Shown here: piece after piece, positions 1 to 48,176 of the stretch | How positions within the stretch are numbered: the first letter of the stretch is position 1 | How the letters are laid out: the number at the start of each line of letters is the position of its first letter | Assembly (NCBI GenBank): GCA_051888155.1 | Contig: JBJFAY010000153.1 | Location: 1-48,176, forward strand | Length of the DNA stretch: 48,176 nt | Direction: 5' to 3' | DNA from: Alphaproteobacteria bacterium | Lineage (GTDB): Bacteria > Pseudomonadota > Alphaproteobacteria > CAAGCB01 > CAG-977 | Program-made: the position numbers and the translations under genes | Notes under the pieces: generated by a model | Database searches by the model: none | The model's input: only the letters and a program-made list of their open reading frames with translations | Told to the model about the DNA's origin: nothing

Positions 1-125
1 TGCCCGTCGAACATATACATGACGGGATAACGCTCTTCGGTTTCATAATAATCGTCGGGCAGATAAATATGCAGCCTGCGGTTTTGGCCGGCTGATGAAA
101 ACCAAAAATCTGTTTTTTCAATCAT
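1..125 (-). CDS. Esterase-family alpha/beta hydrolase, N-terminal fragment (gene continues past window start)
   Basis: Reverse-strand ATG at 125..123 opens MIEKTDFWFSSAGQNRRLHIYLPDDYYETEERYPVMYMFDG. The hIYLP..Y...RYPV.YM.DG opening is typical of PF00756-type putative esterases. Absent from the ORF track because it runs off the window. Confidence 0.55.
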   Translation of the reverse strand, partial: MIEKTDFWFSSAGQNRRLHIYLPDDYYETEERYPVMYMFDG

Positions 126-215
126 GGCGCCTGCTTTCATTGTTTTAAAGAAAAGAACAAATTTTATATAGTTCTTTTGCCCGCCGATTGGTAGCCGGAA
201 ACGGAAAAATTTAAT

Positions 216-572
216 TCAGTCCGCCGGCAGAATGCGTTCACAATATTCTTTTAACGCTTCGGCGTTGTTGTGTTCGGCGTCTTTGGACGCGAAAAGCAGA
301 GTGACTTTCGGGTACGAACGAATTTGGCGGATCATCTGGTTCAGCAAAGCTTCATTTTTCTTTAATTCAAGGTTGTAATCGCGTTTAAAAGCCGCCCAGT
401 CGCCGTCCTGATGAAACCGCCGGCGCAGTTGTGCCGACGGCGCCAGATCCTTTGCCCACCAGTCGATGCGCGCTTTTTCTTTGCTGACGCCGCGCGGCCA
501 GATCCGATCCGTCAGAATGCGAAAACCGTCGTTGCCGGCCGGTTCGTAAATTCTTTTGGTTTGAAAAAGCAT
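216..572 (-). CDS. yeaO: DUF488 family protein (YeaO-like)
   Basis: 118-aa ORF. KRIYEPAGNDGFRILTDRIWPRGVSKEKARIDWWAKDLAPS..LRRRFH is collinear with E. coli YeaO as I remember it (KRVYDP...GYRILVDRLWPRGIKK). Ends at TGA at the family-typical length. Confidence 0.8.
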   Translation of the reverse strand: MLFQTKRIYEPAGNDGFRILTDRIWPRGVSKEKARIDWWAKDLAPSAQLRRRFHQDGDWAAFKRDYNLELKKNEALLNQMIRQIRSYPKVTLLFASKDAEHNNAEALKEYCERILPAD

Positions 573-931
573 GACTTTTTCCCGTTTTTTTATTTTCAGT
601 ATATTTTTAACTTATTTTTTTGATGAGTCGTTTCTCCGGCTATATCTGTTGATATATTTTTTCCAAGCATTTTTCGGTCTCCGGAATGTAGCAAAAACGT
701 CATAAAAAAAGTTTGTTTTATACGGGCGACTCTGAGATTTAATACAAAAAAACGAGTGTTTCAGCGCCGTTCGGGGGTGGGAAAAATTTGCCTATTGAAC
801 CGGCGGAAAAGTTGTGCTAGCTTTTTAACAATGGAGTTTACAGACGGCCGAAGCGCCGTTTCCAGAAAACCGGCCCGTTAAGGGTCATTCCCTTAAAGGG
901 CTGTATTTAATCCAAGAAAAGGAGAAATCTC

Positions 932-2638
932 ATGGCTACAGATAAAATTGCTCTTACATCGTCAATGCGTTCCAACCTTTTGAGCTTGAAAAACACTCAA
1001 AAGCTGCTTGATACGACGCAGGATCGTTTGTCCACCGGTTATAAAGTCAACAGCGCGATGGACAATCCTTCTTCGTACTTTACCGCGCAGTCGTTGAATT
1101 CGCGCGCCGACGATCTGTCCAGTCTGTTGGACAGCATCGGCCAGGCTATTTCAACGTTGGAAGTCGCCGATGAAGGCATTACAACTCTGCAGGACTTTGT
1201 CGAACAGGCTAAATCCATTGCGAACAGCGCGCGTGATACCGCGAACATTTCCGCTTCTGTCGAATCAACGATTAAATTCGATTTGGACAATTTAAAATCG
1301 CAGCTGGTTGTCGGAGACGCGATTCCGAACGCGGAAGCCGATGATGAAATGGTGATCCGTTACGGCGACGCGACAAAAATTACCGGTACGGTTAACGTTC
1401 AGGAAGACACGACGCTGGACGGACTGGGAATGGAACTGGCCGACGCCGGTTCTATTTCGGTGGATGGCGTAAAATACAATTTAGTAACGAACGCCACTAA
1501 AAATTCCATGACGAAAGAGATCGGTTCGGCGACGGATTCGTTTAAACTTATCTCGACAGACAGTACGACAAGCTACGTTGTGGCTGACGCCGCCGGTAAT
1601 GAATATACGATCCAAGGCGATGGTTCCTCTGTTGATGGTAAAGCTTTTGTCAAAGGCATTACCATTACGGAAACAGTAACCGAAGACGGCAAAACGACAT
1701 ATTCCGTATCGGGTGCGATTGCAGAAGACACTGCCGCAACGGCTGCGACGGCAAAAATCGGCGAAGCTTCAATTAACGTTGCCGCCGGTTCTACGGTGCA
1801 GCAGTTTGCCACGGTTGTCGAAACAATGATCGGCACCGGTAAATTCAGCGCCACCATCGTTGATGGCAATATGACGTTCGCTACCAAAGACACGACTTCC
1901 GTTGAAGTCAGCGGAGCTGTCGCGGAAGCTTTCGGCATGGATGTCGGTCAGACAATCACATTGACGGCCGACGACACTGCTGAATCCCTTCGTCTGAAAA
2001 TCAATGCCTTAGACGGTATTGTCGCCGAGTTTAATGATAAAGGACGCTTGGTCATCAAATCCGAACAAGGCGACGATATGGTCATTTCCGGTGATTTGGC
2101 CGAAAAATTAGGCGTTTCCGGAGCTGCGACAAACGGTAACAATGAACGTGCGGCTTATGCCAAACAGTTTGATGATGTTTTGACGCAGATTGACCAGTTG
2201 GTTAAAGATACGTCTTACAAAGGTATCAACCTGTTGAACGGCGATGATCTGACGGTTGTGTTTAACGAAAACCGCACCAGCACACTGGAATTGAAAGGCG
2301 TAACTTTTAATGCTCAGGGGCTGGGCTTCACGGTTTCCGAGAACGAATGGAAAGACAACGCCAGCATTGAAAAAGCTTTGGATCAAATTACCAAAGCGAC
2401 CTCCATGTTGCGCGCTCAGGCTTCCGAATTCGGTCAGAACCTGTCAACGGTTCAGATCCGCGAAGACTTTACGCAAAACATGATCAACAACCTGCAGTCC
2501 GGCGCGGACAAACTGACGCTGGCCGACATGAACGAAGAAGCGGCGAATATGCTGGCTCTTCAGACACGTCAGCAGCTGGGCGTCAATTCTTTGTCCATGG
2601 CTTCGCAGGCGTCTCAGAGCGTGTTGCAGTTGTTCTAG
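932..2638 (+). CDS. fliC: Flagellin with long variable central region
   Basis: 568-aa ORF. Conserved flagellin N-terminal helices (LSTGYKVNSAMDNPSSYFTAQSLNSRADDL) and C-terminal helices (LQTRQQLGVNSLSMASQASQSVLQLF). Thr/Ala/Val/Gly-rich middle. AAGGAG RBS 7 nt before the ATG. Confidence 0.9.
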   Translation: MATDKIALTSSMRSNLLSLKNTQKLLDTTQDRLSTGYKVNSAMDNPSSYFTAQSLNSRADDLSSLLDSIGQAISTLEVADEGITTLQDFVEQAKSIANSARDTANISASVESTIKFDLDNLKSQLVVGDAIPNAEADDEMVIRYGDATKITGTVNVQEDTTLDGLGMELADAGSISVDGVKYNLVTNATKNSMTKEIGSATDSFKLISTDSTTSYVVADAAGNEYTIQGDGSSVDGKAFVKGITITETVTEDGKTTYSVSGAIAEDTAATAATAKIGEASINVAAGSTVQQFATVVETMIGTGKFSATIVDGNMTFATKDTTSVEVSGAVAEAFGMDVGQTITLTADDTAESLRLKINALDGIVAEFNDKGRLVIKSEQGDDMVISGDLAEKLGVSGAATNGNNERAAYAKQFDDVLTQIDQLVKDTSYKGINLLNGDDLTVVFNENRTSTLELKGVTFNAQGLGFTVSENEWKDNASIEKALDQITKATSMLRAQASEFGQNLSTVQIREDFTQNMINNLQSGADKLTLADMNEEAANMLALQTRQQLGVNSLSMASQASQSVLQLF

Positions 2639-2660
2639 TCTTAAAGAGCATAAAAACGAT

Positions 2661-2693
2661 AAAGGCGGAGTTATTCTCCGCCTTTATTTTTTT
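2661..2693 (+). terminator. Rho-independent terminator after flagellin
   Basis: aaaggcggag / ttatt / ctccgccttt hairpin followed by a T-run. Confidence 0.8.
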
Positions 2694-2714
2694 GTTTGAT
2701 GCAAAAATAAAAAC

Positions 2715-2765
2715 AACCGAAACTGCGAATACGAAGTGTGAAGCCGTCCATTGTGTCAGGCGGCA
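2715..2765. repeat. 51-nt direct repeat, copy A (upstream of GIY-YIG ORF)
   Basis: aaccgaaactgcgaatacgaagtgtgaagccgtccattgtgtcaggcggca recurs at 3228-3278 with 2 mismatches. Confidence 0.85.
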
Positions 2766-2831
2766 CAATTGCGGAAATTGTTGAAAAGGCCGTGACGCTG
2801 CATTATGCTTCATTTAACGGAGTTATTTAAC

Positions 2832-3152
2832 ATGCCTGCTTATTTTTATATATTGTTTAACAGAAAAAACGGAACGCTTTATGCCGGAGCGACAACAAAC
2901 CTAATACGACGTATTTACGAACATAAACAAAAAAGCGTTGCCGGATTTACAAAAAAGTACGGCATTGATAAATTAGGATATTATGAGATTTTTGACGATT
3001 TAGAGTCCGCTTTTCTTCGAGAAAAACAGATTAAGGCCGGAAATCGGAAACGGAAAATTGATTTAATCGTATCAATGAATCCGCAATGGATTGATTTATA
3101 CGATACATTATTTGAACAACAACAGTTATTTAGTTGGAAACATCTGAATTAA
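2832..3152 (+). CDS. GIY-YIG nuclease family protein (small URI-domain protein)
   Basis: PAYFYILFNRKNGTLYAGATTNLIRRIYEHK is the GIY..YIG..R..EH motif set. GGAG RBS precedes ATG 2832. The track start at 2805 has no RBS. Confidence 0.8.
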   Translation: MPAYFYILFNRKNGTLYAGATTNLIRRIYEHKQKSVAGFTKKYGIDKLGYYEIFDDLESAFLREKQIKAGNRKRKIDLIVSMNPQWIDLYDTLFEQQQLFSWKHLN

Positions 3153-3176
3153 AGTCAGAACAAATAAGCAATCAAT

Positions 3177-3213
3177 GGATTGCCGCGGCCTTGCGGCCTC
3201 GCAATTTCGGAAA
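3177..3213. repeat. REP-like imperfect hairpin element, copy 1
   Basis: ggattgccgcggccttgcggcctcgcaatttcggaaa has an ATTGC..GGCC/GGCC..GCAAT stem. A near copy lies at 3289-3324 and a degenerate inverted copy at about 2766-2800. Confidence 0.6.
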
Positions 3214-3227
3214 AGGGAAGAATAAGA

Positions 3228-3278
3228 AACCGAAACTGCGAACACGAAGTGTGAAGCAGTCCATTGTGTCAGGCGGCA
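3228..3278. repeat. 51-nt direct repeat, copy B (downstream of GIY-YIG ORF)
   Basis: 49 of 51 positions identical to 2715-2765. Confidence 0.85.
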
Positions 3279-3288
3279 GGGAATAAAC

Positions 3289-3324
3289 GGATTGCCGCAG
3301 CTTTCGGCCGTGCAATTTCAGAAA
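3289..3324. repeat. REP-like imperfect hairpin element, copy 2
   Basis: ggattgccgcagctttcggccgtgcaatttcagaaa, similar to 3177-3213. Confidence 0.6.
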
Positions 3325-3401
3325 TAAACGCCCGATCTCTTTTCTTTTGCGGCAAAACGCTATAAAGTATTTTCCCGTAATTAACAAAGGAACGTAATCT
3401 G

Positions 3402-6179
3402 ATGACCGACAGCCTGAAAAACAAAAAAGTCGTTTTAATCGACGGATCGGGGTATATTTACCGCGCATATTATGCTTTGCCGCCGATGACCCGTCTGGAC
3501 GGAAAGCCGGTGAATGCCGTTTACGGTTTTTGTTCCATGATGATGAAGCTGTTAAAGGAAATGCCGGCGGATTATATGGCCGTCGTTTTTGATGCGTCGC
3601 GCAAAACGTTTCGTATAGATATTTTTCCTGATTACAAAGGAACGCGCAAGGAAACGCCCGAAGATTTAATTCCGCAATTTCCTTTGTTGCGTCAGGCCGT
3701 CGACGCTTTTAATCTGGCGCAGGTCGAAATGGAAGGCTTCGAAGCCGACGATCTGCTGGCGACATATTCGCGGCTGGCCGGCGAAAAGGGGGCGGAAGTA
3801 ACGATTGTTTCGGCGGATAAAGATTTAATGCAGTTGGTCGGTTCGGGCGTGACGATTTATGACCCGATGAAACAAAAAAACATTGAAGCGGAACAGGTGA
3901 TCGAAAAATTCGGCGTTACACCGGATAAGGTCATAGATGTGCAGGCTTTGGCTGGCGACTTGTCCGACAACGTGCCGGGCGTGCGCGGCATAGGCATAAA
4001 AACGGCGGCGGCGCTGATTACGGAATACGGCAGTTTGGAAAATCTGCTGGACAACCTGTCGTCAATCAAGCAAAACAAACGCCGCGAAGTTTTAACGGCC
4101 GACGCCGATTTGGCGCGTATTTCAAAGCGCTTGGTGACTTTGGACGCTTTTGCGCCGGTTGAAAAGCCGCTTTCGTCTTTTTTGCTGCGGGCGCCGCAGA
4201 TTGAAAAAATGGAATCTTTTTTTCAGGAAATGGGTTTCAAAAGCCTGTTGGCCAAATTGCCGGTATGGATTGCTTCGGCGGAAGAAAAAAAAGAAGACGT
4301 TTCTTTTCCCGTTATCCGCAAAGTTGAAAAAGAATATAAGTTGATTCAAGACGCATCAGAGCTGGAGAAACAGCTGAAAATCGCCGAAGAAAAAGGCTTT
4401 TTGGCAATAGATACGGAAACGGATTCTTTGTCGGCGGCACAAGCGGAAATGGTCGGTTTTTCTTTTTGCTTTGAAGAAGGAAAATCTTTTTACGTCCCTT
4501 TGCGCCACCGTCCGCGCAATCCGCAGGCCGATCTGTTCGGAGCGCAGGAAGAACAGAAAAAAATCCGCCAGATTCCTTTGGAACAGGCTCTGTCTTTGTT
4601 AAAACCCGTTTTGGAAAACAAAGGCGTTTTAAAGATCGGACATAACATAAAATTTGACTGGCATGTTCTGGCGAATGAATACGGAACGCTGAATTTGGAT
4701 CCGATTGAAGACACAATGGTATTGTCTTATGATTTGGACGGGGCGGCGCATCGCCACAATATGGACGATCTGGCCGCGTTGTTTCTGGATTACCATACGA
4801 TCAAATACCGCGACGTATGCGGTACGGGGCGGGCGAAGATTACTTTTGATAAAGTCGGACTGGAAGAAGCTTTGGATTACGCGGCGGAAGACGCGGACAT
4901 TACTTTACGGCTGTATCATTTTTTTAAAAAGCGGCTGGAAAACGAAAAACTGGTTGCTTTGTATGAAACGATGGATCGTCCGTGCGTTAAAGTGCTGTAT
5001 GATATGGAACGCGCCGGCATTAAGGTCTGTGAAAATGAATTAAAGCAGCTCAGCGCGGAATTCGGGGAAAAGATGTCGGCTTTGGAAAAAAAGATTCATA
5101 AGGCCGCCGGCGAAGAGTTTAATTTAAATTCTCCGATGCAGCTGGGCCGGATTTTGTTTGAAAAGTTGAATCTGCCCAAAGGCGTAAAAAATTCCAAGAC
5201 GGGATCTTGGGGGACGGAAGCGGTCGTTTTGGAAGAATTGGCCGACGACGGTTTTTCAATCGCCCGCGATATTTTGGATTACAGATTATTTATGAAATTA
5301 AAAAGCACGTATACCGACGCGCTGCAAACGCAAATTAATCCGAAAACGCAGCGTGTGCATACAACCTTTATGCAGACGGTTGCTTCAACGGGGCGTTTGT
5401 CTTCCAACGATCCGAACTTGCAGAATATTCCGATCAGGCAAGAAGAGGGACGCGCGATCCGCCGCGCTTTTGTCGCCGCCCCCGGCAATAAACTGCTGTC
5501 CGCCGACTATTCGCAGATTGAACTGCGCTTAATGGCTCATGTCGCCGACGTTAAAGGGCTGAAAGAAGCTTTTGCACAGGGAATAGACATTCACGCCGCA
5601 ACGGCTTCGCAAATTTTCGGCGTTCCCGTCGAAGGCATGGATCCGATGGTTCGCCGTCGCGCAAAAGCGATTAACTTCGGGATTATTTACGGTATTTCCG
5701 CTTTTGGTCTGGCGCGCCAGCTGGGCATAGACAGAAAAGAAGCGCAGGATTATATCAACGCTTATTTTGCCCGTTATCCGGAAATTCGTTCCTATATGGA
5801 AGAAACCGTTTATTTCGCCCGTTCAAACGGATATGTTTTAACGCCTTTCGGTCGGAAATGTTCCGTTGGCAGCATTGACGACAGAAACGCCGCCCGCCGC
5901 CAGTTTGCCGAACGCGCGGCGATTAACGCGCCGATACAGGGCGGAGCGGCCGATATTATTAAAAAGGCGATGCTTCGTTTGACGCCGGCTTTGCAAAAAG
6001 CGGGCTTGTCCGCGAAATTATTGCTGCAAGTGCATGACGAACTGATTTTGGAAATGCCGGAATCCGAAACGGCGGCTGTTGCCGAAGTGGTGAAGAACGT
6101 TATGGAAAACGTCGTTCAGCTGTCCGTTCCTTTGATTGCGGAAGTCGGCGTCGGCGATAATTGGACTGACGCTCATTAA
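3402..6179 (+). CDS. polA: DNA polymerase I
   Basis: 925 aa. N-terminal 5'-nuclease domain (LIDGSGYIYRAYYA), 3'-5' exonuclease block (LAIDTETDSL), and polymerase motifs A (LSADYSQIELRLMAH), B (RRRAKAINFGIIYGIS) and C (LLQVHDELILE). Confidence 0.97.
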   Translation: MTDSLKNKKVVLIDGSGYIYRAYYALPPMTRLDGKPVNAVYGFCSMMMKLLKEMPADYMAVVFDASRKTFRIDIFPDYKGTRKETPEDLIPQFPLLRQAVDAFNLAQVEMEGFEADDLLATYSRLAGEKGAEVTIVSADKDLMQLVGSGVTIYDPMKQKNIEAEQVIEKFGVTPDKVIDVQALAGDLSDNVPGVRGIGIKTAAALITEYGSLENLLDNLSSIKQNKRREVLTADADLARISKRLVTLDAFAPVEKPLSSFLLRAPQIEKMESFFQEMGFKSLLAKLPVWIASAEEKKEDVSFPVIRKVEKEYKLIQDASELEKQLKIAEEKGFLAIDTETDSLSAAQAEMVGFSFCFEEGKSFYVPLRHRPRNPQADLFGAQEEQKKIRQIPLEQALSLLKPVLENKGVLKIGHNIKFDWHVLANEYGTLNLDPIEDTMVLSYDLDGAAHRHNMDDLAALFLDYHTIKYRDVCGTGRAKITFDKVGLEEALDYAAEDADITLRLYHFFKKRLENEKLVALYETMDRPCVKVLYDMERAGIKVCENELKQLSAEFGEKMSALEKKIHKAAGEEFNLNSPMQLGRILFEKLNLPKGVKNSKTGSWGTEAVVLEELADDGFSIARDILDYRLFMKLKSTYTDALQTQINPKTQRVHTTFMQTVASTGRLSSNDPNLQNIPIRQEEGRAIRRAFVAAPGNKLLSADYSQIELRLMAHVADVKGLKEAFAQGIDIHAATASQIFGVPVEGMDPMVRRRAKAINFGIIYGISAFGLARQLGIDRKEAQDYINAYFARYPEIRSYMEETVYFARSNGYVLTPFGRKCSVGSIDDRNAARRQFAERAAINAPIQGGAADIIKKAMLRLTPALQKAGLSAKLLLQVHDELILEMPESETAAVAEVVKNVMENVVQLSVPLIAEVGVGDNWTDAH

Positions 6180-6196
6180 AGACATGAATAAAAAAG

Positions 6197-6225
6197 CGGG
6201 GAAATTTTCCCCCTTTTTTTATTTT
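6197..6225 (+). terminator. Rho-independent terminator after polA
   Basis: gcggggaaattttcccc hairpin followed by tttttttattttt. Confidence 0.7.
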
Positions 6226-6292
6226 TCGGGGAATGTTTGAATTGCCGCAGGCGGTTTAGTTTGCCTTTGCGTAAAATAAAATGAAAAAAGTA

Positions 6293-6321
6293 TTGCCAAT
6301 AGGAACGGGCGGTGTTATATA
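6293..6321 (+). promoter_or_regulatory. Sigma70-type promoter for tRNA-Met
   Basis: TTGCCA (6293-6298), 17-nt spacer, TATATA (6316-6321), about 13 nt upstream of the tRNA 5' end. Confidence 0.5.
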
Positions 6322-6334
6322 AGCTACATCTTAT

Positions 6335-6412
<78 letters not shown>

Positions 6413-6420
6413 TCACTAAA

Positions 6421-6446
6421 AAAGCCACCTTTCAGGTGGCTTTTTT
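6421..6446 (+). terminator. Rho-independent terminator after tRNA-Met
   Basis: GCCACCT / TTC / AGGTGGC followed by TTTTTT. Confidence 0.8.
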
Positions 6447-6488
6447 AGTGATAGAGCGGGAGTTCGGTGAATGAACGTCACAGGTTCA

Positions 6489-6959
6489 TCAGGTACGATG
6501 AAAAGGAACGGTTTCATACATATTGACGACGGTTGTTAATTTGGCGATTATGCCGGCGATTTCTTTGTCCATACAGATATCGTTGTCGGACAGATTTTCC
6601 TGCTGTGTCTGCAGGAAATTTCCCGCCAGCCAGATTCCCCGATACGTTTCAAAGTCGTCCGAAAGGTGGTAAACTTTCATCAGGCTGGCCAAAGCGCTGC
6701 GGAACCGCGGGTACTGCGTTTCAAAATAATTGACCGTCCGCGTCATGATGCGGATATAATCCGGCAGTTCCATTCGCCGTAAAGAATATTGTATCGCATA
6801 GGTGAAATACACCGCGGTAAACAGGCTCCAGTTGTCGAACGTAATGCGTTTGAAGTTGGGATATTTTTCTTTAAATTCGCGTTCAAAGTTAAAATACTGC
6901 GGTAAAATAATGGCGTCGCAAAGAAAATTTATTCCTGTTTTTTTCGGCTTGAAAAACAT
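6489..6959 (-). CDS. Hypothetical protein
   Basis: Track ORF is 6489..6986. The internal ATG at 6959 (MFFKPKKTG...) is preceded by a GGGGGA RBS, while 6986 has none. No family recognised. Confidence 0.55.
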   Translation of the reverse strand: MFFKPKKTGINFLCDAIILPQYFNFEREFKEKYPNFKRITFDNWSLFTAVYFTYAIQYSLRRMELPDYIRIMTRTVNYFETQYPRFRSALASLMKVYHLSDDFETYRGIWLAGNFLQTQQENLSDNDICMDKEIAGIIAKLTTVVNMYETVPFHRT

Positions 6960-7091
6960 TTGTTCCGTCCCCCTTTGATCTTTCATAACGAAAGCCCGCT
7001 TGTGTTAAAGCGGGCGGACGTTACAAGCCGTTCATCGATAAAGACGGCCCGGCGTTTTCGCGCAAAAGCCTTATCGCGCCGGCGTCCGCCC

Positions 7092-7112
7092 GGGGGGGGG
7101 GGGGGGGGGGGG
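7092..7112. repeat. Homopolymeric G tract, 21 nt, intergenic
   Basis: c-G(21)-t counted directly, between the divergent hypothetical gene (6489-6959, minus) and copA (7240, plus). Confidence 0.9.
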
Positions 7113-7239
7113 TCGGTAAAAATCAATTCGGATTAATCAATTCTGCAGCCGGCCTCTGCCTTTTGTACCGCTTGCATAAAAGAAAATATACGCTAAGACT
7201 ATTAAAATACAAAGTCTGTTTGATTCGAGCGGAGGCGGC

Positions 7240-9738
7240 ATGAACAAAAAAATTTTCAATATTACGGGTATGAGCTGTTCGGCCTGTTCCGCCCGCGTGC
7301 AAAAAGCCGTCGCAGCGTTGAACGGCGTGGCGGACGTTTCCGTCAATCTGTTAAAAAACAATATGATGGTCAGCTATGACCCGGACGTTCTGTCGGCGCG
7401 GGAAATTATTGACGGGGTTGAAAAGGCAGGATACGGCGCCGCAGAAGCGGGGCGGACGGCTGAACAAAAAACGCCCGGGGACGTTTTCGCGGCGGAAGAA
7501 CGGGATTTGAAAACCCGTCTGATCCTGTCTGTCGTGCTGACGGCGGCGCTGATGTATTTTTCCATGGGCGCGATGTTCGGTCTGCCTTTGCCGGCGGGGT
7601 TTGATATGTCCGCAAATGCCGCCGTGTTCGCCTTCACGCAGTTATTGTTGACCGTTCCGGTCGTCTTTATCAATTTCAATTATTTCAAAACGGGATTCAA
7701 AACGCTGTTTCACGGCGCGCCGAACATGGATTCCCTGATCGCGCTGGGATCCGGCGCGGCGGTGGTTTTCAGTGTGTTCGGGCTTTACAGGATTCTGTTT
7801 CTGCTGGGGGCGGGCGATCCGGCCGGCGCGCATCGTTTCGCGTCAAATTTATATTTTGAATCGGCCGTCATGATCCTGACTCTGATTACTTTGGGACGTT
7901 TTTTTGAAGTCCGCGCAAAAGGAAAAACGGCCGGAACAATCGCGGGGCTGATGTCTTTGGCGCCGCAGACGGCGTCGGTTATGCGCGGCGGCGTTGAAAC
8001 GGTCGTCGATATCGACCGGCTGGCCGTCGGGGACATTATTGTCGTCAAAGCGGGCGAACGGATTCCGGCCGACGGCGTTATTATCGAAGGCCGCGGCGTT
8101 TTGGACGAATCCGCCCTGACCGGAGAAAGTCTGCCCGTTGAAAAAAAAACGGGCGACGCGGTCATGACGGCCGGCGTCAATACGGCGGGGCATTTTCTGA
8201 TGCGCGCCGACAAAGTCGGGCAGGAAACGACTTTGGCGCAGATTATCCGTCTGGTGGACGAAGCGACGTCTTCCAAAGCGCCGATAGCCGGACTGGCCGA
8301 CCGGATCAGCGGCGTTTTCGTCCCCGTCGTGATTGTGATCGCCGCCGTGTCCGCGGCCGTGTGGCTGATGTACGGAGCCGGCGTTGAATTTGCTTTGTCC
8401 GCCGCTATCTCCGTTCTGGTGATTTCCTGTCCGTGCGCTTTGGGATTGGCGACGCCGACGGCGATTATGGTCGGCACGGGGCGCGGAGCGGCGCGGGGCG
8501 TTTTGTTTAAATCCGCGGCGGCGTTGGAAACGGCCGGCCGTATTGACGCGGTCGCTTTGGATAAAACGGGAACGGTCACGCAAGGAAAACCGCATGTCGC
8601 CGGCATTGCCGTTGTTGACGGTATTTCTCAGGCCGAAGTTTTAAAAACGGCCGCTTCGCTGGAACATCTGTCCGAACACGCTTTGGGCGCGGCGATTGTC
8701 GAAAAGGCAGTGCGGGACGGTATCGTTTTGGATCGGGTTGAAGACTTTGTTCAAATTCCGGGGCAGGGGATTTCGGGAAAAATCAACGGCGTTTCCTGTC
8801 TGGTCGGAAACGCCGAAATGCTGCGCAAAGCCGGTATCGTCAATACGTTGGAACAAACGGGACTGGATTGGGCCGAAAAGGCGCGAACGCCTTTATATTG
8901 CGCGGCGGGGGAAAAGCTGACGGGCGTGATCGGCGTCGCCGATCCTGTCAAACCGGACGGCGCGGCCGCGGTCGCGGCTTTGAAATCAATGGGGATAGAA
9001 GTCGTTTTGCTGACGGGCGACAATGCGAAAACGGCCGAAGCGGTGCGCCGTGAAACGGGGATCGACCGCGTTGTCAGCGATATGCTGCCGCAGGACAAAG
9101 AAAAAGAAATCCGCCGTTTACGGCAGCAGGGCAAAAAAGTCGCCATGATCGGCGACGGCATAAACGACGCGCCGGCTTTGGCGCGCGCGGATATCGGCAT
9201 GGCCGTCGGAACGGGAACGGATATCGCCATAGAATCCGCCGGAGTTGTTTTAATGAAAAACGATCTGGCTTCCGCTGTGTTCGCTTTGCGGCTGGGACGT
9301 GCAGTGCTGCGGAATATCAAAGAAAATCTTTTCTGGGCTTTTTTCTATAACAGCGTCGGCATTCCCGTGGCCGCCGGCGTGTTATGGCCGGCTTTCGGCA
9401 TAATGCTCAGCCCCGTTATCGCCGCCGCCGCCATGAGCTTCAGTTCCGTCAGCGTCGTGACAAACGCGCTGCGTCTGCGCCGGTTTCCGGATAAACCGCT
9501 TGTTTTAAAAAGGAGTACGTCTATGAATAAACGTATTATGATCGAAGGCATGAAATGCGAACATTGCGCAAACTTTGTCAAAAAAGCTTTGCTGGCCGTT
9601 GACGGCGTTGAAAGCGCCGACGTTGATCCGGCGGCCAAAAAAGCCGACGTCCATGTAAAGAAAGACGTTTCGGACAAGGCCTTATCCGACGCTGTTGCCG
9701 ACGCCGGTTTTCAGGTTGTGGAAATTAAAGACGTTTAG
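7240..9738 (+). CDS. copA: Copper-translocating P1B-type ATPase with N-terminal and C-terminal HMA domains
   Basis: 832 aa. Contains GMSCSACSARV (N-terminal HMA), TGESLPVEK, CPCALGLATP, DKTGTVT, GDGINDAPAL and a C-terminal HMA (IEGMKCEHCANFV). Confidence 0.95.
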   Translation: MNKKIFNITGMSCSACSARVQKAVAALNGVADVSVNLLKNNMMVSYDPDVLSAREIIDGVEKAGYGAAEAGRTAEQKTPGDVFAAEERDLKTRLILSVVLTAALMYFSMGAMFGLPLPAGFDMSANAAVFAFTQLLLTVPVVFINFNYFKTGFKTLFHGAPNMDSLIALGSGAAVVFSVFGLYRILFLLGAGDPAGAHRFASNLYFESAVMILTLITLGRFFEVRAKGKTAGTIAGLMSLAPQTASVMRGGVETVVDIDRLAVGDIIVVKAGERIPADGVIIEGRGVLDESALTGESLPVEKKTGDAVMTAGVNTAGHFLMRADKVGQETTLAQIIRLVDEATSSKAPIAGLADRISGVFVPVVIVIAAVSAAVWLMYGAGVEFALSAAISVLVISCPCALGLATPTAIMVGTGRGAARGVLFKSAAALETAGRIDAVALDKTGTVTQGKPHVAGIAVVDGISQAEVLKTAASLEHLSEHALGAAIVEKAVRDGIVLDRVEDFVQIPGQGISGKINGVSCLVGNAEMLRKAGIVNTLEQTGLDWAEKARTPLYCAAGEKLTGVIGVADPVKPDGAAAVAALKSMGIEVVLLTGDNAKTAEAVRRETGIDRVVSDMLPQDKEKEIRRLRQQGKKVAMIGDGINDAPALARADIGMAVGTGTDIAIESAGVVLMKNDLASAVFALRLGRAVLRNIKENLFWAFFYNSVGIPVAAGVLWPAFGIMLSPVIAAAAMSFSSVSVVTNALRLRRFPDKPLVLKRSTSMNKRIMIEGMKCEHCANFVKKALLAVDGVESADVDPAAKKADVHVKKDVSDKALSDAVADAGFQVVEIKDV

Positions 9739-10826
9739 TCTGTTTTCTGCCACCAAAAGGTTGTTTTCGTTTTTCCGGGGGTCAGTTTTTCGCCCATTTC
9801 CGGCGTCATCAACTCTATGGGTTTGTCCCGGATCAGATCAACAATCCGGTTGATTGATTTTTGCCAGTCGTGCCAGGCCAGGTCGTAAACGCCCCAGTGA
9901 ATCGGCAGCAGCCGTTTGGCTTTCAGATCAACGGCGGCCCGGACGGTCTGGTCGGGGAACATGTGTATGCCCAGCCACCCGCCGTTCCAGGCGTCAATTT
10001 CCAGCGCGGCCCAGTCGAACGGGCCGAATTGCCGCCCGATTTCGGCGTAATGCCGTCCGTAACCGGAATCTCCGCCCCAGAATATTTTCTGATCCGGCGT
10101 TTCTATAATATAAGAATTCCACAGAGTTTGATTGCCGTCGGACAGGCTTCTGCCGGAAAAATGGATTCCTTCGGCCGCGGTGATTTTCAAACCGTCTTGT
10201 TCAAACGTTTCGCGCCAACCGATTTCCGTAATTCTGTCCGCCGCGATTCCCCAGCGGGTCAAAGCGGTCTTTAAACCGTACGGAACGATAAAATGTCCGT
10301 TTCGGATTGACCGGACGGTTTTCCGTTCCATATGATCGTAATGATTGTGCGTCAGCAGTATGTAGTCCAGTTTCGGCAGTTCTTCGCGCGTGATCGGAGC
10401 GGGTTGGTATCTTTTGACTGTCAGGGGAACCGGCGAAGCGTTGTCGAAGACCGGATCTACGCCTATACGTTTTCCGTTTAATTCCAGCATTGCGGAAGAA
10501 TGTCCCAGCCAGTAAACTGCGCTGTTTTCCGGCGTTTCGGGGAAAGAATCCTGTGTCAGCCGGCGTGTGGCGGCAGGTTTTTCAGGGCCGTGGGATTTGG
10601 AAAAAAGCAGTTTTAAAAGGTTGACTTTGTCTTCGTATTCTCCGGTCATGGGCGGGCGGACGGGTTCCGGATTGCGAAACTGTCCGTTTTTAAAATAAGG
10701 CAGTTTTTCAAAAGACTTTAATTCCTCCGGCGTCGGAGCGGCGCCCATTTCGCGTACGGCGTGTAAAACAAGTCCGATAACGATAAATCCGAATACGGCT
10801 ATTCCCGATAAAAGCATTTTTTTCAT
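9735..10826 (-). CDS. MBL-fold metallo-hydrolase with N-terminal membrane anchor or signal
   Basis: 363 aa. LLTHNHYDHM (HxHxDH zinc motif) and downstream GGDSGY and IHWG blocks. Hydrophobic N-terminus MKKMLLSGIAVFGFIVIGLVL. Confidence 0.8.
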   Translation of the reverse strand: MKKMLLSGIAVFGFIVIGLVLHAVREMGAAPTPEELKSFEKLPYFKNGQFRNPEPVRPPMTGEYEDKVNLLKLLFSKSHGPEKPAATRRLTQDSFPETPENSAVYWLGHSSAMLELNGKRIGVDPVFDNASPVPLTVKRYQPAPITREELPKLDYILLTHNHYDHMERKTVRSIRNGHFIVPYGLKTALTRWGIAADRITEIGWRETFEQDGLKITAAEGIHFSGRSLSDGNQTLWNSYIIETPDQKIFWGGDSGYGRHYAEIGRQFGPFDWAALEIDAWNGGWLGIHMFPDQTVRAAVDLKAKRLLPIHWGVYDLAWHDWQKSINRIVDLIRDKPIELMTPEMGEKLTPGKTKTTFWWQKTD

Positions 10827-10856
10827 TCCGTTCCTTTCGTCCCATGGATCCGCTAC

Positions 10857-10887
10857 AGGATAAATATTAAAGTTGACTTTAAATCAA
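10857..10887 (-). promoter_or_regulatory. MerR-type promoter/operator for the MBL hydrolase gene
   Basis: Minus strand reads TTGATT, then a 19-nt spacer taaagtcaactttaatatt, then TATCCT. The spacer carries the dyad TTAAAGTnnACTTTAA (10867-10882). Confidence 0.6.
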
Positions 10888-10918
10888 GAGTTTTTTTGAG
10901 GGCAAGCGGAAAAAAAGC

Positions 10919-10949
10919 TTGCCTTAAAGTTGACTTTAAATTTTAAACT
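10919..10949 (+). promoter_or_regulatory. MerR-type promoter/operator for the AKR-flavodoxin operon
   Basis: TTGCCT, then a 19-nt spacer taaagttgactttaaattt, then TAAACT. Dyad TTAAAGTTGACTTTAA at 10924-10939. Confidence 0.6.
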
Positions 10950-10983
10950 GTTTTTGAAATTAATTCAGTGAAAGGAAAGACTC

Positions 10984-12222
10984 ATGCAAAGGCGTACGTT
11001 TTTAATGAATTCTCTGGCTTTATTTGCTTTGTCCGCGCTGCCGAAGCTGACAATCGCCCAGACGATCGCCGTTTCCGACGAAGTTAAATCGAAAATCAAT
11101 AAAACGAACAAACTGGGGTTCGGCTTTATGCGTCTGCCGCTGAAAGATCCCAAAGACCAGACTTCGATTGATTACGATGAATTAAATAAAATGGTCGATA
11201 CTTTTCTGGAACGCGGTTTTACCTATTTCGATACCGCCTGGATGTATATGGGATACGAAAGCGAAATAGCAATCAGGGAAGCTCTGGTAAAACGTCACCC
11301 GCGCGATAAATTTACGGTCGCCAGCAAAATGCCCGCCGGTTATCTGACCTCTCGGGCGCAGCAAAAAGAAATCTTTGATAAACAGCTGGAAAAAACAGGG
11401 CTGGATTATTTTGATTATTATCTGGTGCATAACGTTAATGAAGAAACAATCGGCAACGTTAATAAATATGACAGCTTTAAATTCATCGCGGATAAGAAAA
11501 AAGAAGGAAAAATCAAACATATCGGTTTTTCTTTCCACGGTATGCCGGAATTGCTGGAAACCGTTCTGAAAGAACACCCGGAAGTCGAATTCGTCCAGCT
11601 GCAGATTAATTATGTCGATTGGGACAACGCCAGTATTCAGTCCCGGAAATGTTATGAAATCGCGCAAAAATACAACAAGCCCGTTATCGTTATGGAACCG
11701 GTCAAAGGCGGTACTCTGGCCGTTGTCCCGCCCGCCGTCGAAAAAATATTCAAAGACGCCGAACCGGATATGTCCGTGGCGTCCTGGGCCGTGCGTTACG
11801 CGGCCAGTCTGGACGGCGTGATGATGGTTTTAAGCGGTATGTCCGATATGGAACAGCTGCTGGATAATACCGGATATATGCAGAATTTTAAACCGCTGAC
11901 GGATCAGGAAAAATCTGTCGTCGAACAGGCCGTCAAAGCGCTGCATGCCGCGATTGCCATTCCCTGCACCGCCTGTCAGTATTGTGTGGAATGGTGTCCG
12001 ATGAAAATTGCGATTCCGCAGTATTTCGCTTTATACAACGCCGAAAAACAGGAACGTACGGACAAACCTTTTACGGCGCAGAGAATCTACTATGCCAACA
12101 TGACAAAAACGCACGGAAAGGCGTCCGCCTGCATTGAATGCCGGCAGTGTGAACGGCATTGTCCGCAGCATATCGAAATTACAAAGTGGCTGAAAGAAGT
12201 CGCAAACACGTTCGAAGCTTAA
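10984..12222 (+). CDS. Aldo/keto reductase with C-terminal 4Fe-4S ferredoxin-type domain and twin-arginine signal
   Basis: 412 aa. AKR core ([27 protein letters not shown]). C-terminal Cys clusters [12 protein letters not shown] and [13 protein letters not shown]-terminus [26 protein letters not shown] matches the RRxFL Tat motif. Confidence 0.85.
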
Positions 12223-12233
12223 AGGAGCTTTTT

Positions 12234-12806
12234 ATGAAAAAACTTTTTTTATCGGGAGTATTGATCTTATCGCTTTTGGTTTTCGGATCTGACAAAACTT
12301 TTGCGCAGGGGGACGAAATGGGAAATGTTTCACAGCAGAAAATTCTGATCGCTTATTATTCTTACAGCGGAAATACCGCCGAAGTCGCTAAAGCCATTCA
12401 GGCCGAAATCGGCGGAGATTTGTTTGAAATTAAATCAGATCATGCTTATCCGGCCGAATACCGCCCGATGACCGAACAGGCAAAAAAAGAAATACAGGAC
12501 GGTTTCCGTCCGGAACTGACAACAAAAGTCGGCAATATTGCTCAGTATGACGTTATTTTTCTGGGATCGCCGAACTGGTGGGGCACGATTACGCCGCAGG
12601 TCGGCAGCTTTCTGGAAAGTTATGACCTGAACGGAAAAACTGTCGTGCCGTTTATTACGCACGGCGGCGGCGGCGTTCAAAATACGATCCGGGACATGAC
12701 GGCGCAGTGCAAAGGCTGCCGCGTTGAACAAAACGGCTGGACCGGTTACGGCAGCCGGACGTCGGGAATACGGGATTGGGTGAACGGATTAAAACTTGTT
12801 CCGTAA
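12234..12806 (+). CDS. Flavodoxin-family protein with Sec-type signal peptide
   Basis: ATG 12234 preceded by an AAAGGAG RBS. MKKLFLSGVLILSLLVFGSDKTFAQ signal, then ILIAYYSYSGNT...VIFLGSPNWWGTI (flavodoxin FMN-binding blocks). The track start at 12159 overlaps the AKR gene and is unlikely. Confidence 0.8.
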   Translation: MKKLFLSGVLILSLLVFGSDKTFAQGDEMGNVSQQKILIAYYSYSGNTAEVAKAIQAEIGGDLFEIKSDHAYPAEYRPMTEQAKKEIQDGFRPELTTKVGNIAQYDVIFLGSPNWWGTITPQVGSFLESYDLNGKTVVPFITHGGGGVQNTIRDMTAQCKGCRVEQNGWTGYGSRTSGIRDWVNGLKLVP

Positions 12807-12819
12807 CTTTTTCGGACAG

Positions 12820-12852
12820 AAAAACGTCCGGCAGGCGCCGGACGTTTTTTTT
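12820..12852. terminator. Bidirectional rho-independent terminator
   Basis: A-run, cgtccggc / aggc / gccggacg hairpin, T-run. Lies between the convergent flavodoxin and DUF3737 genes. Confidence 0.8.
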
Positions 12853-12856
12853 GCTC

Positions 12857-13714
12857 TCAGGCGGCCGGGCGCGCCCGGCTGATAATCCGGCAGGACGAAC
12901 CCGGCAGTTTGTTTTCGTCAAGAATGATATGAGGAATTTCGTCCGCTTCGATCCGGCCGCTTTTAGGGTTTTTAACGCTTAAAACGGAACCGTTGATTTT
13001 TGCCTGAACGTCGCTGTATTCAAAAGCCAGATCCGTTCCGGTCATTTCGCAGTCCTGCAAAACCAGATTTTCCGCATAGCATAAAGGCTGCGTGCCGGTA
13101 ATCTTACAGCGGACAAAACGCAGGTTTTTGGAATACCAGCCCAGATATTCGCCCGTAATGACACAGTCTTCGATAAGGACGTTCCGCGCATGCCAGAAAG
13201 CGTCTTTCGTATCCAGAACAGAATTTCTGACCGTTATGTTTTTGACATATTGAAACGAATATTTCGCTTTCATTTTCAGGCCGTTGATTTTAATGCTTTC
13301 GCTTTTTAAAAACGGATATTCGGATTCCAAAACCGTGTCGGTCATTTCCAGTTTTCTGCAAAACCAGCCGAATTCCGGCGAGTGAATCGTACAGTTTTTA
13401 ATGCGGGTATTGTTGCATTCGCGCACGGCTTTAATGCCGTTCAAAACGCAGTTGTTTAATTCCGCGTTGCCGTCGTACCATAATGCCGCGCGGCAATCCG
13501 GCGTAAAACGGCTGTTTTCGATTCGGCCGTCGTTTAAATGCCATAGCGGATAACGCAGGTCGAACAAACAGTTTTCAACGGTAATGTCTTTGCATTCTTT
13601 CAGGGCCGATTCCCCGTCTGCCGGTCCTTGAAAAGAACAGTTTGAAACAATTCCTGAACGCAAGGCGTACAAAGCCCGTTCCGCATCGAAAGTTTGATTT
13701 TCGTATTTTTTCAT
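12857..13714 (-). CDS. DUF3737 family protein (beta-helix repeat protein)
   Basis: MKKYENQTFDAERALY...KDAFWHARNV...GEYLGWYSKNL...TDLAFEYSDVQAKINGSVLSVKNPKSGRI is collinear with DUF3737 proteins as I remember them. ATG 13714 has a GAGGAA RBS overlapping the upstream stop. Confidence 0.75.
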   Translation of the reverse strand: MKKYENQTFDAERALYALRSGIVSNCSFQGPADGESALKECKDITVENCLFDLRYPLWHLNDGRIENSRFTPDCRAALWYDGNAELNNCVLNGIKAVRECNNTRIKNCTIHSPEFGWFCRKLEMTDTVLESEYPFLKSESIKINGLKMKAKYSFQYVKNITVRNSVLDTKDAFWHARNVLIEDCVITGEYLGWYSKNLRFVRCKITGTQPLCYAENLVLQDCEMTGTDLAFEYSDVQAKINGSVLSVKNPKSGRIEADEIPHIILDENKLPGSSCRIISRARPAA

Positions 13715-13715
13715 G

Positions 13716-14861
13716 TCATTCCTCATTGTTTTCGGGAACCAGTTTTAGAATCGTAATTTCCGCCGGCGCTAAAAAGCGCAGTTGAGGGCCCCACTGGCCG
13801 CTGCCGCGGGAAACGTAAATCGCCGCATTGTTGTCCATTTCATATAATCCGGCCAGATATTTGTTGTATAATTTAGTAAAGATATGAAACGGGAAAATCT
13901 GCCCGCCGTGCGTATGTCCGGATATTTCCAAATCGAAAGCGTTGTTTTTTCCGAAATCGGCGGGAGTGTGCGACGTCAGCAGACGGAACTGATCCGGCGC
14001 GGCGTTTTGAAAAGCGGCGGCGGGGTCAATTTGTAATTTATGAGCCGAAGCGGAAAACAAATCCGGTATTCCGGCAATATACAGCTGATTCCGGAAAGAC
14101 GCTCCGTTGTTTTCCAAAAAAACAAATCCCAATTCTTTCAACAGGCTGACGCTGGGTTCATAACCGGCGTAAAATTCATGGTTGCCCGTAACGAAATAGA
14201 TTCCGCCGGAAGCTTTTAAATTTTGCAGCAGCTTTGCCGTTTCGGAAACTCTGCCGGGTTCGTCGTCAATAATATCGCCGGCCAGCAAGATAACGTCCGG
14301 ATTTTCGGCGTTTGTTTTTTCGACAATGCCTTTTATCTTGTCCGGATTGATAACGCGGTGGATATGCAGATCGCTTAAAACGGCGAGCGTTACCGGCCGC
14401 TTGATTTTACCGGAAGCGAACTCCAGCGTTTTTACCGCGGGGACTCTGAGGCCTTCATAACAGGCCCGGCCCGTGCAGACAAGACTGAAAACCAATAAAA
14501 CGCCGTTCAGACGGATCAGAGCCGTTTTGGAAAACGGAGAAACAATCCCGGTCGTTTTAAATAACCGTCCCAATGCGTAAACAGTCGTCCAGATCATGTC
14601 CCTGAGTACGGTTGCCGAAAATAAAATAATGCAGAAAACAAACAGGAAATATAAAGAATACCGATAAGCGGCAAAGTATCGTCCCAAAAAGCTTTCAAAC
14701 CGGTAAGACGTCAGGGCGGGGATACAGCCGGCCAGTAAAAACAAGATAAAAAATCCTGTTTTTTGTTTGCGCGTTAAATCCAAAAACCACGTGTAACGCC
14801 AAAACAGGAAAAAGGTGGCAAAACACCCCAGAACAGATGTTGTAACGGCACAACTGATCAT
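13716..14861 (-). CDS. Membrane-anchored metallophosphoesterase
   Basis: LAVLSDLHIH, GDIIDD, GNHEF and SGHTHGGQ motifs with N-terminal TM segments. Start moved to ATG 14861 (GGGAGG RBS) because the track start at 14927 lies upstream of the predicted -10 element at 14905-14910. Confidence 0.85.
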   Translation of the reverse strand: MISCAVTTSVLGCFATFFLFWRYTWFLDLTRKQKTGFFILFLLAGCIPALTSYRFESFLGRYFAAYRYSLYFLFVFCIILFSATVLRDMIWTTVYALGRLFKTTGIVSPFSKTALIRLNGVLLVFSLVCTGRACYEGLRVPAVKTLEFASGKIKRPVTLAVLSDLHIHRVINPDKIKGIVEKTNAENPDVILLAGDIIDDEPGRVSETAKLLQNLKASGGIYFVTGNHEFYAGYEPSVSLLKELGFVFLENNGASFRNQLYIAGIPDLFSASAHKLQIDPAAAFQNAAPDQFRLLTSHTPADFGKNNAFDLEISGHTHGGQIFPFHIFTKLYNKYLAGLYEMDNNAAIYVSRGSGQWGPQLRFLAPAEITILKLVPENNEE

Positions 14862-14904
14862 GTCAACCTCCCTGAATATATTATCGAATCGCCGATTATT
14901 TTTC

Positions 14905-14935
14905 AGGTTACAAGTTAAAGTTAACATTAAGTCAA
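14905..14935 (-). promoter_or_regulatory. MerR-type promoter/operator for the metallophosphoesterase-DUF3737 operon
   Basis: Minus strand reads TTGACT, then a 19-nt spacer taatgttaactttaacttg, then TAACCT. Imperfect copy of the same dyad. Confidence 0.55.
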
Positions 14936-14955
14936 GATGTTTTTTTGCAAAAAAA

Positions 14956-15582
14956 TCACTTAAATTGATTAAGTTCTTTTTTCAAAAAATTCAAGTCGTC
15001 GGAACAAAGCGCCGTCTGTATCCGGTCTAATTCTTCGTCGGAACGGTCGTAAATTTTTAAGGCCGAAAGATCGTTGATTACAGCGTCGTTAAAACGTTTT
15101 TTAATTACTCTGGCCGGGTTTCCCGCCACAATCGTGTACGGTTCAACGTCTTTCGTTACAATACTGCCGGCGGCTATGACGCAGCCTTCGCCCAGATGCA
15201 CGCCCGGCAAAATCATGCTGCGCATACCGATTCAGACGCCGTCGTCAATATGGGTGTCGCCTTTTTGGCGGTAGCTTTCAACAATTTTTTCCATAAAAGG
15301 ATAATTGGAAAACCAGTCTTTGCGGTGCGTATTGTTGCCGCCCATCAGAATAACGGCTTCCGCTCCGATGCAGACGCAGTCGCCGATATAGAGTTTGTCG
15401 ACCGGCCATTGCGGCTGCCAGTGTTGCAAGCTGTAAGCGCCGCCGTAAAGGTAACGCACGACGTAATCTTCAAAGTTTCCGGTTCATGCGTTGCTGTAAT
15501 AGCTTTTTGTTCCCTTGACGATAATGTTGGGATTTTTGACGCTTTGATGCAGATATTCGACTTTCGACCAGTGTTTTTGCAT
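14956..15582 (-). pseudogene. CatB/Vat-type xenobiotic (hexapeptide-repeat) O-acetyltransferase interrupted by two in-frame TGA codons
   Basis: Minus-strand frame from ATG 15582 to stop 14956 is 208 codons, collinear with the CatB/Vat family (SYYSNA*TGNFEDY; GGNNTHRKDWFSNYPF; [20 protein letters not shown]; [13 protein letters not shown]). In-frame TGA at 15486..15484 and 15231..15229. The track shows only fragments 14956..15225 and 15232..15459. Confidence 0.8.
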
Positions 15583-16448
15583 TACCAGAATTTAAACAGT
15601 TTCAGCAGTCCCAGTTTGTTTTTCTTTGTCATAAAAACTTTATTGCAATAAGGACACTGCGTAAAGACGGCGGAAAACTTTTTCGCCAGTTTCATGACGA
15701 TGAAGGGCGGGATCAAAGTCACGGTCAAAATCAGCGCGACAGCGGCATAAAAGGCAAAACGGTAGTATTTTTCAATGCCGTCGAACAGGTCTTTGAAAAC
15801 GCCGTTTTTATTTCCGGCCAGTTCGGTGTAAATCGTTTTCATCGCTTTTCTGTCCGCTTCGGACGTCAGGCCGTATTTGCCGTTTATCATGTTTTTATAA
15901 GAAGCGTTGCTTAACGCCAGCTGTTTTTTTATCTGCGTTTGCGCTAAAGAAGAAACTTCTTTTTTCAGACCGGCCTGAATTTCCGTATTTAAAGACGTTT
16001 TAATTTGTTCGGTTGTCTTCGTCAGCTGCTTGTTTACGTTGTTGATCTGTTTTTGAATCGCGTCGGAAGTATCGCCGATTTTGGCGGCTTCTTTTATTCC
16101 CAGCTTTGATAAAGCCGACGCCGCCTTTTTTGTTTTTTCGGCGGCTTGTTCCGCTTTGTCCAGCTTGATTTCAGGCACTTTGATTTTTGACGTGTATTTT
16201 TTTATGTCAATGCCGGCCAAAACTTTATCGGAAAAGGCGGCGTATTGTTCCGTTAAAATACCGTTGGCCCGGGCAATCGTTTTGACGGCGATAAATTCCT
16301 TGATGCTGTCCGCGCGCGTCGTCGTAAAATAAACGGCAGGAATGACGATCAGTAAAATCCATAACAGGGTAAAAATCCGCGCCGCTTTAACCAAAGGGGA
16401 CGTCTGATGCAAAAGTTTATATTCTTCGCCGCTTGTCGTCGTTGTCAT
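15582..16448 (-). CDS. Hypothetical membrane protein (two TM segments flanking a coiled-coil region, C-terminal CxxC)
   Basis: 288-aa ORF. TM near residue 25 and near residue 235. Lys/Thr/Gln-rich helical middle, with CPYCNKVF near the C-terminus. Its TAA stop overlaps the acetyltransferase ATG (TAATG). Confidence 0.6.
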   Translation of the reverse strand: MTTTTSGEEYKLLHQTSPLVKAARIFTLLWILLIVIPAVYFTTTRADSIKEFIAVKTIARANGILTEQYAAFSDKVLAGIDIKKYTSKIKVPEIKLDKAEQAAEKTKKAASALSKLGIKEAAKIGDTSDAIQKQINNVNKQLTKTTEQIKTSLNTEIQAGLKKEVSSLAQTQIKKQLALSNASYKNMINGKYGLTSEADRKAMKTIYTELAGNKNGVFKDLFDGIEKYYRFAFYAAVALILTVTLIPPFIVMKLAKKFSAVFTQCPYCNKVFMTKKNKLGLLKLFKFW

Positions 16449-16542
16449 ATATTCCGGCCTTTCTTTTAAAAAATTTTTTTTTATTATACTTCCCGCTTTG
16501 CCGAAGGCAAGCTCTTTAAAGCGCCGGCGTTTTTTTGTCGTC

Positions 16543-16572
16543 TTGCCCTCCGGAAGAGATCAGAGGTATAAT
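16543..16572 (+). promoter_or_regulatory. Sigma70-type promoter for the kinase-bioG pair
   Basis: TTGCCC (16543-16548), 18-nt spacer, TATAAT (16567-16572). Confidence 0.5.
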
Positions 16573-16602
16573 GGCGCAAAGCTTTTTGAATAAGGAAAGA
16601 AA

Positions 16603-17148
16603 ATGATTATAGCAATCGGCGGCGCCGGCAGCTGCGGCAAGACTTTTCTGGCGCAGAAATTATTGGAACGCCATGCCGTGCCTTATATTTCTCTGGATCA
16701 TTTGAAAATGGGGCTGATCCGCGGCGGGGAAGCTTTGGATATAGAAAACGACGCTCAAATCACGCAAAGACTGTGGCCGATTGTCCGCGGAATTATAGAG
16801 GTTAATATTGAAAACCATCAGAATATCATTCTGGAAGGGTGCTATCTGCCCGCGGATAAACTGCAGGAACTGCAGAAAAAATACCCTGACCGCACCGCTT
16901 TTTTCTGCATTGGTTTTTCTGCCGGTTATATTAACAAATACTTTAACAGCCGTATTATAAAACACAGAAATGTAATCGAGAGGCGTTTATATGACGAAAC
17001 GCGCAGTCCGGAAGAAATGATCCGGGAAAATGAAGCGGTGAAAAAAAGCTGTTTGGAACATCAGATCAGGTTTTTTGAAATCGGCGATGATTTTAATTTG
17101 TTTATTCAGGAAGTTTTTGACTGGCTGGACAGGAAAGGAAAAAAATGA
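16603..17148 (+). CDS. P-loop NTPase, putative small-molecule or nucleotide kinase
   Basis: 181 aa. Walker A IAIGGAGSCGKTFLA at the N-terminus. Size and layout resemble AAA_33 / 2-phosphoglycerate-kinase-like proteins. Confidence 0.55.
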   Translation: MIIAIGGAGSCGKTFLAQKLLERHAVPYISLDHLKMGLIRGGEALDIENDAQITQRLWPIVRGIIEVNIENHQNIILEGCYLPADKLQELQKKYPDRTAFFCIGFSAGYINKYFNSRIIKHRNVIERRLYDETRSPEEMIRENEAVKKSCLEHQIRFFEIGDDFNLFIQEVFDWLDRKGKK

Positions 17149-17792
17149 AATTTCAATATATTAATCATCATTCGGAACGGCTGATCGTTTTTTTTGCGGG
17201 CTGGGGGTGCGATGAACGTCAATTCGCGGAATTAAAAGATCCCGCCGACGATGTTTTAATTTTATTTGATTATGACGATTTGAAAATCCCGTTTGATTTT
17301 TCAAAGTATGCCGAATTGAACGTGATTGCGTATTCGGCCGGCGTGTTTGTTTCGTCTTTGCTGAACGCCGGACTGCCGCAGGTAAAAAAACGTGTCGCGG
17401 TCAACGGTAATCCGTATTTGTTTGATGAAGATCTGGGGTTGTCGAAACGAATTTTAAACGTGCTGGAATCGGTTGATTTGAATAACTATCTGGCTTTCAG
17501 GCGGCAGTATATGGTCGAAACGGACGAGGAGTTTTCCGAATATAATCGTTTGCAGTCGCTGCGCAGCGTCGAAAGCTGCGCCGTGGAACTGAATTTTTTA
17601 AAAGAACTTTACGCGGCGCGCAAACCGGCTGTCCGCAATGATTTTGACAAAGCCGTATTTTCTGAAAACGAACCGTTTTTTAATCTGGATAACCAGAAAA
17701 AATTTTACGGCGACAAAATCAGAATCGTTGCCGCGGCACGGCATCATCTGTTTTTTAAATTTAATTCTTTCAGAGAAATATTAGAGTATTAG
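17145..17792 (+). CDS. bioG: DUF452 family pimeloyl-ACP methyl ester esterase
   Basis: 215 aa. LIVFFAGWGCD, LFDYDDL..PFDF, AYSAGVFV (nucleophile Ser elbow) and AVNGNP are collinear with Haemophilus BioG as I remember it. ATGA overlap with the upstream kinase. Confidence 0.7.
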   Translation: MKFQYINHHSERLIVFFAGWGCDERQFAELKDPADDVLILFDYDDLKIPFDFSKYAELNVIAYSAGVFVSSLLNAGLPQVKKRVAVNGNPYLFDEDLGLSKRILNVLESVDLNNYLAFRRQYMVETDEEFSEYNRLQSLRSVESCAVELNFLKELYAARKPAVRNDFDKAVFSENEPFFNLDNQKKFYGDKIRIVAAARHHLFFKFNSFREILEY

Positions 17793-17850
17793 TGTTATAA
17801 AAAACAATTATATTTCAATGTGATATAACTAAATTTAAAAAAATATTATT

Positions 17851-17887
17851 TCAAACGTTTGACTTAATTCCGTTCCCGTGCTACTTT
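17851..17887 (+). promoter_or_regulatory. Promoter with 12-bp perfect palindrome (candidate TetR operator)
   Basis: TCAAACGTTTGA (17851-17862) overlaps -35 TTGACT (17859-17864). 17-nt spacer, then TACTTT (17882-17887). Confidence 0.45.
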
Positions 17888-17907
17888 TTTCAAAAAAGGA
17901 AAAAAGT

Positions 17908-18537
17908 ATGACGGATACAAAAACGAAGCTGCTGCGCTCTGCCGCGAAACTGTTTGCCAAATACGGTCTTGACGGCGTTTCAACCCGCGATCTGGCAAAG
18001 CGGTCGGGGGTAAATTTATGTTCGATCAATTATTATTTCGGCACGAAACAAAAGTTGTACGAAGCTGTCTTGCAAGACGTAGTCGCATATATTTCGGATC
18101 ATTTCGTTTTACCCGTGCGTGAAAAAATGGCGGCGGCGGAAAATATGCCTCCGCGGGAAGAAATAAAATATTTTATCGGGCAATTTTATGAGTTTTTATG
18201 CAGTGAGGCGGTTTCCGAAATTCAGGCCGAGCTTTTAATGAAAGAACTGTTAAAACCGACGGCGGCGTACGACCGGTTTTATTCGGCGATTTTTGAACCT
18301 CTGCATAAACGTTTGTCGGGGCTGGTCGCTTCTGAATTAAATTTGCCGCCGGATTCAAGGCAAGCCGTCTTGCAAACGCATATTCTGCTGGGGCAGGTCG
18401 TCATGTTCAGAATCCATAAAACGGCTTTGCTGCGTCGGCTGGGTATAAAAAAATATACGCCGGAACTGATGGAACAGACAAAATCGCTGCTGATGCGCAG
18501 CTGCGACGCTGTTTTAAAAGCGTTAAGGGAGGAATAA
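17908..18537 (+). CDS. TetR/AcrR family transcriptional regulator
   Basis: MTDTKTKLLRSAAKLFAKYGLDGVSTRDLAKRSGVNLCSINYYFGTKQKLY is a TetR HTH. ATG 17908 follows an AAAGGAAAAAAG RBS region. Confidence 0.85.
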   Translation: MTDTKTKLLRSAAKLFAKYGLDGVSTRDLAKRSGVNLCSINYYFGTKQKLYEAVLQDVVAYISDHFVLPVREKMAAAENMPPREEIKYFIGQFYEFLCSEAVSEIQAELLMKELLKPTAAYDRFYSAIFEPLHKRLSGLVASELNLPPDSRQAVLQTHILLGQVVMFRIHKTALLRRLGIKKYTPELMEQTKSLLMRSCDAVLKALREE

Positions 18538-19499
18538 TGAAAAAACTGCGGCTTCTTTTCTGCCTGCTGGCAGCCTCCTGTCAATCGGAAGAAACAAATA
18601 CTTATAACGGTTATATTGAAGGCGAATACGTTTATGTTTCCGCCTATACCGGCGGGATTTTGGACCGGATAGACGTTGTTAAAGGACAGCTTGTCGATCC
18701 GGGAACCGGACTGTTCCGCCTTGACGAGGAAATTTGGGCCGCCGATCTGGCGCGCGCGCAAAGCGTTCTGGACAAAGCGTATGCGAACCTGTCGAATTTA
18801 AGCAAAGGCAAGCGCAGGCAGGAACTGGACGTTATTTTAAAACAAAAAGCGCAGGCGCAGGCGGTTCTGGATAATGCGCGCAAAGAATTTATGCGGGCGG
18901 AAGAACTGATAAAAACGCGCAATATCAGCCGGTCGGATTATGATAAAAAGCGTTCCGATTATGAAAACGCCCGCGCAAAAACGGAAGAGTTGGAAGCTTC
19001 GTTTCAAACGGCGACTTTGGCCGCGCGCGAAGACGAATTAACCGCGGCGCGCAAAGAAATTGAAGCCGCAGTTCAGGATTTAAAGAAAATACAAAAACAG
19101 GCGGCAAATAACGCGGCGGTTTCTCCCGTCGCCGGGCGGGTGCAGGACGTTTATTTCCGCCGCGGCGAATTTGTGCCGGCGGGAACGCCGGTCGTATCCG
19201 TACTGCCGCCCGAAAATGTCAAAGCGCGTTTTTATGTGCCGGAAAATGTTTTTTCGCAAATTAAACCGGAGGCGAAAGTGTCGGTTTTTTGCGACGCCTG
19301 TCCGCCCGCGGGGATTGCGGCGTCAGTGTCTTTTATTTCCACGCAAAGCGAATTTACCCCGCCGGTTATTTACAGCGTGGAAAGCCGGGAAAAACTGGTT
19401 TTTATGATTGAAGCCGTCTTTGACGACAAAACGCTGAATTTACCGCCCGGACTGCCCGTGAACGTAAGGATAAAACAAAATGAACGCGCCGGCGATTGA
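18537..19499 (+). CDS. HlyD-family membrane fusion / periplasmic adaptor lipoprotein
   Basis: 320 aa. Lipobox LLAASC. Coiled-coil middle between beta-barrel-type ends (GYIEGEYVYVSA...GRVQDVYFRRGEFVPAG). TAATG overlap with the TetR gene. Confidence 0.8.
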   Translation: MKKLRLLFCLLAASCQSEETNTYNGYIEGEYVYVSAYTGGILDRIDVVKGQLVDPGTGLFRLDEEIWAADLARAQSVLDKAYANLSNLSKGKRRQELDVILKQKAQAQAVLDNARKEFMRAEELIKTRNISRSDYDKKRSDYENARAKTEELEASFQTATLAAREDELTAARKEIEAAVQDLKKIQKQAANNAAVSPVAGRVQDVYFRRGEFVPAGTPVVSVLPPENVKARFYVPENVFSQIKPEAKVSVFCDACPPAGIAASVSFISTQSEFTPPVIYSVESREKLVFMIEAVFDDKTLNLPPGLPVNVRIKQNERAGD

Positions 19500-20391
19500 A
19501 GTAAAAGGGCTGACTAAAACTTTCGGACGGCGCGTCGTCGTCAATCATGTCGATATTACTGTGCCGCGGGGAAAGATTTATGGTTTTCTGGGACCGAACG
19601 GCAGCGGTAAAACGACGACAATCCGAATGTTATGCGGTCTTTTGACGCCGGACGGCGGAAACGGAACCTGTTTGGGATTTGATATCTTAACGCAAAGCGC
19701 GCTGATCCGTAAAAAAGTCGGTTATATGACGCAAAAATTCAGTTTTTGGGAAGATTTGACCATTCGTGAAAATTTGGAATTCACAGCGAATATATACGGT
19801 ATGGATCATGTCCGGCGCCGGGTTGACGAGGCTTTGGAAAAACTGCGCCTGACGTCGCGCGCCGGCCAGCTGGCAGGCAGTCTGTCGGGCGGGTGGAAAC
19901 AGCGTCTGGCGCTGTCCGCGTGTATTTTGCACGAACCGGATATTTTGCTGCTGGACGAACCGACGGCAGGCGTCGATCCCAAAGCGCGGCGTGAATTTTG
20001 GGACGAAATCAATCACTTGTCCGATAACGGACTGACGGTCCTGGTCAGTACGCATTATATGGACGAAGCCGAACGGTGTCATGAGATCGTATATATCGCT
20101 TACGGCAATATTATGGCGCAGGGAACCGTAGAACAAGTGATTGCGAAAACAGGACTGAAAACATTTGATGTAACGGGGGGACAGACGGCTGTTCTGCGTT
20201 TAAAATTGGAAGATTGTCCTGATATAACGACGATGGCTTTGTTCGGGGAACATCTGCATATCTGCGGCCCGGACGCCGAAAAACTGAAAACGGTTTTAAT
20301 GCGTCTGGCGAACGGTTGCGTCTGGCGGGAAATTCCGACAACATTGGAAGATGCGTTTATTTATTATTTAAAAAACGCGAAGGAAAACTGA
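19480..20391 (+). CDS. ABC transporter ATP-binding protein
   Basis: Walker A GPNGSGKTT, signature LSGGWKQRL, Walker B ILLLDEPTAGVD, H-loop STHYMDEA. Confidence 0.93.
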   Translation: MNAPAIEVKGLTKTFGRRVVVNHVDITVPRGKIYGFLGPNGSGKTTTIRMLCGLLTPDGGNGTCLGFDILTQSALIRKKVGYMTQKFSFWEDLTIRENLEFTANIYGMDHVRRRVDEALEKLRLTSRAGQLAGSLSGGWKQRLALSACILHEPDILLLDEPTAGVDPKARREFWDEINHLSDNGLTVLVSTHYMDEAERCHEIVYIAYGNIMAQGTVEQVIAKTGLKTFDVTGGQTAVLRLKLEDCPDITTMALFGEHLHICGPDAEKLKTVLMRLANGCVWREIPTTLEDAFIYYLKNAKEN

Positions 20392-20392
20392 G

Positions 20393-21526
20393 ATGTTTGA
20401 TTTTTCTCTGCAAAGAATGAAGGCTTTGATCTGCAAAGAATTTATTCAGTTAAAACGCGATCGGCCGACGCTGGTGATGATTGTCATGTTGCCGATTATA
20501 CAGCTGCTGCTGTTCGGATACGCGATCAACATGGATCCGAAGCATATGCCGGCGGCCGTGATTTTGCGCGATAATACGTTTTTGACACGCAGCCTGACAG
20601 CGGCTTTGGAAACATCGGACTATTTTAAATTTACCGTGCCGGCCGCAAGCGATGTTCAGGGAGATCGTCTGCTGCGCCGCAGCGATGTGATGTTTGTCGT
20701 TACGATTCCGGACAATTTTACCGCAGATGTGATCCGCGGGCAAAAACCGTCCGTTTTGCTGCAGGCGGACGCTTCCGACCCCGGTACGATCAGCGGAGCG
20801 GTCGGCGCTTTGACACAGATCGCAGACAAAGTTATTGCCCGTGAAATGACGGGCAGTCTGGCAAAACTGCGGCAGGAATCGCCTGCTTTTTCCATTCAGG
20901 TGCAAAAATCCTATAACCCGGAAGGTTTTACCCGTTACAATATTGTCCCCGGGCTGATCGGTATTGTATTGATTTTTACGGGCGTCATGATGACGGCGCT
21001 GGCTTTGACGCGCGAACGGGAACGCGGCACAATGGAAAATCTGCTGGCGATGCCCGTCCGTCCGCTGGAAGTAATGATCGGAAAAATAACGCCTTTTATT
21101 TTTATCGGTTTATTTCAGGCTTTGCTGATTCTGACAATCGCCCGTTTTCTGTTCTCTATTCCCGTGATCGGCAGTTTCGGTTTGTTGTTTTTATGTATGG
21201 TATTGTTTATTATTTGTAACTTGTCGTTAGGATTTTTAATTTCAACGGTGGCGAAAAATCAAACGCAGGCTTTGCAAATGTCAATTTTCGTTTTGCTGCC
21301 TTCGTTAATGTTGACCGGATTTATGTTTCCTTTTTACGGAATGCCCGAATGGGCGCAAACGATCGGACGGTGTATCCCGCTGACATATTTTGTGCGTATT
21401 GTGCGCGGCATTATGCTGAAAGGATCGGAGTTTACGGATATCGTTCCGCATTTATGGCCGCTGCTGGTGCTGATGGCAATTATTACGGGCGTTACGATGA
21501 AGGCTTACAAAAACACGCTGGATTAG
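20393..21526 (+). CDS. ABC-2 type transporter permease
   Basis: 377 aa. N-terminal TM, a large extracytoplasmic loop, then five C-terminal TM segments. Starts 1 nt after the ATPase stop. Confidence 0.85.
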   Translation: MFDFSLQRMKALICKEFIQLKRDRPTLVMIVMLPIIQLLLFGYAINMDPKHMPAAVILRDNTFLTRSLTAALETSDYFKFTVPAASDVQGDRLLRRSDVMFVVTIPDNFTADVIRGQKPSVLLQADASDPGTISGAVGALTQIADKVIAREMTGSLAKLRQESPAFSIQVQKSYNPEGFTRYNIVPGLIGIVLIFTGVMMTALALTRERERGTMENLLAMPVRPLEVMIGKITPFIFIGLFQALLILTIARFLFSIPVIGSFGLLFLCMVLFIICNLSLGFLISTVAKNQTQALQMSIFVLLPSLMLTGFMFPFYGMPEWAQTIGRCIPLTYFVRIVRGIMLKGSEFTDIVPHLWPLLVLMAIITGVTMKAYKNTLD

Positions 21527-22142
21527 CGTCAAAGTGCCGGTGAATACACTGTATAATCGTTTTATGGATTCCCTGTGTGATTTCATAATAAACAAACCGG
21601 CCGTCTTTTCTGGATTTGACGAATCCGCAGTCGCGCAGGCGTTTTAAATACTGCGATGTCTTCAGCTGTTCAATGCCGGTTCCTTTGACAATGTCGGATA
21701 CGCAGCTTTCCCCGGACAAAGTCAGGTATTCCAGGATTCTGATTTTATCAATATGCGCGAACAATTTGATATGATTGGCCGTCATCGTCATAAAATCGCG
21801 CGGTAAAGGCAGTTTGACGCCGTCTGCCAGAAATTTAAAATCGTCCGTCATATAACCGTACAGTTTCCGGGTGCAGTGAAATAAACTGGCCGGGTATTCT
21901 CCGCTGAGCGCGTAGTAAATAAAAATTCCCCGGCGCTGCGTTTTGACCAGGCAGGCGTCGCGCAGTTTTTTCAGATTTTGAGAAACAATAATCTGTTCTT
22001 CGCCGATTCCTTTGGTTATGTCGGATACGGAAGACGGGCCGTGAATATCCAAAAATTCCAAAATACGCAGTCGCAGCGGGTGACCGATATAATAGACTCC
22101 TCTGACGGCTTGTTCCATAATTTCGACGGGCAGCTGCTGCAT
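21492..22142 (-). CDS. Tandem (duplicated) ArsR/SmtB-family winged-helix regulator
   Basis: 216 aa with two ArsR-like units: HPLRLRILEFL...SVSDITKGIGEEQIIVSQNLKKLRDACLV...IFIYYAL and IRILEYL...CVSDIVKGTGIEQLKTSQYLKRLRDCGFV...RFVYYEI. Confidence 0.75.
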   Translation of the reverse strand: MQQLPVEIMEQAVRGVYYIGHPLRLRILEFLDIHGPSSVSDITKGIGEEQIIVSQNLKKLRDACLVKTQRRGIFIYYALSGEYPASLFHCTRKLYGYMTDDFKFLADGVKLPLPRDFMTMTANHIKLFAHIDKIRILEYLTLSGESCVSDIVKGTGIEQLKTSQYLKRLRDCGFVKSRKDGRFVYYEITQGIHKTIIQCIHRHFDANPACFCKPSS

Positions 22143-22208
22143 AAAAAACCTTAACCCTTTGTTTTTATGAAATATATCAGAAACTGCTCCGTTTGTAAAT
22201 AATTTTTA

Positions 22209-22237
22209 TTGACAATATCAATATATAGTGATAATAA
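22209..22237 (+). promoter_or_regulatory. Promoter with inverted repeat (candidate ArsR operator) for the 22275-23770 operon
   Basis: TTGACA (22209-22214), 17-nt spacer containing TATCA-N8-TGATA (22216-22233), then TAATAA. Confidence 0.45.
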
Positions 22238-22274
22238 TACATATTAAGATAAATACATATAAAAAGAGGTCAAT

Positions 22275-22787
22275 ATGAAAAAACTCGTTTTGTTTTTAAC
22301 CGCCGGACTGTTTTATCCTTCGGCCGTTTTGGCCAATCCGGCCTGCGCCGTTTGTACGGTAGCGATCGGCGCTTCGCTGGAAATTGCCAGAAAACTGGGC
22401 GTGGCGGACGCTGTCGTCGGTTTATGGGCGGGCGCTTTGCTGACGCTGCTGGGGTATTGGACAATTTTGTTTTTTGACAAGAAAAACTGGCGCTTTCCGG
22501 GGCGCGATTTTTTGCTGATGGCTGTTTCCGTCGGCATGATCGGGTTTATTTATATCAAGGAAGTCGTTTATACGCCGGTGATTATCTGGAACGTATTTTA
22601 TCTTGACCCGATTTTGTTCAGCACGATTTTGGGCATGCTGCTGTTTATTTATTCCCAGAAATTTTACCAGTGGATAAAGGCAAGAAACGGCGGCCATGCT
22701 CATTTTCCGTTTGAAAAGGTTGTTCTGCCGGTCGTTTGGCTGCTGGCGGCCAGTGTGTTTTTCACTTATTTTCCCATTTCGCTGTAA
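22275..22787 (+). CDS. Hypothetical polytopic membrane protein with N-terminal CxxC
   Basis: 170 aa. Signal-like N-terminus followed by NPACAVCTVAIG and about 4 further TM segments. AGAGG RBS. Confidence 0.65.
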   Translation: MKKLVLFLTAGLFYPSAVLANPACAVCTVAIGASLEIARKLGVADAVVGLWAGALLTLLGYWTILFFDKKNWRFPGRDFLLMAVSVGMIGFIYIKEVVYTPVIIWNVFYLDPILFSTILGMLLFIYSQKFYQWIKARNGGHAHFPFEKVVLPVVWLLAASVFFTYFPISL

Positions 22788-22799
22788 GGAGATAAAAAA

Positions 22800-23387
22800 A
22801 TGAAAAAAGCAAAAGACGTTAAAGAATTCGTGGAAAGAATCGACGCGACTAAAAAAGTCAATCCGAAAGATTTATCTTCTGATCAGGATTTAACGATTGC
22901 GATCATGAATTTGATTTCGATTGAAGAACATCTGGTCTTCAGCGGCGCGAAAACGGGAAAAAATTCTTTTTACGATTTAATCGAGGAAGTCCGCGAACTG
23001 CGCAAAACGCTGATGCAGAAAGTCATTCCGCAGTATGAAGGCGAAGTCTGGTGCATATCGAAACATCTGCTGGCTTCGGCCATGCGGCTGATGGAAGTCG
23101 GTACGAAACAGCAAAGTCTGGGACATAAAGAAGAAGCGTACAAATTGTTTTCACAGGCGTATGAGCTGTATTGCCTGTTTTGGGGGCTGAACATGAATAT
23201 GCTGGATACTTCGGACGTAAAATGGATTGAAGACAAACGCGAAGACATGGTTCAGCTGTCCGAAAAAATCGAAGCCGTTTCCGCAGGCAAAGATATTTCC
23301 GCCGCCGGCAAAGAGGAAAAAAAGCAAAGCGCCATGGATAAAATGAAAGCCTTTGTCCGAAAGGCCGTCGACTGCTGCATCGAATAA
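22800..23387 (+). CDS. Hypothetical soluble helical protein with C-terminal Cys-Cys
   Basis: 195 aa. No TM segment. Ends ...RKAVDCCIE. GGAGA RBS. Confidence 0.65.
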   Translation: MKKAKDVKEFVERIDATKKVNPKDLSSDQDLTIAIMNLISIEEHLVFSGAKTGKNSFYDLIEEVRELRKTLMQKVIPQYEGEVWCISKHLLASAMRLMEVGTKQQSLGHKEEAYKLFSQAYELYCLFWGLNMNMLDTSDVKWIEDKREDMVQLSEKIEAVSAGKDISAAGKEEKKQSAMDKMKAFVRKAVDCCIE

Positions 23388-23398
23388 AGGAGGCCGCT

Positions 23399-23770
23399 AT
23401 GAAAAAATATCTGCCGTTGTTTTCTTTTTTAATCTTTTCTTTTGACGCGCGGGCTGAAATTCAAAAGGAAGTGGTTATTTTTTCCGAACCGTGCCTTTTC
23501 TGCGACGTTTTAAAGGAAGACATGAAATCCTGGATTGTTCCCGACAATCCCGACGTTAAATTTACCGTTTTGGATATGTGGAACAAAGAAAATTATAAAC
23601 GTTTTTATAAATTGGCAGAAACGCACGGCATTAAAAGCCGGACGTCGTTTCCGGTTTTATTTGTCGGCAAAGACTGCATAACCGGCTGGACGCCGTCAGA
23701 CCGCGAACTGTTCCGCCGCTGCATGGCAGAATTTAAAAATGAAAAATTCAGCCGGCTGAGCTCGGATTGA
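23399..23770 (+). CDS. Exported thioredoxin/glutaredoxin-fold protein (CxxC)
   Basis: 123 aa. Signal peptide MKKYLPLFSFLIFSFDARA. VVIFSEPCLFCDVLK has a CxxC at the thioredoxin-fold position. FPVLFVGK resembles a cis-Pro loop region. Confidence 0.65.
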   Translation: MKKYLPLFSFLIFSFDARAEIQKEVVIFSEPCLFCDVLKEDMKSWIVPDNPDVKFTVLDMWNKENYKRFYKLAETHGIKSRTSFPVLFVGKDCITGWTPSDRELFRRCMAEFKNEKFSRLSSD

Positions 23771-23940
23771 CCAAAAACGGGAACGATAATCCGCCCCGGG
23801 AAATAAACGAAGTTGTTTCTTTGATCAATAATATTGCGGCTGAAAAGGAAATTGTCGGTCTGACGGTCGCCGAACCGATGCCCAGAACGGCGATCAGGCT
23901 GAAAAATATGCTGGCGCGCTTGCCGTTGTTGAAAAAATAA
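23761..23940 (+). pseudogene. Possible 3' gene remnant (ureohydrolase-like C-terminus?)
   Basis: Open frame with no usable start or RBS: ...NEVVSLINNIAAEKEIVGLTVAEPMPRTAIRLKNMLARLPLLKK*. IVGLTVAEPMP faintly resembles the v-G-x-D-v-v-E-x-x-P block near the C-terminus of arginase/agmatinase proteins. Confidence 0.25.
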
Positions 23941-23945
23941 AACGG

Positions 23946-24485
23946 TTACAGAGCCGTTCCTTTTTTCGGGCGGAACAGACGCGACATATCTGCGCCTTCC
24001 AGTTCCAGCAGCTTGATCTTGACGTCCAATCCGCCCGCATACCCCGTCAGACTGCCGTTTGTTCCTACAACCCGGTGACAGGGAATGATAATGGATATCG
24101 GATTATGACCGACCGCGCCGCCGACGGCCTGCGCCGACATTTTTGTCTTTCCGGTTTTCCGGGCAATCATCTTGGCTATGCCGCCATAGGTCCAAACCTG
24201 CCCCAGAGGAATATCGCATAAAATTTTCCAGACCATTTGTCGAAATTCCCCGCCTTCGGGGGCTAAAGGCAGTTCGGAAATCACAGGATTTTGTTTTTGA
24301 AAGTATCTGTCCAGCCATTGCGCCGTTTGCATGAAAACCGGCAGATCCGGTTTTTCCCGAAGATCCTGCGGAGCGGAGTCGGCAAAATACTTTTGTTTTT
24401 CAATCCACAGGCCGGTTAAATTCGTCCCGTCGCTGGTCATAAACAATTTCCCGACCGGCGAATTATAAAAATCAGAATAAAACAT
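23946..24485 (-). CDS. ogt: Methylated-DNA--protein-cysteine methyltransferase
   Basis: IIIPCHRVVGTNGSLTGYAGGLDVKIKLLELEG contains the PCHRV active site. ATG 24485 (MFYSDFYNSPVGKLF) has a GGAG RBS. The track start at 24566 is probably an upstream extension. Confidence 0.88.
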   Translation of the reverse strand: MFYSDFYNSPVGKLFMTSDGTNLTGLWIEKQKYFADSAPQDLREKPDLPVFMQTAQWLDRYFQKQNPVISELPLAPEGGEFRQMVWKILCDIPLGQVWTYGGIAKMIARKTGKTKMSAQAVGGAVGHNPISIIIPCHRVVGTNGSLTGYAGGLDVKIKLLELEGADMSRLFRPKKGTAL

Positions 24486-24661
24486 ATCCGAAACTCCAGT
24501 TTCAAAGAAGCTTACGAACTCTGTGCGGTACGTTTTCAGTCTGCACTGTTTTTTCTTTCGCCGCAAAGAAGAAAATTCTTTTTCAGAGTATACATATTTT
24601 TTTTAATTCTTTATAGTTTTCCGTTAAAACAACCACTTTTACCGGAAACAGAGAATATAAT

Positions 24662-25234
24662 ATGCAGGATTTGATAAACGCGCGCTGCGGTTGGGCGGGG
24701 ACGGACGAGTTATACGTTAAATACCATGATGAAGAATGGGGACGGCCGGTGACTGACGACCGGGTGTTGTTTGAATTTTTGGTTCTTGAAAGCGCTCAGG
24801 CCGGTCTGTCATGGATCAGTATTTTGAAAAGACGCGAAGGATACCGGAAGGCTTTCTGCCAATTCGACGTGCGGAAGGTAGCGCAAATGTCGCCGGAAGA
24901 TATTGACCGCCTGATGCGGTTTGACGGTATTATCAAAAATCGTTTGAAAATCAAATGCACGGTTGATAACGCAAAACAGTTTATCGCCGTGCAAAAGGAA
25001 TTCGGAAGTTTTTATAACTATATTGTGTCGTTTTTTCCTGAAAAACCGCCGCTGGTTCATCACTTTCAGACTTTGGATCAAATTCCGGCGACGTCTGAAC
25101 AATCGGACGCGATCAGCAAAGACATGAAAAAACGCGGCTTTAAATTTTTCGGTTCGACGCTTTGCTATGCGTTTTTGCAGTCCGCAGGTTTTGTGAACGA
25201 TCATCTGGAAGGCTGTTTTTGCAAAAACCGTTAA
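24662..25234 (+). CDS. tag: DNA-3-methyladenine glycosylase I
   Basis: RCGWAGTDELYVKYHDEEWGRPVTDDRVLFEFLVLESAQAGLSWISILKRREGYRKAF is the canonical Tag N-terminal block. Confidence 0.9.
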   Translation: MQDLINARCGWAGTDELYVKYHDEEWGRPVTDDRVLFEFLVLESAQAGLSWISILKRREGYRKAFCQFDVRKVAQMSPEDIDRLMRFDGIIKNRLKIKCTVDNAKQFIAVQKEFGSFYNYIVSFFPEKPPLVHHFQTLDQIPATSEQSDAISKDMKKRGFKFFGSTLCYAFLQSAGFVNDHLEGCFCKNR

Positions 25235-25251
25235 AAACATAAATATGCAAA

Positions 25252-25278
25252 AAGGCAACGCTTTAAAAGCGTTGCCTT
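25252..25278. terminator. Bidirectional terminator hairpin between tag and the alpha/beta hydrolase gene
   Basis: ggcaacgc / tttaaaa / gcgttgcc with flanking A- and T-rich runs. Confidence 0.65.
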
Positions 25279-25301
25279 GATACCAAGAGAAAATTTCTTA
25301 A

Positions 25302-26369
25302 TTATTGCCCGTTTAAATTTTCCTTGAAGAACCGCTCCATTTTATCAAACGGAATGACGTCCGTTTTGTAATACAAATCCGTATGATTCGCATCAGGGAT
25401 AATCATCAGTTCCTTGTTGTTTCCGGTAAGTTTTTTAAAAGAGTCTTCCGAAAAATAACGGCTGTGCGCTTTTTCGCCGTGTATCATTAAAACCGGATTT
25501 TTGATCGTATGACTGTACGCCAAAATCGGCTGCGTAATTAAAGACAGAGCTGAAGTCGTATTCCACGCGCCGTTTGAACCGATTGAACGTTTGTGAAACC
25601 CGAGCGGCGTTTTGTAATAATTGACATAGTCTTTGAGAAATTGCGGTTCGTCGCCGTTCAGCTTGTCCGGCAGCGGCGCCGCTTTGGCGTAAGTATTGCT
25701 TTTGGCGTCCAGAGTGCGCTGGTTGTTCAAACTTTCGCGCATTTTATACAGCTCTTCTTCCGACATGGAATCGTTATATCCTTTGGCCGAAACACGGGTC
25801 ATGTCATACATTGTGGAAGTTACCGTCGCTTTTATTCTTGTGTCTTGCGCAGCCGCGTTTAATCCGAAACCGCCAAAGCCGCAAATGCCGATAATGCCGA
25901 TTTTTTCGGGATCAACTTCGGGCAGCGTCGTCAAATAATCGACCGCGGCGCTGAAATCGTCGGTATTAATATCGGGAGAGGCGACGTCGCGGACAGCTCC
26001 TCCGCTTTCTCCGGTAAAAGACGGGTCGAAAGCAAGAGTGATAAAACCTCTTTCCGCCAAAGTCTGCGCGTACAGCCCCGAAACCTGTTCCTTGACCGCG
26101 CCGAAAGGTCCCGAAACCGCTATCGCGGGCAACGGAGCGTCCTTTTTGTTTTTAGGAATGTACAAATCGCCGACCAGCGTAACGCCGAAACGGTTTTTAA
26201 ACATAACTTTGCGCGTGTCGACCCGATCGCTTTTTTGAAAAACTTTATCCCATTCCTTTGTCGGAACCGGCGGGTTTCCGGTATCTTTTCGCGGACAGAA
26301 ACAATAAAAAGCGGCGGCGGTTAATAAAGCGCCGACGGCTGCGGAGCCTAAAATTGCAAACATTTTCAT
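25302..26369 (-). CDS. Alpha/beta hydrolase (dienelactone-hydrolase-like, Cys nucleophile elbow) with signal anchor
   Basis: GIIGICGFGGFG is a G-x-C-x-G elbow. C-terminal VLMIHGEKAHS and NHTDLY blocks. Start moved to ATG 26369 (MKMFAILGSAAVG, AGAGGAAG RBS) because the track start at 26417 lies inside the predicted promoter. Confidence 0.8.
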   Translation of the reverse strand: MKMFAILGSAAVGALLTAAAFYCFCPRKDTGNPPVPTKEWDKVFQKSDRVDTRKVMFKNRFGVTLVGDLYIPKNKKDAPLPAIAVSGPFGAVKEQVSGLYAQTLAERGFITLAFDPSFTGESGGAVRDVASPDINTDDFSAAVDYLTTLPEVDPEKIGIIGICGFGGFGLNAAAQDTRIKATVTSTMYDMTRVSAKGYNDSMSEEELYKMRESLNNQRTLDAKSNTYAKAAPLPDKLNGDEPQFLKDYVNYYKTPLGFHKRSIGSNGAWNTTSALSLITQPILAYSHTIKNPVLMIHGEKAHSRYFSEDSFKKLTGNNKELMIIPDANHTDLYYKTDVIPFDKMERFFKENLNGQ

Positions 26370-26407
26370 TTTCTTCCTCTTTTCAGAATGACAACGATAT
26401 CTTTTTA

Positions 26408-26438
26408 CCGCTAACATTTAAAGTCAACTTTAAGTCAA
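26408..26438 (-). promoter_or_regulatory. MerR-type promoter/operator for the alpha/beta hydrolase gene
   Basis: Minus strand reads TTGACT, then a 19-nt spacer taaagttgactttaaatgt, then TAGCGG (a weak -10). Perfect dyad TTAAAGTCAACTTTAA. Confidence 0.5.
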
Positions 26439-26561
26439 GAGTTTTTATATTAAAACCGGCTGATTTTTTTGTCAGTGTATTTTTGCATGAAAAAACAGCG
26501 CCCTAAAAAGAGCGCCGTTTATACCGGAAAAGCTTAATTTGCAATTATCGGGTTCAAGTTT

Positions 26562-27020
26562 TTAATGCGTATGAAAAACTTTAGTTAAAATTTTCCATTT
26601 ACCGTTATCTTTAAGCAATAAGAACATATCGGAGAATCTAGCGCCATGCCAGTTGTTTGATTCAACTCTTGCATAAGCAATATTATCGGCAATATCAATA
26701 GACGTAATTTCTGCTTCAATCTCAGGCGCAGCGGGATTGTTATCAATGTAGTCAAACAAGGCCTTTATCTCTCCGCCATTAATTGCTCCATTATCGGCGT
26801 TATACATAATGGCGTCTTTATAAAAAGCCGGCTTCATAATTTCACTTTTGCCTTTTTTCCCTGCTTCCAAATATTTGTTAAGCGTGTCTTTAACTTCCTG
26901 ATAATCACTGACAGAAACCATAGATTTATCTCCTTTGTCATTGTTTACACTGATATCGGCAGCTTTTGCTGATGTAATTGAAATTTCAAGGATTGCTAAA
27001 AATAATATTTTCTTGAACAT
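26562..27020 (-). CDS. NTF2-like (SnoaL / lumazine-binding-like) protein with signal peptide
   Basis: 152 aa. Signal MFKKILFLAILEISITSAKA. VKDTLNKYLEAGKKG...ITSIDIADNIAYARVE...FSDMFLLLKDNGKWKILTKVF fits the NTF2-like cone pattern. Confidence 0.65.
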   Translation of the reverse strand: MFKKILFLAILEISITSAKAADISVNNDKGDKSMVSVSDYQEVKDTLNKYLEAGKKGKSEIMKPAFYKDAIMYNADNGAINGGEIKALFDYIDNNPAAPEIEAEITSIDIADNIAYARVESNNWHGARFSDMFLLLKDNGKWKILTKVFHTH

Positions 27021-27125
27021 CTCTCAGCTCCTAAAAATTTCTTGAACACTTAAATGTAGGAATATATAGTATAAAAAATCAATACTAACAATTTTGTTTC
27101 ATACTAATCTAAAAGAGAGTGTAAA

Positions 27126-27461
27126 ATGACGCAATGTATCACTCCGAATACCAAACTGGAAAACACCGGTTTTGGCTACACTTTGTCGCTTATTGGCGGA
27201 AAATATAAAATGATAGTGCTATATTGGCTTGGTGAATTTGGTATCCTGCGTCATAATGCTTTACATAGGCTTATTGGCAAAATATCTTTTAAAATGCTTA
27301 GCACCACCTTAAAAGAATTGGAACGGGACGGGCTGATAAGTCGCAAAGTATATCCTGAACTTCCGCCCAAAGTAGAATACAGTTTAACGGAAAAAGGCAA
27401 ATCCCTTATTCCAATGCTCTTTGCGCTTTGCGAATGGGGCGATAACAACCGTCCTAAATAA
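27126..27461 (+). CDS. HxlR-family winged-helix transcriptional regulator
   Basis: LSLIGGKYKMIVLYWL...LRHNALHRLIGKISFKMLSTTLKELERDGLISRKVYPELPPKVEYSLTEKGKSL is the canonical HxlR layout. Confidence 0.88.
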   Translation: MTQCITPNTKLENTGFGYTLSLIGGKYKMIVLYWLGEFGILRHNALHRLIGKISFKMLSTTLKELERDGLISRKVYPELPPKVEYSLTEKGKSLIPMLFALCEWGDNNRPK

Positions 27462-27602
27462 CCCCGATGACCTAACGAGATTTCAACGTACTCAAGGTAT
27501 TGAAAAACAAAGATTTTTGCATAAATGAGTTCGTAAAAACTTCTCAAAACGTAATTTTCAAAAAACAAACTTTTGAACTTGCTGAGGGTCTGGGAAAATA
27601 AA

Positions 27603-27632
27603 GAAAAAGCAGCCCTTTTACCGGCTGCTGTT
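27603..27632 (-). terminator. Rho-independent terminator downstream of tRNA-Glu
   Basis: Minus strand reads cagcagcc / ggtaaaag / ggctgct followed by ttttctttatttt. Confidence 0.7.
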
Positions 27633-27637
27633 TGAAT

Positions 27638-27713
27638 TGGCGACCCTAACGGGACTTGAACCCGTGTTGACACCTTGAGAGGGTGCTGTCCTAACCAATT
27701 AGACGATAGGGTC
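27638..27713 (-). tRNA. tRNA-Glu (CUC)
   Basis: The 76-nt reverse complement folds as GACCCTA-TC-GTCT-AATTGGTTA-GGAC-A-GCACC-CTCTCAA-GGTGT-CAAC-ACGGG-TTCAAGT-CCCGT-TAGGGTC-G-CCA. Anticodon is CTC and CCA is encoded. Confidence 0.88.
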
Positions 27714-27730
27714 ATACAGTACTTTCTTTT

Positions 27731-27759
27731 TGTATAAATCTGTCCGTTTCATGCGTCAA
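27731..27759 (-). promoter_or_regulatory. Sigma70-type promoter for tRNA-Glu
   Basis: Minus strand reads TTGACG, 17-nt spacer, TATACA, ending about 17 nt upstream of the tRNA 5' end. Confidence 0.5.
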
Positions 27760-27876
27760 CAGGTTTTCATTATATAGCTTTTTTTCCTGTCGTTTTAGCC
27801 GTTTCGGCAGGCTTACAGCCGGTCGGTCGGCGTTTATAATTAGTTCGGTTTTATTTCATTTTTGTAGGAGGTCTAT

Positions 27877-28686
27877 ATGTTTTCATGCCGATTGAAAACC
27901 TGTCCGGTGTCTTTGCTGTTCAGATCCTTTTATGATAAATTGCTGGCTGAAGGATATATTCTTGCCGGACACGGAATCGGATTTTCTCCGTTGTTTGTGC
28001 TGGCGGTGTTGTCTGCTTTGGTCTATGCCGTTTATTCGATTTTGTTCCTGAATGCATTTTCTCCGGAAATAATTACTGAAAAAGTTGTGGATCTGCCGAC
28101 GATTGAAATCCGGGACGGAAAAATTGTCGAACCTGAAAACTTTTTTCAGCGTTTCGCCTTGGGAAACGGCATGCACCTGACTTTGGATACGACCGGAGAT
28201 ACCGAAATTATCAAAGATCCGTCTCCCAATGAAATTTATGTTTCAAAAGACGGAGTGCAGTTCGTTAAGGGACAAAAAGTTGAATTAATGCCGATCAGCA
28301 AGCTCTTGGGAACGGACAACATAACGATTACGGCGCAGAATATAACGGATTTTGTCAATAGAGCCACTGATGAAATGACATTCGTTATGCCGTTGTTCGT
28401 CTTTTTGATCGCTATACCGGTTTTGTTCCTTAAGTATGTTGTTTTGGTTTACATTCTGGCGCTGTTTTCATATATAGCGACATTGTTTTCAAAGGCTTCT
28501 CTTCATTTCGAAGCCAGAATGAGACTGGCGGCCGTTTCGGCGATTCCGGTGCTCGTATTTAATTTCTTTTTCGGAACATTGTTCGGGTTATTCGATTTAG
28601 GGGTAATCGCGGGGGTTATTATTACGTTGGTTTACCTTTATTTCTATATTTCCCAAATGCCGGTTCAACAGACGGCGGAAGAATAA
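27877..28686 (+). CDS. DUF1189-like polytopic membrane protein, paralogue 1
   Basis: 269 aa. AGGAGG RBS. N-terminal TM, extracytoplasmic block DLPTIEIRDGKIVEPENF (resembles the lP.F.i.nG.L block of DUF1189/MalA-like proteins), then 3-4 C-terminal TM segments. Same architecture as 28767-29552. Confidence 0.6.
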   Translation: MFSCRLKTCPVSLLFRSFYDKLLAEGYILAGHGIGFSPLFVLAVLSALVYAVYSILFLNAFSPEIITEKVVDLPTIEIRDGKIVEPENFFQRFALGNGMHLTLDTTGDTEIIKDPSPNEIYVSKDGVQFVKGQKVELMPISKLLGTDNITITAQNITDFVNRATDEMTFVMPLFVFLIAIPVLFLKYVVLVYILALFSYIATLFSKASLHFEARMRLAAVSAIPVLVFNFFFGTLFGLFDLGVIAGVIITLVYLYFYISQMPVQQTAEE

Positions 28687-28766
28687 CAAAACGATTTTCC
28701 GATTGCTAAAAAGAAACATTTGCGTGTACACTTTGTAACTGATTGATGTTGCAAACCGGAGCGCAA

Positions 28767-29552
28767 ATGTTTTCTTTTCTTTATCGTGTTTTTTATGACA
28801 GGACGTTGTTCGGATCGTTTGTTAAAAACGGTAAAGGTTATGGTTTAAAACCGCTGTTCGTCTTGACATTGTTCGCAGCGTTTTGCCTGTCGGTCAGAAT
28901 TTTTTTAATCTTTTGTGCCGTAACGCCGCAGCTGGTTGATCAGATCGCGGAACAACTGCCTGAAATCATTATTGAAAAAGGAAAAATTGTTTCTCCGGAA
29001 AATTATGAATATTCTTATGTCCTTGCGGATCAAAATGTCTTTTTTGTCTTTGATACGACCGAAAAACCCCTGAAGTTGAAAGATTTGCCGAAAAACGGCA
29101 TTTATATTACTTCTGATGCGTTAATTTCCGTTAATGCGGATAGAATCAGGCGGATTCCTTTTGTTCAACTGCTGAATGGAAAAAACTTGATTCTTAATCA
29201 AACGAATATGCGGCAGTGGGGAAATGAAACAATTTCTTTGTTTCGCATTATATTCCCGCCGATTTTGTTCTTTTTCAGTATTCCGGGGGTGTTGAGTCTG
29301 TATTTTCTGCTGTGTGTGTTTTATGCGGTTATTTCATACTTTATGACGCATATTACCGCAGACCGTCTGCAGTGGGATCAAAGAATGCGGCTGGCGGCTT
29401 TATCCGTTATGCCGGCTTGTATATTAAATGCCGTCGGCTTTTTGTTGGGCTGTTCTTTCCGGCTTAGCAGAATAGAAATCTTTATTACGTTGATTTATAT
29501 GTTCTGTTTTTTAAAAGACGGCCGTCGCACTGCGGCTTCCGGCGCTGATTAA
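28767..29552 (+). CDS. DUF1189-like polytopic membrane protein, paralogue 2
   Basis: ATG 28767 with a GGAG RBS (the track start at 28743 is a TTG). MFSFLYRVFYDRTLF... and QLPEIIIEKGKIVSPENY parallel paralogue 1. Confidence 0.6.
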   Translation: MFSFLYRVFYDRTLFGSFVKNGKGYGLKPLFVLTLFAAFCLSVRIFLIFCAVTPQLVDQIAEQLPEIIIEKGKIVSPENYEYSYVLADQNVFFVFDTTEKPLKLKDLPKNGIYITSDALISVNADRIRRIPFVQLLNGKNLILNQTNMRQWGNETISLFRIIFPPILFFFSIPGVLSLYFLLCVFYAVISYFMTHITADRLQWDQRMRLAALSVMPACILNAVGFLLGCSFRLSRIEIFITLIYMFCFLKDGRRTAASGAD

Positions 29553-29983
29553 AACAGTTCGTCTACAAATAAATACAACGCTTCCGAAAAAGTCGGAAAA
29601 CTGCAGCTGTCTGAAAAATCCAAACGGTTAATAATATGGTATTTTTGATCAATGCTGTCATAGACGAATAATTCTTCCGCTGCGCGCCCTAACAGCAGCT
29701 TTCCCCGCATCGGAGCCGCTTGCTGAAATTCCAGATTGGCTTCAATCAGTCCCGGCAGCGTATAACCCAGCGCTTCTCTGTCATTAGCCCGCGTCCCGTA
29801 TAATTCCACGCCGTTCCAGCTCAGGCCGTCCGTTTGTTTTAATAACGCAATATAATCTACGGGAACAGGCGGAAAACGGTGCGAAGACAGCAAAGAGCTG
29901 ATAAAACGCAGAGATCGTTCGTCTACAGGGTCAAAAAAAGTACCGTTGTCTTTTCTTAAAGTATTTAAAATTCTTGTCAGCAT
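29549..29983 (-). CDS. SMI1/KNR4 (SUKH)-like protein, putative immunity protein
   Basis: 144 aa. FPPVPVDYIALLKQTDGLSWNGVELYG ... LLLGRAAEELFVYDSIDQKYHII follows the SUKH-1 pattern (lP.dY..fl...nG ... l..fg..g...y.yd). Starts 4 nt after the HNH-like gene. Confidence 0.5.
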   Translation of the reverse strand: MLTRILNTLRKDNGTFFDPVDERSLRFISSLLSSHRFPPVPVDYIALLKQTDGLSWNGVELYGTRANDREALGYTLPGLIEANLEFQQAAPMRGKLLLGRAAEELFVYDSIDQKYHIINRLDFSDSCSFPTFSEALYLFVDELF

Positions 29984-29987
29984 TTCC

Positions 29988-31094
29988 CTAACGCCCCAAA
30001 GAAGATTTCTGCGCGATCATTTCAAACGTACTTTCCAAGAATCCGGCATAAACGCTTCTGTCATGACGGCTGGTTCCTCCGGAAGAGATTTCAATTTCAC
30101 CCGGGAAATAAACTTTTCCTTTCGGTGCAGGCAAAAATAACTTGCGCGGTTTAAAATTCGGCTGCGCCAGAGTCTGCATATCAAGGAATCTGTGGATTTC
30201 CGTATGAAAAGGGTGCGTCTGAATCAAAACCAGATTTGAAAAACTGTTTGTTCCGCCATAATCAAACGGAATACGGATATGGATATTGAAATTTTCGGGC
30301 GCTTTTCCTTTTTTGACCAGTTTAATTGCTTCTTCCGTCATGCCGGCGGCCAATAATTCATTTACATGATGATAACCGACATACTTTAAAAAATCGCGCC
30401 GGGTTCTTTTAAAAGCCTTGCGTAATTCCAGCAGCCAAGCGGAATCCAAGGGAACAAATTCGGCTTCAATCAAATCCATATTAACCAGTCCGGTTTGCTG
30501 AAACTGCCATTCCCACAAAGCTTTGTCTTCCTGTCTGGGGTCGGACATGACAGGCGTCTGCGCCGTTTGCGGCTGTTGCGCGGCATAGGGCTGGGCATAA
30601 GACTGAGGAGCTTGAGGCACATATGACTGATAAGACTGTGATGCCTGCGATCCGTATGGATGAGGCGCATACGGCTGCTGCGGATAAGGCATATAAGGCT
30701 GCGGGTGTCCCGGATAAGGCTGAGTCGCATACGGCTGTTGCTGCGGATAAGGCATGTAAGGCTGCGTCGGATAGGGCGTTCCCGCATACCCCGGCGGCGC
30801 CTGAGGCGGCATAACGGGACGCTGCTGGTATGGCTGAGATACAGGAGACTGTTGCGGATAAGATGGCGGTACGGCAGAATACGACGACTGAGGTGCCGGA
30901 ATATCCAGCGGATCCGGATAAGCCGACGCCGGCGCTGTCGGCGGTAAAGTTCTGTAAGCGCGGGAATCTCTGTAAATCGGCACGGGACGAATTTCACGGC
31001 GCACAGGCGTCACACCTTGATTCTGTGCTTCTTCTGCGGCTTCACCCCGTGAACGTACGGGCGGCGGTGTTTTAGTTCCCGACCAATCCCACAT
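29988..31094 (-). CDS. Bipartite protein: Pro/Gln/Tyr-rich low-complexity N-terminal half plus C-terminal HNH/EndoVII-like domain (putative nuclease toxin/effector)
   Basis: 368 aa. GGGGGA RBS. Residues about 45-185 are PYPQQ-type low complexity. Residues 270-305 read NIHIRIPFDYGGTNSFSNLVLIQTHPFHTEIH, which fits H-x3-P-x3-GG-x5-NL-x2-L...H-x3-H. Confidence 0.5.
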   Translation of the reverse strand: MWDWSGTKTPPPVRSRGEAAEEAQNQGVTPVRREIRPVPIYRDSRAYRTLPPTAPASAYPDPLDIPAPQSSYSAVPPSYPQQSPVSQPYQQRPVMPPQAPPGYAGTPYPTQPYMPYPQQQPYATQPYPGHPQPYMPYPQQPYAPHPYGSQASQSYQSYVPQAPQSYAQPYAAQQPQTAQTPVMSDPRQEDKALWEWQFQQTGLVNMDLIEAEFVPLDSAWLLELRKAFKRTRRDFLKYVGYHHVNELLAAGMTEEAIKLVKKGKAPENFNIHIRIPFDYGGTNSFSNLVLIQTHPFHTEIHRFLDMQTLAQPNFKPRKLFLPAPKGKVYFPGEIEISSGGTSRHDRSVYAGFLESTFEMIAQKSSLGR

Positions 31095-31128
31095 TTTTCC
31101 CCCGTTTCAAATATCCTGTTAAAAAGGA

Positions 31129-33447
31129 CTAGAACTTTTCATCAATAAAGTCGTCGTAATTTTCGTTATCGTATTCTCCTTCTTCCCCCTCATCTTCGTC
31201 GTCGTCGTAGCCTTCTTCATCTTCGTCGAAATCATCAATATCATATTCCTGATATTCTTTGATAAGTTCGTCCGTACTATCTTCTTCTTCCTCTTCCGCG
31301 ATATCTATCAATCCCTGCAATGCATTGACGTCCGTATCTTCACGCTGTGCGACAACCCAGTATGGCACGAACGGGGAAGGCGGAATATTACATTTTCTTG
31401 TCATTTCTTTGTCTAAAAACCAACGCGGCGCATCTGCCATAATCGGGCGGTTCATGAAACCTTGCATTAAAACGATTTGCTGCGTTGAAGGCAAAGACAA
31501 CATTTGCGAAGCGCCGATTACGGCCGTTCCCTGTAAAGAACGCGAAACGTTGGCCGAAAAAGGAGTCGCCTGTTTCGACCAACCTTCTGTTCTTGATTTC
31601 GAAGCGATTTCAACCGTTTTTGTCCCGATCATTTTTTCAAAACGCTGTGCGGTCTGTTCGTTGTTCTGTGACAAAATAATTTTAGCCGCCGTCGTGGAAA
31701 TAATCGTTTCCAAGTCGTCTTTTCCGTATTGGCCGGAAATTTGCCCCAAATCTTGCCCGATTAACAGATAAGACACTTTTTGACCACGCCCGACCGCCGG
31801 TCCGTCTTTTACTGCCCCCAATTTGGGCATTTGCGGAAATTCGTCGAGTACAAATAAAGTCGGAAACGGTCCGGTCATTGATCCGTCGCCTTGTTTGAAA
31901 TTCGGCGGATTAGCAATCAGGAAGTTACTCATCAATTCAACGAACGTGCCCGTAATAATATTCAAAGCGCGGGCGTCAACCTGGTTCACGGACAAATAAA
32001 TCGCAATGGATTTCATTTCTCCGGTAATCGGATCTTTCATACCGCGCAAATCTTTAAAAATAAAGTCGCTCATTTTTGTTCTGGAACGTACGGCAGAGTT
32101 TTTGAAAATACCGATACCGGTCAGCGCCGTTGATAAAATAGATCCGCGTTCTTTGTCCGGCGTTCCCGACAGTTGGTTTAATTCAACAACGGCACGGTGG
32201 GCGTAGCCGTATCGTTTACATTCCGCAACGGCTTGGTCCAGCATGTCGCGCATCGGGTCGGCCAGTGCGGCCATTTGATCGCCTTCTTCTGTCTTGCGTT
32301 TGATTTCCGCCGCCATTTGCATTTGCGCTTCGGTCAGCCAGTCCAAAATCATGGCAATACACGGTTCTGCTCCCACCCATGATTCCGGCAGCATTTCCCA
32401 TGTGCCGATCGGAACATAGTTGTTTAAATCCAGTGTGCCGTTGCGCAGGTGATCCAAAGCTTCGGCCGCGTCGGCGTCCGTCATGTCCATATAATATCCT
32501 TCAAGGACTTCGCGGTCTTTATCGTCCAGCTTTCCTTCATAAAGCTTTCCAATGAAGTAGTCATTAGCTCTGGCGCGTTCGCATTTACCGACAACGAAAT
32601 GAATAAAGCCGGTTAATGCATTTCGGCCGGTCTTTGCCCAGTGCGGGTCTGCCCCGCCTTTAGGTTCTTCGACCAAAACGTTGACCATGGAATCGACATA
32701 CATATCGCGTGCCGGGCCGAACGGAGGCAGACATGTACCGGACAACATATTCCAACTGGGATAATAAATTCCTTTTTCCGGTTCGTCTTCAGCCCCCCAG
32801 TTAATGACGAAAACAGGGCCGATAGTCTGTCTGTAACCGCTTGTTTTATAACATAATTCAGGCTTCGGGTCGTTTACGATGATGCTGATATTGTTTGATT
32901 CGAAAATTGTAGGCATAACGACGCCGACCGTTTTACCTGTTCCCGGAGGCGCCAGCACCAAAACGGACAATGTTTCCGGCAACCGCAACAACTTGCCGTG
33001 CCAGCGCCCCAAAACGACGATAAAACCTCTGAACAATCCCATTTTTTCAATATCTTTTTTAGTGGCAATGCGTCCTGAGCCATGAATGGTTGATAACCAG
33101 GAATGCGGATTTGTCACCAGTCCCGTTGTCAGAATAGCAAAAAAAGAAAAGAACGGGATTATCGGCAGCCAGAAATAAAAAGGCAGAGAACTATGCGCTT
33201 TAAAAGCTTTCATCAGCCATTTCCAATAAATATTCAGCAGGTACATATCCGTGGGATCGAAGCATTTTTTTGCAAAACGCCAAACCTGCAGCATATTATC
33301 CTGACTGATTCCCCGAGGAATCAGATTCGTCAGTGCAAAAGCAATAATCGCAAGCAGATAAGATACAACAAGAGCAAGCATGACCGTAACGACCACCCAT
33401 TGTATTGCGGCATCTCTTTCTGCCCATTCCTCTCCTTTTCTTGCCAT
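31129..33447 (-). CDS. virD4: Type IV secretion coupling protein (VirD4/TraG family) with highly acidic C-terminal tail
   Basis: 772 aa. N-terminal TM segments. HGSGRIATKKDIEKMGL, Walker A VLVLAPPGTGKTVGVVMPT, IVNDPKPE, Walker B LFVLDEFPQMPKL, LLIGQDLGQISGQYG. The last ~60 residues are almost entirely Asp/Glu/Tyr. Confidence 0.85.
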   Translation of the reverse strand: MARKGEEWAERDAAIQWVVVTVMLALVVSYLLAIIAFALTNLIPRGISQDNMLQVWRFAKKCFDPTDMYLLNIYWKWLMKAFKAHSSLPFYFWLPIIPFFSFFAILTTGLVTNPHSWLSTIHGSGRIATKKDIEKMGLFRGFIVVLGRWHGKLLRLPETLSVLVLAPPGTGKTVGVVMPTIFESNNISIIVNDPKPELCYKTSGYRQTIGPVFVINWGAEDEPEKGIYYPSWNMLSGTCLPPFGPARDMYVDSMVNVLVEEPKGGADPHWAKTGRNALTGFIHFVVGKCERARANDYFIGKLYEGKLDDKDREVLEGYYMDMTDADAAEALDHLRNGTLDLNNYVPIGTWEMLPESWVGAEPCIAMILDWLTEAQMQMAAEIKRKTEEGDQMAALADPMRDMLDQAVAECKRYGYAHRAVVELNQLSGTPDKERGSILSTALTGIGIFKNSAVRSRTKMSDFIFKDLRGMKDPITGEMKSIAIYLSVNQVDARALNIITGTFVELMSNFLIANPPNFKQGDGSMTGPFPTLFVLDEFPQMPKLGAVKDGPAVGRGQKVSYLLIGQDLGQISGQYGKDDLETIISTTAAKIILSQNNEQTAQRFEKMIGTKTVEIASKSRTEGWSKQATPFSANVSRSLQGTAVIGASQMLSLPSTQQIVLMQGFMNRPIMADAPRWFLDKEMTRKCNIPPSPFVPYWVVAQREDTDVNALQGLIDIAEEEEEDSTDELIKEYQEYDIDDFDEDEEGYDDDEDEGEEGEYDNENYDDFIDEKF

Positions 33448-33579
33448 TTAGGGGGAGCACTCCTTAAAACATTACAAAAAAACCTTATTTAAGTATAAGA
33501 GAAATAAGAACAAAAATCTACATTCTCTCATCATTTTTTCATGAGAATGCCACAGAAAAGTAAAAAAAAGATAAGTAAA

Positions 33580-34617
33580 TCAGTTTAATACGCTGGAAAC
33601 GCTGTGATACAGACTGTCATCAGGAGGCGAAACAGCGGAAACGGCACTTGGCAGCGCCGTAATTTCATCAGGGCCGCCCTCTTCGTGGCGGCAAACGATA
33701 ACATTCAGTCCGTTCCAAACCTCGAACATATCTTCCGCGTTAATGATCGTTCCCTGACGAATAATAACCATCGCTTTGATTTCCATGCCGTTAGCCGCTC
33801 CGCTGAGCATGGGACCCAAAGCGTCACGTGCGTTCAAAATGACGCGAACCGGAGAAATACGGTGATTACTTTCGGAAAACCATAACGGTTCTTCATCATT
33901 AAATCTTTCTTCGTCCGCCAGCCAGTCTCCGCTTTCCGAATCAATTAAACATAACAGAATGTGACTGGCGGAAACAGCGACAAAGTCGATTTTCTTTCCC
34001 GCGATTTTAGCATCGGAAATCAGCCTGTAACCGGCCGAACGCAAAACGTCCATAATGGAATTGCCCGCAATGGAAGATTCTGCCGAACTACGTTGAGCGG
34101 CGGGAGCCGTCTCGTGTGAACGTTCAACAACCGGAGCAGCCGCTGCAGCCGGCAAAGTTTCCTTTTCTTTTTCCGGCGCTTTTTCCGGGTGTTTAATGCG
34201 GCCTGATCCGGCTCTGACCGCAGGAGGACGGGTTTGTTTATAAGACTTCTTTTTAGTAACTTTCGGTCTGGCGGCGTTCTTTTCTTTTTTACGTTCTTTT
34301 GATTTGCTTACTATAAATCTGATCGGGAACAACAAGATAATTTTAAACCATTTGATCCATGGAACCGCACATAAAACGGCCCACCCCGTAAACCAAAGCG
34401 GCAACATTGCAAACAACGCAATGACAAACAGCCATTCCCGTACGGACTGGATTACCCAGCCGTTTTGCCATTCATTCCAGATATAAATCCAATGTACTTT
34501 GGACATCGGATTGAATCCCCACATGGCAATCATCAGGCGCTGAAACCAAAAGAAATATCCGATTGTCCAGACAAATAAAATGAAAAAAATTCGTGAAACG
34601 GCAAAGATTATTTTCAC
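33580..34617 (-). CDS. Hypothetical membrane protein with NERD-like C-terminal domain, paralogue A
   Basis: 345 aa. GTG start at 34617 with a GGGAGA RBS. N-terminal TM module with HWIYIWNEWQNGWVI, a Lys-rich linker, and C-terminal KIDFVAVSASHILLCLIDSESGDW...ISPV. Confidence 0.6.
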   Translation of the reverse strand: MKIIFAVSRIFFILFVWTIGYFFWFQRLMIAMWGFNPMSKVHWIYIWNEWQNGWVIQSVREWLFVIALFAMLPLWFTGWAVLCAVPWIKWFKIILLFPIRFIVSKSKERKKEKNAARPKVTKKKSYKQTRPPAVRAGSGRIKHPEKAPEKEKETLPAAAAAPVVERSHETAPAAQRSSAESSIAGNSIMDVLRSAGYRLISDAKIAGKKIDFVAVSASHILLCLIDSESGDWLADEERFNDEEPLWFSESNHRISPVRVILNARDALGPMLSGAANGMEIKAMVIIRQGTIINAEDMFEVWNGLNVIVCRHEEGGPDEITALPSAVSAVSPPDDSLYHSVSSVLN

Positions 34618-34638
34618 CGGTCAATTCTCCCAAATAAC

Positions 34639-35742
34639 CTATGCGCCATTTTCCGTTTCCATTAAATCGAGAATTGCCACGGCTACAGCGTCGTTCAAAG
34701 CCTGTGAAGACGCCGGCTGGGATTTTATATATTCAATTAAGGCATGCGTGTCTGGCAAAGAAGCCGTTTGACACGACCCCATACGTAAAACGGAAATGTC
34801 CCAAGTTTCCAAATATTTCAACAGTTCGTCGGGATTTGTAACATTGCCGTGATCTAAAATCATGCAGCAGTTGACATCTAAACCGGAATACTGCGGCATT
34901 TTTTCCGCAAAATATTTTTGTAATACGGCTTTTGCTTCGATCAAAGGCCGCAGCGGTGAGGGAATCGGCGCCGTTTCTGTTTTCCATACGGGCGGTTCCG
35001 CAGCTTCATCTATTTCCCAGGAACGCCCGGCTGCCGGCCCTTCGCACAGCAAAAAGACTCCTTCCCGCGTAATGGCAAAAGTATTGACCGAAAAATTTTT
35101 AATTTTCATTTGACGCAAGATAAAAATCTTCTCGGTTTCCAAAGATTGAACCAATTTTTCCCATAAGTCGAAGCGGGCGACGGCTTCATCTTCTTTGGAC
35201 AGTATTTTGCCCGTTGAGGTGGACGGGGCGGCGGTGCCGGTTTTCGCAGCGGCGGATTGTGCCGTTATAGCATGCTGTACGCCGGCTTTTTTGCCGCGCA
35301 GCTGATCAATATGCTGTAATTTTTCGGCAGAAATTTTAATTACTTTTTCCGGCTCTTTTTTCTTAGACAGTACTTTTTGTTTGTCGGCGGGACCGACTGC
35401 CGCGGCCAGCGACTGCGCCTGAAGCCGTTCTTTTTTCTTTTTTTCAAGATAGGTCAGCGGCAGGCGGAAAAATTTCAGCCAAGGAAACACATACACCGTG
35501 AACCATGTCAACAGAAATCCGGGGATCAATAACAGAACGGCAATAAAAAACAACACTTCTTTGGGTTTGTGAATTACCCAGCCACCCCGCCATTTGTTCC
35601 AGATATGCGTCCAATGGCGTTCGGAAATCAGGTCGAAATTCCAGAAGAACAGAAAAATTCCGCGGGCGATAACATAAAAAAGAACGGCGCCGACAACCGC
35701 AGAAAAAAGAAGACGGATAAAATGTATTTTCCCTTTTTTCAT
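34639..35742 (-). CDS. Hypothetical membrane protein with NERD-like C-terminal domain, paralogue B
   Basis: ATG 35742 with an AGGA RBS (the track start at 35766 is a TTG). HWTHIWNKWRGGWVI motif, a Lys-rich linker, and VNTFAITREGVFLLCEGPAAGRSWEI. Same architecture as 33580-34617. Confidence 0.6.
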   Translation of the reverse strand: MKKGKIHFIRLLFSAVVGAVLFYVIARGIFLFFWNFDLISERHWTHIWNKWRGGWVIHKPKEVLFFIAVLLLIPGFLLTWFTVYVFPWLKFFRLPLTYLEKKKKERLQAQSLAAAVGPADKQKVLSKKKEPEKVIKISAEKLQHIDQLRGKKAGVQHAITAQSAAAKTGTAAPSTSTGKILSKEDEAVARFDLWEKLVQSLETEKIFILRQMKIKNFSVNTFAITREGVFLLCEGPAAGRSWEIDEAAEPPVWKTETAPIPSPLRPLIEAKAVLQKYFAEKMPQYSGLDVNCCMILDHGNVTNPDELLKYLETWDISVLRMGSCQTASLPDTHALIEYIKSQPASSQALNDAVAVAILDLMETENGA

Positions 35743-35801
35743 GTGACGATCCTGTAATTTGAACAATTAAATATAGAATATAAAACTATTCGGGCAAATG
35801 T

Positions 35802-35832
35802 CAAAAAGAAAGGGAGCCGCAAGCTCCCTTTC
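35802..35832 (-). terminator. Rho-independent terminator after the Lys/Asp-rich protein gene
   Basis: Minus strand reads gaaagggagc / ttgcg / gctccctttc followed by tttttg. This splits the minus-strand block into at least two transcripts. Confidence 0.7.
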
Positions 35833-35846
35833 TTCAGGGAAAAAAA

Positions 35847-36977
35847 TTATCTTCCCGCATTTTGTTTTTTGCGTGCCGGAACCATGGAATTTCCCTGCTG
35901 GCGAGATTGCGGCCGGCTTTTTTTCCGGGCGATATTTTTCATCTGGGCTTTCAGATTAGAAAACATTTTTAGGTTGGCCTTCTGTTTCAGCTTTTTTACG
36001 CCTTTTTGATGGGCTTGTTTAACCTTATTTGTAATTTTCTTTTTCTGATCTCTGGCTGCCAGACCGGCTGCCTTTAAACCGATTCTCGCTTTCTGGACGG
36101 CTTTTTGCCCCTTTGTTTTTTTCTTGATGTCTCCGTCAACAATTTTATTGTTAACGCCTGTTTCTTTTTGCATGGCCGCCAAGGCTTTTCTGTCGCCGAC
36201 CAATTCAGCTCTTGCTTTGCGTCCTTCCGGTGATTTTGCATAACCGGGGATAGTGGCGACATTCTTACGGTAATCCGCCTCACGCTGTAAAGATTCTACC
36301 GTCATCTGATCATACGCCTGCTGGTTTTTACCCAAAGCGGAATTGTCATAATTCCGGTTAGCCATATTTTTTTTGGCTTTATCTGCCAGATCCTGAGCCT
36401 TTTGCGCTTTAAGATCGTTTCTTTCCTGCTGAGAAGTCTTTGCGGGCTTTTCTTTATCTTTTCCGGACTTGTCTTTGTTGTCCTTATCTTTTCCCGGTTT
36501 ATCTTTATCGGCCTTATCTTTATCTTTACCGTCTTTGTTTTTTGTCTTTTTTTTGTCTTTATCGTCGCCGAGTTTTTGTTTTTCTTTTTTCTTGTTGATG
36601 AATTCAACACCCTTATTAAGTCCTTTGTCGATGTAGTAACCGACAAATTCCAAATTGCCTAACATCCAATTCCGCAAATCGTTCTTAAGAAATTCAATCA
36701 ACCATTTTGCGGCGTCATCTTCATTGTTTGTCTCTAGCCATTTATAATCCGGTCCCTTTTCTTTGTCTTTTTTTTCATGGGCTTTGGCATGGAAAGAGCC
36801 GACTTTCCCCTGCTGCTGTTCCTGTTGCTGTTCAGCCGTATATTCGCCGGCTTTCTCAGGAGTGGCAGTAAAATTTCCTTGTTCTGCCGTATTCTCACCA
36901 GTCTTCTGAGGCGTGGCAGTAAAATTTCCTTGTTCAGCTGAAGTTTTTTCCTGTTCTGTTTTTTCAATTTCTGCCAT
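35847..36977 (-). CDS. Lys/Asp-rich low-complexity protein with basic C-terminus (hypothetical; candidate secreted substrate)
   Basis: 376 aa. AAGGAGA RBS. Two 17-aa repeats AEQGNFTATP(Q/E)K(T/A)GE(N/Y)T, a KDKDK-type tract (about 36438-36590), and a C-terminal ~60 residues rich in Lys/Arg. Confidence 0.6.
   Translation of the reverse strand: MAEIEKTEQEKTSAEQGNFTATPQKTGENTAEQGNFTATPEKAGEYTAEQQQEQQQGKVGSFHAKAHEKKDKEKGPDYKWLETNNEDDAAKWLIEFLKNDLRNWMLGNLEFVGYYIDKGLNKGVEFINKKKEKQKLGDDKDKKKTKNKDGKDKDKADKDKPGKDKDNKDKSGKDKEKPAKTSQQERNDLKAQKAQDLADKAKKNMANRNYDNSALGKNQQAYDQMTVESLQREADYRKNVATIPGYAKSPEGRKARAELVGDRKALAAMQKETGVNNKIVDGDIKKKTKGQKAVQKARIGLKAAGLAARDQKKKITNKVKQAHQKGVKKLKQKANLKMFSNLKAQMKNIARKKSRPQSRQQGNSMVPARKKQNAGR
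36828..36938. repeat. 51-nt (17-aa) tandem repeat inside the Lys/Asp-rich protein gene
   Basis: ggcagtaaaatttccttgttc... recurs with a 51-nt period. Protein repeat is AEQGNFTATPxKxGExT x2. Confidence 0.75.
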
Positions 36978-37084
36978 TGAAGTTCTCCTTCAGAATTTGA
37001 TCAATATACTTACTAAAGTTAAGCATACGGAAAAAAATTTTTTTTGTCCAGAGCGTCATTAAAAATTCATAAAACGGCTTTTTG

Positions 37085-38173
37085 TTATACCTTTAAATTC
37101 TTTAAAAAAGAAGCAAGCCTTTTGTTAACGGCGATCGCGTCTTTTGGAGACGGTTTAACCAGCCCGAAGAATTTTTTCGGCAAACGCTCCAGCTGAATCG
37201 GTGAAAAGAAAAGCGGGTTTGTGATCAGAGTTTCATAGGCTTTGTCCGGATCTTTTTTGGCCAGCGTGAAGTAATTATTGATCAGCTTTTTTGCATCAAC
37301 GGGAAAATGCTTGCGTTCAATGGCGTCAATGAAGTTTTGCTTCATTTCACGCTCTTCTTCTTCCATTCCTTTGATGTCGTCAACGATCTGGTCTGATTCG
37401 TTTTCGATGTCAAGTACGTTCAGTTTTTCCTGAATGATCTGCATATCTACCATAACAGTCAGATAAGCAATCAGAATTTGCTGTGCGGTTGACAGTGTTT
37501 CTTGATTTTCGATGCGTTTCAGTTCCGACTGAATAATTTGTTCCAGCGGAGCCTTATTGGCCATGATTCTTTCCATGCCGGCGACAAAAGGCGCCATTTC
37601 GACAAAATCGTCTAATATGGCGGCCAGCAGATCATTATCAATTTCGTCTAACAGTTCGCCCGCCTGCAAAGTATCTTCAGGCAGCTCAATCATCATCTGG
37701 GGGAAATTATATCCTTCCTCTTCGGCGATTCTCTGCGTATAAATCCGTGTATAAACATATAAAAGAAAAAGTTTATCTGTAACGTTTTCACGGTTTTCAA
37801 TGGCTTCCAGAATATTGTCCGGCAACGTATAGCTCAGCGCTTTGATTTCTACGCCATTTACAATTTGGCCGGCGAAAGATTTCCGCTTCGACGGCGAATC
37901 GGAAGGAATGGCCGGCTGAATATCAGGGCGGACTTGTTGCTGAACGGGTGGTTTTGCGGGAACTTTAACCAGAGTCGGCTGTTCCGGCGCAGGCGTCGCC
38001 GGCCGAGGCGCCGAGATCGGCCGTTTAACAGGGACTTTGACCAAAGTTGGCTGTCCTGCTGCCGGTGCGGCAGGCTGGGGCGCTGAGATCGGCCGTTTGA
38101 CAAGAACTTTTACTTTCTTGACGAGAACCTTTTTTACAACGGGCTGAGGAGATGTCGGTTGCTGCGAATCCAT
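37085..38173 (-). CDS. Hypothetical protein with Pro-rich repeated N-terminus and ~260-aa acidic helical C-terminal domain
   Basis: 362 aa. Two 24-aa repeats KRPISAP(Q/R)PA(A/T)PA(A/P)(G/E)QPTLVKVP(V/A). No family recognised for the C-terminal domain. Confidence 0.6.
   Translation of the reverse strand: MDSQQPTSPQPVVKKVLVKKVKVLVKRPISAPQPAAPAAGQPTLVKVPVKRPISAPRPATPAPEQPTLVKVPAKPPVQQQVRPDIQPAIPSDSPSKRKSFAGQIVNGVEIKALSYTLPDNILEAIENRENVTDKLFLLYVYTRIYTQRIAEEEGYNFPQMMIELPEDTLQAGELLDEIDNDLLAAILDDFVEMAPFVAGMERIMANKAPLEQIIQSELKRIENQETLSTAQQILIAYLTVMVDMQIIQEKLNVLDIENESDQIVDDIKGMEEEEREMKQNFIDAIERKHFPVDAKKLINNYFTLAKKDPDKAYETLITNPLFFSPIQLERLPKKFFGLVKPSPKDAIAVNKRLASFLKNLKV
37955..38098. repeat. 72-nt (24-aa) tandem repeat inside the Pro-rich protein gene
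   Basis: gagatcggccgttt(a/g)ac... recurs with a 72-nt period. Confidence 0.75.
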
Positions 38174-38414
38174 ATCTTTCTATTTTTGTTACGGTTTGTA
38201 TCAATTTAAAATAATATGTTGAGGCCAAAAGGCTTTTCTGTCAACATTATAAAAAAAATCACATCGATGCGATAGTGTTTTGATCAAAAATCAAAAAAGT
38301 GTCATATTTCTTTGTATGATTTTGTTCTATCATGAATAATAAGGTTTTTGCAGATTGACTGTTGCAATTGTATTCTGTCTGTAAATATAGGCTTTACCTG
38401 AAAGGAAGTTCGGC
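38174..38414. promoter_or_regulatory. Divergent control region between the two T4SS-related gene blocks
   Basis: 241-bp AT-rich spacer between divergent starts 38173 (minus) and 38415 (plus). Contains inverted repeats TGTTGA-N18-TCAACA (38217-38246) and TTGAT-caaaa-ATCAA (38280-38294). Confidence 0.4.
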
Positions 38415-40595
38415 ATGAAGAAAAATAAGGGTGAAAATAAAATCGTATTATGTATGCTCTTGCTTGCATGTCTTTTAAGTGTCATGCCTGTTGTTCCTTC
38501 TCAGGCGGGCTGGTTGGATTTCGGTTGGCAAACGGAGGAGTTTACAAAGGATGAAAATAAACCGGCTGATGAACAATGCAATCTGTTAAGAGATGTAGAA
38601 GAGGCTAAAAATAAGGGGAAGTGGTGGAAGACGCCATTGGAAACGGCTCTCAAGGCCTCGCTTTCGGTTGGTAAAACCGTATCTGAGAAGGCTGCGCCGG
38701 GTGCTCAAAAGTTGATGTTTGTCGGTGCGGGATTGTGGCTGGCGGTATTTACGTTAAAGGTTGTCGGCAGTATGGTGGAATCCGATCCGAGGGAGAATTT
38801 GACAAAGGTCGGCGGCATGATGCTGAAAGTGGGGTTTGCTGCCGCCTGTTTGTCTAGCATAGGGGGGGGGGAGAAGCTATATAGCAGCTATTCCTTTTTT
38901 GATGTGGCGATTGCTTCAGTCGTTGAAGCTGGTGCGGGGTTTGTTGACACAAGCGACATTACCGGAGTAGACGGCGCGGTTAAAATGGGTAATGTAAAAA
39001 TTGGCGGTGGCTTAGATGCTGTTGAAAAGGTTTTGATAGACATGGCTGAGGAAACCCATACAATTATCGCCGATGTTATAGGAAGGGGAAGATTCCTGGG
39101 GTGTATCGGGGATATTCATAAACTCAGCTTAAGTGTAGCCGGTGATGTAACGTTCCCGGATCCCAAGGTTTGGATGTCGTCCTGTGTTATTGTTGTGGGG
39201 GCATACTTCTTTTTATTTTTATTCCCGTTCTATTTAATTGAAGTGTGTGTGCGTCTGGGAATTGTGGTCGCTTTATCTCCTTTGTTTGTCGTTGCCTGGG
39301 TTTTTGATGTGACAAGAGAGTTTACTAAAAAAGGAGTTCAGGCCTTATTGCACGTGGCGTTTACGTTTATGATGATTAAAATAATCGTTCTTGTCGCAAC
39401 TAAACTGTTAATGGGCGGAGCCGGTTTGGATAAGCTGAAGACGGGCGGTTTAGATGAAAAAAAACAAATAGTGTGTACTTTCAGATGGGGCTATTTAGGG
39501 GACGATGACGTCTGTGAAGGCGTAGAAAAAGGCGAAACAAACAATATGTTTATTTATTTGGCCTGCATTGTCTATGGTTGGCTGTTGTTGTCAAAAGGCA
39601 ATGAACTGGCAAATTATTACAGTAATACAAATTTCTCTGCAGATTCGTCTTTTGCAGCGGCAAGAAATGCAGGGCAAATGGTTCATAAGGCGGCTCAGAC
39701 AGGGGTAAATAAAACTATTAACGCGGCCGGTGCGGTAAAAGACCGGATCCAGACTCATAAAGACCGTGCGGCGGCGCGCACATATGAAAAAGACCAGCGG
39801 GCTCGCGCGGCGGCGGCAAACGGCGGTCCGGCGTATAATCCGTCTGCTAAGCAGCTGAAAAAAGTTGAAGCGGCTAAGAAACGTCTGCAAAGCGAACGTG
39901 TCGGGGCTTTAAACAGCGACGGTACGGAAAATGGTCAAAAGATGTCTAAACTGCTTGAAAACGGTAAAGCCAGAACGGCAATGCGCGGTCTTGAAAAAAT
40001 TCATAACGCTACTGTCGGTCGTTTAGCGGATAAAGTAGGGATTTCTAAATTTGGTCAAAAGCTTTCATCGAAAGCGTCGTATCAGGCAAAGAACGGCAAT
40101 TTCTTTGAAAGACAGGCCGGAAAAATTGGAAACAGGCTCGGTAAGGATATTCAAAATATAGGAAGCCATGACAAATATAAAAATATGGGCAGCTCTTACA
40201 GTGAACGTAGTGCGGAGCAGCTGCAAAATCTGAAATCTGTCGCGCCGACAGGGATAGCGGATGTCAACGAACGAGATGTTAGCTTGGCTAAACAGAGAAT
40301 GGCTAACATGCCTCCGCCAACTACAGAGCAGGAAAGGAAACAGCAATTCTATAATCAAGCAAAATTGTTGCATCAGGAAGACGTGCTTGATTACAATAAA
40401 AAAGTAGCGGCAGATCCTAATTATGCCAATTCTGTTGCGGGTCAGAAAGCAATGCAAAAAATGACTCAGGATAACTATGATTTGCAGCAATATAAGAATG
40501 ATAACGGGGTAAACGATGATCTTTTCAAGAGTAAAACTGCTAAAGAAAAATGGAATACAGTTAAAGGAAAGGTCAAATCTGCATTTGGAGGCTGA
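38415..40595 (+). CDS. virB6: VirB6/TrbL-family T4SS inner-membrane protein, paralogue 1, with ~330-aa hydrophilic C-terminal extension
   Basis: 726 aa. Signal peptide. AQKLMFVGAGLWLAVFTLKVVG and VVALSPLFVVAWVFDVTREFTKKGVQALL parallel A. tumefaciens VirB6 as I remember it (LLAIGPLILVGYIFDRTRDIAAKWIGQL). Multiple TM segments. Lys/Asn/Gln/Ala-rich tail. Confidence 0.75.
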   Translation: MKKNKGENKIVLCMLLLACLLSVMPVVPSQAGWLDFGWQTEEFTKDENKPADEQCNLLRDVEEAKNKGKWWKTPLETALKASLSVGKTVSEKAAPGAQKLMFVGAGLWLAVFTLKVVGSMVESDPRENLTKVGGMMLKVGFAAACLSSIGGGEKLYSSYSFFDVAIASVVEAGAGFVDTSDITGVDGAVKMGNVKIGGGLDAVEKVLIDMAEETHTIIADVIGRGRFLGCIGDIHKLSLSVAGDVTFPDPKVWMSSCVIVVGAYFFLFLFPFYLIEVCVRLGIVVALSPLFVVAWVFDVTREFTKKGVQALLHVAFTFMMIKIIVLVATKLLMGGAGLDKLKTGGLDEKKQIVCTFRWGYLGDDDVCEGVEKGETNNMFIYLACIVYGWLLLSKGNELANYYSNTNFSADSSFAAARNAGQMVHKAAQTGVNKTINAAGAVKDRIQTHKDRAAARTYEKDQRARAAAANGGPAYNPSAKQLKKVEAAKKRLQSERVGALNSDGTENGQKMSKLLENGKARTAMRGLEKIHNATVGRLADKVGISKFGQKLSSKASYQAKNGNFFERQAGKIGNRLGKDIQNIGSHDKYKNMGSSYSERSAEQLQNLKSVAPTGIADVNERDVSLAKQRMANMPPPTTEQERKQQFYNQAKLLHQEDVLDYNKKVAADPNYANSVAGQKAMQKMTQDNYDLQQYKNDNGVNDDLFKSKTAKEKWNTVKGKVKSAFGG
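38862..38871. repeat. G(10) homopolymer inside virB6 paralogue 1
   Basis: ata-GGGGGGGGGG-agaag encodes ...SIGGGEK.... Confidence 0.9.
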
Positions 40596-40689
40596 CTGAT
40601 AGATTGAAGGAAACGGGAAAAATTAAGATAATGCTTTAAATATCTTCGTTACAATAAAACACGGTTTTACAAAGTTTAGGAATAGGCAA

Positions 40690-42297
40690 ATGTTAAGACA
40701 TAGAATAACATTTTTAAAAAAGAGCGATATCGCACGTTTTGTGTGCGTACTATTCCTTTGCCTTTGTTTAGGAATGCTGTGCGGTTGTGAAGATACTGCT
40801 CCTAATTCACATTCGCAGGGGGAACTGGCGGTTGCTGCAGAAAAGGAAACGCTGAACTGCTGGACATGTTCGCTTTTTAAATTAGGGTTTGGTGTTGCGA
40901 ACAGTTTGGCAACGAGCGTGGTTAAATCTGTCGCCGGCAGTGCGCTTTCCCTGCTGGCGGTCGGTTACGGATTATGGCTGGCTGTATATATTTTAAAGCA
41001 GGTTTCTTCAATGCAGGCGCCGGATCCCGGAGCTTTTTGGAAAGGACTGGCCGTACAGACGTTTTTTGTTACGCTGGGAGCCGGAATGTTGCGGGATTTA
41101 TCCGGAGAGGGAGAATCTTCCTCGTCTGTTCTGGAAATGATCGTCAAACCTATTTTTTCCGGTTTTGTTGATGTCGGATTATTGGTTGTCGGCGGCTTTG
41201 GGGATCTTCCCTGTTCTGCAGGAGGGGATCCCGGCGTCGGTATGGAGTGTCTGGTTGAGGCATTGCAGCAAAAACTGAATGTCGGAGTCGCTTTTGCTTA
41301 TCTTAACGCAACGACCGGGCCGACAATTTTCAGTATTATTCTGGGGGTCATTGTTTATTGTTTTTTCATCTACATGATGCTTTATTTCCCGCTGTTGTTG
41401 CTGGATTGTGTGTTCAGGTATTGCATTGTTCTTGCAATGTTGCCTTTAAGTGTGACGGCCTATTGCTTTAAATGTACGCGAGATTTTGCGACGCAAACCG
41501 TAAAGCTTTTAGTGGAAATCGGTTTGGGTATTACCGGTATGTGCGTTTTTATTGCGGTCGTTGTTGAAGTTGTTCGAGAATATATTGATACTTTTTTACC
41601 ATACATTCAAAATCCGACTTCTCTTTTAAGCGATCCGATGATGCTTGATAAAGCTATACAGGGACCGGGCATGACAGGACTGATGTTTGTGTTAACTTTC
41701 CTATGCATTTTCGGCGGCGTGGTTCTTGAATTGATGGAAAATTTCTCTCAAGGTATGGGTGGACTGGGAAGTACGGTCAAAGAAACCATTGGCGCTTTCA
41801 AGGGGGGGGCCGCTATGGCTAAACAGTTAGGCAAGTTTGCGGTCAACCGGAGAGCCAGAAAAAATGACGCCAAAGCTAAAAAGACAAAACAAGCTTTGGA
41901 AGCGAAAAAAGCCAGCGGAAAAACACTGTCGAAAGATGAACAAAAAGCTCTGGATAAGGCGAACGGTCGTTTAATGTTTCGCGGTTATTTGGCTCAGGAT
42001 AAAAACGGTCACATGTCGCAGGACAAAGGAGCCAGTCTGCATAAAACAAAAGCTTATGACAACTTGGGCAAAGGCGGTGTTAGAAATGCTTTGAAAAATT
42101 TGTCGGAAGATTGGAACAGCGATGTAATGGGCAATGCTTCGCGTCATGATCACAGCCATAACAAAGTTTCCGAAGAAGGTTTTACAGGGGATTTGAAAAA
42201 GGATAATTTGGTAAATGATATGTATGGAGATAAGTCTCTGAGGCAGCGCATGGGAGACGGCCTGAAAAAGGGAATGAAAAATCTTGTAGGCGATTAG
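40690..42297 (+). CDS. virB6: VirB6/TrbL-family protein, paralogue 2 (lipoprotein-like signal), with ~170-aa basic C-terminal extension
   Basis: 535 aa. LGMLCGC lipobox-like signal. CWTCSLFKLGF motif. LLAVGYGLWLAVYILKQV. VLAMLPLSVTAYCFKCTRDFATQTVKLL. Confidence 0.72.
   Translation: MLRHRITFLKKSDIARFVCVLFLCLCLGMLCGCEDTAPNSHSQGELAVAAEKETLNCWTCSLFKLGFGVANSLATSVVKSVAGSALSLLAVGYGLWLAVYILKQVSSMQAPDPGAFWKGLAVQTFFVTLGAGMLRDLSGEGESSSSVLEMIVKPIFSGFVDVGLLVVGGFGDLPCSAGGDPGVGMECLVEALQQKLNVGVAFAYLNATTGPTIFSIILGVIVYCFFIYMMLYFPLLLLDCVFRYCIVLAMLPLSVTAYCFKCTRDFATQTVKLLVEIGLGITGMCVFIAVVVEVVREYIDTFLPYIQNPTSLLSDPMMLDKAIQGPGMTGLMFVLTFLCIFGGVVLELMENFSQGMGGLGSTVKETIGAFKGGAAMAKQLGKFAVNRRARKNDAKAKKTKQALEAKKASGKTLSKDEQKALDKANGRLMFRGYLAQDKNGHMSQDKGASLHKTKAYDNLGKGGVRNALKNLSEDWNSDVMGNASRHDHSHNKVSEEGFTGDLKKDNLVNDMYGDKSLRQRMGDGLKKGMKNLVGD
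41802..41809. repeat. G(8) homopolymer inside virB6 paralogue 2
   Basis: ttcaa-GGGGGGGG-ccgct encodes ...FKGGAA.... Confidence 0.9.
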
Positions 42298-42359
42298 GAG
42301 GCGCTATTTAGACTGGTTAAAAAAAACGTATTCTTTGGCGAGGGGAAAAGGAGCAAAAA

Positions 42360-42575
42360 ATGTCCAAGTTAAAACAATATATTGTTTTTGGCGGGTTATT
42401 GTTTCTTTTTCAAATGGATTCTGTAAAACGAATTTTTCAGTCGCCGTCTTTTTTGAATACGGTTTTGGGGGGTATCGGGATTTTATTGGTTATAGCGGTG
42501 ATTATAACAATTTCTGCTCAAAAACGTCAAAAAAAGCAGAAAGAAAATGAAGACGATAGGGCTTCAATATTATAA
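42360..42575 (+). CDS. Small 2-TM membrane protein (hypothetical)
   Basis: 71 aa. AAAGGAG RBS. Two hydrophobic segments (IVFGGLLFLF and VLGGIGILLVIAVIITI) and a basic/acidic tail. Confidence 0.55.
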   Translation: MSKLKQYIVFGGLLFLFQMDSVKRIFQSPSFLNTVLGGIGILLVIAVIITISAQKRQKKQKENEDDRASIL

Positions 42576-42591
42576 AGGAAGGTTTTGGCAA

Positions 42592-44019
42592 ATGACGAAA
42601 CATGTTACGTTAAAACGATTAGTGATCGGAGTGCTGCTGTTTTGCGGCGTGTTTGCCTATACTTCCATTCATTCCGCTCATGCTTTCAGCATTTATGATA
42701 AGAAAATGGAAGACGTTTGCGATTCATGGTCTCAGAATATGCAGGACTATCAAGGGCAGGAACATTGCTGGACATGTCAGATTTTCGTACTGCTTTTTGA
42801 TGCTGCCAACAAAGCGGCCGGACAAATTAACAATGCCTTATCGCCTCCAATTATGAAAGCTGTTGTTACTCTTTGTTCGTTATGGCTGGCCATTCACACG
42901 CTGATTTTTTTCAGCGATGTGGGGAGCGCTCCTAATTTAATGGCATTTTTAACAAAAATCGGGGGTATGATGATCCGGGTCGGGTTCGGTTATGCCCTCT
43001 TGGCCGGCGGGGCTCAGCTGGCTTTTGATTATGTTATCAATCCTGTTTTGACAGACGGGGCAAAATTGGCGACAACTGTTTTGTCAACGACGGGACTTTC
43101 CCCGGGGTGTGAATTTACTTCCAGCGGCGGCGGTTCGCCGACAAGCGGGCCGATGGGGCAAGAGGTACGCGAATCTTTGAAATGTATGATTGAAAAAATT
43201 GCTTCCGGCATGGCGCGCAGTCAGTCAATCGCACAAGGGTTGCGTTGCGGTGCAATGTTTTACGATTTCGGATTCCTTAATCCGTTCCCGCATCCGGGCA
43301 TGTGGATTGTAGGGGCAACTTTTGGGTGCTTTTTCTGGTTTATTTCTTTCCTGTTCCCGTTGGTTATGCTGGACGTTATTTTCCGGATCGGATTAATGGC
43401 CGGTATGCTGCCGTTGTTTGTCGCGGCTTGGATTTTCCCGATTACGGCCTCATATGCAAAAAAAGCATGGGATATTTTCTTGCAGTCTTGTCTTGTTTTC
43501 GTCGTAACGGGGCTGATTGTTTGTATACTTGTGGCTCTGGTTGACCAGTCTTGGGGAGCCGGCGATCAGACGATCATAAATGCTTTTCAGCAGAAAATGG
43601 AAGCTAACCAATATACAGATGCATGGGACGAGCTGTTTTCCGGCGGAGTCGGCAGAGGATTGGTAAATTTATTCCTGGTGCTGTGCGTTTGCTTCTGGGG
43701 CGTAGGCATTGCTTCTAAATCAGACAAAGTGGCAAATGAGTATGTGGGAGAAGGAAAATATCCGGACAATTGCGCGGTTAAGGCCATTGAAGCAATAATC
43801 AGTTTTATTTTTGATGTGATTATGGCGGTTATTACAATTCTTACTTTTGGCGCGACGTCTTGTCTGTATCTTTTCAAACTCGGTAAATATATGTCCGACA
43901 GTGCGAGAAAGCTTCAGGAAATTATCAGGCATCTCAGAAGGATAAAAGAAAAAGTACAAAAAATTCAGCAAAAAATGCAAAAGCTTCAGAAGGTGGCTTT
44001 CCATCAACGGGATAAATAA
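42592..44019 (+). CDS. virB6: VirB6/TrbL-family protein, paralogue 3
   Basis: ATG 42592 (MTKHVTLKRLVIGVLLFCGVFAYTSIHSAHA signal) follows an AAGGAAGG RBS. CWTCQIFVLLFD motif. TLCSLWLAIHTLIFF. MAGMLPLFVAAWIFPITASYAKKAWDIFL. The track start at 42547 overlaps the small ORF. Confidence 0.72.
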   Translation: MTKHVTLKRLVIGVLLFCGVFAYTSIHSAHAFSIYDKKMEDVCDSWSQNMQDYQGQEHCWTCQIFVLLFDAANKAAGQINNALSPPIMKAVVTLCSLWLAIHTLIFFSDVGSAPNLMAFLTKIGGMMIRVGFGYALLAGGAQLAFDYVINPVLTDGAKLATTVLSTTGLSPGCEFTSSGGGSPTSGPMGQEVRESLKCMIEKIASGMARSQSIAQGLRCGAMFYDFGFLNPFPHPGMWIVGATFGCFFWFISFLFPLVMLDVIFRIGLMAGMLPLFVAAWIFPITASYAKKAWDIFLQSCLVFVVTGLIVCILVALVDQSWGAGDQTIINAFQQKMEANQYTDAWDELFSGGVGRGLVNLFLVLCVCFWGVGIASKSDKVANEYVGEGKYPDNCAVKAIEAIISFIFDVIMAVITILTFGATSCLYLFKLGKYMSDSARKLQEIIRHLRRIKEKVQKIQQKMQKLQKVAFHQRDK

Positions 44020-44057
44020 ACGTCCAATTTTGAAATTTTCCATTTTATCTGACAAAG

Positions 44058-44088
44058 AAAACTCCGTTTTAAAAACGGAGTTTTTTTT
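44058..44088 (+). terminator. Rho-independent terminator ending the virB6 block
   Basis: aaaactccgtttt / aaaaacggagtttt hairpin with an 8-T run. Confidence 0.8.
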
Positions 44089-44197
44089 GAAATACGGTTT
44101 TTTGCGCACCCGGGTGTTGTAATTTTTTTTCAAACCAGCTATAAAAAGAAGGGCTGGGGTATTTTGGCCTTTGATTGACAGATAAGGGGCATTGTGA

Positions 44198-45193
44198 ATG
44201 GAAGAGATTATCTTTCCGAATCAGATTCGTATGTATCGCCGTGTGCGCGGCCGTTCAATGCAGGAATTGGCTGATTTTTTAGGCGTCAGTCTTTCTGCGG
44301 TCAGTAAAATCGAAAAAGGCTACAGACGCATAGATCAGGAACAGTTGGTTCGTATCGCGGAATTTTTGGATTGCCCGTTACAGGAAATCTTTGTGAACGA
44401 AGCCAGTTCTCAGCCTGATGTAGTTCAGGCCTGGCGGCGCGAACAGGAGCGGCGCAACCGTGTGAATGAACGCGGCGGTTTGAAAATGCTGGGGGCCGGG
44501 TTGCGTTATATCCGCGGCCAGAAAAATCTGACATTGGCAGACGTGGCGGACGGTTCCGAACTGACTTTGTCCGTTTATCATCGTATCGAAATGGGGCAGC
44601 GCGAAGTTTCCGAAGACGAAATTTCCAGAATTGCCCGGGCGCTGGGGTATACAAATGATGAACTGCAAAAACAAATCTATGATTTGGACAAAGCCGGCGC
44701 TTTGGAAGAATTTATTCAAAGAAATGATGCGCGTTACCGCACGATTTCCGGTGTGAAAACAGGATACCCCGAATTGCCTGTATCAAAGGTCGGCGGAGTC
44801 AGGCAGGAACGTACGGACGTTGTCTTGCAGGTTTATGGTCAGGCCGGTGAAAACGGCACGGTTATTATTGATCGTCAGGCGGCTTTAGGCACGGTGACCT
44901 GTTCTGCCGGCGCGGTTAATCCGATGTCGTCTTATGCTGTTTCCTTATGTACCCGTCGTTTAGGGAATTTATTGCCGGCGCGTTCGATATTGATTGTTGA
45001 TCCGACGAAAATGGTCGGGCTGGGCGATATTGCCGTTATGTATATTAATGAAACGGAAGCCCGTTTAATCAGTGTACGCGAAGATATTGACGGCAGAATG
45101 TTCGGCGTTTTATGGAATCCCGAAGAAAAAATCGAAATTCCCGAAGATAAAGCTTCGGCTTTGCACCGGGTAGTTCAGATTCATTTACCGTAA
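44198..45193 (+). CDS. XRE-family regulator with two HTH domains and a C-terminal S24 (LexA/CI)-like domain
   Basis: 331 aa. HTH 1 is IRMYRRVRGRSMQELADFLGVSLSAVSKIEKGYRRI. HTH 2 is LRYIRGQKNLTLADVADGSELTLSVYHRIEMGQREV. The C-terminus YAVSLCTRRLGNLLPARSILIVDPTKMVGLGDIAVMY has S24-like topology, but GNLLP replaces the G-(D/N)-S-M-x-P serine motif. Confidence 0.7.
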   Translation: MEEIIFPNQIRMYRRVRGRSMQELADFLGVSLSAVSKIEKGYRRIDQEQLVRIAEFLDCPLQEIFVNEASSQPDVVQAWRREQERRNRVNERGGLKMLGAGLRYIRGQKNLTLADVADGSELTLSVYHRIEMGQREVSEDEISRIARALGYTNDELQKQIYDLDKAGALEEFIQRNDARYRTISGVKTGYPELPVSKVGGVRQERTDVVLQVYGQAGENGTVIIDRQAALGTVTCSAGAVNPMSSYAVSLCTRRLGNLLPARSILIVDPTKMVGLGDIAVMYINETEARLISVREDIDGRMFGVLWNPEEKIEIPEDKASALHRVVQIHLP

Positions 45194-45212
45194 AAAGATA
45201 AAAATAAAAAAA

Positions 45213-45245
45213 CGCCGCGGATTAAAGATATGTTAATCTGCGGCG
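45213..45245 (+). terminator. Possible terminator hairpin after the XRE gene (weak U-tract)
   Basis: cgccgcggatt / 11-nt loop / aatctgcggcg (one G-U pair). The downstream T-run is poor. Confidence 0.3.
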
Positions 45246-45262
45246 TCGTAGTATTATGCTGA

Positions 45263-45285
45263 ATATCCCTGAATTGCAGGGATAT
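45263..45285. promoter_or_regulatory. Perfect 9-bp-stem palindrome upstream of the long repeat-protein ORF
   Basis: ATATCCCTG-aattg-CAGGGATAT, 26 nt upstream of ATG 45311. Candidate operator or RNA hairpin. Confidence 0.3.
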
Positions 45286-45310
45286 ATAGCCGTGCCTGTT
45301 TGGAGAAGAA

Positions 45311-48176
45311 ATGAGCCCGCCGAAAAAGGATATGAAAAAATGGAAGCCGAAGTTTCCCGGTGCGGCGTCAGACGGGGAGGAAGACCCGTATGTAACGGCT
45401 CAGCGTTTTGTTAATGTTTACAGGCAGATGCATGTTTTGCGCGAGGATCTGGTATCGCGTTATAATGATATGCTGTTGGAAATTACTCCGGAAGCGCGAT
45501 CGACTCTGACGGATATACCGGGCGGTCGGGACGTGCGCGATTATCTGGAATATTTGGAGCATCAGAAATACGGGGACGATTACGTTTCTCAGGAAGATGA
45601 TGACGATGTGCTGGTTTCCAGGGAAGAAAAAGCCAAAGCGAAAGCGATTGCCGACGCTTTATCTTCCGCGCAGGAAAAGATGAATCAGAACCAGATGGCC
45701 GTCATGCAGCAAGCGCAGGAAGAATCCCGGCGCAATATGGAAATGCTGGCAAAGACGTTGTCCGAAGCCCGGCAGGATCCTTCCCGTCGTGAAGAAGCCG
45801 CCGAGTTGGCTCAGTCTTTGAAAAAAGCAAAGGAAGATTACTCTCATCTTGCCGCCGATTTGGGGGAAGCCGAAACGGCGTCGGAAATTGAGAGCGTTCA
45901 TGAAAAGTTGCGTTCTCAATATGCTCAGGCGCAGCAGGCGGGCAACGTTATCCAGGGCGGGCTGGAACAATTGTCGGACAAAGGGGCCAAAGGATTGGAC
46001 GCTTTGGTTTCCGCTTTGACGGAAGCGCAGGTAAAGTCGGCTGAACTGCAGGCAAAAGCGCAGTCGGAAACAATGGCCAAAATTTTTTCGCAAAGCCAGG
46101 AAATGACGGCGCGGGCAATGGCGGAGGCATTCGCCAAGTCACAGCAAAGCGCGGCGGAAGTTCAAGGCAGCCTGATTGCCAAAGCGATTGCCGATTCTCA
46201 AAAACATGCGAATGAAACGCTGGCGTCTTTGTTCGCTTCCATTCAAAGAGGGGGCAGTCTGCCGGCAGCGGCGCCGCCGCAAATTGTTATAGAAAATAAT
46301 AATTCGGCGGCTTCGGCGATTCAGTCCGAGAATATAGCCGTTCAAATCAAAGCGATGGTTCAGGCGCAGGTCGAAGCGCAAAAAGAAATTCTGGAAATGC
46401 AGAAAAAAGCGATGACCGAAGCCGCGTCGGTTCCGCAGATGATGGGCGGCGGCGTGGGTATGTCTGCGGCGGAACAGGCGAAGATGATTGCAGACGTAGT
46501 CGCGCAGACGCAAAGCTCTGTTTTGACGGAAACGATGGGGCAGCTGATGCATCGTCAGGAAGAATCGCAGCGTTTTCAGGCAACATTGATGGCGGAGGCT
46601 TTTTCAAAGCAGACGCAGGAAATTGCTTTGGCTTTATCGAATGCGCAAAAAGCGGTTCGTAACGAAACGCTGGCTTCTCAGGCGCAGGCTGTCGCTCAGG
46701 CAATGATTCGGGCGCAGACGGCGACGCAGTCTGAAACGATTACGGCTCAGGCTAAAGCGATAGCGACGGCAATGACGGAATCGCAGAACGCGCTGCAAGC
46801 GGAAGCTTTGGCGACACAGGCGCGCGTCGTGGCCGAAGCGGTCGCGGAATCTCAAGCCAACGTTCAGCGTGATGTGCTGGCTGAACAAGCGCGCGTCGTG
46901 GCTGAGGCGATGTCTGAATCTCAGGCCAGCGTGCAGGCGGAAGCTTTAGCGACACAGGCGCGCGTCGTGGCTGAAGCGGTGGCGGAATCTCAAAGCGCCG
47001 TTCAAAAAGAAGTCTTGGCGGAACAAGCGCGCGTCGTTGCGGAAACGCAGGCGACTATTCAACGTGATGTGCTGGCTGAACAGGCGCGCGTCGTGGCTGA
47101 AGCGGTGGCGGAATCTCAAGGCGCCGTTCAAAAAGAAGTCTTGGCGGAACAAGCGCGCGTCGTTGCGGAAACGCAGGCGACTATTCAGCGCGATGCTTTG
47201 GCTGAACAGGCGCGCGTTGTGGCCGAAGCGGTGGCGGAATCTCAAAGCAGCGTACAAACAGACGCTTTGGCTGAACAGGCGCGTGTTGTGGCTGAAGCAA
47301 TGGCGCAGCAACAAAATACGTCTTTATCCGAAACGGTTGAATTGTTAAGTCAGAAACAAATGGATCAGACTTCGGCTTTGGCGACGGCGTTAGCGAAACA
47401 ACAATCAAAGACGCAGGAAGTCATTCATACTTGGGCTCAGGGCAGTCTGCCTGCCGGAGGAGGATCCGGAGTACCGCCCACTCAGCCGCCCGTGCACGAA
47501 TATTATGATACGCCGTATACGTCGGGGTACGAAGAGGCCGCGGTAGAATCTCCGGTTCAGGAAGAAAGCCAGCCCAAAAAGAAATCGCGTGAACTGCCAA
47601 AAATGGATTTGTCCGATTGGAATGCTAATTTGGACGAAGCTTTTTCTTTGTCACAAAAAGCCGCTGCCGAAGCCGGTTACGATTTGGACGATAATTGGGG
47701 ATACGGTTATGCCGATGCGTCCAGTGAAGAGGTAGATTATTCCGCTTCCGATCAACAGGAAGACGTTTATAACTATCAGGACACGGAAGGGTACGAAGGC
47801 GATCAGGCTTATTATGATTATCCGCAGGAAGATCAAGGACTTTACGGTTATGTCGCTGCCGGTAATTACGGGGCTTATTATTACACAGATGAAAACGGCA
47901 ATCCGTATTATTTAGATACGAACGGTAATCCGTATTATGTTGACGAAAACGGGCAGGCTTATTATGTCGATGAAAACGGGCAGGCGGTTTATTTCGATCC
48001 GAATACTGTCGGAGAACAGACTCCGGAACAGGAAGCGCCGGCTTATTACACAGATGAGAACGGCAATCCGTACTATTTAGATGCGAACGGCACTCCGTAC
48101 TATGTTGATGAGAACGGACAAGCTTATTATGTCGATGAAAACGGGCAGGCGGTTTATTTCGATCCGAATACTGTCG
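45311..48176 (+). CDS. Large repeat-rich coiled-coil protein with Tyr-rich C-terminal repeats (partial; continues past window end)
   Basis: I translated this frame by hand from ATG 45311 (GGAGAAGAA RBS) to 48176 and found 955 codons with no stop. Absent from the ORF track, apparently because it has no stop in the window. Ala/Gln/Glu-rich with AEQARVVAEAVAESQ repeats, then YYTDENGNPYYLD repeats. Confidence 0.8.
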   Translation, partial: MSPPKKDMKKWKPKFPGAASDGEEDPYVTAQRFVNVYRQMHVLREDLVSRYNDMLLEITPEARSTLTDIPGGRDVRDYLEYLEHQKYGDDYVSQEDDDDVLVSREEKAKAKAIADALSSAQEKMNQNQMAVMQQAQEESRRNMEMLAKTLSEARQDPSRREEAAELAQSLKKAKEDYSHLAADLGEAETASEIESVHEKLRSQYAQAQQAGNVIQGGLEQLSDKGAKGLDALVSALTEAQVKSAELQAKAQSETMAKIFSQSQEMTARAMAEAFAKSQQSAAEVQGSLIAKAIADSQKHANETLASLFASIQRGGSLPAAAPPQIVIENNNSAASAIQSENIAVQIKAMVQAQVEAQKEILEMQKKAMTEAASVPQMMGGGVGMSAAEQAKMIADVVAQTQSSVLTETMGQLMHRQEESQRFQATLMAEAFSKQTQEIALALSNAQKAVRNETLASQAQAVAQAMIRAQTATQSETITAQAKAIATAMTESQNALQAEALATQARVVAEAVAESQANVQRDVLAEQARVVAEAMSESQASVQAEALATQARVVAEAVAESQSAVQKEVLAEQARVVAETQATIQRDVLAEQARVVAEAVAESQGAVQKEVLAEQARVVAETQATIQRDALAEQARVVAEAVAESQSSVQTDALAEQARVVAEAMAQQQNTSLSETVELLSQKQMDQTSALATALAKQQSKTQEVIHTWAQGSLPAGGGSGVPPTQPPVHEYYDTPYTSGYEEAAVESPVQEESQPKKKSRELPKMDLSDWNANLDEAFSLSQKAAAEAGYDLDDNWGYGYADASSEEVDYSASDQQEDVYNYQDTEGYEGDQAYYDYPQEDQGLYGYVAAGNYGAYYYTDENGNPYYLDTNGNPYYVDENGQAYYVDENGQAVYFDPNTVGEQTPEQEAPAYYTDENGNPYYLDANGTPYYVDENGQAYYVDENGQAVYFDPNTV
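46802..47305. repeat. Tandem coding repeats (126-nt / 42-aa unit built from 23- and 19-aa subrepeats)
   Basis: gctgaagcggtggcggaatctcaa at 46970 recurs at 47096. Protein unit is AEAVAESQxAVQKEVLAEQARVVAETQATIQRDxLAEQARVV, with more degenerate copies on both sides. Confidence 0.85.
47876..48176. repeat. 165-nt (55-aa) tandem repeat at the C-terminal part of the long ORF
   Basis: ttacacagat at 47881 recurs at 48046. Unit is YYTDENGNPYYLD(T/A)NG(N/T)PYYVDENGQAYYVDENGQAVYFDPNTVGEQTPEQEAPA. The second copy is cut by the window end. Confidence 0.85.

Follow-up and report, generated by a model that had tools for sequence, protein, structure and literature searches.

Among described type IV secretion systems (T4SSs), ancestral rvh systems have been proposed to kill congeners (PMC11077975). 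A canonical VirB2-B11 locus lies on the Erythrobacter plasmid that encodes the nearest annotated relative (35% identity) of the VirD4 protein considered here, and the same plasmid carries a MobA/MobL relaxase. We analyzed a 48,176-bp stretch of DNA from an alphaproteobacterium (the window), in which positions 29549 to 48176 hold VirD4, three VirB6/TrbL paralogues, a double-HTH regulator, and nine genes without a Pfam family. The literature searched contained no description of this islet, which we regard as part of a chromosomal T4SS common to hundreds of uncultured gut Alphaproteobacteria species. New are a putative F-VirD4-D-C mini-operon kept across clades, a D-C pair lacking the general-base His, and an H-I-VirB6 block with high silent divergence (dS).

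The initial annotation placed the start of the locus at 27.9 kb. We found that 27877-29552 is taken up by two paralogous DUF1189 membrane proteins on the plus strand (27877-28686 and 28743-29552; PF06691, 61 and 71 bits; paralogy E 6.5e-38), and that the islet runs from 29549. The DUF1189 pair is a syntenic neighbor in the window clade only (loci L003 and L006), is absent beside VirD4 in L108 and L110, and gave no evidence of belonging to the secretion system. A tRNA-Glu gene (27638-27713) lies directly left of the cassette, and the GC content dips to 0.40 at the cassette's left edge. The ORF coordinates given earlier for the minus- and plus-strand blocks were confirmed, and the genes reported to be without a family, about ten by the earlier count, do lack a Pfam family but number nine. 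We scanned with profiles fifteen ORFs between 27.9 and 48.2 kb (the longest non-overlapping ones, plus gene L) and ten of the larger ones between 1 and 27 kb. None of these encodes VirB2-5, VirB7-11, a relaxase, or an integrase, in agreement with the earlier view that no other VirB core gene is present, and the ORFs scanned across the 48-kb window include no replication gene.

On the minus strand, E (31129-33447) is a 772-aa VirD4-type coupling protein (T4CP) that scores 191 bits against PF02534 (cutoff 20.1 bits), 72 bits against PF12696 (TraG-D_C), and 65 bits against PF10412 (TrwB_AAD_bind). It has two hydrophobic segments at its N-terminus and a strongly acidic tail at its C-terminus; the Walker A (LAPPGTGKT) and Walker B (LFVLDEFPQM) motifs span aa 165-173 and aa 531-540, respectively. 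With the curated Pfam thresholds passed and the Walker motifs intact, the VirD4 assignment holds; the sequence is 88-95% identical to its orthologues inside the clade and 62-70% identical to those of sister clades. F (33580-34617) and G (34639-35766), also on the minus strand, are the two paralogous membrane proteins first annotated, as indicated by BLASTP (E 2e-27) and their hydrophobic N-terminal segments. In both, a basic linker joins the TM domain at the N-terminus to a conserved globular domain at the C-terminus, for which there is no family. Neither had a match in Pfam, NCBIfam, PDB, plasmid, or PADLOC searches; F gave a faint match to a restriction-endonuclease-like model (E 0.078). An F-type gene lies directly upstream of VirD4 in all clades examined, including L108 and L110, and F, D, and C accompany VirD4 in every one of them. 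Judged by strand and spacing, F-VirD4-D-C is a mini-operon conserved across clades, which in the sister clades (L108 and L110) forms an islet of its own between housekeeping genes.

In D (29988-31094, minus strand; 368 aa), the N-terminus (MWDWSG...) is conserved, the N-half includes a variable linker rich in Pro, Gln, and Tyr, and an HNH-type (beta-beta-alpha-metal) domain occupies the C-terminus, with its motif at aa 270-301 (nt 30192-30287). This motif, H..P..G..N L..H..H, is invariant across clades, and the HNH-like label of D was confirmed at the motif level, but the predicted general-base His is absent: at position -3 relative to Pro, all orthologues have Ile or Leu instead of His. Plasmid homologues read VHHKIP, whereas D and its orthologues read IHIRIP, VHLKIP, or VHLKYP. 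Among PDB entries, D matched the pyocin AP41 DNase best (E 0.074), with the alignment on the motif, and plasmid 'HNH endonuclease' genes share 30-33% identity with D (pairwise E 6e-19). C (29549-29983, minus strand; 144 aa) is always downstream of D, with 82-98% identity within the clade, 34-50% in sister clades, and a dN/dS of 0.02. No model reproduced the 'SUKH-like' reading of C, which instead matches the YrhA family (NCBIfam NF038335, 62.4 bits, cutoff 55).

On Photobacterium and IncHI2 plasmids, YrhA genes homologous to C come directly after HNH genes; pairs homologous to D-C belong to an Rhs/T6SS toxin array in Photobacterium and to the transfer regions of IncHI2. The proposed tie between the unassigned genes and the T4SS is supported by F, D, and C, which track VirD4 across clades, but weakened by the Photobacterium T6SS/Rhs context, where D-C homologues occur with no T4SS. 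C, which closes the predicted VirD4 operon and is the partner of D, appears immunity-like from its context. D is like the colicin/pyocin DNases in motif but lacks the predicted general-base His and shows conservation, not polymorphism; these features argue against a classical toxin. The pair probably descends from an HNH-toxin/YrhA-immunity pair. Because no orthologue retains the general-base His and the pair stays fixed beside VirD4, D-C may no longer be an active DNase but a catalytically inactive adaptor or cargo.

The Lys/Asp-rich and Pro-rich proteins noted earlier, H (35847-36977) and I (37085-38173), both on the minus strand, are as described by their translations. H (376 aa) is of low complexity with internal tandem repeats, weakly resembles the C-terminal tail of J (aa 577-703; BLASTP E 5e-6), and evolves fast (36-75% identity among close relatives). 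I (362 aa), which would lead the minus-strand operon, has a Pro-rich repeat N-terminus and a C-terminal part without a family, and gave no Pfam, NCBIfam, or plasmid match; its orthologues occur in 19 loci, in the window clade only, and always diverge from the first VirB6 gene. The 241-bp control region between I and J (38174-38414), thought to be shared by the two blocks, indeed contains blocks invariant across 9 related loci. It includes an imperfect inverted repeat at about 38210-38251, an invariant block CAAAAATCAAAAAAGTGTCATATTTC at about 38285-38311 (9-locus alignment), and a conserved ribosome-binding region CCTGAAAGGA before the J start, while a generic promoter scan of 38174-38414 gave nothing above chance.

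The plus strand carries three VirB6-like genes, J (38415-40595; 726 aa, with a long Lys-rich C-terminal extension), K (40690-42297; 535 aa, a probable lipoprotein), and M (42547-44019; 490 aa), together with L (42360-42575), a 71-aa small membrane protein whose annotation as an ORF is borne out by its conservation in relatives. J, K, and M are mutual paralogues (E 2e-20 to 1e-8) with a conserved 'LPLF..A..F..T' TM region (nt 39276-39323, 41440-41487, and 43408-43455). Against PF04610 (TrbL; cutoff 25.9), J and K scored 21.6 bits and 16.1 bits and M had no match; 38 of the 64 family members match this model (best E 3.4e-12), and the VirB6 family profile matches TrwI over the motif region. The top 8 Foldseek matches of the AF2 model of J (pLDDT 69.7) were all R388 TrwI/VirB6 chains (E 1.5e-4, probability 1.00). 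The VirB6 assignment thus stands at the family level and for the fold of J, but the window copies alone fall below the Pfam cutoff. Family profiles and the modeled fold support J, K, and M as VirB6-fold polytopic inner-membrane proteins. VirB6 copies share 37-55% identity among relatives whose VirD4 is ~90% identical, and only 18 homologues of VirB6-J were found in 5.8 billion proteins, all from this lineage. One sister-clade paralogue has Peptidase_M23 and VgrG3-like peptidoglycan-hydrolase domains.

N (44198-45193, plus strand; 331 aa) combines two XRE-type HTH domains, matched as two stretches of HTH_3 (92 bits), with an unassigned domain at its C-terminus. Its PDB matches were only HTH repressors; of the former 'XRE/S24-like' label, XRE was kept, but no model reproduced S24. 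N, placed at the hinge of the locus, is its most conserved gene (94-99% identity, dN/dS 0.015) and anchors the module, with relatives in 407 species genomes (genome contigs). It is followed by the 5' 955 codons of O (45311-48176, plus strand), which does run off the contig as a repeat protein of more than 955 aa, the contig ending inside its tandem repeats. O orthologues are 1.1-1.5 kaa long; their N-terminus is conserved, and they contain 42-aa repeats rich in Ala/Gln/Glu as well as 9-aa Tyr/Asp/Gly repeats at the C-terminus. In ~50 loci they are followed by P, Q, and R, whose positions here would lie beyond the contig end, and the O-P-Q-R unit, of which O is the first gene, inverts as a block. 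Q, a PulD-like lipoprotein, matches PulD-like/secretin N-domains only weakly, and no homologue of known function was detected for F, G, H, I, O, P, or R.

In sister clades, VirB6-N-O-P-Q-R directly abuts VirB8a-VirB7-VirB8b-VirB9-VirB10-VirB11, with a VirB4 fragment upstream. Beside R are VirB11 (PF00437, 78 bits) and VirB10 (TrbI, 114 bits), together with two copies of VirB8 (66 and 89 bits), VirB9/CagX, a VirB7-like ORF, and the C-terminal fragment of VirB4 (40% identity, E 2e-14). The chains among the PDB matches listed for VirB8b are named only VirB8; we take them to be Bartonella, Agrobacterium, and Brucella proteins, so that they do not point to rvh in particular. VirB2, VirB3, and VirB5 were detected nowhere, sister-clade loci included. 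No VirB4 or VirB7-11 was seen on the window contig or within 10 kb of the cassette in window-clade contigs, where RNase J lies downstream of R; the completeness of the system is therefore extrapolated from the sister clades.

Divergent relatives keep the 15-gene synteny, and the gene order of the cassette recurs in ~75 species-level MAGs from Alphaproteobacteria of the gut and rumen. VirB6(x3-5)-N-O(-P-Q-R) is kept in ~75 of the 80 loci retrieved, out of the N relatives in 407 species genomes. Divergence of the cassette parallels the host clades, and its housekeeping flanks differ by clade. All genes are under purifying selection (dN/dS 0.01-0.3), and because of this and the synteny in ~75 species genomes, the locus is not a decayed remnant. 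Compared with L006, dS is 1.2-1.75 for H to M versus 0.4-0.65 for C, D, VirD4, G, N, and O, with F intermediate (0.83), so that silent divergence of the H-I-VirB6 block is 2-4 times that of its flanks.

Taken together, the segment between 29.5 kb and the end of the contig is probably an islet of a vertically inherited, chromosomal P-type (VirB/VirD4) T4SS that is confined to one lineage of uncultured Alphaproteobacteria from gut and rumen. The genes of each strand, judged by orientation and spacing, would be transcribed as one operon, N would control the divergent promoters in 38174-38414, as its position suggests, and VirB4 and VirB7-11 of this genome would be encoded on another contig. VirD4, anchored with F/G, would recruit protein substrates and feed them to a VirB6-based inner-membrane/stalk platform. 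Since no VirB5 homologue was seen, the part of the machine that varies and faces the target or confers specificity may be provided by H, I, and the VirB6 paralogues, which are enlarged, diverge fast, and seem to recombine.

The most likely function appears to be contact-dependent protein delivery rather than conjugation. As its role, we tentatively favor interbacterial antagonism, ahead of host interaction, which seems rather unlikely but would still rank above DNA release or uptake. We lean to an antibacterial role because D is colicin/pyocin-DNase-like by motif, D-C pairs occur in the toxin array and transfer regions mentioned above, a sister-clade VirB6 paralogue has peptidoglycan-hydrolase domains, and ancestral rvh systems are proposed killers of congeners.

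In a ComB- or GGI-like DNA uptake/release system, HNH-like D and possibly nuclease-fold C-terminal domains of F/G would process DNA moved by the T4SS. The HNH-type motif, the faint match of F, the DNA translocases within the VirD4 family, and a chromosomal system without a relaxase, as in competence T4SSs, are consistent with this, but D has no predicted general-base His, Pfam and PDB searches gave no significant support for a nuclease fold in F/G, D-C homologues occur in toxin/immunity contexts, and to our knowledge ComB systems have no VirD4. We consider it improbable. An even poorer prospect is an autonomous, VirB4-less translocon in the window clade, in which VirD4, the VirB6 paralogues, F/G, D-C, I, H, and O-R suffice, for example, for protein or DNA movement across the inner membrane only, without a VirB4/VirB7-11 scaffold. 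The cassette is strongly conserved on its own, no other VirB gene was seen in the 48 kb or within 10 kb in window-clade contigs, and N-OPQR lies away from VirB6 in L020 and L035; however, VirB4 and VirB7-11 are present at the VirB6-N-OPQR locus of sister clades whose VirD4 (62-70%), VirB6, N, and O-R are orthologous, gene scattering is already evident within the lineage, and we know of no characterized T4SS without VirB4. Least credible of all is an integrative conjugative or mobilizable island, or its remnant, at tRNA-Glu, with VirD4 and VirB6 serving, or having once served, DNA transfer: the adjacent tRNA, the low GC at the left edge, the typical conjugation genes, and the relaxase-bearing Erythrobacter plasmid fit it, but it is countered by the lack of relaxase, integrase, and replication genes among the scanned ORFs, the clade-parallel inheritance in ~75 species-level genomes with clade-specific flanks, the strong purifying selection, the lineage-restricted VirB6-J homologues, and the absence of close plasmid relatives.

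The chromosomal P-type T4SS remains the preferred reading. The earlier proposal that the locus is a piece of a scattered T4SS is supported by the sister clades, where VirB7-11 lie beside VirB6-N-OPQR and VirD4 sits in a separate islet. Since the module is syntenic, under purifying selection, and beside VirB7-11 in those clades, the window looks like one islet of a scattered P-type T4SS, rvh-like in appearance: its genes are scattered as in the rvh system of Rickettsiales, but its host taxon lies outside that order.

ORF listing and translation reproduced the map drawn in the initial annotation, with two divergent blocks around a 241-bp spacer (38174-38414). The minus-strand block runs in the order I-H-G-F-VirD4-D-C, and the plus-strand block in the order J-K-L-M-N-O, where L lies at 42360-42575. 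Pfam assigned two paralogous DUF1189 membrane proteins to 27877-29552, and a tRNA-Glu (CTC) gene on the minus strand (27638-27713) marks the left edge of the cassette. The left 27 kb is made up of housekeeping genes, among them those for flagellin, PolA, ABC transporter components and a P-type ATPase. At 7240-9738 (plus strand), where GC is about 57% (rest of the window, about 45%), there is a gene for a heavy-metal (HMA-domain) P-type ATPase that may have been horizontally acquired. Among the fifteen ORFs scanned in 27.9-48.2 kb and ten of the larger ORFs on the left, no other VirB gene, relaxase or integrase was found, as the initial annotation had noted. Long Arg/Leu-rich ORFs appear in other frames over D and O in the mechanical ORF list (e.g., 30470-30997, minus strand); these antisense or overlapping ORFs seem to stem from the composition of the Pro/Gln- and Ala-rich repeats and not to be genes.

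VirD4 (31129-33447) passed the curated Pfam cutoffs, scoring 191 bits with PF02534, 72.4 bits with PF12696 and 64.6 bits with PF10412 (cutoffs 20.1, 22 and 20.5, respectively). With the NCBIfam equivalog models the match was partial (148 bits; cutoffs 250-728), which makes it a divergent member of the family. Hydrophobic segments are located at aa 11-45 and 87-108, Walker A (LAPPGTGKT) at aa 165-173, and Walker B (LFVLDEFPQM) at aa 531-540. At the sequence level, the identity of VirD4 is unambiguous.

J (38415-40595), K (40690-42297) and M (42547-44019) are mutual paralogues of the kind that the initial annotation had called VirB6, with 5-7 hydrophobic segments. Their assignment was upheld at the family and fold level. 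The single window copies fell below the PF04610 cutoff of 25.9 bits (J, 21.6 bits; K, 16.1 bits; M, no match), but family-level matches and the TrwI fold were found. In an alignment of the family from related loci, TrbL was matched at E ≤ 0.01 by 38 of the 64 members, with a best E of 3.4e-12, and the family profile aligned to residues 140-230 of R388 TrwI/VirB6 over the 'LPLF..A..F..T' membrane region (E 0.13). J had only 18 homologues in a set of 5.8 billion proteins, most of them with a precomputed PF04610 match. We modeled J with AF2 from a 20-sequence alignment (mean pLDDT 69.7). When this model was compared with the PDB by Foldseek, the top eight hits were all R388 TrwI/VirB6 chains, with E from 1.5e-4 to 8e-2, probability of 0.89-1.00 and target-normalised TM of 0.38-0.54. 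We accept J, K and M as putative VirB6 proteins at the level of family and predicted fold, with single-sequence Pfam scores below threshold. The window has three copies, and across about 75 loci the number per locus ranges from 3 to 5. One VirB6 paralogue of the sister clades, the more distant relatives with the same module, reaches about 1.1-1.3 kaa and has N-terminal Peptidase_M23 and VgrG3-like C-terminal (peptidoglycan hydrolase) domains fused to TrbL (loci L060:5867-9871 and L089:20534-20969).

F (33580-34617), D (29988-31094) and C (29549-29983) accompany VirD4 across all clades examined. Since they travel with VirD4 throughout, they are the best candidate partners of the coupling protein. 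In the sister clades, VirD4 sits apart in a four-gene islet, F-VirD4-D-C, amid housekeeping genes; in the window, this islet is fused to the VirB6-N-O islet. In both F and its neighbor G (34639-35766), a membrane domain at the N-terminus is joined to a conserved C-terminal domain, for which PDB sequence and plasmid searches detected no relatives. A NERD or PD-(D/E)xK nuclease domain in F/G was considered and rejected, as Pfam and PDB searches gave no significant support. No plasmid homologue was found for F, for I, or for R, a gene located after O in relatives.

The C-terminal domain of D contains an invariant pattern, H..P..GG..N-L..H..H, and H272, N287, H297 and H301 are kept in seven orthologues. 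In the PDB, it best matched the HNH DNase domain of pyocin AP41 (E 0.074), and the alignment falls exactly on the motif. D is also 30-33% identical to genes annotated as 'HNH endonuclease' that occur on 458 plasmids, 433 of which are conjugative; the motif residues align there too. A single-sequence AF2 model of the domain was too poor to use (pLDDT 46.5). Where the homologues read VHHKIP and IHHVVP, the D orthologues read IHIRIP, IHLRVP, VHLKIP or VHLKYP, so that His-His is replaced by His-Ile/Leu. The missing residue, a His three positions before the conserved Pro, is presumably the general base by colicin E9 H103/Cas9 H840 numbering. D is therefore HNH-derived, but it is not to be classed among the active HNH nucleases.

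C belongs to the YrhA family (NF038335, 62.4 bits, cutoff 55). The earlier label 'SUKH' was unsupported, as C matched no Pfam family at E ≤ 0.1. HNH/YrhA pairs were encountered elsewhere in the same order. On an IncHI2 plasmid, the one example inspected, a D homologue and, after it, a YrhA-family gene lie next to TraG_N and TrhH within the transfer region (L113:5401-6978), and on a Photobacterium plasmid, the pair comes after an Rhs toxin cassette and before Hcp and VgrG (L114:2734-4309). Because C is itself a YrhA-family member and such pairs recur in the same order, D-C is recognisable as a putative toxin/immunity-type pair. The loss of the presumed catalytic His in every orthologue, together with deep, non-polymorphic conservation (dN/dS of C, 0.02), suggests that D-C may have been exapted to a role that is possibly non-catalytic. 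No functional study of the HNH/YrhA pair was found in the literature searched, and a search for YrhA/SUKH returned only noise.

N (44198-45193) has two HTH_3 (XRE-type) domains that are clear in Pfam. The 'S24' part of its earlier label was not reproduced: its PDB matches were to HTH proteins only, and Peptidase_S24 had no Pfam match. H (35847-36977) is of low complexity with a weak likeness to the tail of J, and I (37085-38173) is restricted to the window clade, i.e., the close relatives. In the I-J spacer, an invariant 26-nt block and an inverted repeat are kept, which are candidate operator or promoter elements, possibly for N. A generic sigma-70/terminator scan of this control region gave nothing above shuffled expectation.

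O begins at 45311, and the contig ends within its 126-bp and 27/165-bp tandem repeats (46794-48176). Most related contigs also break within O, so that assemblies are systematically interrupted in this gene and understate its length. In relatives, O is followed by P, Q and R, and the O-P-Q-R unit inverts as a block. Alignments of P, Q and R had no significant match to PDB sequences or Pfam. Q, a lipoprotein of about 420 aa (L014:16722-17957 and orthologues), had weak tblastn matches (E 1e-6 to 2e-11) in a 'PulD-like protein' and in the N-terminal portion of a secretin, and its C terminus gave us the impression of a secretin-like motif. The PulD-like and adjacent secretin matches are on a Rhodoferax plasmid, and Q also matches a hypothetical protein of the Erythrobacter plasmid that carries the closest VirD4. 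In a few genomes (L020 and L035, N at 10001), N-O-P-Q-R is preceded by housekeeping genes, without an adjacent VirB6 array; thus, the regulator-OPQR unit is separable from VirB6.

In the window clade, R is followed by RNase J, and no further T4SS gene was seen within 10 kb of the cassette. A sister clade with about 60% identity in N has a convergent VirB11 (PF00437, 78 bits) after R. The sister-clade order is VirB8a-VirB7-like-VirB8b-VirB9(CagX)-1138-aa beta-flower/RHS protein-VirB10-VirB11, then R-Q-P-O-N, then four copies of VirB6, and six secreted coiled-coil proteins lie upstream. VirB10 (TrbI, 114 bits) is giant and contains beta-flower repeats; it measures 1.2-1.5 kaa, with eight such repeats. 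The 1138-aa protein between VirB9 and VirB10 has beta-flower, DUF3659 and RHS-type repeats (for these two genes, L084:16640-20968 and L094:11702-15118). At E ≤ 0.01, VirB8b matched seven PDB chains named only VirB8, which we take to be Bartonella, Agrobacterium and Brucella proteins. With the VirB proteins of the Erythrobacter aureus plasmid, the closest annotated system (VirD4 35% identical), as probes, a C-terminal fragment of VirB4 was detected at a sister-clade contig edge (40% identity, E 2e-14); its best PDB matches were the corresponding C-terminal residues of TrwK/VirB4, weakly (E 0.48). Sister-clade loci have one VirB9/CagX each, and VirB5 had no match among the window and related-locus DNA searched. 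When VirB11 was searched with a sister-clade query, the best 120 matches listed were all from the sister clade, at least 93% identical.

The VirB6-N-OPQR module is thus contiguous with VirB4 (as a fragment) and VirB7-11 in sister clades. This gene content argues that the lineage owns a full P-type T4SS, whose genes are spread over islets that differ by clade. The window is an entire contig of 48 kb, and the genome to which it belongs would by extension also have VirB4 and VirB7-11. The orphan islet of VirD4 and three VirB6 copies described in the initial annotation was confirmed as an observation, and its interpretation as one piece of a scattered T4SS was supported.

The hosts are MAGs of uncultured gut and rumen Alphaproteobacteria, with record titles such as 'Alphaproteobacteria bacterium', 'Acetobacter sp. 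CAG:977', 'Azospirillum sp.' and 'Candidatus Scatocola'. By record title and NCBI lineage, they are Rhodospirillales-type, and we take the lineage to correspond to the GTDB order RF32. Some contigs with the locus (L027, L081 and P0204) carry unrelated names (Limosilactobacillus gorillae, Gastranaerophilales and Lactobacillales) and are most likely mis-binned MAG contigs. The lineage is frequent in the guts of humans and animals. Relatives of N were found in 407 species-representative genomes, and one VirB11 allele in at least 1000 contigs and in 4062 of the collection's blocks. No description of a T4SS for this lineage (RF32, CAG-239, Scatocola) was found in the literature searched.

Relatives with 88-93% identity in VirD4 show the complete A-to-O gene order, and the arrangement of three to five VirB6 copies followed by N and O is kept in about 75 of the 80 fetched loci, usually followed by P-Q-R. 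In all genes, dN/dS stayed under 0.3 (VirB6 copies, 0.11-0.28; VirD4, 0.06; C, 0.02; N, 0.015), and the flanks are housekeeping genes differing by clade. Three other explanations of the locus were considered. Despite the adjacent tRNA-Glu, an integrative conjugative element is unlikely, because no relaxase, integrase or recombinase was found among the scanned window ORFs or the gene tables of related loci, the housekeeping flanks are clade-specific, and synteny is conserved. A decayed remnant, which the initial annotation had allowed for, is ruled out by the dN/dS values and the conserved synteny. An anti-phage defence system was rejected by PADLOC, which gave no match for C, D, F, G, H or I, only generic HTH models for N, and a weak mad8 model for VirD4. 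Judged from its sequences, the locus is genuine and looks like a functional part of a machine that is specific to this lineage and has several undescribed accessory components. F/G and O-R are candidate T4SS accessory parts without known family, as is the HNH/YrhA pair, which is welded to the coupling protein and looks like an exapted toxin-immunity module.

The genes of the locus have evolved unevenly. In genomes that share 88-99% identity in VirD4, N and C, the identity of the VirB6 paralogues drops to 37-55%; their divergence is spread along the length, being greatest in the C-terminal tails. Compared with the related locus L006, silent divergence was 0.4-0.65 for C, D, VirD4, G, N and O and 0.83 for F, but 1.2-1.75 (2-4 times higher) for H, I, J, K, L and M. 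From this elevation, the block 35847-44019 appears deeper in history than its flanks. In the comparison with L032, another related locus, silent divergence was even across the locus. Cassette exchange or long-maintained (ancient) alleles of the VirB6/I/H block would fit this pattern. The elevated silent divergence of this block leads to a testable idea about which T4SS parts set target specificity.

The locus joins a conserved VirD4 with its fixed partners F, D and C to three VirB6-fold membrane proteins, with an HTH protein at the hinge. We propose that N would regulate the divergent operons. VirD4, together with F/G, would select substrates and pass these on to an inner-membrane/stalk platform built on VirB6. 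Along with H and I, the variable extensions of VirB6 would assume the functions of VirB5 or the pilus tip, and the machine would deliver proteins on contact. As its role, we lean towards interbacterial antagonism, with host interaction and DNA release or uptake as alternatives. This leaning is based on the toxin/immunity ancestry suggested for D-C, the peptidoglycan hydrolase domains (M23 and VgrG3-like) in a sister-clade VirB6 paralogue, the dense gut community as habitat, and the proposal that early rvh systems killed congeners (PMC11077975).

Taking these points together, we wondered whether gut Alphaproteobacteria outside the Rickettsiales own an rvh-like, multi-islet T4SS, in which a domesticated, catalytically disabled HNH/YrhA pair and F are fixed partners of VirD4; the VirB6 array with H/I would be a hypervariable cassette that undergoes recombination and replaces VirB5 or a pilus as the determinant of target specificity; and the regulator-OPQR unit, including the secretin-N-like lipoprotein Q, would be a new structural or effector module. 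We regard this joint reading as rather unlikely. If it were true, the 'rvh hallmarks' could no longer be read as a mark of the Rickettsiales, and a commensal lineage widespread in the human gut would have an uncharacterised device that acts on contact, as a weapon or in host interaction.

Among known systems, the conjugative VirB/Trw machines share homologous core parts with the present one. VirD4 (35% identity) and VirB8, VirB9, VirB10 and VirB11 (29-41% identity) are homologous to the locus of the Erythrobacter aureus plasmid, and the J model superposes on R388 TrwI/VirB6. Unlike conjugative systems, the genes here are dispersed, without relaxase or oriT context; VirB6 is triplicated with extensions, and VirB10 is greatly enlarged in sister clades. 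None of the many genes inserted in this lineage were found in the Erythrobacter plasmid VirB locus.

The D-C pair resembles the HNH/YrhA pairs of the IncHI2 Tra2 region and of the Photobacterium toruni Rhs/T6SS array, with the C-terminal domain of D 28-33% identical, C in the same NCBIfam family and the gene order the same. However, the HH dyad (VHHKIP) retained by those homologues is absent from all D orthologues, in which Ile/Leu comes after the H, and D has a unique N-terminus and a Pro-rich linker and is fixed beside VirD4 lineage-wide.

The Xanthomonadales bacteria-killing T4SS (X-T4SS) is, like this system, a chromosomal VirB/VirD4 machine without a relaxase. VirB6 is single-copy in the X-T4SS and multi-copy here. 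A toxin-like protein and a small cognate-like gene adjoin VirD4 here, and in sister clades peptidoglycan-hydrolase domains are tied to the system, both in likeness to the X-T4SS. In contrast to a variable effector repertoire, there is one highly conserved D-C pair, and D is without the catalytic base. Nuclease effectors are known for bacteria-killing T4SSs (PMC11253643).

The hallmarks of rvh are multi-copy VirB6 with divergent extensions, duplicated VirB8, VirB9 and VirB4, the lack of VirB5, and separate islets (PMC2653234, PMC11077975). Both systems are chromosomal P-type T4SSs of Alphaproteobacteria that are split into islets. In both, VirB6 is multi-copy, with large divergent flanking extensions and conservation only in a short TM region; VirB8 is duplicated (here in sister clades), and VirB5 was undetected here in the DNA searched. 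The hosts, however, are extracellular gut and rumen MAGs of Rhodospirillales type, not Rickettsiales. Instead of following VirB11, VirD4 either is linked to VirB6 or forms an islet of its own with F-D-C, only one VirB9 was seen per locus in sister-clade loci, and the accessory set of F/G, D-C, H, I, N, O-R and the giant beta-flower VirB10 is specific to this lineage. Since multi-copy VirB6, duplicated VirB8 and scattered islets count as an order-level signature in the rickettsial literature, the present system bears on the origin and purpose of these traits. We would describe it as rvh-like in architecture, not as rvh, the likeness being one of organisation as read from gene content. In organisation, rvh is its closest analogue; for the proposed function, the Xanthomonadales bacteria-killing T4SS would come nearest among known systems.

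Follow-up and report, generated by a model that had tools for sequence, protein, structure and literature searches.

A Possible Domesticated Pseudo-Nuclease/SUKH Pair Beside the Type IV Coupling Protein of Uncultured Alphaproteobacteria

Directly downstream of virD4 in the window (the whole stretch of alphaproteobacterial DNA that was analysed, 48,176 nucleotides long), two genes encode a 368-aa protein with an HNH-derived domain and a 144-aa SUKH-fold protein of the YrhA family. Both genes are homologous to the YhhZ/YrhA toxin-immunity cassette; the general base of the HNH-derived domain has been lost; the virD4 context of this base-less form is obligate; and the pair is under purifying selection. 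Our preferred reading, which we hold tentatively and put somewhat below an even chance, is that a domesticated pseudo-nuclease and its SUKH partner became a dedicated client of the coupling protein, handed to the type IV secretion system (T4SS). The 368-aa protein would most likely bind nucleic acid or some other partner, without cutting efficiently.

The Locus and Its Genes

As originally predicted, the virD4, 368-aa and 144-aa ORFs follow each other on the minus strand, and their coordinates (Table 1) confirm the two gaps: (i) 34 nt from the virD4 stop to the ATG of the 368-aa ORF, with a GGGGGA ribosome-binding-like site inside; and (ii) 4 nt from the stop of this ORF to the ATG of the 144-aa ORF. 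The terminator scan found no terminator-like site in either gap. As in polymorphic toxins, the immunity-type gene lies directly downstream of the toxin-type gene.

The virD4 product has the ATPase domains of VirD4/TraG type IV coupling proteins (T4CPs), with Pfam E-values of 4.8e-56 (T4SS-DNA_transf), 4.1e-20 (TraG-D_C) and 1e-17 (TrwB_AAD_bind); NCBIfam VirD4/TraG models match it too, yet under their equivalog cut-offs. Its acidic tail, also part of the original prediction, is evident from the composition: D and E make up 37 of the last 75 residues, and 36 of the 69 residues past the WVVAQRE motif.

The 345-aa membrane protein is found upstream of virD4 in 34 of 36 genome-locus sequences (the window plus L001-L035), the other two, L011 and L032, starting inside virD4, as well as in those metagenome loci which reach far enough upstream. 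It has a conserved motif (GDWLADEERFNDEEPLWFSE) and no credible Pfam family or PDB match. Its 375-aa paralogue is syntenic in most close relatives.

Table 1. Features of the virD4-pair locus, in positions of the window.
Feature	Position	Strand	Basis
144-aa YrhA-family SUKH-fold protein	29549..29983	(-)	NCBIfam NF038335, AF2, Foldseek
368-aa protein ORF	29988..31094	(-)	ORF scan and family alignment
Conserved C-terminal extension of the 368-aa protein, residues 335-368 (...SGGTSRHDRSVYAGFLESTFEMIAQKSSLGR)	29991..30092	(-)	Family alignment
HNH-derived (His-Me finger) domain, about residues 199-334	30093..30500	(-)	Family profile
Beta-beta-alpha core NIH272-I273-RIP ... N287 ... H297 ... H301	30180..30287	(-)	Alignment to AP41
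P/Q/Y-rich low-complexity linker, residues 45-185	30540..30962	(-)	Composition
Second short motif ASAYPDPL, residues 56-63	30906..30929	(-)	Family alignment
N-terminal motif MWDWSGTK, residues 1-8	31071..31094	(-)	Conserved as MW[DE]W..K
virD4 type IV coupling protein, 772 aa	31129..33447	(-)	Pfam T4SS-DNA_transf, TraG-D_C, TrwB_AAD_bind
Acidic C-terminal tail of VirD4, residues 704-772, ending ...YDDFIDEKF	31132..31338	(-)	D+E count
345-aa membrane protein, fourth member of the conserved module	33580..34617	(-)	Synteny upstream of virD4
375-aa paralogue of the 345-aa membrane protein	34639..35766	(-)	20-25% identity

Homology to a Toxin-Immunity Cassette

Profile similarity to HNH and SUKH proteins, which had been proposed as a check, was found for the C-terminal domain of the 368-aa protein and for the 144-aa ORF, respectively. 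The whole 368-aa protein has no match in Pfam, NCBIfam or PADLOC. A search with a profile of its HNH-derived domain, on the other hand, gave 714 representatives (441 at E <= 1e-10), the relatives including PT-HINT, PT-TG and MuF toxins that carry Pfam HNH matches, and the profile matches residues 253-384 of YhhZ with 67.6 bits. The homology to His-Me finger/HNH nucleases of the YhhZ-type toxin clade is significant; direct matches to the pyocin AP41 DNase and to Cas8f-HNH are weak. AF2 models were made of single proteins. That of the domain, with a strand at 80-84, a strand at 99-103 and a helix at 104-119 (domain numbering), has an only moderate pLDDT of 68.8, and Foldseek found nothing below E = 1 for it in the PDB, HNH entries being among the weak matches; hence, the fold call relies on the sequence profiles.

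The 144-aa protein passes the cut-off of the YrhA family model NF038335 (62.4 bits vs. 55), as do YrhA of E. coli K-12 (122 bits) and the IncHI2 YrhA (124.6 bits), and its AF2 model (pLDDT 88.9) has the SUKH alpha/beta fold. The top three Foldseek matches bear out the SUKH assignment of the original prediction: 3d5p, annotated as SMI1/KNR4 family, and 2icg and 2pag, which we take to be SUKH structures (probability 0.99-1.00, TM 0.57-0.71). Matches to Pfam SUKH_6, SMI1_KNR4 and SUKH_5 are weak and appear only in some orthologues.

Since both genes are homologous to the YhhZ/YrhA type of cassette, the pair descends from a real toxin-immunity cassette. In E. coli K-12, yrhA directly follows yhhZ, and the pair in the window shares this gene order and tight coupling. 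YhhZ/YrhA corresponds to His-Me finger group 32 of Jablonska et al. (2017). But while YhhZ has a canonical VHHK and an N-terminal Hcp for T6SS delivery, the 368-aa protein has Ile at the base position and MWDW plus a linker; and while YhhZ/YrhA is sporadic, the window pair is vertically conserved beside a T4SS coupling protein. Hcp-ET1 of Shiga-toxin E. coli, which is likened to YhhZ by its Hcp-fusion architecture and not by sequence, has been shown experimentally to act as a DNase effector of the T6SS and to have an immunity protein (PMC6730261).

A further homologous pair, annotated as "HNH endonuclease" and "YrhA family protein," is present on 458 IncHI2 plasmids, 433 of them predicted to be conjugative. 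It likewise lies beside conjugative transfer genes (traG, trhH), but it has the canonical VHHK and another N-terminal region, and its neighbour, on the opposite strand, is an F-type TraG and not the coupling protein.

Loss of the General Base

The motif string quoted in the original prediction is present, although it spans residues 270-301 and not 270-305, and the HNH/EndoVII pattern read in it held in part: the domain is HNH-derived and keeps its metal ligands, but the motif is incomplete, the first His (the general base) being replaced by Ile273. In the alignment to the AP41 core (EIHHVVP...N...H...H), I273 sits at the general-base position, at the end of strand 1, and the metal ligands of colicin-type HNH DNases have their counterparts in H272, H297 and H301. 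Among orthologues, H272, N287 and H301 are invariant and H297 is nearly so, and throughout the VirD4-linked clade, I, L, V or M (in rare cases Q or R) stands where the general base would be. Base-less domains account for 49 of 149 representatives and keep the remaining residues to different degrees (H1 in 43/49, N in 47/49, H3 in 38/49 and H4 in 39/49). On the tree, where 47 of the 49 could be placed, 43 form one pure clade, and the general base was lost once. Some clade members have lost metal ligands as well (P0088, P0109, P0162, P0169, P0175, P0199). An enzyme that still has to be neutralised would also keep all its metal ligands and its partner this strictly, a point against the client reading.

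The catalytic His is nearly invariant across the His-Me superfamily, and groups that have neither this His nor a Tyr in its place are regarded as binders without activity (PMC5714182). Because the general-base His is absent from the domain and from the whole VirD4-linked clade, a working HNH DNase is doubtful. This bears on the form in which the pair was originally proposed, with the T4SS delivering an active DNase toxin into competing bacteria and the 144-aa SUKH protein as immunity, a form that we now regard as unlikely. Catalysis would have to proceed without the canonical His, via a metal-bound hydroxide or another residue. PacI is a His-Me nuclease that works in this way (PMC5714182), but Tyr279 in the omega loop, a possible PacI mimic, is Phe in short relatives, and conservation of H242 does not extend to the wider clade, where the base position is I, L, V or M. 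The metal ligands and the Asn are strictly kept, even more so than in the canonical class, which argues for activity, and yet the ligands too are lost in the clade members named above. Homology to a proven kind of toxin-immunity cassette, the immunity-type gene 4 nt downstream, and a basic domain (median pI 9.1) next to an acidic partner (4.9), as in DNase-immunity pairs, are all consistent with an active toxin.

Losing catalysis and keeping the fold has precedents. Smad MH1, the ENPP nuclease-like domain and teneurin Tox-GHH are inactive His-Me fingers reused for binding (PMC5714182, PMC3482391), and the domain of the 368-aa protein resembles them in its HNH-derived fold and its lost catalytic His. 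Nevertheless, those proteins are eukaryotic, whereas the 368-aa protein is bacterial, has an immunity-type partner and a secretion ATPase beside it, and retains its metal ligands fully.

Terminal Motifs and Linker

The 368-aa protein consists of (i) N-terminal short motifs; (ii) a disordered P/Q/Y linker; (iii) the HNH-derived domain; and (iv) a C-terminal extension. At the N-terminus, where a trafficking domain might stand, no known domain was found in Pfam or NCBIfam, while the motifs MW[DE]W and AYxDxL are present and conserved. The form MW[DE]W..K is kept in distant VirD4-linked relatives whose linkers are unrelated, and MW[DE]W was found in 19 of 49 base-less representatives vs. none of 100 canonical HH representatives. 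ASAYPDPL is invariant in close orthologues and resembles the SLLxAYDDLL motif of short relatives, a likeness judged by eye and across clades.

The P/Q/Y tract was rightly recognised in the original prediction, P, Q and Y making up 57% of it vs. 14% of the remaining protein, and its DNA has no tandem repeats. As an N-terminal module, however, it did not stand: the region in front of the HNH-derived domain ranges from 14 to 275 residues across orthologues, and the tract is a lineage-specific linker, short or absent in relatives, whose composition is not conserved beyond the window's own lineage.

The C-terminal extension has (near-)invariant residues (G339, G340, D345, S347, V348, A350, G351, F357, G367, R368) despite its low AF2 confidence. 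It has no match in Pfam, NCBIfam or PDB sequences, and no XVIPCD-like domain was detected in these libraries, which may hold no XVIPCD model. It is missing from YhhZ-type toxins and from short relatives, which end at GKIYHD. Those T4SS signals that are known mostly lie at the C-terminus, and the missing extension of the short relatives thus counts against the client reading.

Among VirD4 orthologues, the acidic tail is kept where the neighbour protein starts with MW[DE]W, whereas tails are short and weakly acidic where it does not, a co-occurrence which is confounded by phylogeny.

Conservation, Context and Selection

Gene contexts were read at 67 loci: 35 species-level genome loci, 9 further loci and 23 metagenome loci. 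The YrhA gene directly follows the base-less form in all but one, where the contig ends at the gene, and virD4 precedes the base-less form wherever upstream sequence exists, so that the linkage seen in the window is a conserved one. Across these loci, VirD4 identity goes down to about 60% and GC ranges from 29% to 50%. The canonical HH relatives whose context was read all lie away from virD4. The carriers of the locus belong to a widespread lineage of uncultured gut and rumen Alphaproteobacteria.

These contexts bear on the idea that the pair is unrelated to secretion and is a toxin-antitoxin-like addiction or defence module placed beside virD4 by chance. Toxin-immunity cassettes are indeed mobile and may land anywhere, and it is gene context that ties the pair to the T4SS. 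Such a coincidence is, however, highly improbable given an adjacency kept in the 67 readable loci over the whole GC range, the tight spacing with terminator-free gaps, the lack of PADLOC matches, and the fact that the canonical free-cassette relatives never adjoin virD4.

VirD4, the domain and YrhA have correlated pairwise distances, with r of at least 0.94 (0.95 for domain vs. VirD4), and between domain and YrhA a partial correlation of 0.55 remains once VirD4 is controlled for. Median dN/dS is 0.09 for VirD4, 0.11 for the domain and 0.10 for YrhA, and the pair evolves 1.5 to 1.9 times as fast as VirD4. All 35 species have an orthologous C-terminal domain, with neither exchange by recombination nor orphan cassettes; the only chimera seen, P0036, is a relative into which a canonical HNH has been swapped, and the window holds no orphan cassettes or polymorphism of the pair. 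Single-copy at the locus, the pair is passed on vertically and is subject to strong purifying selection.

Polymorphic toxins (Zhang, Iyer and Aravind, 2011, 2012) have, like the pair, a C-terminal HNH-type domain followed by a SUKH gene, and the domain of the pair is also found behind PT-HINT, PT-TG and MuF modules, as in those toxins. Unlike them, the pair has a C-terminal domain that is not variable, no orphan cassettes, purifying selection and a lost catalytic His. Strong purifying selection on the partner would be expected of a still-dangerous toxin, but vertical inheritance with dN/dS of about 0.1 and no polymorphic or orphan modules in the window is unlike arms-race toxins. Of the original prediction of a toxin-immunity pair beside virD4, the cassette homology, the SUKH partner and the linkage have stood; the lost catalytic His and the lack of polymorphism tell against it.

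The same conservation could suit a pair which is not exported at all and forms, with the 345-aa membrane protein, a sub-complex that serves the coupling protein as accessory or adaptor and regulates or broadens substrate recruitment. We consider this possible but doubtful. T4CP-tail adaptors are known, namely TraM on the TraD tail and IcmS/IcmW/LvgA on DotL, and the pair would have an analogous role, although searches of Pfam, NCBIfam and PDB sequences gave no homology to known T4CP adaptors. The four-gene module (345-aa protein, VirD4, HNH-derived protein, YrhA) is invariant down to about 60% VirD4 identity, more typical of machine parts than of effectors, and selective constraint on the pair is similar to that on VirD4; the faster evolution of the pair points the other way. 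The acidic VirD4 tail accompanies the N-terminal motif, but a disordered linker of variable length with conserved terminal motifs is also typical of secreted substrates. Finally, SUKH proteins are protein-binding modules, and Syd, which binds SecY, is a structural relative of the 144-aa protein (Foldseek rank 16).

Proposed Mechanism

Under the client reading, a cassette of YhhZ-CT (HNH DNase) and YrhA (SUKH immunity) would have settled beside a chromosomal type IV coupling protein as its fixed companion, passed on vertically. Its 368-aa member has kept H272/H297/H301, N287 and, going by the sequence profiles, the fold, and the general-base His is gone; the gains would be the short linear motifs MW[DE]W and AYxDxL at the N-terminus and, in the window's lineage, a long disordered linker rich in P/Q/Y as well as the conserved extension at the C-terminus. 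Inside the producer cell, the HNH-derived domain may be bound by the 144-aa protein as its cognate partner, which would serve as immunity protein, chaperone or both; indirect support comes from the partial correlation of evolutionary distances (0.55) and from the opposite charges of the two. VirD4 would then recruit the complex, plausible contacts being its acidic tail and the motifs at the ends of the 368-aa protein, and the 368-aa protein would be passed to the T4SS as a conserved core substrate. We infer the physical interactions, the translocation and any activity in recipient cells from the features described above.

Two known systems offer partial parallels. The X-Tfe/X-Tfi proteins of Xanthomonadales follow an effector-plus-immunity logic with recognition by VirD4; compared with X-Tfe, the 368-aa protein has other conserved terminal features and a putative toxin domain without catalytic base. 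In Bartonella, the FIC toxin-antitoxin module VbhT/VbhA has been recruited as a T4SS substrate, but VbhT is catalytically active, and the folds differ (FIC plus BID vs. HNH-derived plus SUKH).

Implications

More speculatively, and with rather low probability in our judgement, the cassette may have turned into a permanent T4CP sub-complex made of the 345-aa protein, the acidic-tailed VirD4, a metal-binding pseudo-nuclease with docking motifs and linker, and the SUKH protein. If true, this sub-complex would represent a previously undescribed type of receptor/adaptor module in uncultured gut and rumen Alphaproteobacteria.

Gene Organization Around virD4

The minus-strand run of three genes described in the original prediction (virD4, the gene of the 368-aa protein and that of the 144-aa protein, with gaps of 34 and 4 nt) agrees with the ORF coordinates. 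A G-rich, ribosome-binding-like stretch lies ahead of both downstream starts, and no terminator-like sites were found in a scan of the two gaps. Upstream of virD4, two paralogous membrane proteins of 345 and 375 aa are encoded. In both, TM segments at the N-terminus are followed by a K/A/P-rich linker and then by a C-terminal domain; a near-invariant motif, GDWLADEERFNDEEPLWFSE(S/T)(N/S)HR, is present in the 345-aa protein. Neither has a family or PDB match, apart from a faint one to REase_MTES_1575 (E = 0.078), and a comparison of the C-terminal domain of the 345-aa protein with the PDB gave spurious designed-ankyrin matches only.

Features of the virD4 module, of its surroundings and of a plasmid-borne relative
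Feature	Sequence	Position	Strand	Remarks
Tandem DUF1189 paralogues	window	27877-28686, 28743-29552	+	convergent with the 144-aa gene
144-aa ORF	window	29549-29983	-	after the 368-aa ORF, 4-nt gap
368-aa ORF	window	29988-31094	-	after virD4, 34-nt gap
virD4	window	31129-33447	-	772 aa; T4SS-DNA_transf (4.8e-56), TraG-D_C, TrwB_AAD_bind
Acidic VirD4 C-terminal tail	window	31132-31338	-	D+E content; ends YDDFIDEKF
345-aa membrane protein	window	33580-34617	-	precedes virD4 in every related locus reaching far enough
375-aa membrane protein	window	34639-35766	-	paralogue of the 345-aa protein, upstream of virD4
376-aa protein	window	35847-36977	-	extremely Lys-rich
Three consecutive large membrane proteins	window	38415-40595, 40690-42297, 42547-44019	+	VirB6/TrbL-like paralogues, weak matches
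HNH-YrhA pair	E. coli IncHI2 plasmid p39, NZ_MT077886.1 (locus L051)	6329-7906

The remaining genes of the window are those of an ordinary chromosome (polA, flagellin, a copper ATPase, ABC transporters, DNA repair genes and two tRNAs); VirB4, VirB8-11 and relaxase genes are absent from the window. Two of the three large plus-strand membrane proteins match TrbL/VirB6 weakly (E = 2e-4 and 9.8e-3). In its multiplied VirB6 genes and scattered T4SS genes, the window resembles the rvh layout of Rickettsiales. The Lys-rich 376-aa protein contains KDKDK-type repeats, and its EQGNFTATP(Q/E)K segment is duplicated. Close relatives encode it in synteny, ahead of their virD4 modules; it evolves fast (32-75% identity) and has no family match. 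One DUF1189 paralogue overlaps the 144-aa gene by 4 nt at the stop codons, and the DUF1189 copy number differs among related loci (up to four in locus L023).

Homology to a Toxin-Immunity Cassette

The SUKH call on the 144-aa ORF proved correct. The protein scores above the cut-off of the NCBIfam YrhA-family model NF038335 (62.4 bits vs. 55), and weak matches to Pfam SUKH_6, SMI1_KNR4 and SUKH_5 are limited to some orthologues. Its AF2 model, with 16 orthologues in the alignment, is confident (pLDDT 88.9), and the three best PDB matches of this model in Foldseek were 3d5p, 2icg and 2pag (probability 0.99-1.00; TM 0.57-0.71), all of them SUKH structures; Syd ranked 16th. A PDB sequence search with the family profile gave chance pseudoazurin matches only.

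The whole 368-aa protein has no match in Pfam, NCBIfam or PADLOC. PDB sequence searches with its C-terminal domain, both as a single sequence and as a profile, gave weak matches only, all on the same motif: (i) pyocin AP41 DNase (E = 0.1); (ii) Cas8f-HNH; and (iii) a group II intron maturase HNH. Since AF2 confidence for the domain is moderate (pLDDT 68.8; strand, strand and helix at the expected place) and a Foldseek search of the model against the PDB returned no significant match, the fold call rests on sequence profiles. The profile of residues 190-368, searched against 1.84 billion representatives, matched 714 proteins at E <= 1e-3 (441 at E <= 1e-10). Among them are proteins with PT-HINT, PT-TG, MuF_C or Mu-portal modules and weak Pfam HNH matches, in which the domain forms the C-terminus, an arrangement classical for polymorphic toxins.

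With 67.6 bits, this profile also matches residues 253-384 of E. coli K-12 YhhZ. YhhZ consists of a T6SS Hcp domain and an HNH domain, and defines group 32 of the His-Me finger classification (PMC5714182). In E. coli K-12, yrhA directly follows yhhZ with a 4-nt overlap, and K-12 YrhA (122 bits with NF038335) is the founding member of the family of the 144-aa protein. Hcp-ET1, an Hcp-HNH fusion of Shiga-toxin-producing E. coli, has been characterized by experiment as a DNase effector of the T6SS and has a cognate immunity protein (Ma et al., 2017, summarized in PMC6730261); YhhZ resembles it in architecture (Hcp-HNH). Because of the YhhZ/YrhA matches and of Hcp-ET1, both genes of the pair are homologous, in the same gene order, to a toxin-immunity cassette whose kind has been validated experimentally, and they descend from a YhhZ-CT/YrhA-type cassette. 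The components are of known kinds: (i) a YhhZ-group His-Me finger toxin domain; (ii) a YrhA/SUKH immunity protein; and (iii) a VirD4 coupling protein.

Loss of the Catalytic Histidine

In colicin-type HNH DNases, strand 1 ends in an HH pair, the first His of which is a metal ligand and the second the general base (H102/H103 in E9; H544/H545 in E7). The published description of the His-Me finger agrees with these roles (PMC5714182). In the window protein, N-I-H272-I273-R-I-P is aligned with E-I-H-H-V-V-P of AP41 or with N-V-H-H-K-L-P of canonical relatives, i.e., those with the general-base His, and because of these alignments H272, N287, H297 and H301 are read as metal ligands plus loop Asn, with Ile at the position of the general base. 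The HNH motif had been proposed for residues 270-305: the quoted string was found, but it spans residues 270-301, and while the metal-ligand residues H272, H297 and H301 stand, the general-base His is replaced by I273. Since the catalytic His, one defining HNH feature, is missing, the domain is filed as HNH-derived and not as an HNH nuclease.

A census of catalytic residues covered 149 scorable domains among the best representative proteins. The general-base His was present in 100 of them (H1 kept in 98, N in 100, H3 in 78 and H4 in 44) and absent from 49, here called base-less (H1 kept in 43, N in 47, H3 in 38 and H4 in 39); in a few members of the base-less clade, metal ligands are lost as well. 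In a neighbour-joining tree, 43 of the 47 scorable base-less sequences fall into one pure clade; of the four outliers, three are extra, degenerate copies within multi-domain proteins and the fourth is an 'HRK' protein. This toxin-derived domain has lost its general base once, in the ancestor of a clade.

In five multi-domain relatives (P0092, P0095, P0116, P0133 and P0177), the domain occurs two or three times; the N-terminal copies are degenerate (e.g., VRHIKP or IRRVIP), which is independent active-site decay inside one protein, and the last copy is canonical.

Two substitutes for the general base were considered and rejected: (i) a relocated base, H242 in a GYHH motif, which is near-invariant in close orthologues but not kept in the wider clade; and (ii) a PacI-like catalytic Tyr279 in the omega loop, which is Phe in the short relatives, a large sub-clade. 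Groups lacking both the His and a substitute Tyr, such as Smad MH1 and ENPP, are presumed to be inactive binders (PMC5714182), and the teneurin Tox-GHH domain is another inactive precedent (PMC3482391).

The original prediction of a toxin-immunity pair finds its strongest support in the cassette homology of both genes, but the general base has been lost and the variability of polymorphic toxins is missing. That the pair is a DNase toxin still active and its immunity protein, a reading favoured by the fully retained metal site and partner and by the charge pairing of a basic domain with an acidic partner, is judged unlikely.

Linkage to virD4

A scan with one genome per species gave 35 loci, all in MAGs of gut/rumen Alphaproteobacteria. 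All 35 loci preserve the sequence of virD4, HNH-derived gene and yrhA-like gene, and the gene of the 345-aa membrane protein stands ahead of virD4 in all 33 loci with sequence upstream of virD4. The lowest identities to the window are ~60% for VirD4, ~40% for the domain and ~29% for YrhA. The same arrangement, as far as the contigs reach, is seen in four distant base-less representatives traced to their contigs (P0097, P0102, P0115 and P0084) and in a further 23 metagenome loci from a separate alignment, at a GC content of 29-50%. The base-less clade is found only directly after virD4, within a four-gene module; the only exception to direct adjacency is locus L058, with ~3 kb (1501-4450) between virD4 and the HNH-derived gene. 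Two loci with the full alphaproteobacterial module (L016, L031) are titled 'Limosilactobacillus gorillae' and 'uncultured Lactobacillales', which are probably binning or contamination errors in those MAGs.

Canonical HH relatives occur in other contexts: (i) short stand-alone or tandem paralogues (loci L045, 89-1483; L047, 6001-6561; and L049, 69-1211) in housekeeping surroundings, near rpmI or near rpoN and PTS genes, with no YrhA-like gene beside them; (ii) the YhhZ-YrhA pair, in the E. coli chromosome; and (iii) a 353-aa 'HNH endonuclease' with a 'YrhA family protein' after it, beside traG and trhH, in 458 plasmids, 433 of them predicted to be conjugative. The one plasmid examined is IncHI2; the pre-toxin region of its 'HNH endonuclease' is similar to that of YhhZ, and the two genes may be a plasmid-borne toxin-immunity pair. 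Since the base-less loci are linked to virD4 and the canonical HH relatives are found elsewhere, base loss and virD4 capture coincide. Next to this linkage, an addiction module without relation to secretion is regarded as very improbable.

In the searchable literature, a recent survey of Rickettsiales rvh effectors included, no base-less HNH/SUKH module linked to virD4 was found described, nor anything specific on T4SS in RF32-type gut Alphaproteobacteria.

Mode of Evolution

Among 36 orthologous sets, distances taken pairwise for VirD4, the domain and YrhA are correlated (r = 0.94-0.95); with VirD4 controlled, the domain and YrhA show a partial correlation of 0.55. Relative to VirD4, the evolutionary rate is 1.45-fold for the domain and 1.86-fold for YrhA, with median dN/dS values of 0.09 (VirD4), 0.11 (domain) and 0.10 (YrhA). 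The pair is vertically inherited under strong constraint, and both proteins are under strong purifying selection, whereas polymorphic toxin systems show a diversifying, cassette-swapping pattern whose variability the window pair lacks. The machine-like conservation of the four-gene module would also suit a T4CP accessory complex that is not exported, which is possible but rather unlikely.

The only sign of cassette swapping seen is P0036, a short chimeric protein on a metagenome contig of 1114 bp: its linker and first domain half are almost identical to those of the window protein, and a canonical 'NVHHKLPIHGGG' HNH stands in place of the beta-beta-alpha core.

Terminal Motifs, Linker, and VirD4 Tail

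The extreme composition of residues 45-185 of the 368-aa protein is confirmed (57% P+Q+Y vs. 14% elsewhere), but not the view of this tract as an N-terminal module. Among relatives, the region between the N-terminal motifs and the domain ranges from almost nothing to >200 residues; because its length varies and it is P/Q/Y-rich only in this lineage, the tract is best read as a disordered spacer. A repeat array or conserved module was also discarded, as length and composition vary and no DNA tandem repeats were found in the tract; overlapping ORFs within it (e.g., 30470-30997) were treated as by-products of low-complexity sequence.

The N-terminus, MWDWSGTK, is kept as MW[DE]W..K in distant VirD4-linked relatives with unrelated linker sequences; this motif occurs in 19 of the 49 base-less representatives and in 0/100 canonical ones. 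A second short motif, ASAYPDPL, is similar, by eye, to SLLxAYDDLL of the short relatives. At the other end, residues 335-368 are a strongly conserved extension with low AF2 confidence, which has no counterpart in YhhZ or in the short relatives.

The acidic tail attributed to VirD4 is real (37 D+E in its last 75 residues). Across the window and loci L001-L074, VirD4 orthologues with a neighbour starting with MW[DE]W have acidic C-terminal tails (13-53 D+E), whereas those whose neighbour lacks MW[DE]W have short, weakly acidic ones. This hints that the tail contacts or co-evolves with the motif, phylogeny being a confounder. The acidic tail of F-plasmid TraD binds TraM, which is a precedent for tail docking.

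Proposed Role and Significance

The reading that we tentatively prefer is that the 368-aa protein may be a metal-binding pseudo-nuclease that (i) binds rather than cuts; (ii) would be held by its SUKH partner, the 144-aa protein; (iii) would dock on VirD4 via its terminal motifs; and (iv) would serve the T4SS as a conserved core client or substrate. If this is true, domestication took in a nuclease toxin together with its immunity protein and wired both to a secretion ATPase, an event datable by the one-time loss of the catalytic His. In annotation, an HNH-SUKH pair beside a secretion gene calls for a check of the catalytic residues before it is labelled a weapon. The pair is a concrete first candidate core substrate or accessory for the chromosomal T4SS of abundant uncultured gut/rumen Alphaproteobacteria and, with the function that we infer, it would be a case of toxin-immunity pair domestication tied to the secretion system of such a lineage.

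Follow-up and report, generated by a model that had tools for sequence, protein, structure and literature searches.

Immediately upstream of a virD4 gene in the 48,176-nucleotide stretch of alphaproteobacterial DNA analysed here (the window), two adjacent genes, ORF A and ORF B, probably encode undescribed helper subunits of the VirD4 motor, as judged from sequence comparisons. With moderate confidence, we propose that A and B serve VirD4 as auxiliary subunits in the inner membrane, within a chromosomal, Rickettsiales-like (rvh-type) type IV secretion system (T4SS) of uncultured gut Alphaproteobacteria, and that they are DotM-like in role, not in ancestry. [quoted passage not shown] Our literature searches found no published description of the A/B pair, no work linking the NERD domain, which is itself poorly understood, to type IV secretion, and no description of a T4SS in RF32-type gut Alphaproteobacteria.

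A and B are paralogues, as the initial annotation of this DNA had claimed; their similarity covers both proteins from end to end and is far above chance level (BLASTP, E=1e-28, 22% identity over 333 residues). That annotation had also given the positions and lengths of both ORFs correctly (for B, 367 aa from the ATG), and the Trp-rich motif and C-terminal strings that it quoted for the two proteins are exact. ORF A starts with a GTG codon, which is preceded by a GGGAG Shine-Dalgarno sequence. For B, we favor the ATG at 35742 as the start because of the promoter-like sequence TTGACA-16-TATATT at 35804–35777, the sole noteworthy site (11/12 consensus positions) in terminator and promoter scans that remained at chance level overall. 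Both genes are under purifying selection, with dN/dS values of 0.07–0.11 for A and for B, and both structured domains are conserved. The junctions virD4/A, A/B and B/upstream gene are all bridged by contigs assembled from an RNA run, which are strandless and may include DNA; no such contig covers the adjacent VirB6 gene. The features of the region are listed in the table.

Table. Features of the A/B–virD4 region, in window coordinates.
Feature	Position	Strand	Basis or remark
Two genes 3' of virD4, 368-aa and 144-aa proteins	29549..31094	(-)	synteny
VirD4/TraG-type coupling protein, 772 aa, extremely acidic C-terminal tail	31129..33447	(-)	
ORF A, 345 aa, with a NERD-like domain joined to a membrane hairpin by a basic tether	33580..34617	(-)	
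A residues 187-345, acidic NERD-like / PD-(D/E)xK-fold domain	33583..34059	(-)	
A residues 230-258, 'WLADEE' hairpin GDWLADEERFNDEEPLWFSESNHRISPVR	33844..33930	(-)	
A residues 115-186, disordered net-basic tether	34060..34275	(-)	
A residues 1-114, Trp-rich membrane domain	34276..34617	(-)	hydropathy, AlphaFold2
A residues 42-56, motif HWIYIWNEWQNGWVI	34450..34494	(-)	
ORF B, paralogue of A with like architecture	34639..35766	(-)	375 aa from TTG; 367 aa from ATG 35742
B motif HWTHIWNKWRGGWVI	35572..35616	(-)	
Promoter-like site TTGACA-16-TATATT, just 5' of B	35777..35804	(-)	consensus match only, 11/12
Two upstream co-oriented genes, 376 aa and 362 aa	35847..38173	(-)	
VirB6/TrbL-like paralogues, divergently transcribed	38415..44019	(+)	

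The association with virD4 extends well beyond the window. The A family is present in at least 391 species-level GTDB genomes, almost all of uncultured gut or rumen Alphaproteobacteria, and of 82 non-redundant loci, 81 have virD4 directly downstream of A, at a median distance of 24 bp and, in 76 of the 81, at no more than 200 bp; the sole exception is a contig that ends 81 bp past A. In the window, the gap is 132 bp, the two genes are on the same strand and the virD4 product matches the Pfam family T4SS-DNA_transf at 4.8e-56. A second, hairpin-bearing paralogue directly precedes A in 77 of the 79 loci where this could be assessed; it is full-length in 29 of them and short (153–171 aa) in the other 48, where it is reduced to the membrane hairpin. 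The flanks are also recurrent: the genes for the 368-aa and 144-aa proteins come after virD4 in most related loci, the former protein having a Pro/Gln-rich N-terminus and a C-terminus that looks HNH-like by eye, and most loci keep the C-terminus of the 362-aa protein upstream of the pair; it recurs beside a distant A-like gene (locus L090). VirB6/TrbL-like paralogues next to the block, seen in close relatives as well as in the window, tie A, B and virD4 to a T4SS, and in another locus (L004) two VirB8 genes, a VirB9 gene and a giant VirB10 gene are found 4–10 kb from the block. Neither A nor B matches a T4SS family of Pfam or NCBIfam at E≤0.1, in line with the earlier observation that they lack sequence likeness to DotM-type proteins. 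Note that the net charges of the VirD4 C-terminal tail and of the A tether are anticorrelated across 77 loci (Spearman -0.75; -0.60 in the clade of the window), values that are uncorrected for kinship and confounded by phylogeny.

The synteny with the coupling protein gene, which supports the membrane T4CP partners suggested in the initial annotation, holds for 81 of the 82 loci but breaks down in the most distant family members. Proteins with the same architecture are encoded without virD4 next door, directly after the atpI-B-E-F'-F operon for the F0 subunits (L087 and L091), directly before accB-accC (L092 and L095) or in isolation (L088 and L089); therefore, the family is not intrinsically linked to T4CPs, and the A–virD4 synteny could reflect the gene order of one clade. 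Such housekeeping synteny, which is conserved within each subfamily, would suit an inner-membrane protein that Alphaproteobacteria use generally and outside secretion, e.g. to tether the nucleoid or an envelope process to the membrane; its place in the virD4 operon would then be a gene-order accident of one clade or a regulatory convenience, with SmdA as an earlier example of a membrane NERD protein that is not a nuclease (PMC9040797). We nevertheless regard this explanation as unlikely: the linkage to virD4 persists over A identities as low as 30% and as high as 87%, and the gap is often only 5–37 bp, the duplicated partner of A is maintained throughout, and the distant A-like gene of L090 has a neighbor resembling the 362-aa protein, with VirB11 and VirB10 genes 4 kb away. 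Besides, a missing virD4 adjacency weighs little because such genomes usually have their T4SS genes dispersed.

The four-part architecture initially ascribed to both proteins is borne out by hydropathy, AlphaFold2 and the charge profile. Residues 1–114 of A are modeled by AlphaFold2 as four helices with a pLDDT above 90: (i) TM1 (residues ~8–30); (ii) a short Trp-rich helix (residues 40–51); (iii) TM2 (residues ~60–84); (iv) an amphipathic basic helix (residues 87–114). Hydropathy places the two transmembrane cores at the same positions, ~8–30 and 60–84. Across an alignment of 70 A orthologues, the Trp-rich motif never varies at W50, and its conservation reaches 90% or more at H42, W43, G53 and W54. 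The tether is the fastest-evolving part of A, and it contains a conserved short motif, KKKSYKQTRP (34225–34254). The N-terminal part and the tether are basic (pI ~10.4), whereas the C-terminal domain is acidic (pI 4.6). A profile search with the N-terminal domain found no Pfam family for the Trp-rich hairpin, and homology of the hairpin with the transmembrane domain of VirD4 was ruled out by profile–profile comparison (hhalign probability 1%). A tree of the hairpins of A, B and the short paralogues (115 aa), calculated to date the duplication, supports two clades only, the short paralogues (99/95) and the B proteins of the window type (99/98), its deep nodes being without resolution.

Several observations support the assignment of the C-terminal domain of A and B to a divergent NERD / PD-(D/E)xK fold, in agreement with the NERD-like character first suggested for it. 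The domain of A, ~160 aa long, folds confidently on its own (AlphaFold2, pLDDT 91.9, pTM 0.87), with an alpha-beta-beta-beta-alpha-beta order. It scores 17.4 bits (E=0.0066) against the Pfam NERD profile (PF08378), below the gathering score of 22.1 bits, and neither full-length A nor any part of B matches this profile; 15 of 70 orthologues do so at E≤0.01, and three of them exceed the gathering score (P0081, 31.7 bits; P0087, 28.7 bits; P0065, 25.7 bits) with matches that span the profile from positions 9–17 to positions 110–111 of 111. The top Foldseek matches of the AlphaFold models of both proteins are nearly all PD-(D/E)xK nucleases, among which are NucS/EndoMS, AF1548, Cdn1, Hjc, the R2 RLE domain and Bax1, at TM-scores of 0.45 or less and with none at E<1e-3; sequence-level searches for relatives with solved structures gave low-complexity noise only. 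With NERD the domain shares the G..W...(S/N)P spacing that comes after strand 3. It differs in an invariant acidic hairpin, referred to as WLADEE, which marks a distinct subfamily, and in being fused via a long tether to a Trp-rich hairpin of a new kind in the membrane.

At the canonical active-site positions, A carries the acidic residues D190, D211, D226 and E228. Its site reads D211...D226-S-E228 (D-K-E in most orthologues), and the Lys in the third position of the catalytic D...(D/E)-x-K motif is found in no orthologue, consistent with the remark in the initial annotation that no canonical E-x-K is evident. Among 64 A orthologues, an acidic residue is conserved at position 190 (D or E) in 60, D211 in 61, D226 in 64 and E228 in 62; this degree of conservation goes beyond what pure binding requires and counts against it. 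In B, D211, D226 and E228 are replaced by N, P and A, so that the acidic site is lost, and the hairpin is degenerate. About 20 of the 29 positions of the WLADEE hairpin, which is modeled with low pLDDT, are invariant in the 64 orthologues. The motif also occurs in TPR-Roc-COR-TIR proteins, and in this wider domain family conservation is confined to the hairpin and does not extend to the nuclease positions. Because E-x-K is present in no member, because B has lost the acidic site and because the wider family keeps only the hairpin, we infer that the NERD-fold domain of A would serve in binding rather than in cutting.

The opposite assumption, i.e. that A, tethered to the membrane, works as an active, metal-dependent nuclease through a BamHI-like D...D-x-E site and processes DNA at the coupling protein with B or the short paralogue as an inactive partner, seems rather improbable to us. 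It draws on the acidic residues present at all four canonical positions in the virD4-linked clade, on the NERD and PD-(D/E)xK kinship of the domain, on BamHI, in which Glu replaces the Lys of the catalytic motif, and on a Pfam scan of 27 window ORFs that matched no relaxase family. It is at odds with the missing Lys throughout the family, with the other WLADEE-domain proteins, which do not keep the canonical positions, with a tblastn search of A that found no homologue on 72,556 plasmids, and with the fact that neither an oriT nor a relaxosome accessory gene was identified; moreover, rvh-type systems are known as effector translocators. The nuclease could degrade DNA at the entrance of the channel or act as a relaxase substitute in DNA export or uptake, MOBC relaxases being a precedent for a PD-(D/E)xK fold that serves a T4CP (PMC12857230). 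In its strongest form, in which a working A and its dead paralogue together replace the relaxase and nick or process chromosomal or incoming DNA at the VirD4 hexamer, we consider the proposal a long shot; were it true, this vertically inherited T4SS of gut Alphaproteobacteria would be a machine for DNA export or uptake that rests on a DNA-processing module not known before. Finally, it is highly improbable that A and B form with the HNH-like and SUKH-like genes 3' of virD4 a conflict module (toxin/effector or defense sensor) outside the secretion machine itself, as the embedding of the WLADEE domain in TPR-Roc-COR-TIR proteins resembling immune sensors might suggest: A, B and their orthologues have no PADLOC or PHROGs match, the pair is core, vertically inherited and strongly conserved rather than patchy, and a stable membrane anchor speaks against a secreted effector.

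We thus return to A and B as auxiliary subunits of VirD4. T4CPs act in coupling complexes with auxiliary membrane proteins, for which the name D4Aux has been proposed (PMC12857230). A and B would each insert in an N-in/C-in orientation as a two-helix hairpin, with the Trp-rich loop at the periplasmic interface. The two hairpins would pair with each other, since a second hairpin-bearing paralogue is always found beside A, and would probably be adjacent to, and in contact with, the VirD4 transmembrane domain. On the cytoplasmic side, the basic juxtamembrane helix and the disordered tether, with its KKKSYKxxRP motif, would hold the acidic NERD-fold domain near the VirD4 hexamer, where it might mainly serve, via the invariant WLADEE hairpin, to bind substrates, adaptors or nucleic acid; the degenerate structural partner of A would be B or the short paralogue. 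The resulting type IV coupling complex would be analogous in role to DotL–DotM, not homologous to it. If this is true, the strictly conserved pair of membrane proteins, with its nuclease-derived cytoplasmic domain and its genes beside virD4 in hundreds of species from gut and rumen, would define a new type of coupling complex and provide a first functional context for the NERD domain, in a large, uncultured, host-associated group of Alphaproteobacteria about whose biology hardly anything is known. Synthetic genes in E. coli would allow a direct test of the hypothesis.

With the Rickettsiales vir homologue (rvh) T4SS, the system described here shares a chromosomal location, several VirB6-like paralogues, a duplicated VirB8 and scattered gene islands. 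In Rickettsia, rvhB11 is followed by rvhD4, and we know of no description of a NERD-like membrane gene beside the latter. SmdA of Staphylococcus aureus also combines an N-terminal membrane anchor with a cytoplasmic, partial NERD domain that lacks several canonical residues; this domain matters for function, no nuclease activity is known for it, and SmdA has been proposed to tether the nucleoid or an envelope process to the membrane (PMC9040797). Unlike A and B, SmdA has a single transmembrane helix without a Trp-rich hairpin and acts in the cell division of Firmicutes, where its gene is monocistronic and unconnected with a T4SS. MOBC relaxases, such as TraX of pAD1 and MobC of CloDF13, are proteins of PD-(D/E)xK fold that cooperate with a T4CP during type IV secretion (PMC12857230), but they are soluble, plasmid-borne and oriT-specific, whereas A and B have no plasmid homologue, known oriT or catalytic Lys. 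DotM (IcmP), a D4Aux protein of the Legionella DotL complex, is, like A and B, membrane-anchored, endowed with a cytoplasmic domain and encoded beside the coupling ATPase (PMC12857230), and A and B, too, could plausibly help to recruit substrates around the T4CP. The Pfam and NCBIfam searches found no sequence or profile similarity of DotM to A or B, its fold differs, and it belongs to a type IVB system, whereas the A/B system is of type IVA (VirB/D4, rvh-like). As regards the D4Aux functional class as a whole, A is encoded and conserved with the T4CP in 81 of 82 loci, the distant subfamilies excepted.

The two adjacent ORFs A and B lie on the minus strand exactly where the initial annotation had placed them, and the Trp-rich motifs and C-terminal strings it had quoted match letter for letter. 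A BLASTP comparison of A with B spans 333 residues with 22% identity (E=1e-28), so that the paralogy proposed for the two proteins extends over their entire length. As previously assigned, the next gene 3′ of A, on the same strand and 132 bp downstream, encodes a VirD4/TraG coupling protein (772 aa; Pfam T4SS-DNA_transf, 4.8e-56, and NCBIfam VirD4 models). VirB6/TrbL-like paralogues (weak matches) are divergently transcribed from the block. The window DNA is chromosomal, with polA, a flagellin gene, a P-type ATPase gene and tRNAs on it; one of these, tRNA-Glu(CTC), falls within a mechanically listed ORF, the 5′ end of which is probably not coding.

Coordinates of the features discussed (window positions, unless preceded by an L number, which denotes a fetched locus of a related genome around an A-family gene)
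Feature	Position	Strand	Remark
tRNA-Glu(CTC)	27638-27713	minus	within listed ORF 27251-27715
368-aa protein, after virD4	29988-31094
VirD4 tail	31129-31311
RNA-run contig across virD4/A junction	33431-33784		no mismatch
A, 345 aa	33580-34617	minus	GTG start, GGGAG before it
RNA-run contig across A/B	34325-34733
B, 375 aa from TTG	34639-35766	minus	more likely 367 aa from ATG 35742
RNA-run contig across B/upstream gene	35168-36885
Promoter-like site TTGACA-16-TATATT	35804-35777		ahead of B's ATG
362-aa protein, upstream of the pair	37085-38173
VirB10 (TrbI-domain), 2205 aa	L004:1-2086
ORF inserted between A and virD4	L020:1780-2730, L022:7104-8057, L025:7099-8052, L029:7087-8052
Distant member directly after atpI-B-E-F'-F (ATP synthase F0)	L087:8001-9086, L091:7001-8284
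Distant member directly before accB-accC	L092:5070-6377, L095:636-1898
Isolated distant members	L088, L089
Relative of the 362-aa protein, then distant A-like gene	L090:77-721, L090:1569-2684

More than 887 relatives of A were retrieved by a word-indexed search, every one from metagenomes or MAGs; one bears the name 'NERD domain-containing protein [Alphaproteobacteria bacterium]'. No plasmid homologue was found. A relative is present in 391 genomes of the GTDB species collection; the best 80 belong almost all to uncultured gut, rumen and faecal Alphaproteobacteria (a few are environmental), with 'Acetobacter sp. CAG:977', Ca. Scatocola and UBA isolates as examples. A VirD4 homologue is encoded directly downstream of A in 81 of 82 non-redundant loci, with a median gap of 24 bp (≤200 bp in 76/81), the sole exception being a contig that stops 81 bp past A. 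Directly upstream of A, 77 of the 79 assessable loci encode a second hairpin-bearing protein, either full-length and B-like (339-387 aa, 29 loci) or consisting only of the hairpin and a short basic helix (153-171 aa, 48 loci). The loci thus share a conserved unit in which a hairpin paralogue, A and VirD4 are encoded in this order. This unit usually has the 368-aa and 144-aa genes behind it and, ahead of it, a gene whose product has the C-terminus of the window's 362-aa protein. The final ~180 residues of the 368-aa protein are kept in most related loci, and its C-terminus resembles an HNH motif by eye (IHIRIPFDYGGTNSFSNLVLIQTHPFHTEIH). The ORF inserted between A and virD4 in four related loci (316-321 aa) combines an N-terminal membrane region with a segment sharing 32-40% identity with VirD4 residues ~247-370, as if the N-terminal half of the coupling protein had been partly duplicated. 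In L004 (57% identity in A), genes for two VirB8 proteins, a VirB9/CagX and a VirB10 stand among housekeeping genes 4-10 kb away, which connects the block with a genuine rvh-like T4SS on the chromosome. This VirB10 has a very large extension for such a protein and gives faint RHS-repeat and Bflower matches.

The position of virD4 directly 3′ of A supports the initial interpretation of the pair as membrane partners of the coupling protein, DotM-like though without sequence similarity. We give an even chance to the proposal that A and B are auxiliary membrane subunits of VirD4, in which the NERD fold would serve mainly for binding. A HMMER scan of 1.84 billion representatives yielded 528 proteins at E<=1e-3; the distant members retain the same architecture, are again labelled Alphaproteobacteria and have no neighbouring virD4 in the fetched flanks, some adjoining atp or accBC genes instead. 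Given these members, the A family could have a more general membrane function and belong to the virD4 operon only incidentally, a reading that we regard as unlikely; since genomes of this kind typically have their T4SS genes dispersed, non-adjacency is compatible with a secretion role. In L090, which has VirB11- and VirB10-like genes 4 kb off and no adjacent virD4, the distant A-like gene is preceded by one for a 214-aa protein that shares 38% identity with the C-terminus of the 362-aa protein. The pairing of the 362-aa and A families thus predates the virD4 adjacency.

Nei–Gojobori comparisons with seven close relatives gave dN/dS values of 0.07-0.11 for A and likewise for B; the range for VirD4 is 0.02-0.045. 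The tethers are the fastest-evolving parts, both structured domains being conserved. B is a functional gene and not a decaying copy. At larger distances, B diverges faster than A. One public RNA-seq run ('whole organism metagenome') contains near-identical contigs over 29.0-38.35 kb, the entire minus-strand block, including contigs across the gene junctions, and none at 38.4-39.0 kb (38352-39000), over the start of the divergent VirB6-like gene; co-transcription of the block fits these contigs, which are strandless and could include DNA. Across 77 loci, and with phylogeny ignored, the net charge of the A tether is anticorrelated with that of VirD4's last 60 residues (Spearman -0.75), as it is, on the same basis, in the window's clade (-0.60; medians -33 for the tail and +15 for the tether); the value for the long-tether clade is -0.22, not significant. 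With phylogeny ignored, this hint of co-evolution is only a lead. The VirD4 tail is extremely acidic in the window's clade, with a net charge of -18 to -44 over 60 residues; its acidity is moderate in the long-tether clade, and a small clade (L067/L076/L081/L083) combines a neutral tail with a weakly charged tether; in the latter, the upstream hairpin paralogue was undetectable in both assessable loci (L076, L081).

The hydropathy profile of A displays two clear TM cores (~8-30 and 60-84), followed by a helix that is hydrophobic and then basic (K89, K92, R100) and hence looks amphipathic rather than membrane-spanning. The AlphaFold2 model built with 70 homologues comprises four helices within residues 1-114 (pLDDT above 90), a disordered segment (115-186) and a compact domain (187-345). 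The net charge of the tether is ~+13 to +15, and the C-terminal domain is acidic (pI 4.6). According to the positive-inside rule, A most likely adopts an N-in/C-in topology; the Trp-rich loop would then sit at the periplasmic interface, and the NERD-like domain would be cytoplasmic. No Pfam family was found for the Trp-rich hairpin, and a comparison with the VirD4 TMD shows the two to be unrelated.

Neither A nor B at full length matches a Pfam family significantly, and B gives nothing against NERD (PF08378). This profile is matched at E<=0.01 by 15 of 70 orthologues, three of which exceed its gathering score of 22.1 bits (31.7, 28.7 and 25.7 bits) and cover it from positions 9-17 to 110-111 of 111; taken by itself, the A domain of the window scores 17.4 bits (E=0.0066), below that threshold. 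Modeled alone with 64 orthologues (AlphaFold2; pLDDT 91.9, pTM 0.87), the A domain has the predicted element order alpha-beta-beta-beta, hairpin, alpha-beta-alpha-beta. Foldseek found no PDB match under E=1e-3 for either model; the top ranks of both lists, all with E above 1e-3, are nearly all PD-(D/E)xK nucleases, with entries such as NucS/EndoMS, AF1548 (TM-score 0.45), Cdn1, VC1899, Hjc, the R2 restriction-like endonuclease domain, Bax1 and HamA. When PDB sequences were searched with a profile, the only matches were low-complexity noise. Taken together, the NERD matches of the orthologues and the Foldseek lists indicate that the C-terminal domain is a divergent NERD, in agreement with its first description as NERD-like.

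A could be an active nuclease tethered at the coupling protein, and the acidic tetrad is retained in the virD4-linked clade (D/E190 in 60, D211 in 61, D226 in 64 and E228 in 62 of 64 orthologues). However, the (D/E)-x-K lysine, the apparent lack of which had been noted initially, is present in none of these 64 sequences. Between D226 and E228, 39 of them carry K and 18 carry S; in B, the residues corresponding to D211, D226 and E228 are N, P and A. The most conserved element of the domain is the stretch directly after strand 3, GDWLADEERFNDEEPLWFSES.HR.SPVR, with ~20/29 positions invariant across all 64 sequences; despite this conservation, the hairpin is modeled with low confidence. Domains of this WLADEE type, with a hairpin almost letter-identical to that of A, also occur in unrelated architectures (P0306 and P0311 of the representative library, also P0355, P0345, P0323 and P0349): between TPR and Roc-COR-A/B-TIR modules (1513 and 1565 aa), in an 1802-aa protein without Pfam match, and as a tandem pair in soluble proteins. 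In these proteins, the hairpin is kept and the canonical nuclease positions often are not, which favours binding or sensing by the hairpin over classical phosphodiester cleavage and makes the nuclease rather improbable. BamHI has Glu in place of the PD-(D/E)xK Lys, and a metal-dependent activity of this kind is conceivable for the A domain.

That A and B belong to a conflict system is very improbable, as neither matches a PADLOC or PHROGs family; more generally, searches of Pfam, NCBIfam, PADLOC and PHROGs gave no T4SS, defence or phage family. Literature searches found no paper linking NERD to type IV secretion, nor any combining RF32, Alphaproteobacteria and type IV secretion. We found no published description of the pair. 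A membrane-anchored NERD protein with a non-nuclease role is known, SmdA of S. aureus (PMC9040797), and MOBC relaxases are PD-(D/E)xK-related (PMC12857230). T4CPs form coupling complexes with auxiliary proteins, best shown for DotL-DotM-DotN-DotY-DotZ, and the label 'D4Aux' was recently proposed for such partners in a review (PMC12857230). As auxiliary membrane subunits whose NERD-fold domain would work mainly as a binding module, A and B would serve VirD4 in a role like that of DotM, to which they are unrelated in ancestry.

Follow-up and report, generated by a model that had tools for sequence, protein, structure and literature searches.

Three tandem genes for VirB6/TrbL-like proteins lie in the 48,176-nt stretch of DNA analysed here (the window), which comes from an uncultured alphaproteobacterium of the gut, and they raise the question of what kind of machine such proteins serve. 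The features of the locus are collected in Table 1. The three paralogues (paralogues 1–3, or P1–P3) are named B6_1, B6_2 and B6_3 in their order along the plus strand; numbers beginning with L denote related loci.

Table 1. Features of the VirB6-like locus and its neighbourhood
Feature	Position	Strand	Description
YrhA-family protein	29549–29983	−	144 aa; NF038335, 62.4 bits (cut-off 55)
u368	29988–31094	−	Pro/Gln/Tyr-rich N-terminus; C-terminal HNH-like (colicin/pyocin DNase-like) domain
VirD4/TraG-type coupling ATPase	31129–33447	−	772 aa; two N-terminal TM segments, acidic C-terminal tail
u345	33580–34617	−	Membrane protein; three TM segments, conserved soluble domain (GDWLADEERFNDEEPLWFSE)
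u375	34639–35766	−	Membrane protein; three N-terminal TM segments and soluble domain; paralogue of u345
u376	35847–36977	−	Lys/Glu-rich low-complexity protein; internal tandem repeats
u362	37085–38173	−	Soluble protein; Pro/Lys-rich N-terminus, helical C-terminal domain; divergent partner of the B6 cluster
Divergent intergenic region	38174–38414	.	241 bp, AT-rich, between u362 and B6_1
B6_1 (P1)	38415–40595	+	726 aa, extended VirB6-like paralogue; Sec-type signal, ~5 hydrophobic helices, basic tail of ~320 aa
B6_2 (P2)	40690–42297	+	535 aa, extended VirB6-like paralogue; lipoprotein-type signal, CWTC motif, basic tail of ~170 aa
s71	42360–42575	+	Conserved 71-aa small membrane protein between B6_2 and B6_3
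B6_3 (P3)	42592–44019	+	475 aa, VirB6-fold paralogue; Sec-type signal, CWTC motif, basic coiled-coil tail of ~55 aa
Double XRE-type HTH protein	44198–45193	+	331 aa; HTH_3 at 1.8e-26 in two stretches
Giant repeat protein	45311–48176	+	N-terminal 955 aa, cut by the window end; 1339–1415 aa in relatives

The VirB6-like trio

The original prediction described three tandem ORFs of 726, 535 and about 475 aa encoding divergent paralogues, and both points were borne out. The longest ORF for B6_3 spans 42547–44019 (490 aa), with an alternative start at Met16 that yields the length of 475 aa. Met16 is likely the true start, because the ORF then agrees with 474-aa gene calls in orthologues, begins with a clean signal peptide and no longer overlaps that of s71. 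By BLASTP, the similarity within the trio is far beyond chance, with 22% identity between P1 and P2 (E 1e-9), 24% between P2 and P3 (3e-17) and 28% between P1 and P3 (2e-21).

The assignment of all three proteins to the VirB6/TrbL superfamily is supported by sequence profiles and by a structural model. In the PF04610 (TrbL) HMM check, P1 scored 21.6 bits and P2 16.1 bits, both below the gathering score of 25.9, and P3 gave no match; two relatives, P0026 (36.2 bits) and P0037 (35.4 bits), exceed the cut-off, and one member of the P0026 cluster is labelled “type IV secretion system protein” by PGAP. With hhalign, a 74-sequence family profile aligned block 2 (see below) to residues 173–219 of A. 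tumefaciens VirB6 (E 2.8e-4). Within the trio, the AlphaFold model covers P3 only (pLDDT 85.2, pTM 0.75). Its confident Foldseek matches in the PDB were R388 TrwI/VirB6 chains only, led by 8rt9_F, 7o3v_J and 8rtd_L; the nine best were all of this kind (E 5.4e-4, probability 1.0), with TM-scores of 0.54–0.66 by target length. No other polytopic family matched P1–P3.

The predicted fold of P3 is thus that of the canonical VirB6 proteins, R388 TrwI and A. tumefaciens VirB6, which have the PL...(W/Y)xFxxT(R) block in common with the trio and, as expected here too, a periplasmic N-terminus. However, the canonical proteins are ~300 aa long, single-copy and without a cleavable or lipoprotein signal, are encoded beside VirB5 and VirB7–11, and are only ~12–21% identical to the window proteins. 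A possible counterpart of the essential Trp197 of A. tumefaciens VirB6 was found only in B6_3, offset by one residue.

Two hallmark blocks had been read from the sequences. The second, (L/M)(S/L)PL-x-V-x-A-(W/Y)-x-F-x-x-T-x-x-(F/Y), matches exactly in all three proteins. In the first, G-LWLA-x-x-L, all three proteins have LWLA, but three residues rather than two separate it from the L (LWLA-x3-L), and P3 has S in place of the G before it. The CWTC-x-(L/I)-F motif is present in P2 and P3, the corresponding site in P1 reading KWWKTPL, and a check on its cysteines found C-W-[TSA]-C retained in all P2 and P3 orthologues examined. The N-terminal sequences agree with the proposed Sec, lipobox and Sec signals of P1 (MKK...PSQA/G), P2 (LCGC) and P3 (...SAHA/F), respectively; most P2 orthologues have L-[ST]-G-C, and two have V-S-G-C or L-T-A-C.

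The C-terminal tails are long and hydrophilic, as claimed, but the proposed Lys/Asn/Gln-rich composition fits P1 only; the tail of P2 is rich in K/N/D/G and that of P3 in K/R/Q, and the net charges are +24, +16 and +11 for P1, P2 and P3, respectively. B6_3 has an additional C-terminal hydrophobic helix. B6_1 orthologues share six invariant Cys and have tails of 80–470 aa, whose identity falls to ~20% where the core is still 37–47% identical. Classical mapping of A. tumefaciens VirB6 places the C-terminus in the cytoplasm, whereas most VirB6 helices are periplasmic in the R388 structure (PMC12857230); with this disagreement, we counted tail topology against our best explanation. A VirB6 core with long, probably unstructured hydrophilic additions is also found in the extended VirB6 proteins of Gram-positive MPF_FA systems (PMC12857230), and some B6 relatives are fused to peptidoglycan hydrolase domains (M23, VgrG3-like C-terminal domain), recalling the VirB1-type functions of these systems. 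MPF_FA systems, however, are monoderm and conjugative, and always include VirB4 and VirB8 homologues.

The paralogues fall into three orthogroups, each of which holds copies from the window, L001, L004, L009, L010 and L012. Judged by these orthogroups and by the low pairwise identity, the triplication is ancient, with a separate set of orthologues for each copy across uncultured Alphaproteobacteria of gut and rumen, rather than a recent duplication within an ordinary conjugative element. An exhaustive profile search for the B6 family yielded 1597 representatives at E ≤ 1e-3, 199 of them at E ≤ 1e-30.

Genomic setting of the cluster

The cluster had been proposed to start at a divergent promoter. 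A divergent intergenic region is present, with GAAAGGAAG preceding the B6_1 ATG, but promoter-like matches in it were not above shuffled expectation; we presume that it is a bidirectional control region. The divergently encoded u362 had no match in Pfam or NCBIfam, and has homologues upstream of the B6 clusters in L012 (31% identity) and L021 (36%). Two low-complexity proteins are a recurring module around B6 clusters; u376 is fast-evolving, with 50–75% identity across loci, and was undetected in some. The small protein s71 is kept in all related loci (32–80% identity) and has no similarity to VirB2 or VirB3. Of its two predicted TM segments, one is clear, but the second is only a short N-terminal hydrophobic stretch.

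Neither VirB1–5 nor VirB7–11 genes were found within ~10–45 kb of the cluster in ~8 lineages, in agreement with the earlier statement that the upstream virB3–virB4 pair of Rickettsiales is absent here. No further Vir genes were detected in the window by Pfam or NCBIfam, or in the flanks of any locus sampled by precomputed Pfam annotation, and hhalign comparisons of 12 neighbour families with VirB1–11 of A. tumefaciens gave probabilities below 5% in every case. No ordinary conjugative genes were found just beyond the window in the syntenic contigs. The flanks consist of housekeeping genes that differ between lineages. From this gene content and the high identity of VirD4 (88–95%) and the HTH protein (94–99%) across loci, we regard the cluster as chromosomal and fixed, in a context that is neither a conjugative element nor Rickettsiales-like. 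By analogy with the scattered Rickettsiales system, VirB4 and VirB8–11 may be encoded at another locus of these genomes.

The secretin operon and the VirD4 module

Downstream of the B6 genes, a recurring operon encodes the double-HTH regulator and the giant repeat protein, together with a Pro-tailed soluble protein, a lipoprotein secretin that resembles BfpB and a bitopic membrane protein. In all five contexts sampled (L012/13, L015, L016, L021 and the window clade), 3–5 tandem B6 genes are followed by the HTH gene, the giant N-domain, d336, the secretin and d292; the B6–HTH–giant–secretin order also occurs in L022. The double-HTH gene directly follows the last B6 gene in all loci except L010, where the HTH–giant–secretin genes do not adjoin B6_3. 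Its product is the best conserved of the system (94–99% identity in close and 48–78% in distant loci), with a C-terminal domain that matched no family. In the giant protein, which may be a substrate or a surface fibre, an N-terminal domain conserved in L012, L015, L016 and L021 is accompanied by an Ala/Gln/Glu repeat of 42 aa and YYxDxNG repeats of 9 aa.

Because the secretin gene lies outside the window, we infer its presence next to this cluster from synteny with relatives that are 85–95% identical. In these relatives it encodes a 411-aa lipoprotein without a Pfam Secretin match, the structural model of which (pLDDT 84) matched BfpB best in Foldseek (5.5e-10), followed by PilQ, InvG, GspD and pIV, with 27 matches at E ≤ 1e-3. 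The predicted fold is shared with the lipoprotein secretins of type IVb pili (BfpB, TcpC, PilN) and with T2SS and T3SS secretins. In contrast to those systems, there is no pilin, prepilin peptidase, PilB/GspE ATPase or PilC/GspF platform gene here, and the partners are VirB6-like proteins and VirD4. The word “secretin” is absent from a 171,000-character review of T4SS diversity (PMC12857230).

Within the window lies another recurring module, consisting of a VirD4 ATPase, a membrane partner and an HNH-like/YrhA pair. The VirD4 gene, which the original prediction had not included, is 5 kb from the B6 cluster on the opposite strand and was identified by PF02534 (4.8e-56), PF12696 and PF10412. It is next to the B6 cluster in L001–L011 and lies on the same contig at a distance of ~16 kb in L018/L022; in L012, L015 and L016 it was outside the sampled flank. 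Linkage of their genes alone does not prove that the B6 proteins, VirD4 and the secretin work as parts of a single machine. Upstream of VirD4, u345 is a constant neighbour, immediately so in L018 and L019; its paralogue u375 probably starts at 35742. In u368, a candidate effector, H272, N287, H297 and H301 are invariant, and the best PDB sequence match was a weak one (E 0.18) to the pyocin AP41 DNase, over the HNH motif. The YrhA-family gene follows the u368 homologue in every case, and its product is a candidate immunity or partner protein. A VirD4 gene whose neighbours encode a putative toxin of nuclease type and a small partner protein recalls the bacteria-killing X-T4SS of Xanthomonadales; however, X-T4SS loci have a full VirB1–11 set and XVIPCD-bearing effectors, and the partner here is 90–98% conserved, which is not usual for a toxin–immunity arms race.

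Models for the apparatus

We give a probability of about 0.5 to a T4SS-derived, secretin-linked envelope apparatus that includes the VirB6 trio and VirD4. The three B6 proteins, probably joined by s71 in a mixed oligomer of VirB6 type, would together build the inner-membrane and periplasmic core of the machine, and u345/u375 would be the membrane adaptor of VirD4. Substrates, for which the HNH-like protein and the giant repeat protein are candidates, would be recruited by VirD4 and taken by the VirB6 assembly over the inner membrane and periplasm; the secretin would then serve as the outer-membrane gate, in place of a VirB7/9/10 core. Such an apparatus would presumably work independently of VirB4.

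Tandem, diverged VirB6 paralogues are known from the Rickettsiales Rvh T4SS (Rickettsia RvhB6a–e; Anaplasma/Ehrlichia VirB6-1 to -4; PMC2653234, PMC7648143), and it is possible, if doubtful, that the trio and VirD4 belong to a conventional, scattered P-type VirB/D4 machine of that sort, with VirB2–4 and VirB8–11 elsewhere in the chromosome and the secretin, giant and HTH genes as an unrelated neighbouring system. The hosts are likewise Alphaproteobacteria, several strongly diverged VirB6-domain genes stand in tandem, and the TrbL/VirB6 cores carry large hydrophilic extensions that are highly variable between relatives; Rickettsiales typically combine such extended copies with dispersed vir genes (PMC2653234, PMC7648143). 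As in Rvh, there is a VirD4 gene; it is intact and highly conserved, and its nearest plasmid relatives, which are only 35% identical, sit in complete VirB2–11/D4 loci. However, the Rickettsiales orders, virB6 after virB3–virB4 and virD4 after virB8–11, were seen in 0 of ~8 lineages, the partners of VirD4 are always non-Vir, and the HTH–giant–secretin operon, a neighbour that sets these loci apart from Rvh, stays beside the B6 cluster even at 20–30% B6 identity. The copy number, three here against four or five in Rvh, also differs; in the present loci the extensions are C-terminal only, the signals are of cleavable or lipoprotein type, and the hosts are flagellated gut bacteria rather than obligate intracellular ones.

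The B6–HTH–giant–secretin order in L012, L015, L016, L021 and L022 is the most constant feature of the system, and VirD4, adjacent in some lineages only, is grouped in L018 and L019 with u345, u368 and YrhA as a separate mini-module. These observations would fit a system for export or for a surface fibre that is built around the secretin, with the VirB6-fold proteins as no more than an inner-membrane platform and with VirD4 acting separately, for example in HNH delivery or DNA handling. We consider this unlikely, given the proximity of VirD4 to the B6 genes in L001–L011 and L018/L022 and the u345 homologue beside the B6 cluster in L021; moreover, the secretin operon encodes no further ATPase that could power export. 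The conjugation-type VirD4 and VirB6 genes and the absence of VirB4 and a relaxase from the window might suggest an integrated conjugative element in decay, with most of its transfer genes gone. This reading is highly improbable, since every ORF is intact, VirD4 (88–95%) and the HTH protein (94–99%) are conserved between genomes whose B6 proteins are 34–87% identical, synteny holds across lineages despite different housekeeping contexts, and there is no integrase, the nearest tRNA gene being ~1.8 kb beyond the cluster, behind two DUF1189 genes.

The secretin-linked apparatus with VirB6 trio and VirD4 suggests an undescribed kind of secretion machine, one that would be confined to a clade of uncultured Alphaproteobacteria from gut, rumen and digester.

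Three tandem paralogues of the VirB6/TrbL superfamily

The three VirB6-like genes, B6_1, B6_2 and B6_3, lie in tandem, with a gene for a small membrane protein, s71, between the second and the third. By pairwise BLASTP, their products were 22–28% identical to one another, with E values of 1e-9, 3e-17 and 2e-21, far above chance, bearing out the original prediction of three tandem, divergent paralogues. B6_3 most likely starts at Met16, since its orthologues are called at 474 residues, the signal peptide is then normal and the overlap with s71 is removed. An exact-sequence look-up of the B6_3 protein of the window returned no record, similarity between s71 and Agrobacterium tumefaciens VirB2 or VirB3 was sought and none was found, and scans for promoters and terminators gave matches that were not above shuffled expectation. 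The positions of all features are collected in the table.

Features of the locus and of related loci (positions are in the window unless a related locus is named; identities are to the window across loci)
Feature	Position	Strand	Remarks
B6_1, 726 aa	38415-40595	+	34-67% identity
B6_2, 535 aa	40690-42297	+	42-87% identity
s71, 71 aa	42360-42575	+	
B6_3, 490-aa ORF (475 aa from Met16, 42592)	42547-44019	+	43-86% identity
Double XRE-type HTH protein, 331 aa	44198-45193	+	94-99% identity; C-terminal domain without family assignment
Giant repeat protein	45311-48176	+	Runs off window end; 1339-1415 aa in relatives
Lipoprotein, 411 aa, predicted secretin	L002 19545-20780; L004 19933-21168		About 4-5 kb past window end by synteny
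VirD4		-	88-95% identity
u345 (345 aa) and u375 (375 aa), paralogous membrane proteins	33580-35766	-	N-terminal part with three TM segments, plus soluble domain
u368 (368 aa) and YrhA-family protein (144 aa)	29549-31094	-	Directly after VirD4
Proteins with Pro-rich segments	35847-38173; syntenic d336/d292: L002 18515-19525, L014 11248-12126		
Family members with fused domains	P0037, P0105, P0113; L015 7869-10808; L016 7386-11879		
Two DUF1189 paralogues, 269 aa each	27877-29552		
tRNA-Glu	27638-27713		
DsbA/thioredoxin-like gene	L018 2703-3443; L022 19904-20644		

Two sequence blocks had been named as hallmarks of VirB6. The second, in the polytopic core, matched exactly in all three paralogues. 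The first was present in a modified form: LWLA was found in all three, with the spacing LWLA-x3-L rather than x2, and the leading Gly was replaced by Ser in paralogue 3. The proteins are polytopic, with at least five hydrophobic helices according to a hydropathy scan and the helices of the B6_3 model. The tails measured about 320, 170 and 55 residues in paralogues 1, 2 and 3, close to the predicted 330, 170 and 60, and were Lys-rich and strongly basic, with net charges of +24, +16 and +11; Asn and Gln, also predicted, contributed only in some. Paralogues 1 and 2, having hydrophilic additions near the C-terminus, match the description of "extended VirB6" (PMC12857230). For the side of the membrane on which the basic tails lie, the precedents differ: a cytoplasmic C-terminus is expected from the classical mapping of A. 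tumefaciens VirB6, but most helices of the R388 VirB6 are periplasmic in the structure (PMC12857230).

The motif CWTC-x-(L/I)-F was common to paralogues 2 and 3, as originally described, paralogue 1 having KWWKTPL instead, and in the form C-W-[TSA]-C it was kept in every orthologue of the two that was examined. The CWTC segment is most likely periplasmic, because it lies after the cleaved signal and before the first hydrophobic helix; in the B6_3 model it is found at the N-terminus of a long helix. Most orthologues of paralogue 2 had L-[ST]-G-C as lipobox, and two had V-S-G-C and L-T-A-C. One lineage has a DsbA/thioredoxin-like gene in the housekeeping stretch that separates its secretin cluster from its VirD4 module, which may be a coincidence and is of note given the conserved, probably periplasmic CxxC of paralogues 2 and 3.

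The gathering score of PF04610 (TrbL/VirB6) is 25.9 bits, and the window proteins all fell below it, with 21.6 bits for B6_1, 16.1 bits for B6_2 and no match for B6_3. It was exceeded by two relatives, P0026 (36.2 bits) and P0037 (35.4 bits); precomputed matches are recorded for P0010, P0018 and P0019, and a member of the P0026 cluster was named "type IV secretion system protein" by NCBI's pipeline. A profile of 74 family sequences aligned block 2 to residues 173–219 of A. tumefaciens VirB6 (hhalign, E 2.8e-4), a region that includes the essential and conserved Trp197 (PMC2653234). At this site, B6_3 orthologues hold a Trp one residue past the aligned position, and B6_1 and B6_2 have none. A 453-residue presumed VirB6 of an Erythrobacter plasmid was also tried as hhalign reference and gave no match; it has no TrbL hit itself and was a poor reference.

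Paralogue 3, the sole one modelled, gave an AlphaFold model with a pLDDT of 85.2 and a pTM of 0.75. Its top Foldseek matches in the PDB, 8rt9_F, 7o3v_J and 8rtd_L, are all TrwI/VirB6 chains of R388, with probability 1.0, a best E of 5.4e-4 and TM-scores of 0.54–0.66 on target length; the next family reached a probability of 0.47 or less. The sequence profile of the B6_1 family returned only low-complexity noise from the PDB, showing that the relationship to VirB6 is remote, and homology to the solved VirB6 structures is visible, judging from the model, by fold only. Together, the relatives above the cut-off, the profile alignment and the B6_3 model settle that the B6 proteins belong to VirB6/TrbL, at the superfamily level.

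An old and fast-evolving family

Only 20 clusters of B6 relatives were recovered by a word-indexed search. With a threshold of E ≤ 1e-3, an exhaustive profile search returned 1597 representatives; 199 remained at E ≤ 1e-30. The family thus counts about 1600 representatives at 50% identity. The named representatives all come from uncultured Alphaproteobacteria MAGs (gut, rumen and digesters), and most family members bearing a name are called "hypothetical protein".

Every related locus held a separate orthologue of each paralogue. In a neighbour-joining tree of the B6 cores, without bootstrap, the copies from the window, L001, L004, L009, L010 and L012 fell into three separate groups, from which it follows that the triplication predates these lineages. 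Recent duplication, which if inside an ordinary conjugative element would have undercut the original prediction, is ruled out by these three orthogroups. More distant lineages have three to five B6 copies, and some distant members carry fused domains: an N-terminal M23 peptidase, a C-terminal domain like that of VgrG3 (T6SS), or RHS repeats in the tail.

Judged by identity across loci, the B6 genes change far more quickly than the genes around them. The tail of B6_1 is down to about 20% identity in the most distant orthologues, in which the core is still at 37–47%. The most conserved gene of the locus is that for the HTH protein, at 94–99% where the VirB6-like proteins are at 34–87%, falling to 48–56% in the most distant lineages sampled. 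Such constraint is unusual for a local regulator.

VirD4, a predicted secretin and other linked genes

A divergent minus-strand operon begins 241 bp upstream of paralogue 1 and runs in the order u362, u376, u375, u345, VirD4, u368 and YrhA-family protein. GC skew goes from about −0.06 to between +0.15 and +0.26 at the divergent intergenic region (around 37000–38500) and remains strongly positive as far as the end of the window; the switch follows the change of coding strand. The VirD4/TraG coupling ATPase matched PF02534 (4.8e-56), PF12696 and PF10412, and has the Walker A motif GTGKT and LDEF in its sequence. The closest plasmid VirD4 proteins are just 35% identical and sit in complete VirB2-11/D4 loci. 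The constant upstream neighbour of the present VirD4 clade is u345, which shares the Trp-rich motif HW..IWN.W..GWVI with u375. The soluble domain of u345 has a strongly conserved GDWLADEERFNDEEPLWFSE stretch without a family match, and a PDB profile search with the u345/u375 family found nothing. A degenerate NERD-like domain in these two proteins is only a reading of the sequence, without tool support.

Downstream of VirD4, u368 has a Pro/Gln/Tyr-rich N-terminus and a conserved C-terminal domain, in which the invariant residues H272, N287, H297 and H301 are laid out like the HNH motif of colicin and pyocin DNases. Its best PDB sequence match was the pyocin AP41 DNase across this motif, at a weak E of 0.18, and it had no Pfam HNH match. 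The protein that follows belongs to the YrhA family (62.4 bits). The two resemble a toxin with its immunity protein, yet conservation of the YrhA-family protein between genomes is 90–98%. Two tandem DUF1189 paralogues between the YrhA-like gene and tRNA-Glu appear unrelated to the system.

The first genes of the operon encode u362, which is soluble and Pro/Lys-rich, and u376, a Lys/Glu low-complexity protein whose gene contains tandem repeats of 30 and 51 nt. Similar Pro-rich basic segments were seen in u362 (VKRPISAPQP), at the end of d336 (KMPVKMPAHPVKMP) and at the start of d292 (MPGMKMPAGMKMPP), and their presence in otherwise unrelated proteins of the locus hints at a common binding partner.

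On the plus strand, the HTH gene is followed by that for the giant repeat protein, which has no signal peptide and begins with a conserved N-terminal domain of about 100 residues. The gene includes 126-nt repeats (42 residues, Ala/Gln/Glu) at about 46794–47296 and 27-nt repeats (9 residues, YYxDxNG) from 47878; relatives also hold a very acidic region. In syntenic contigs, whose VirD4 is 93–95% identical, three more genes come after that for the giant protein, and beyond them lie housekeeping genes. The three encode d336 (331–336 residues), a 411-residue lipoprotein and the 292-residue bitopic protein d292. The model of the lipoprotein (pLDDT 84.3) matched BfpB (5.5e-10) and PilQ (3.4e-9), then InvG, GspD and pIV, by Foldseek. 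By this predicted fold it is a secretin, with N-domains and a C-terminal barrel domain. Pfam Secretin (PF00263) was not matched at E ≤ 1, nor was any other Pfam family, and a PDB profile search with the secretin family found nothing. The secretin gene is a neighbour of the VirB6-like cluster in every lineage sampled but L010.

A possible VirB6–VirD4–secretin system

The order of three to five B6 genes, HTH, giant N-domain, d336, secretin and d292 was kept in L012/13, L015, L016, L021 and L022. VirD4 orthologues at 62–69% identity occur in a mini-module of u345, VirD4, u368 and YrhA; one genome has this mini-module about 16 kb from the B6–secretin cluster on the same contig, and in L021 a u345 homologue lies next to the B6 cluster. 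This shuffled yet persistent linkage of four gene sets (B6 and s71; u362 and u376; VirD4, u345, u368 and YrhA; HTH, giant protein, d336, secretin and d292) argues for one system. We infer that the proteins assemble into a T4SS-derived apparatus, in which a heteromeric VirB6 assembly would form the inner-membrane and periplasmic core, VirD4 would choose the substrates and the secretin would serve as gate in the outer membrane; candidates for the cargo are the HNH-like protein and the giant repeat protein, and VirB4 would be dispensable.

The tandem VirB6-domain genes with large hydrophilic extensions, here three genes, two of them with tails of about 320 and 170 residues, are shared with the Rickettsiales Rvh system, from which such paralogues were already known (PMC2653234, PMC7648143). 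In Rvh, the virB6 genes come after virB3-virB4, and virD4 after virB8-11 (PMC2653234). Here, in contrast, the divergent operon upstream of the B6 genes lacks VirB3 and VirB4 in the window and in all related loci, as had been claimed for the window, and none of the four genes that precede VirD4 matches VirB8-11 in Pfam or NCBIfam, their hhalign probabilities being below 5%.

A VirB4 ATPase was found neither in the window nor, for about eight lineages, in the 10–45 kb around the cluster. VirB8, VirB9, VirB10 and VirB11 had no Pfam match in any locus stretch sampled, and no match to a VirB7/VirB9/VirB10 outer-membrane core was found in the locus, where the secretin is the outer-membrane candidate. 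Hhalign comparison of 12 neighbour families with A. tumefaciens VirB1-11 gave probabilities below 5% throughout, with power limited by the single-sequence templates. These loci could belong to a conventional T4SS that is scattered, with VirB4 at another locus, as the evidence here covers the linked loci; we consider this a serious rival reading, at well under even odds. The cluster is no ordinary conjugative element, and a prophage or integrative element was rejected on the lack of an integrase, the housekeeping flanks and the conserved synteny; positions 1–29.5 kb of the window are ordinary chromosome, with flagellin, PolA, a copper ATPase, BioG and an ABC-2 exporter. A PADLOC search for defence systems was negative.

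We put at roughly 0.3 the probability that the linked genes encode a new class of double-membrane secretion system, present in many uncultured host-associated Alphaproteobacteria. Its parts would be VirB6-fold proteins in a heteromeric set, a secretin, and a VirD4-type ATPase that has its own membrane adaptor; it would do without VirB4 and the VirB7/9/10 core, and export the giant repeat protein and/or the HNH nuclease. To our knowledge, VirB4 is regarded as the ATPase that marks all type IV secretion systems, and secretins count as the hallmark of the machines of type II and type III secretion and of type IV pili. If true, a conserved chromosomal system of VirB6, VirD4 and secretin would blur the division between T4SSs and secretin machines and would be a natural test of what VirB6 can do when the other T4SS parts are missing; should the absence of VirB4 be real, it would be a new class of secretion machine. 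A literature search for such a system, or for a T4SS in gut RF32-type Alphaproteobacteria, found nothing relevant, and a recent 171,000-character review of T4SS diversity nowhere mentions secretins (PMC12857230).

What is new is the finding of such paralogues as a large family, for the most part without names, in flagellated Alphaproteobacteria of gut and rumen, where they are linked to an operon with a secretin and to a VirD4 module of their own. It shows that tandem, extended, fast-evolving VirB6 paralogues extend beyond the obligate intracellular Rickettsiales, and the role of the VirB6 extensions, a puzzle in that order, is now approachable by comparison in gut relatives that are free-living and flagellated and of which public metagenomes contain many.
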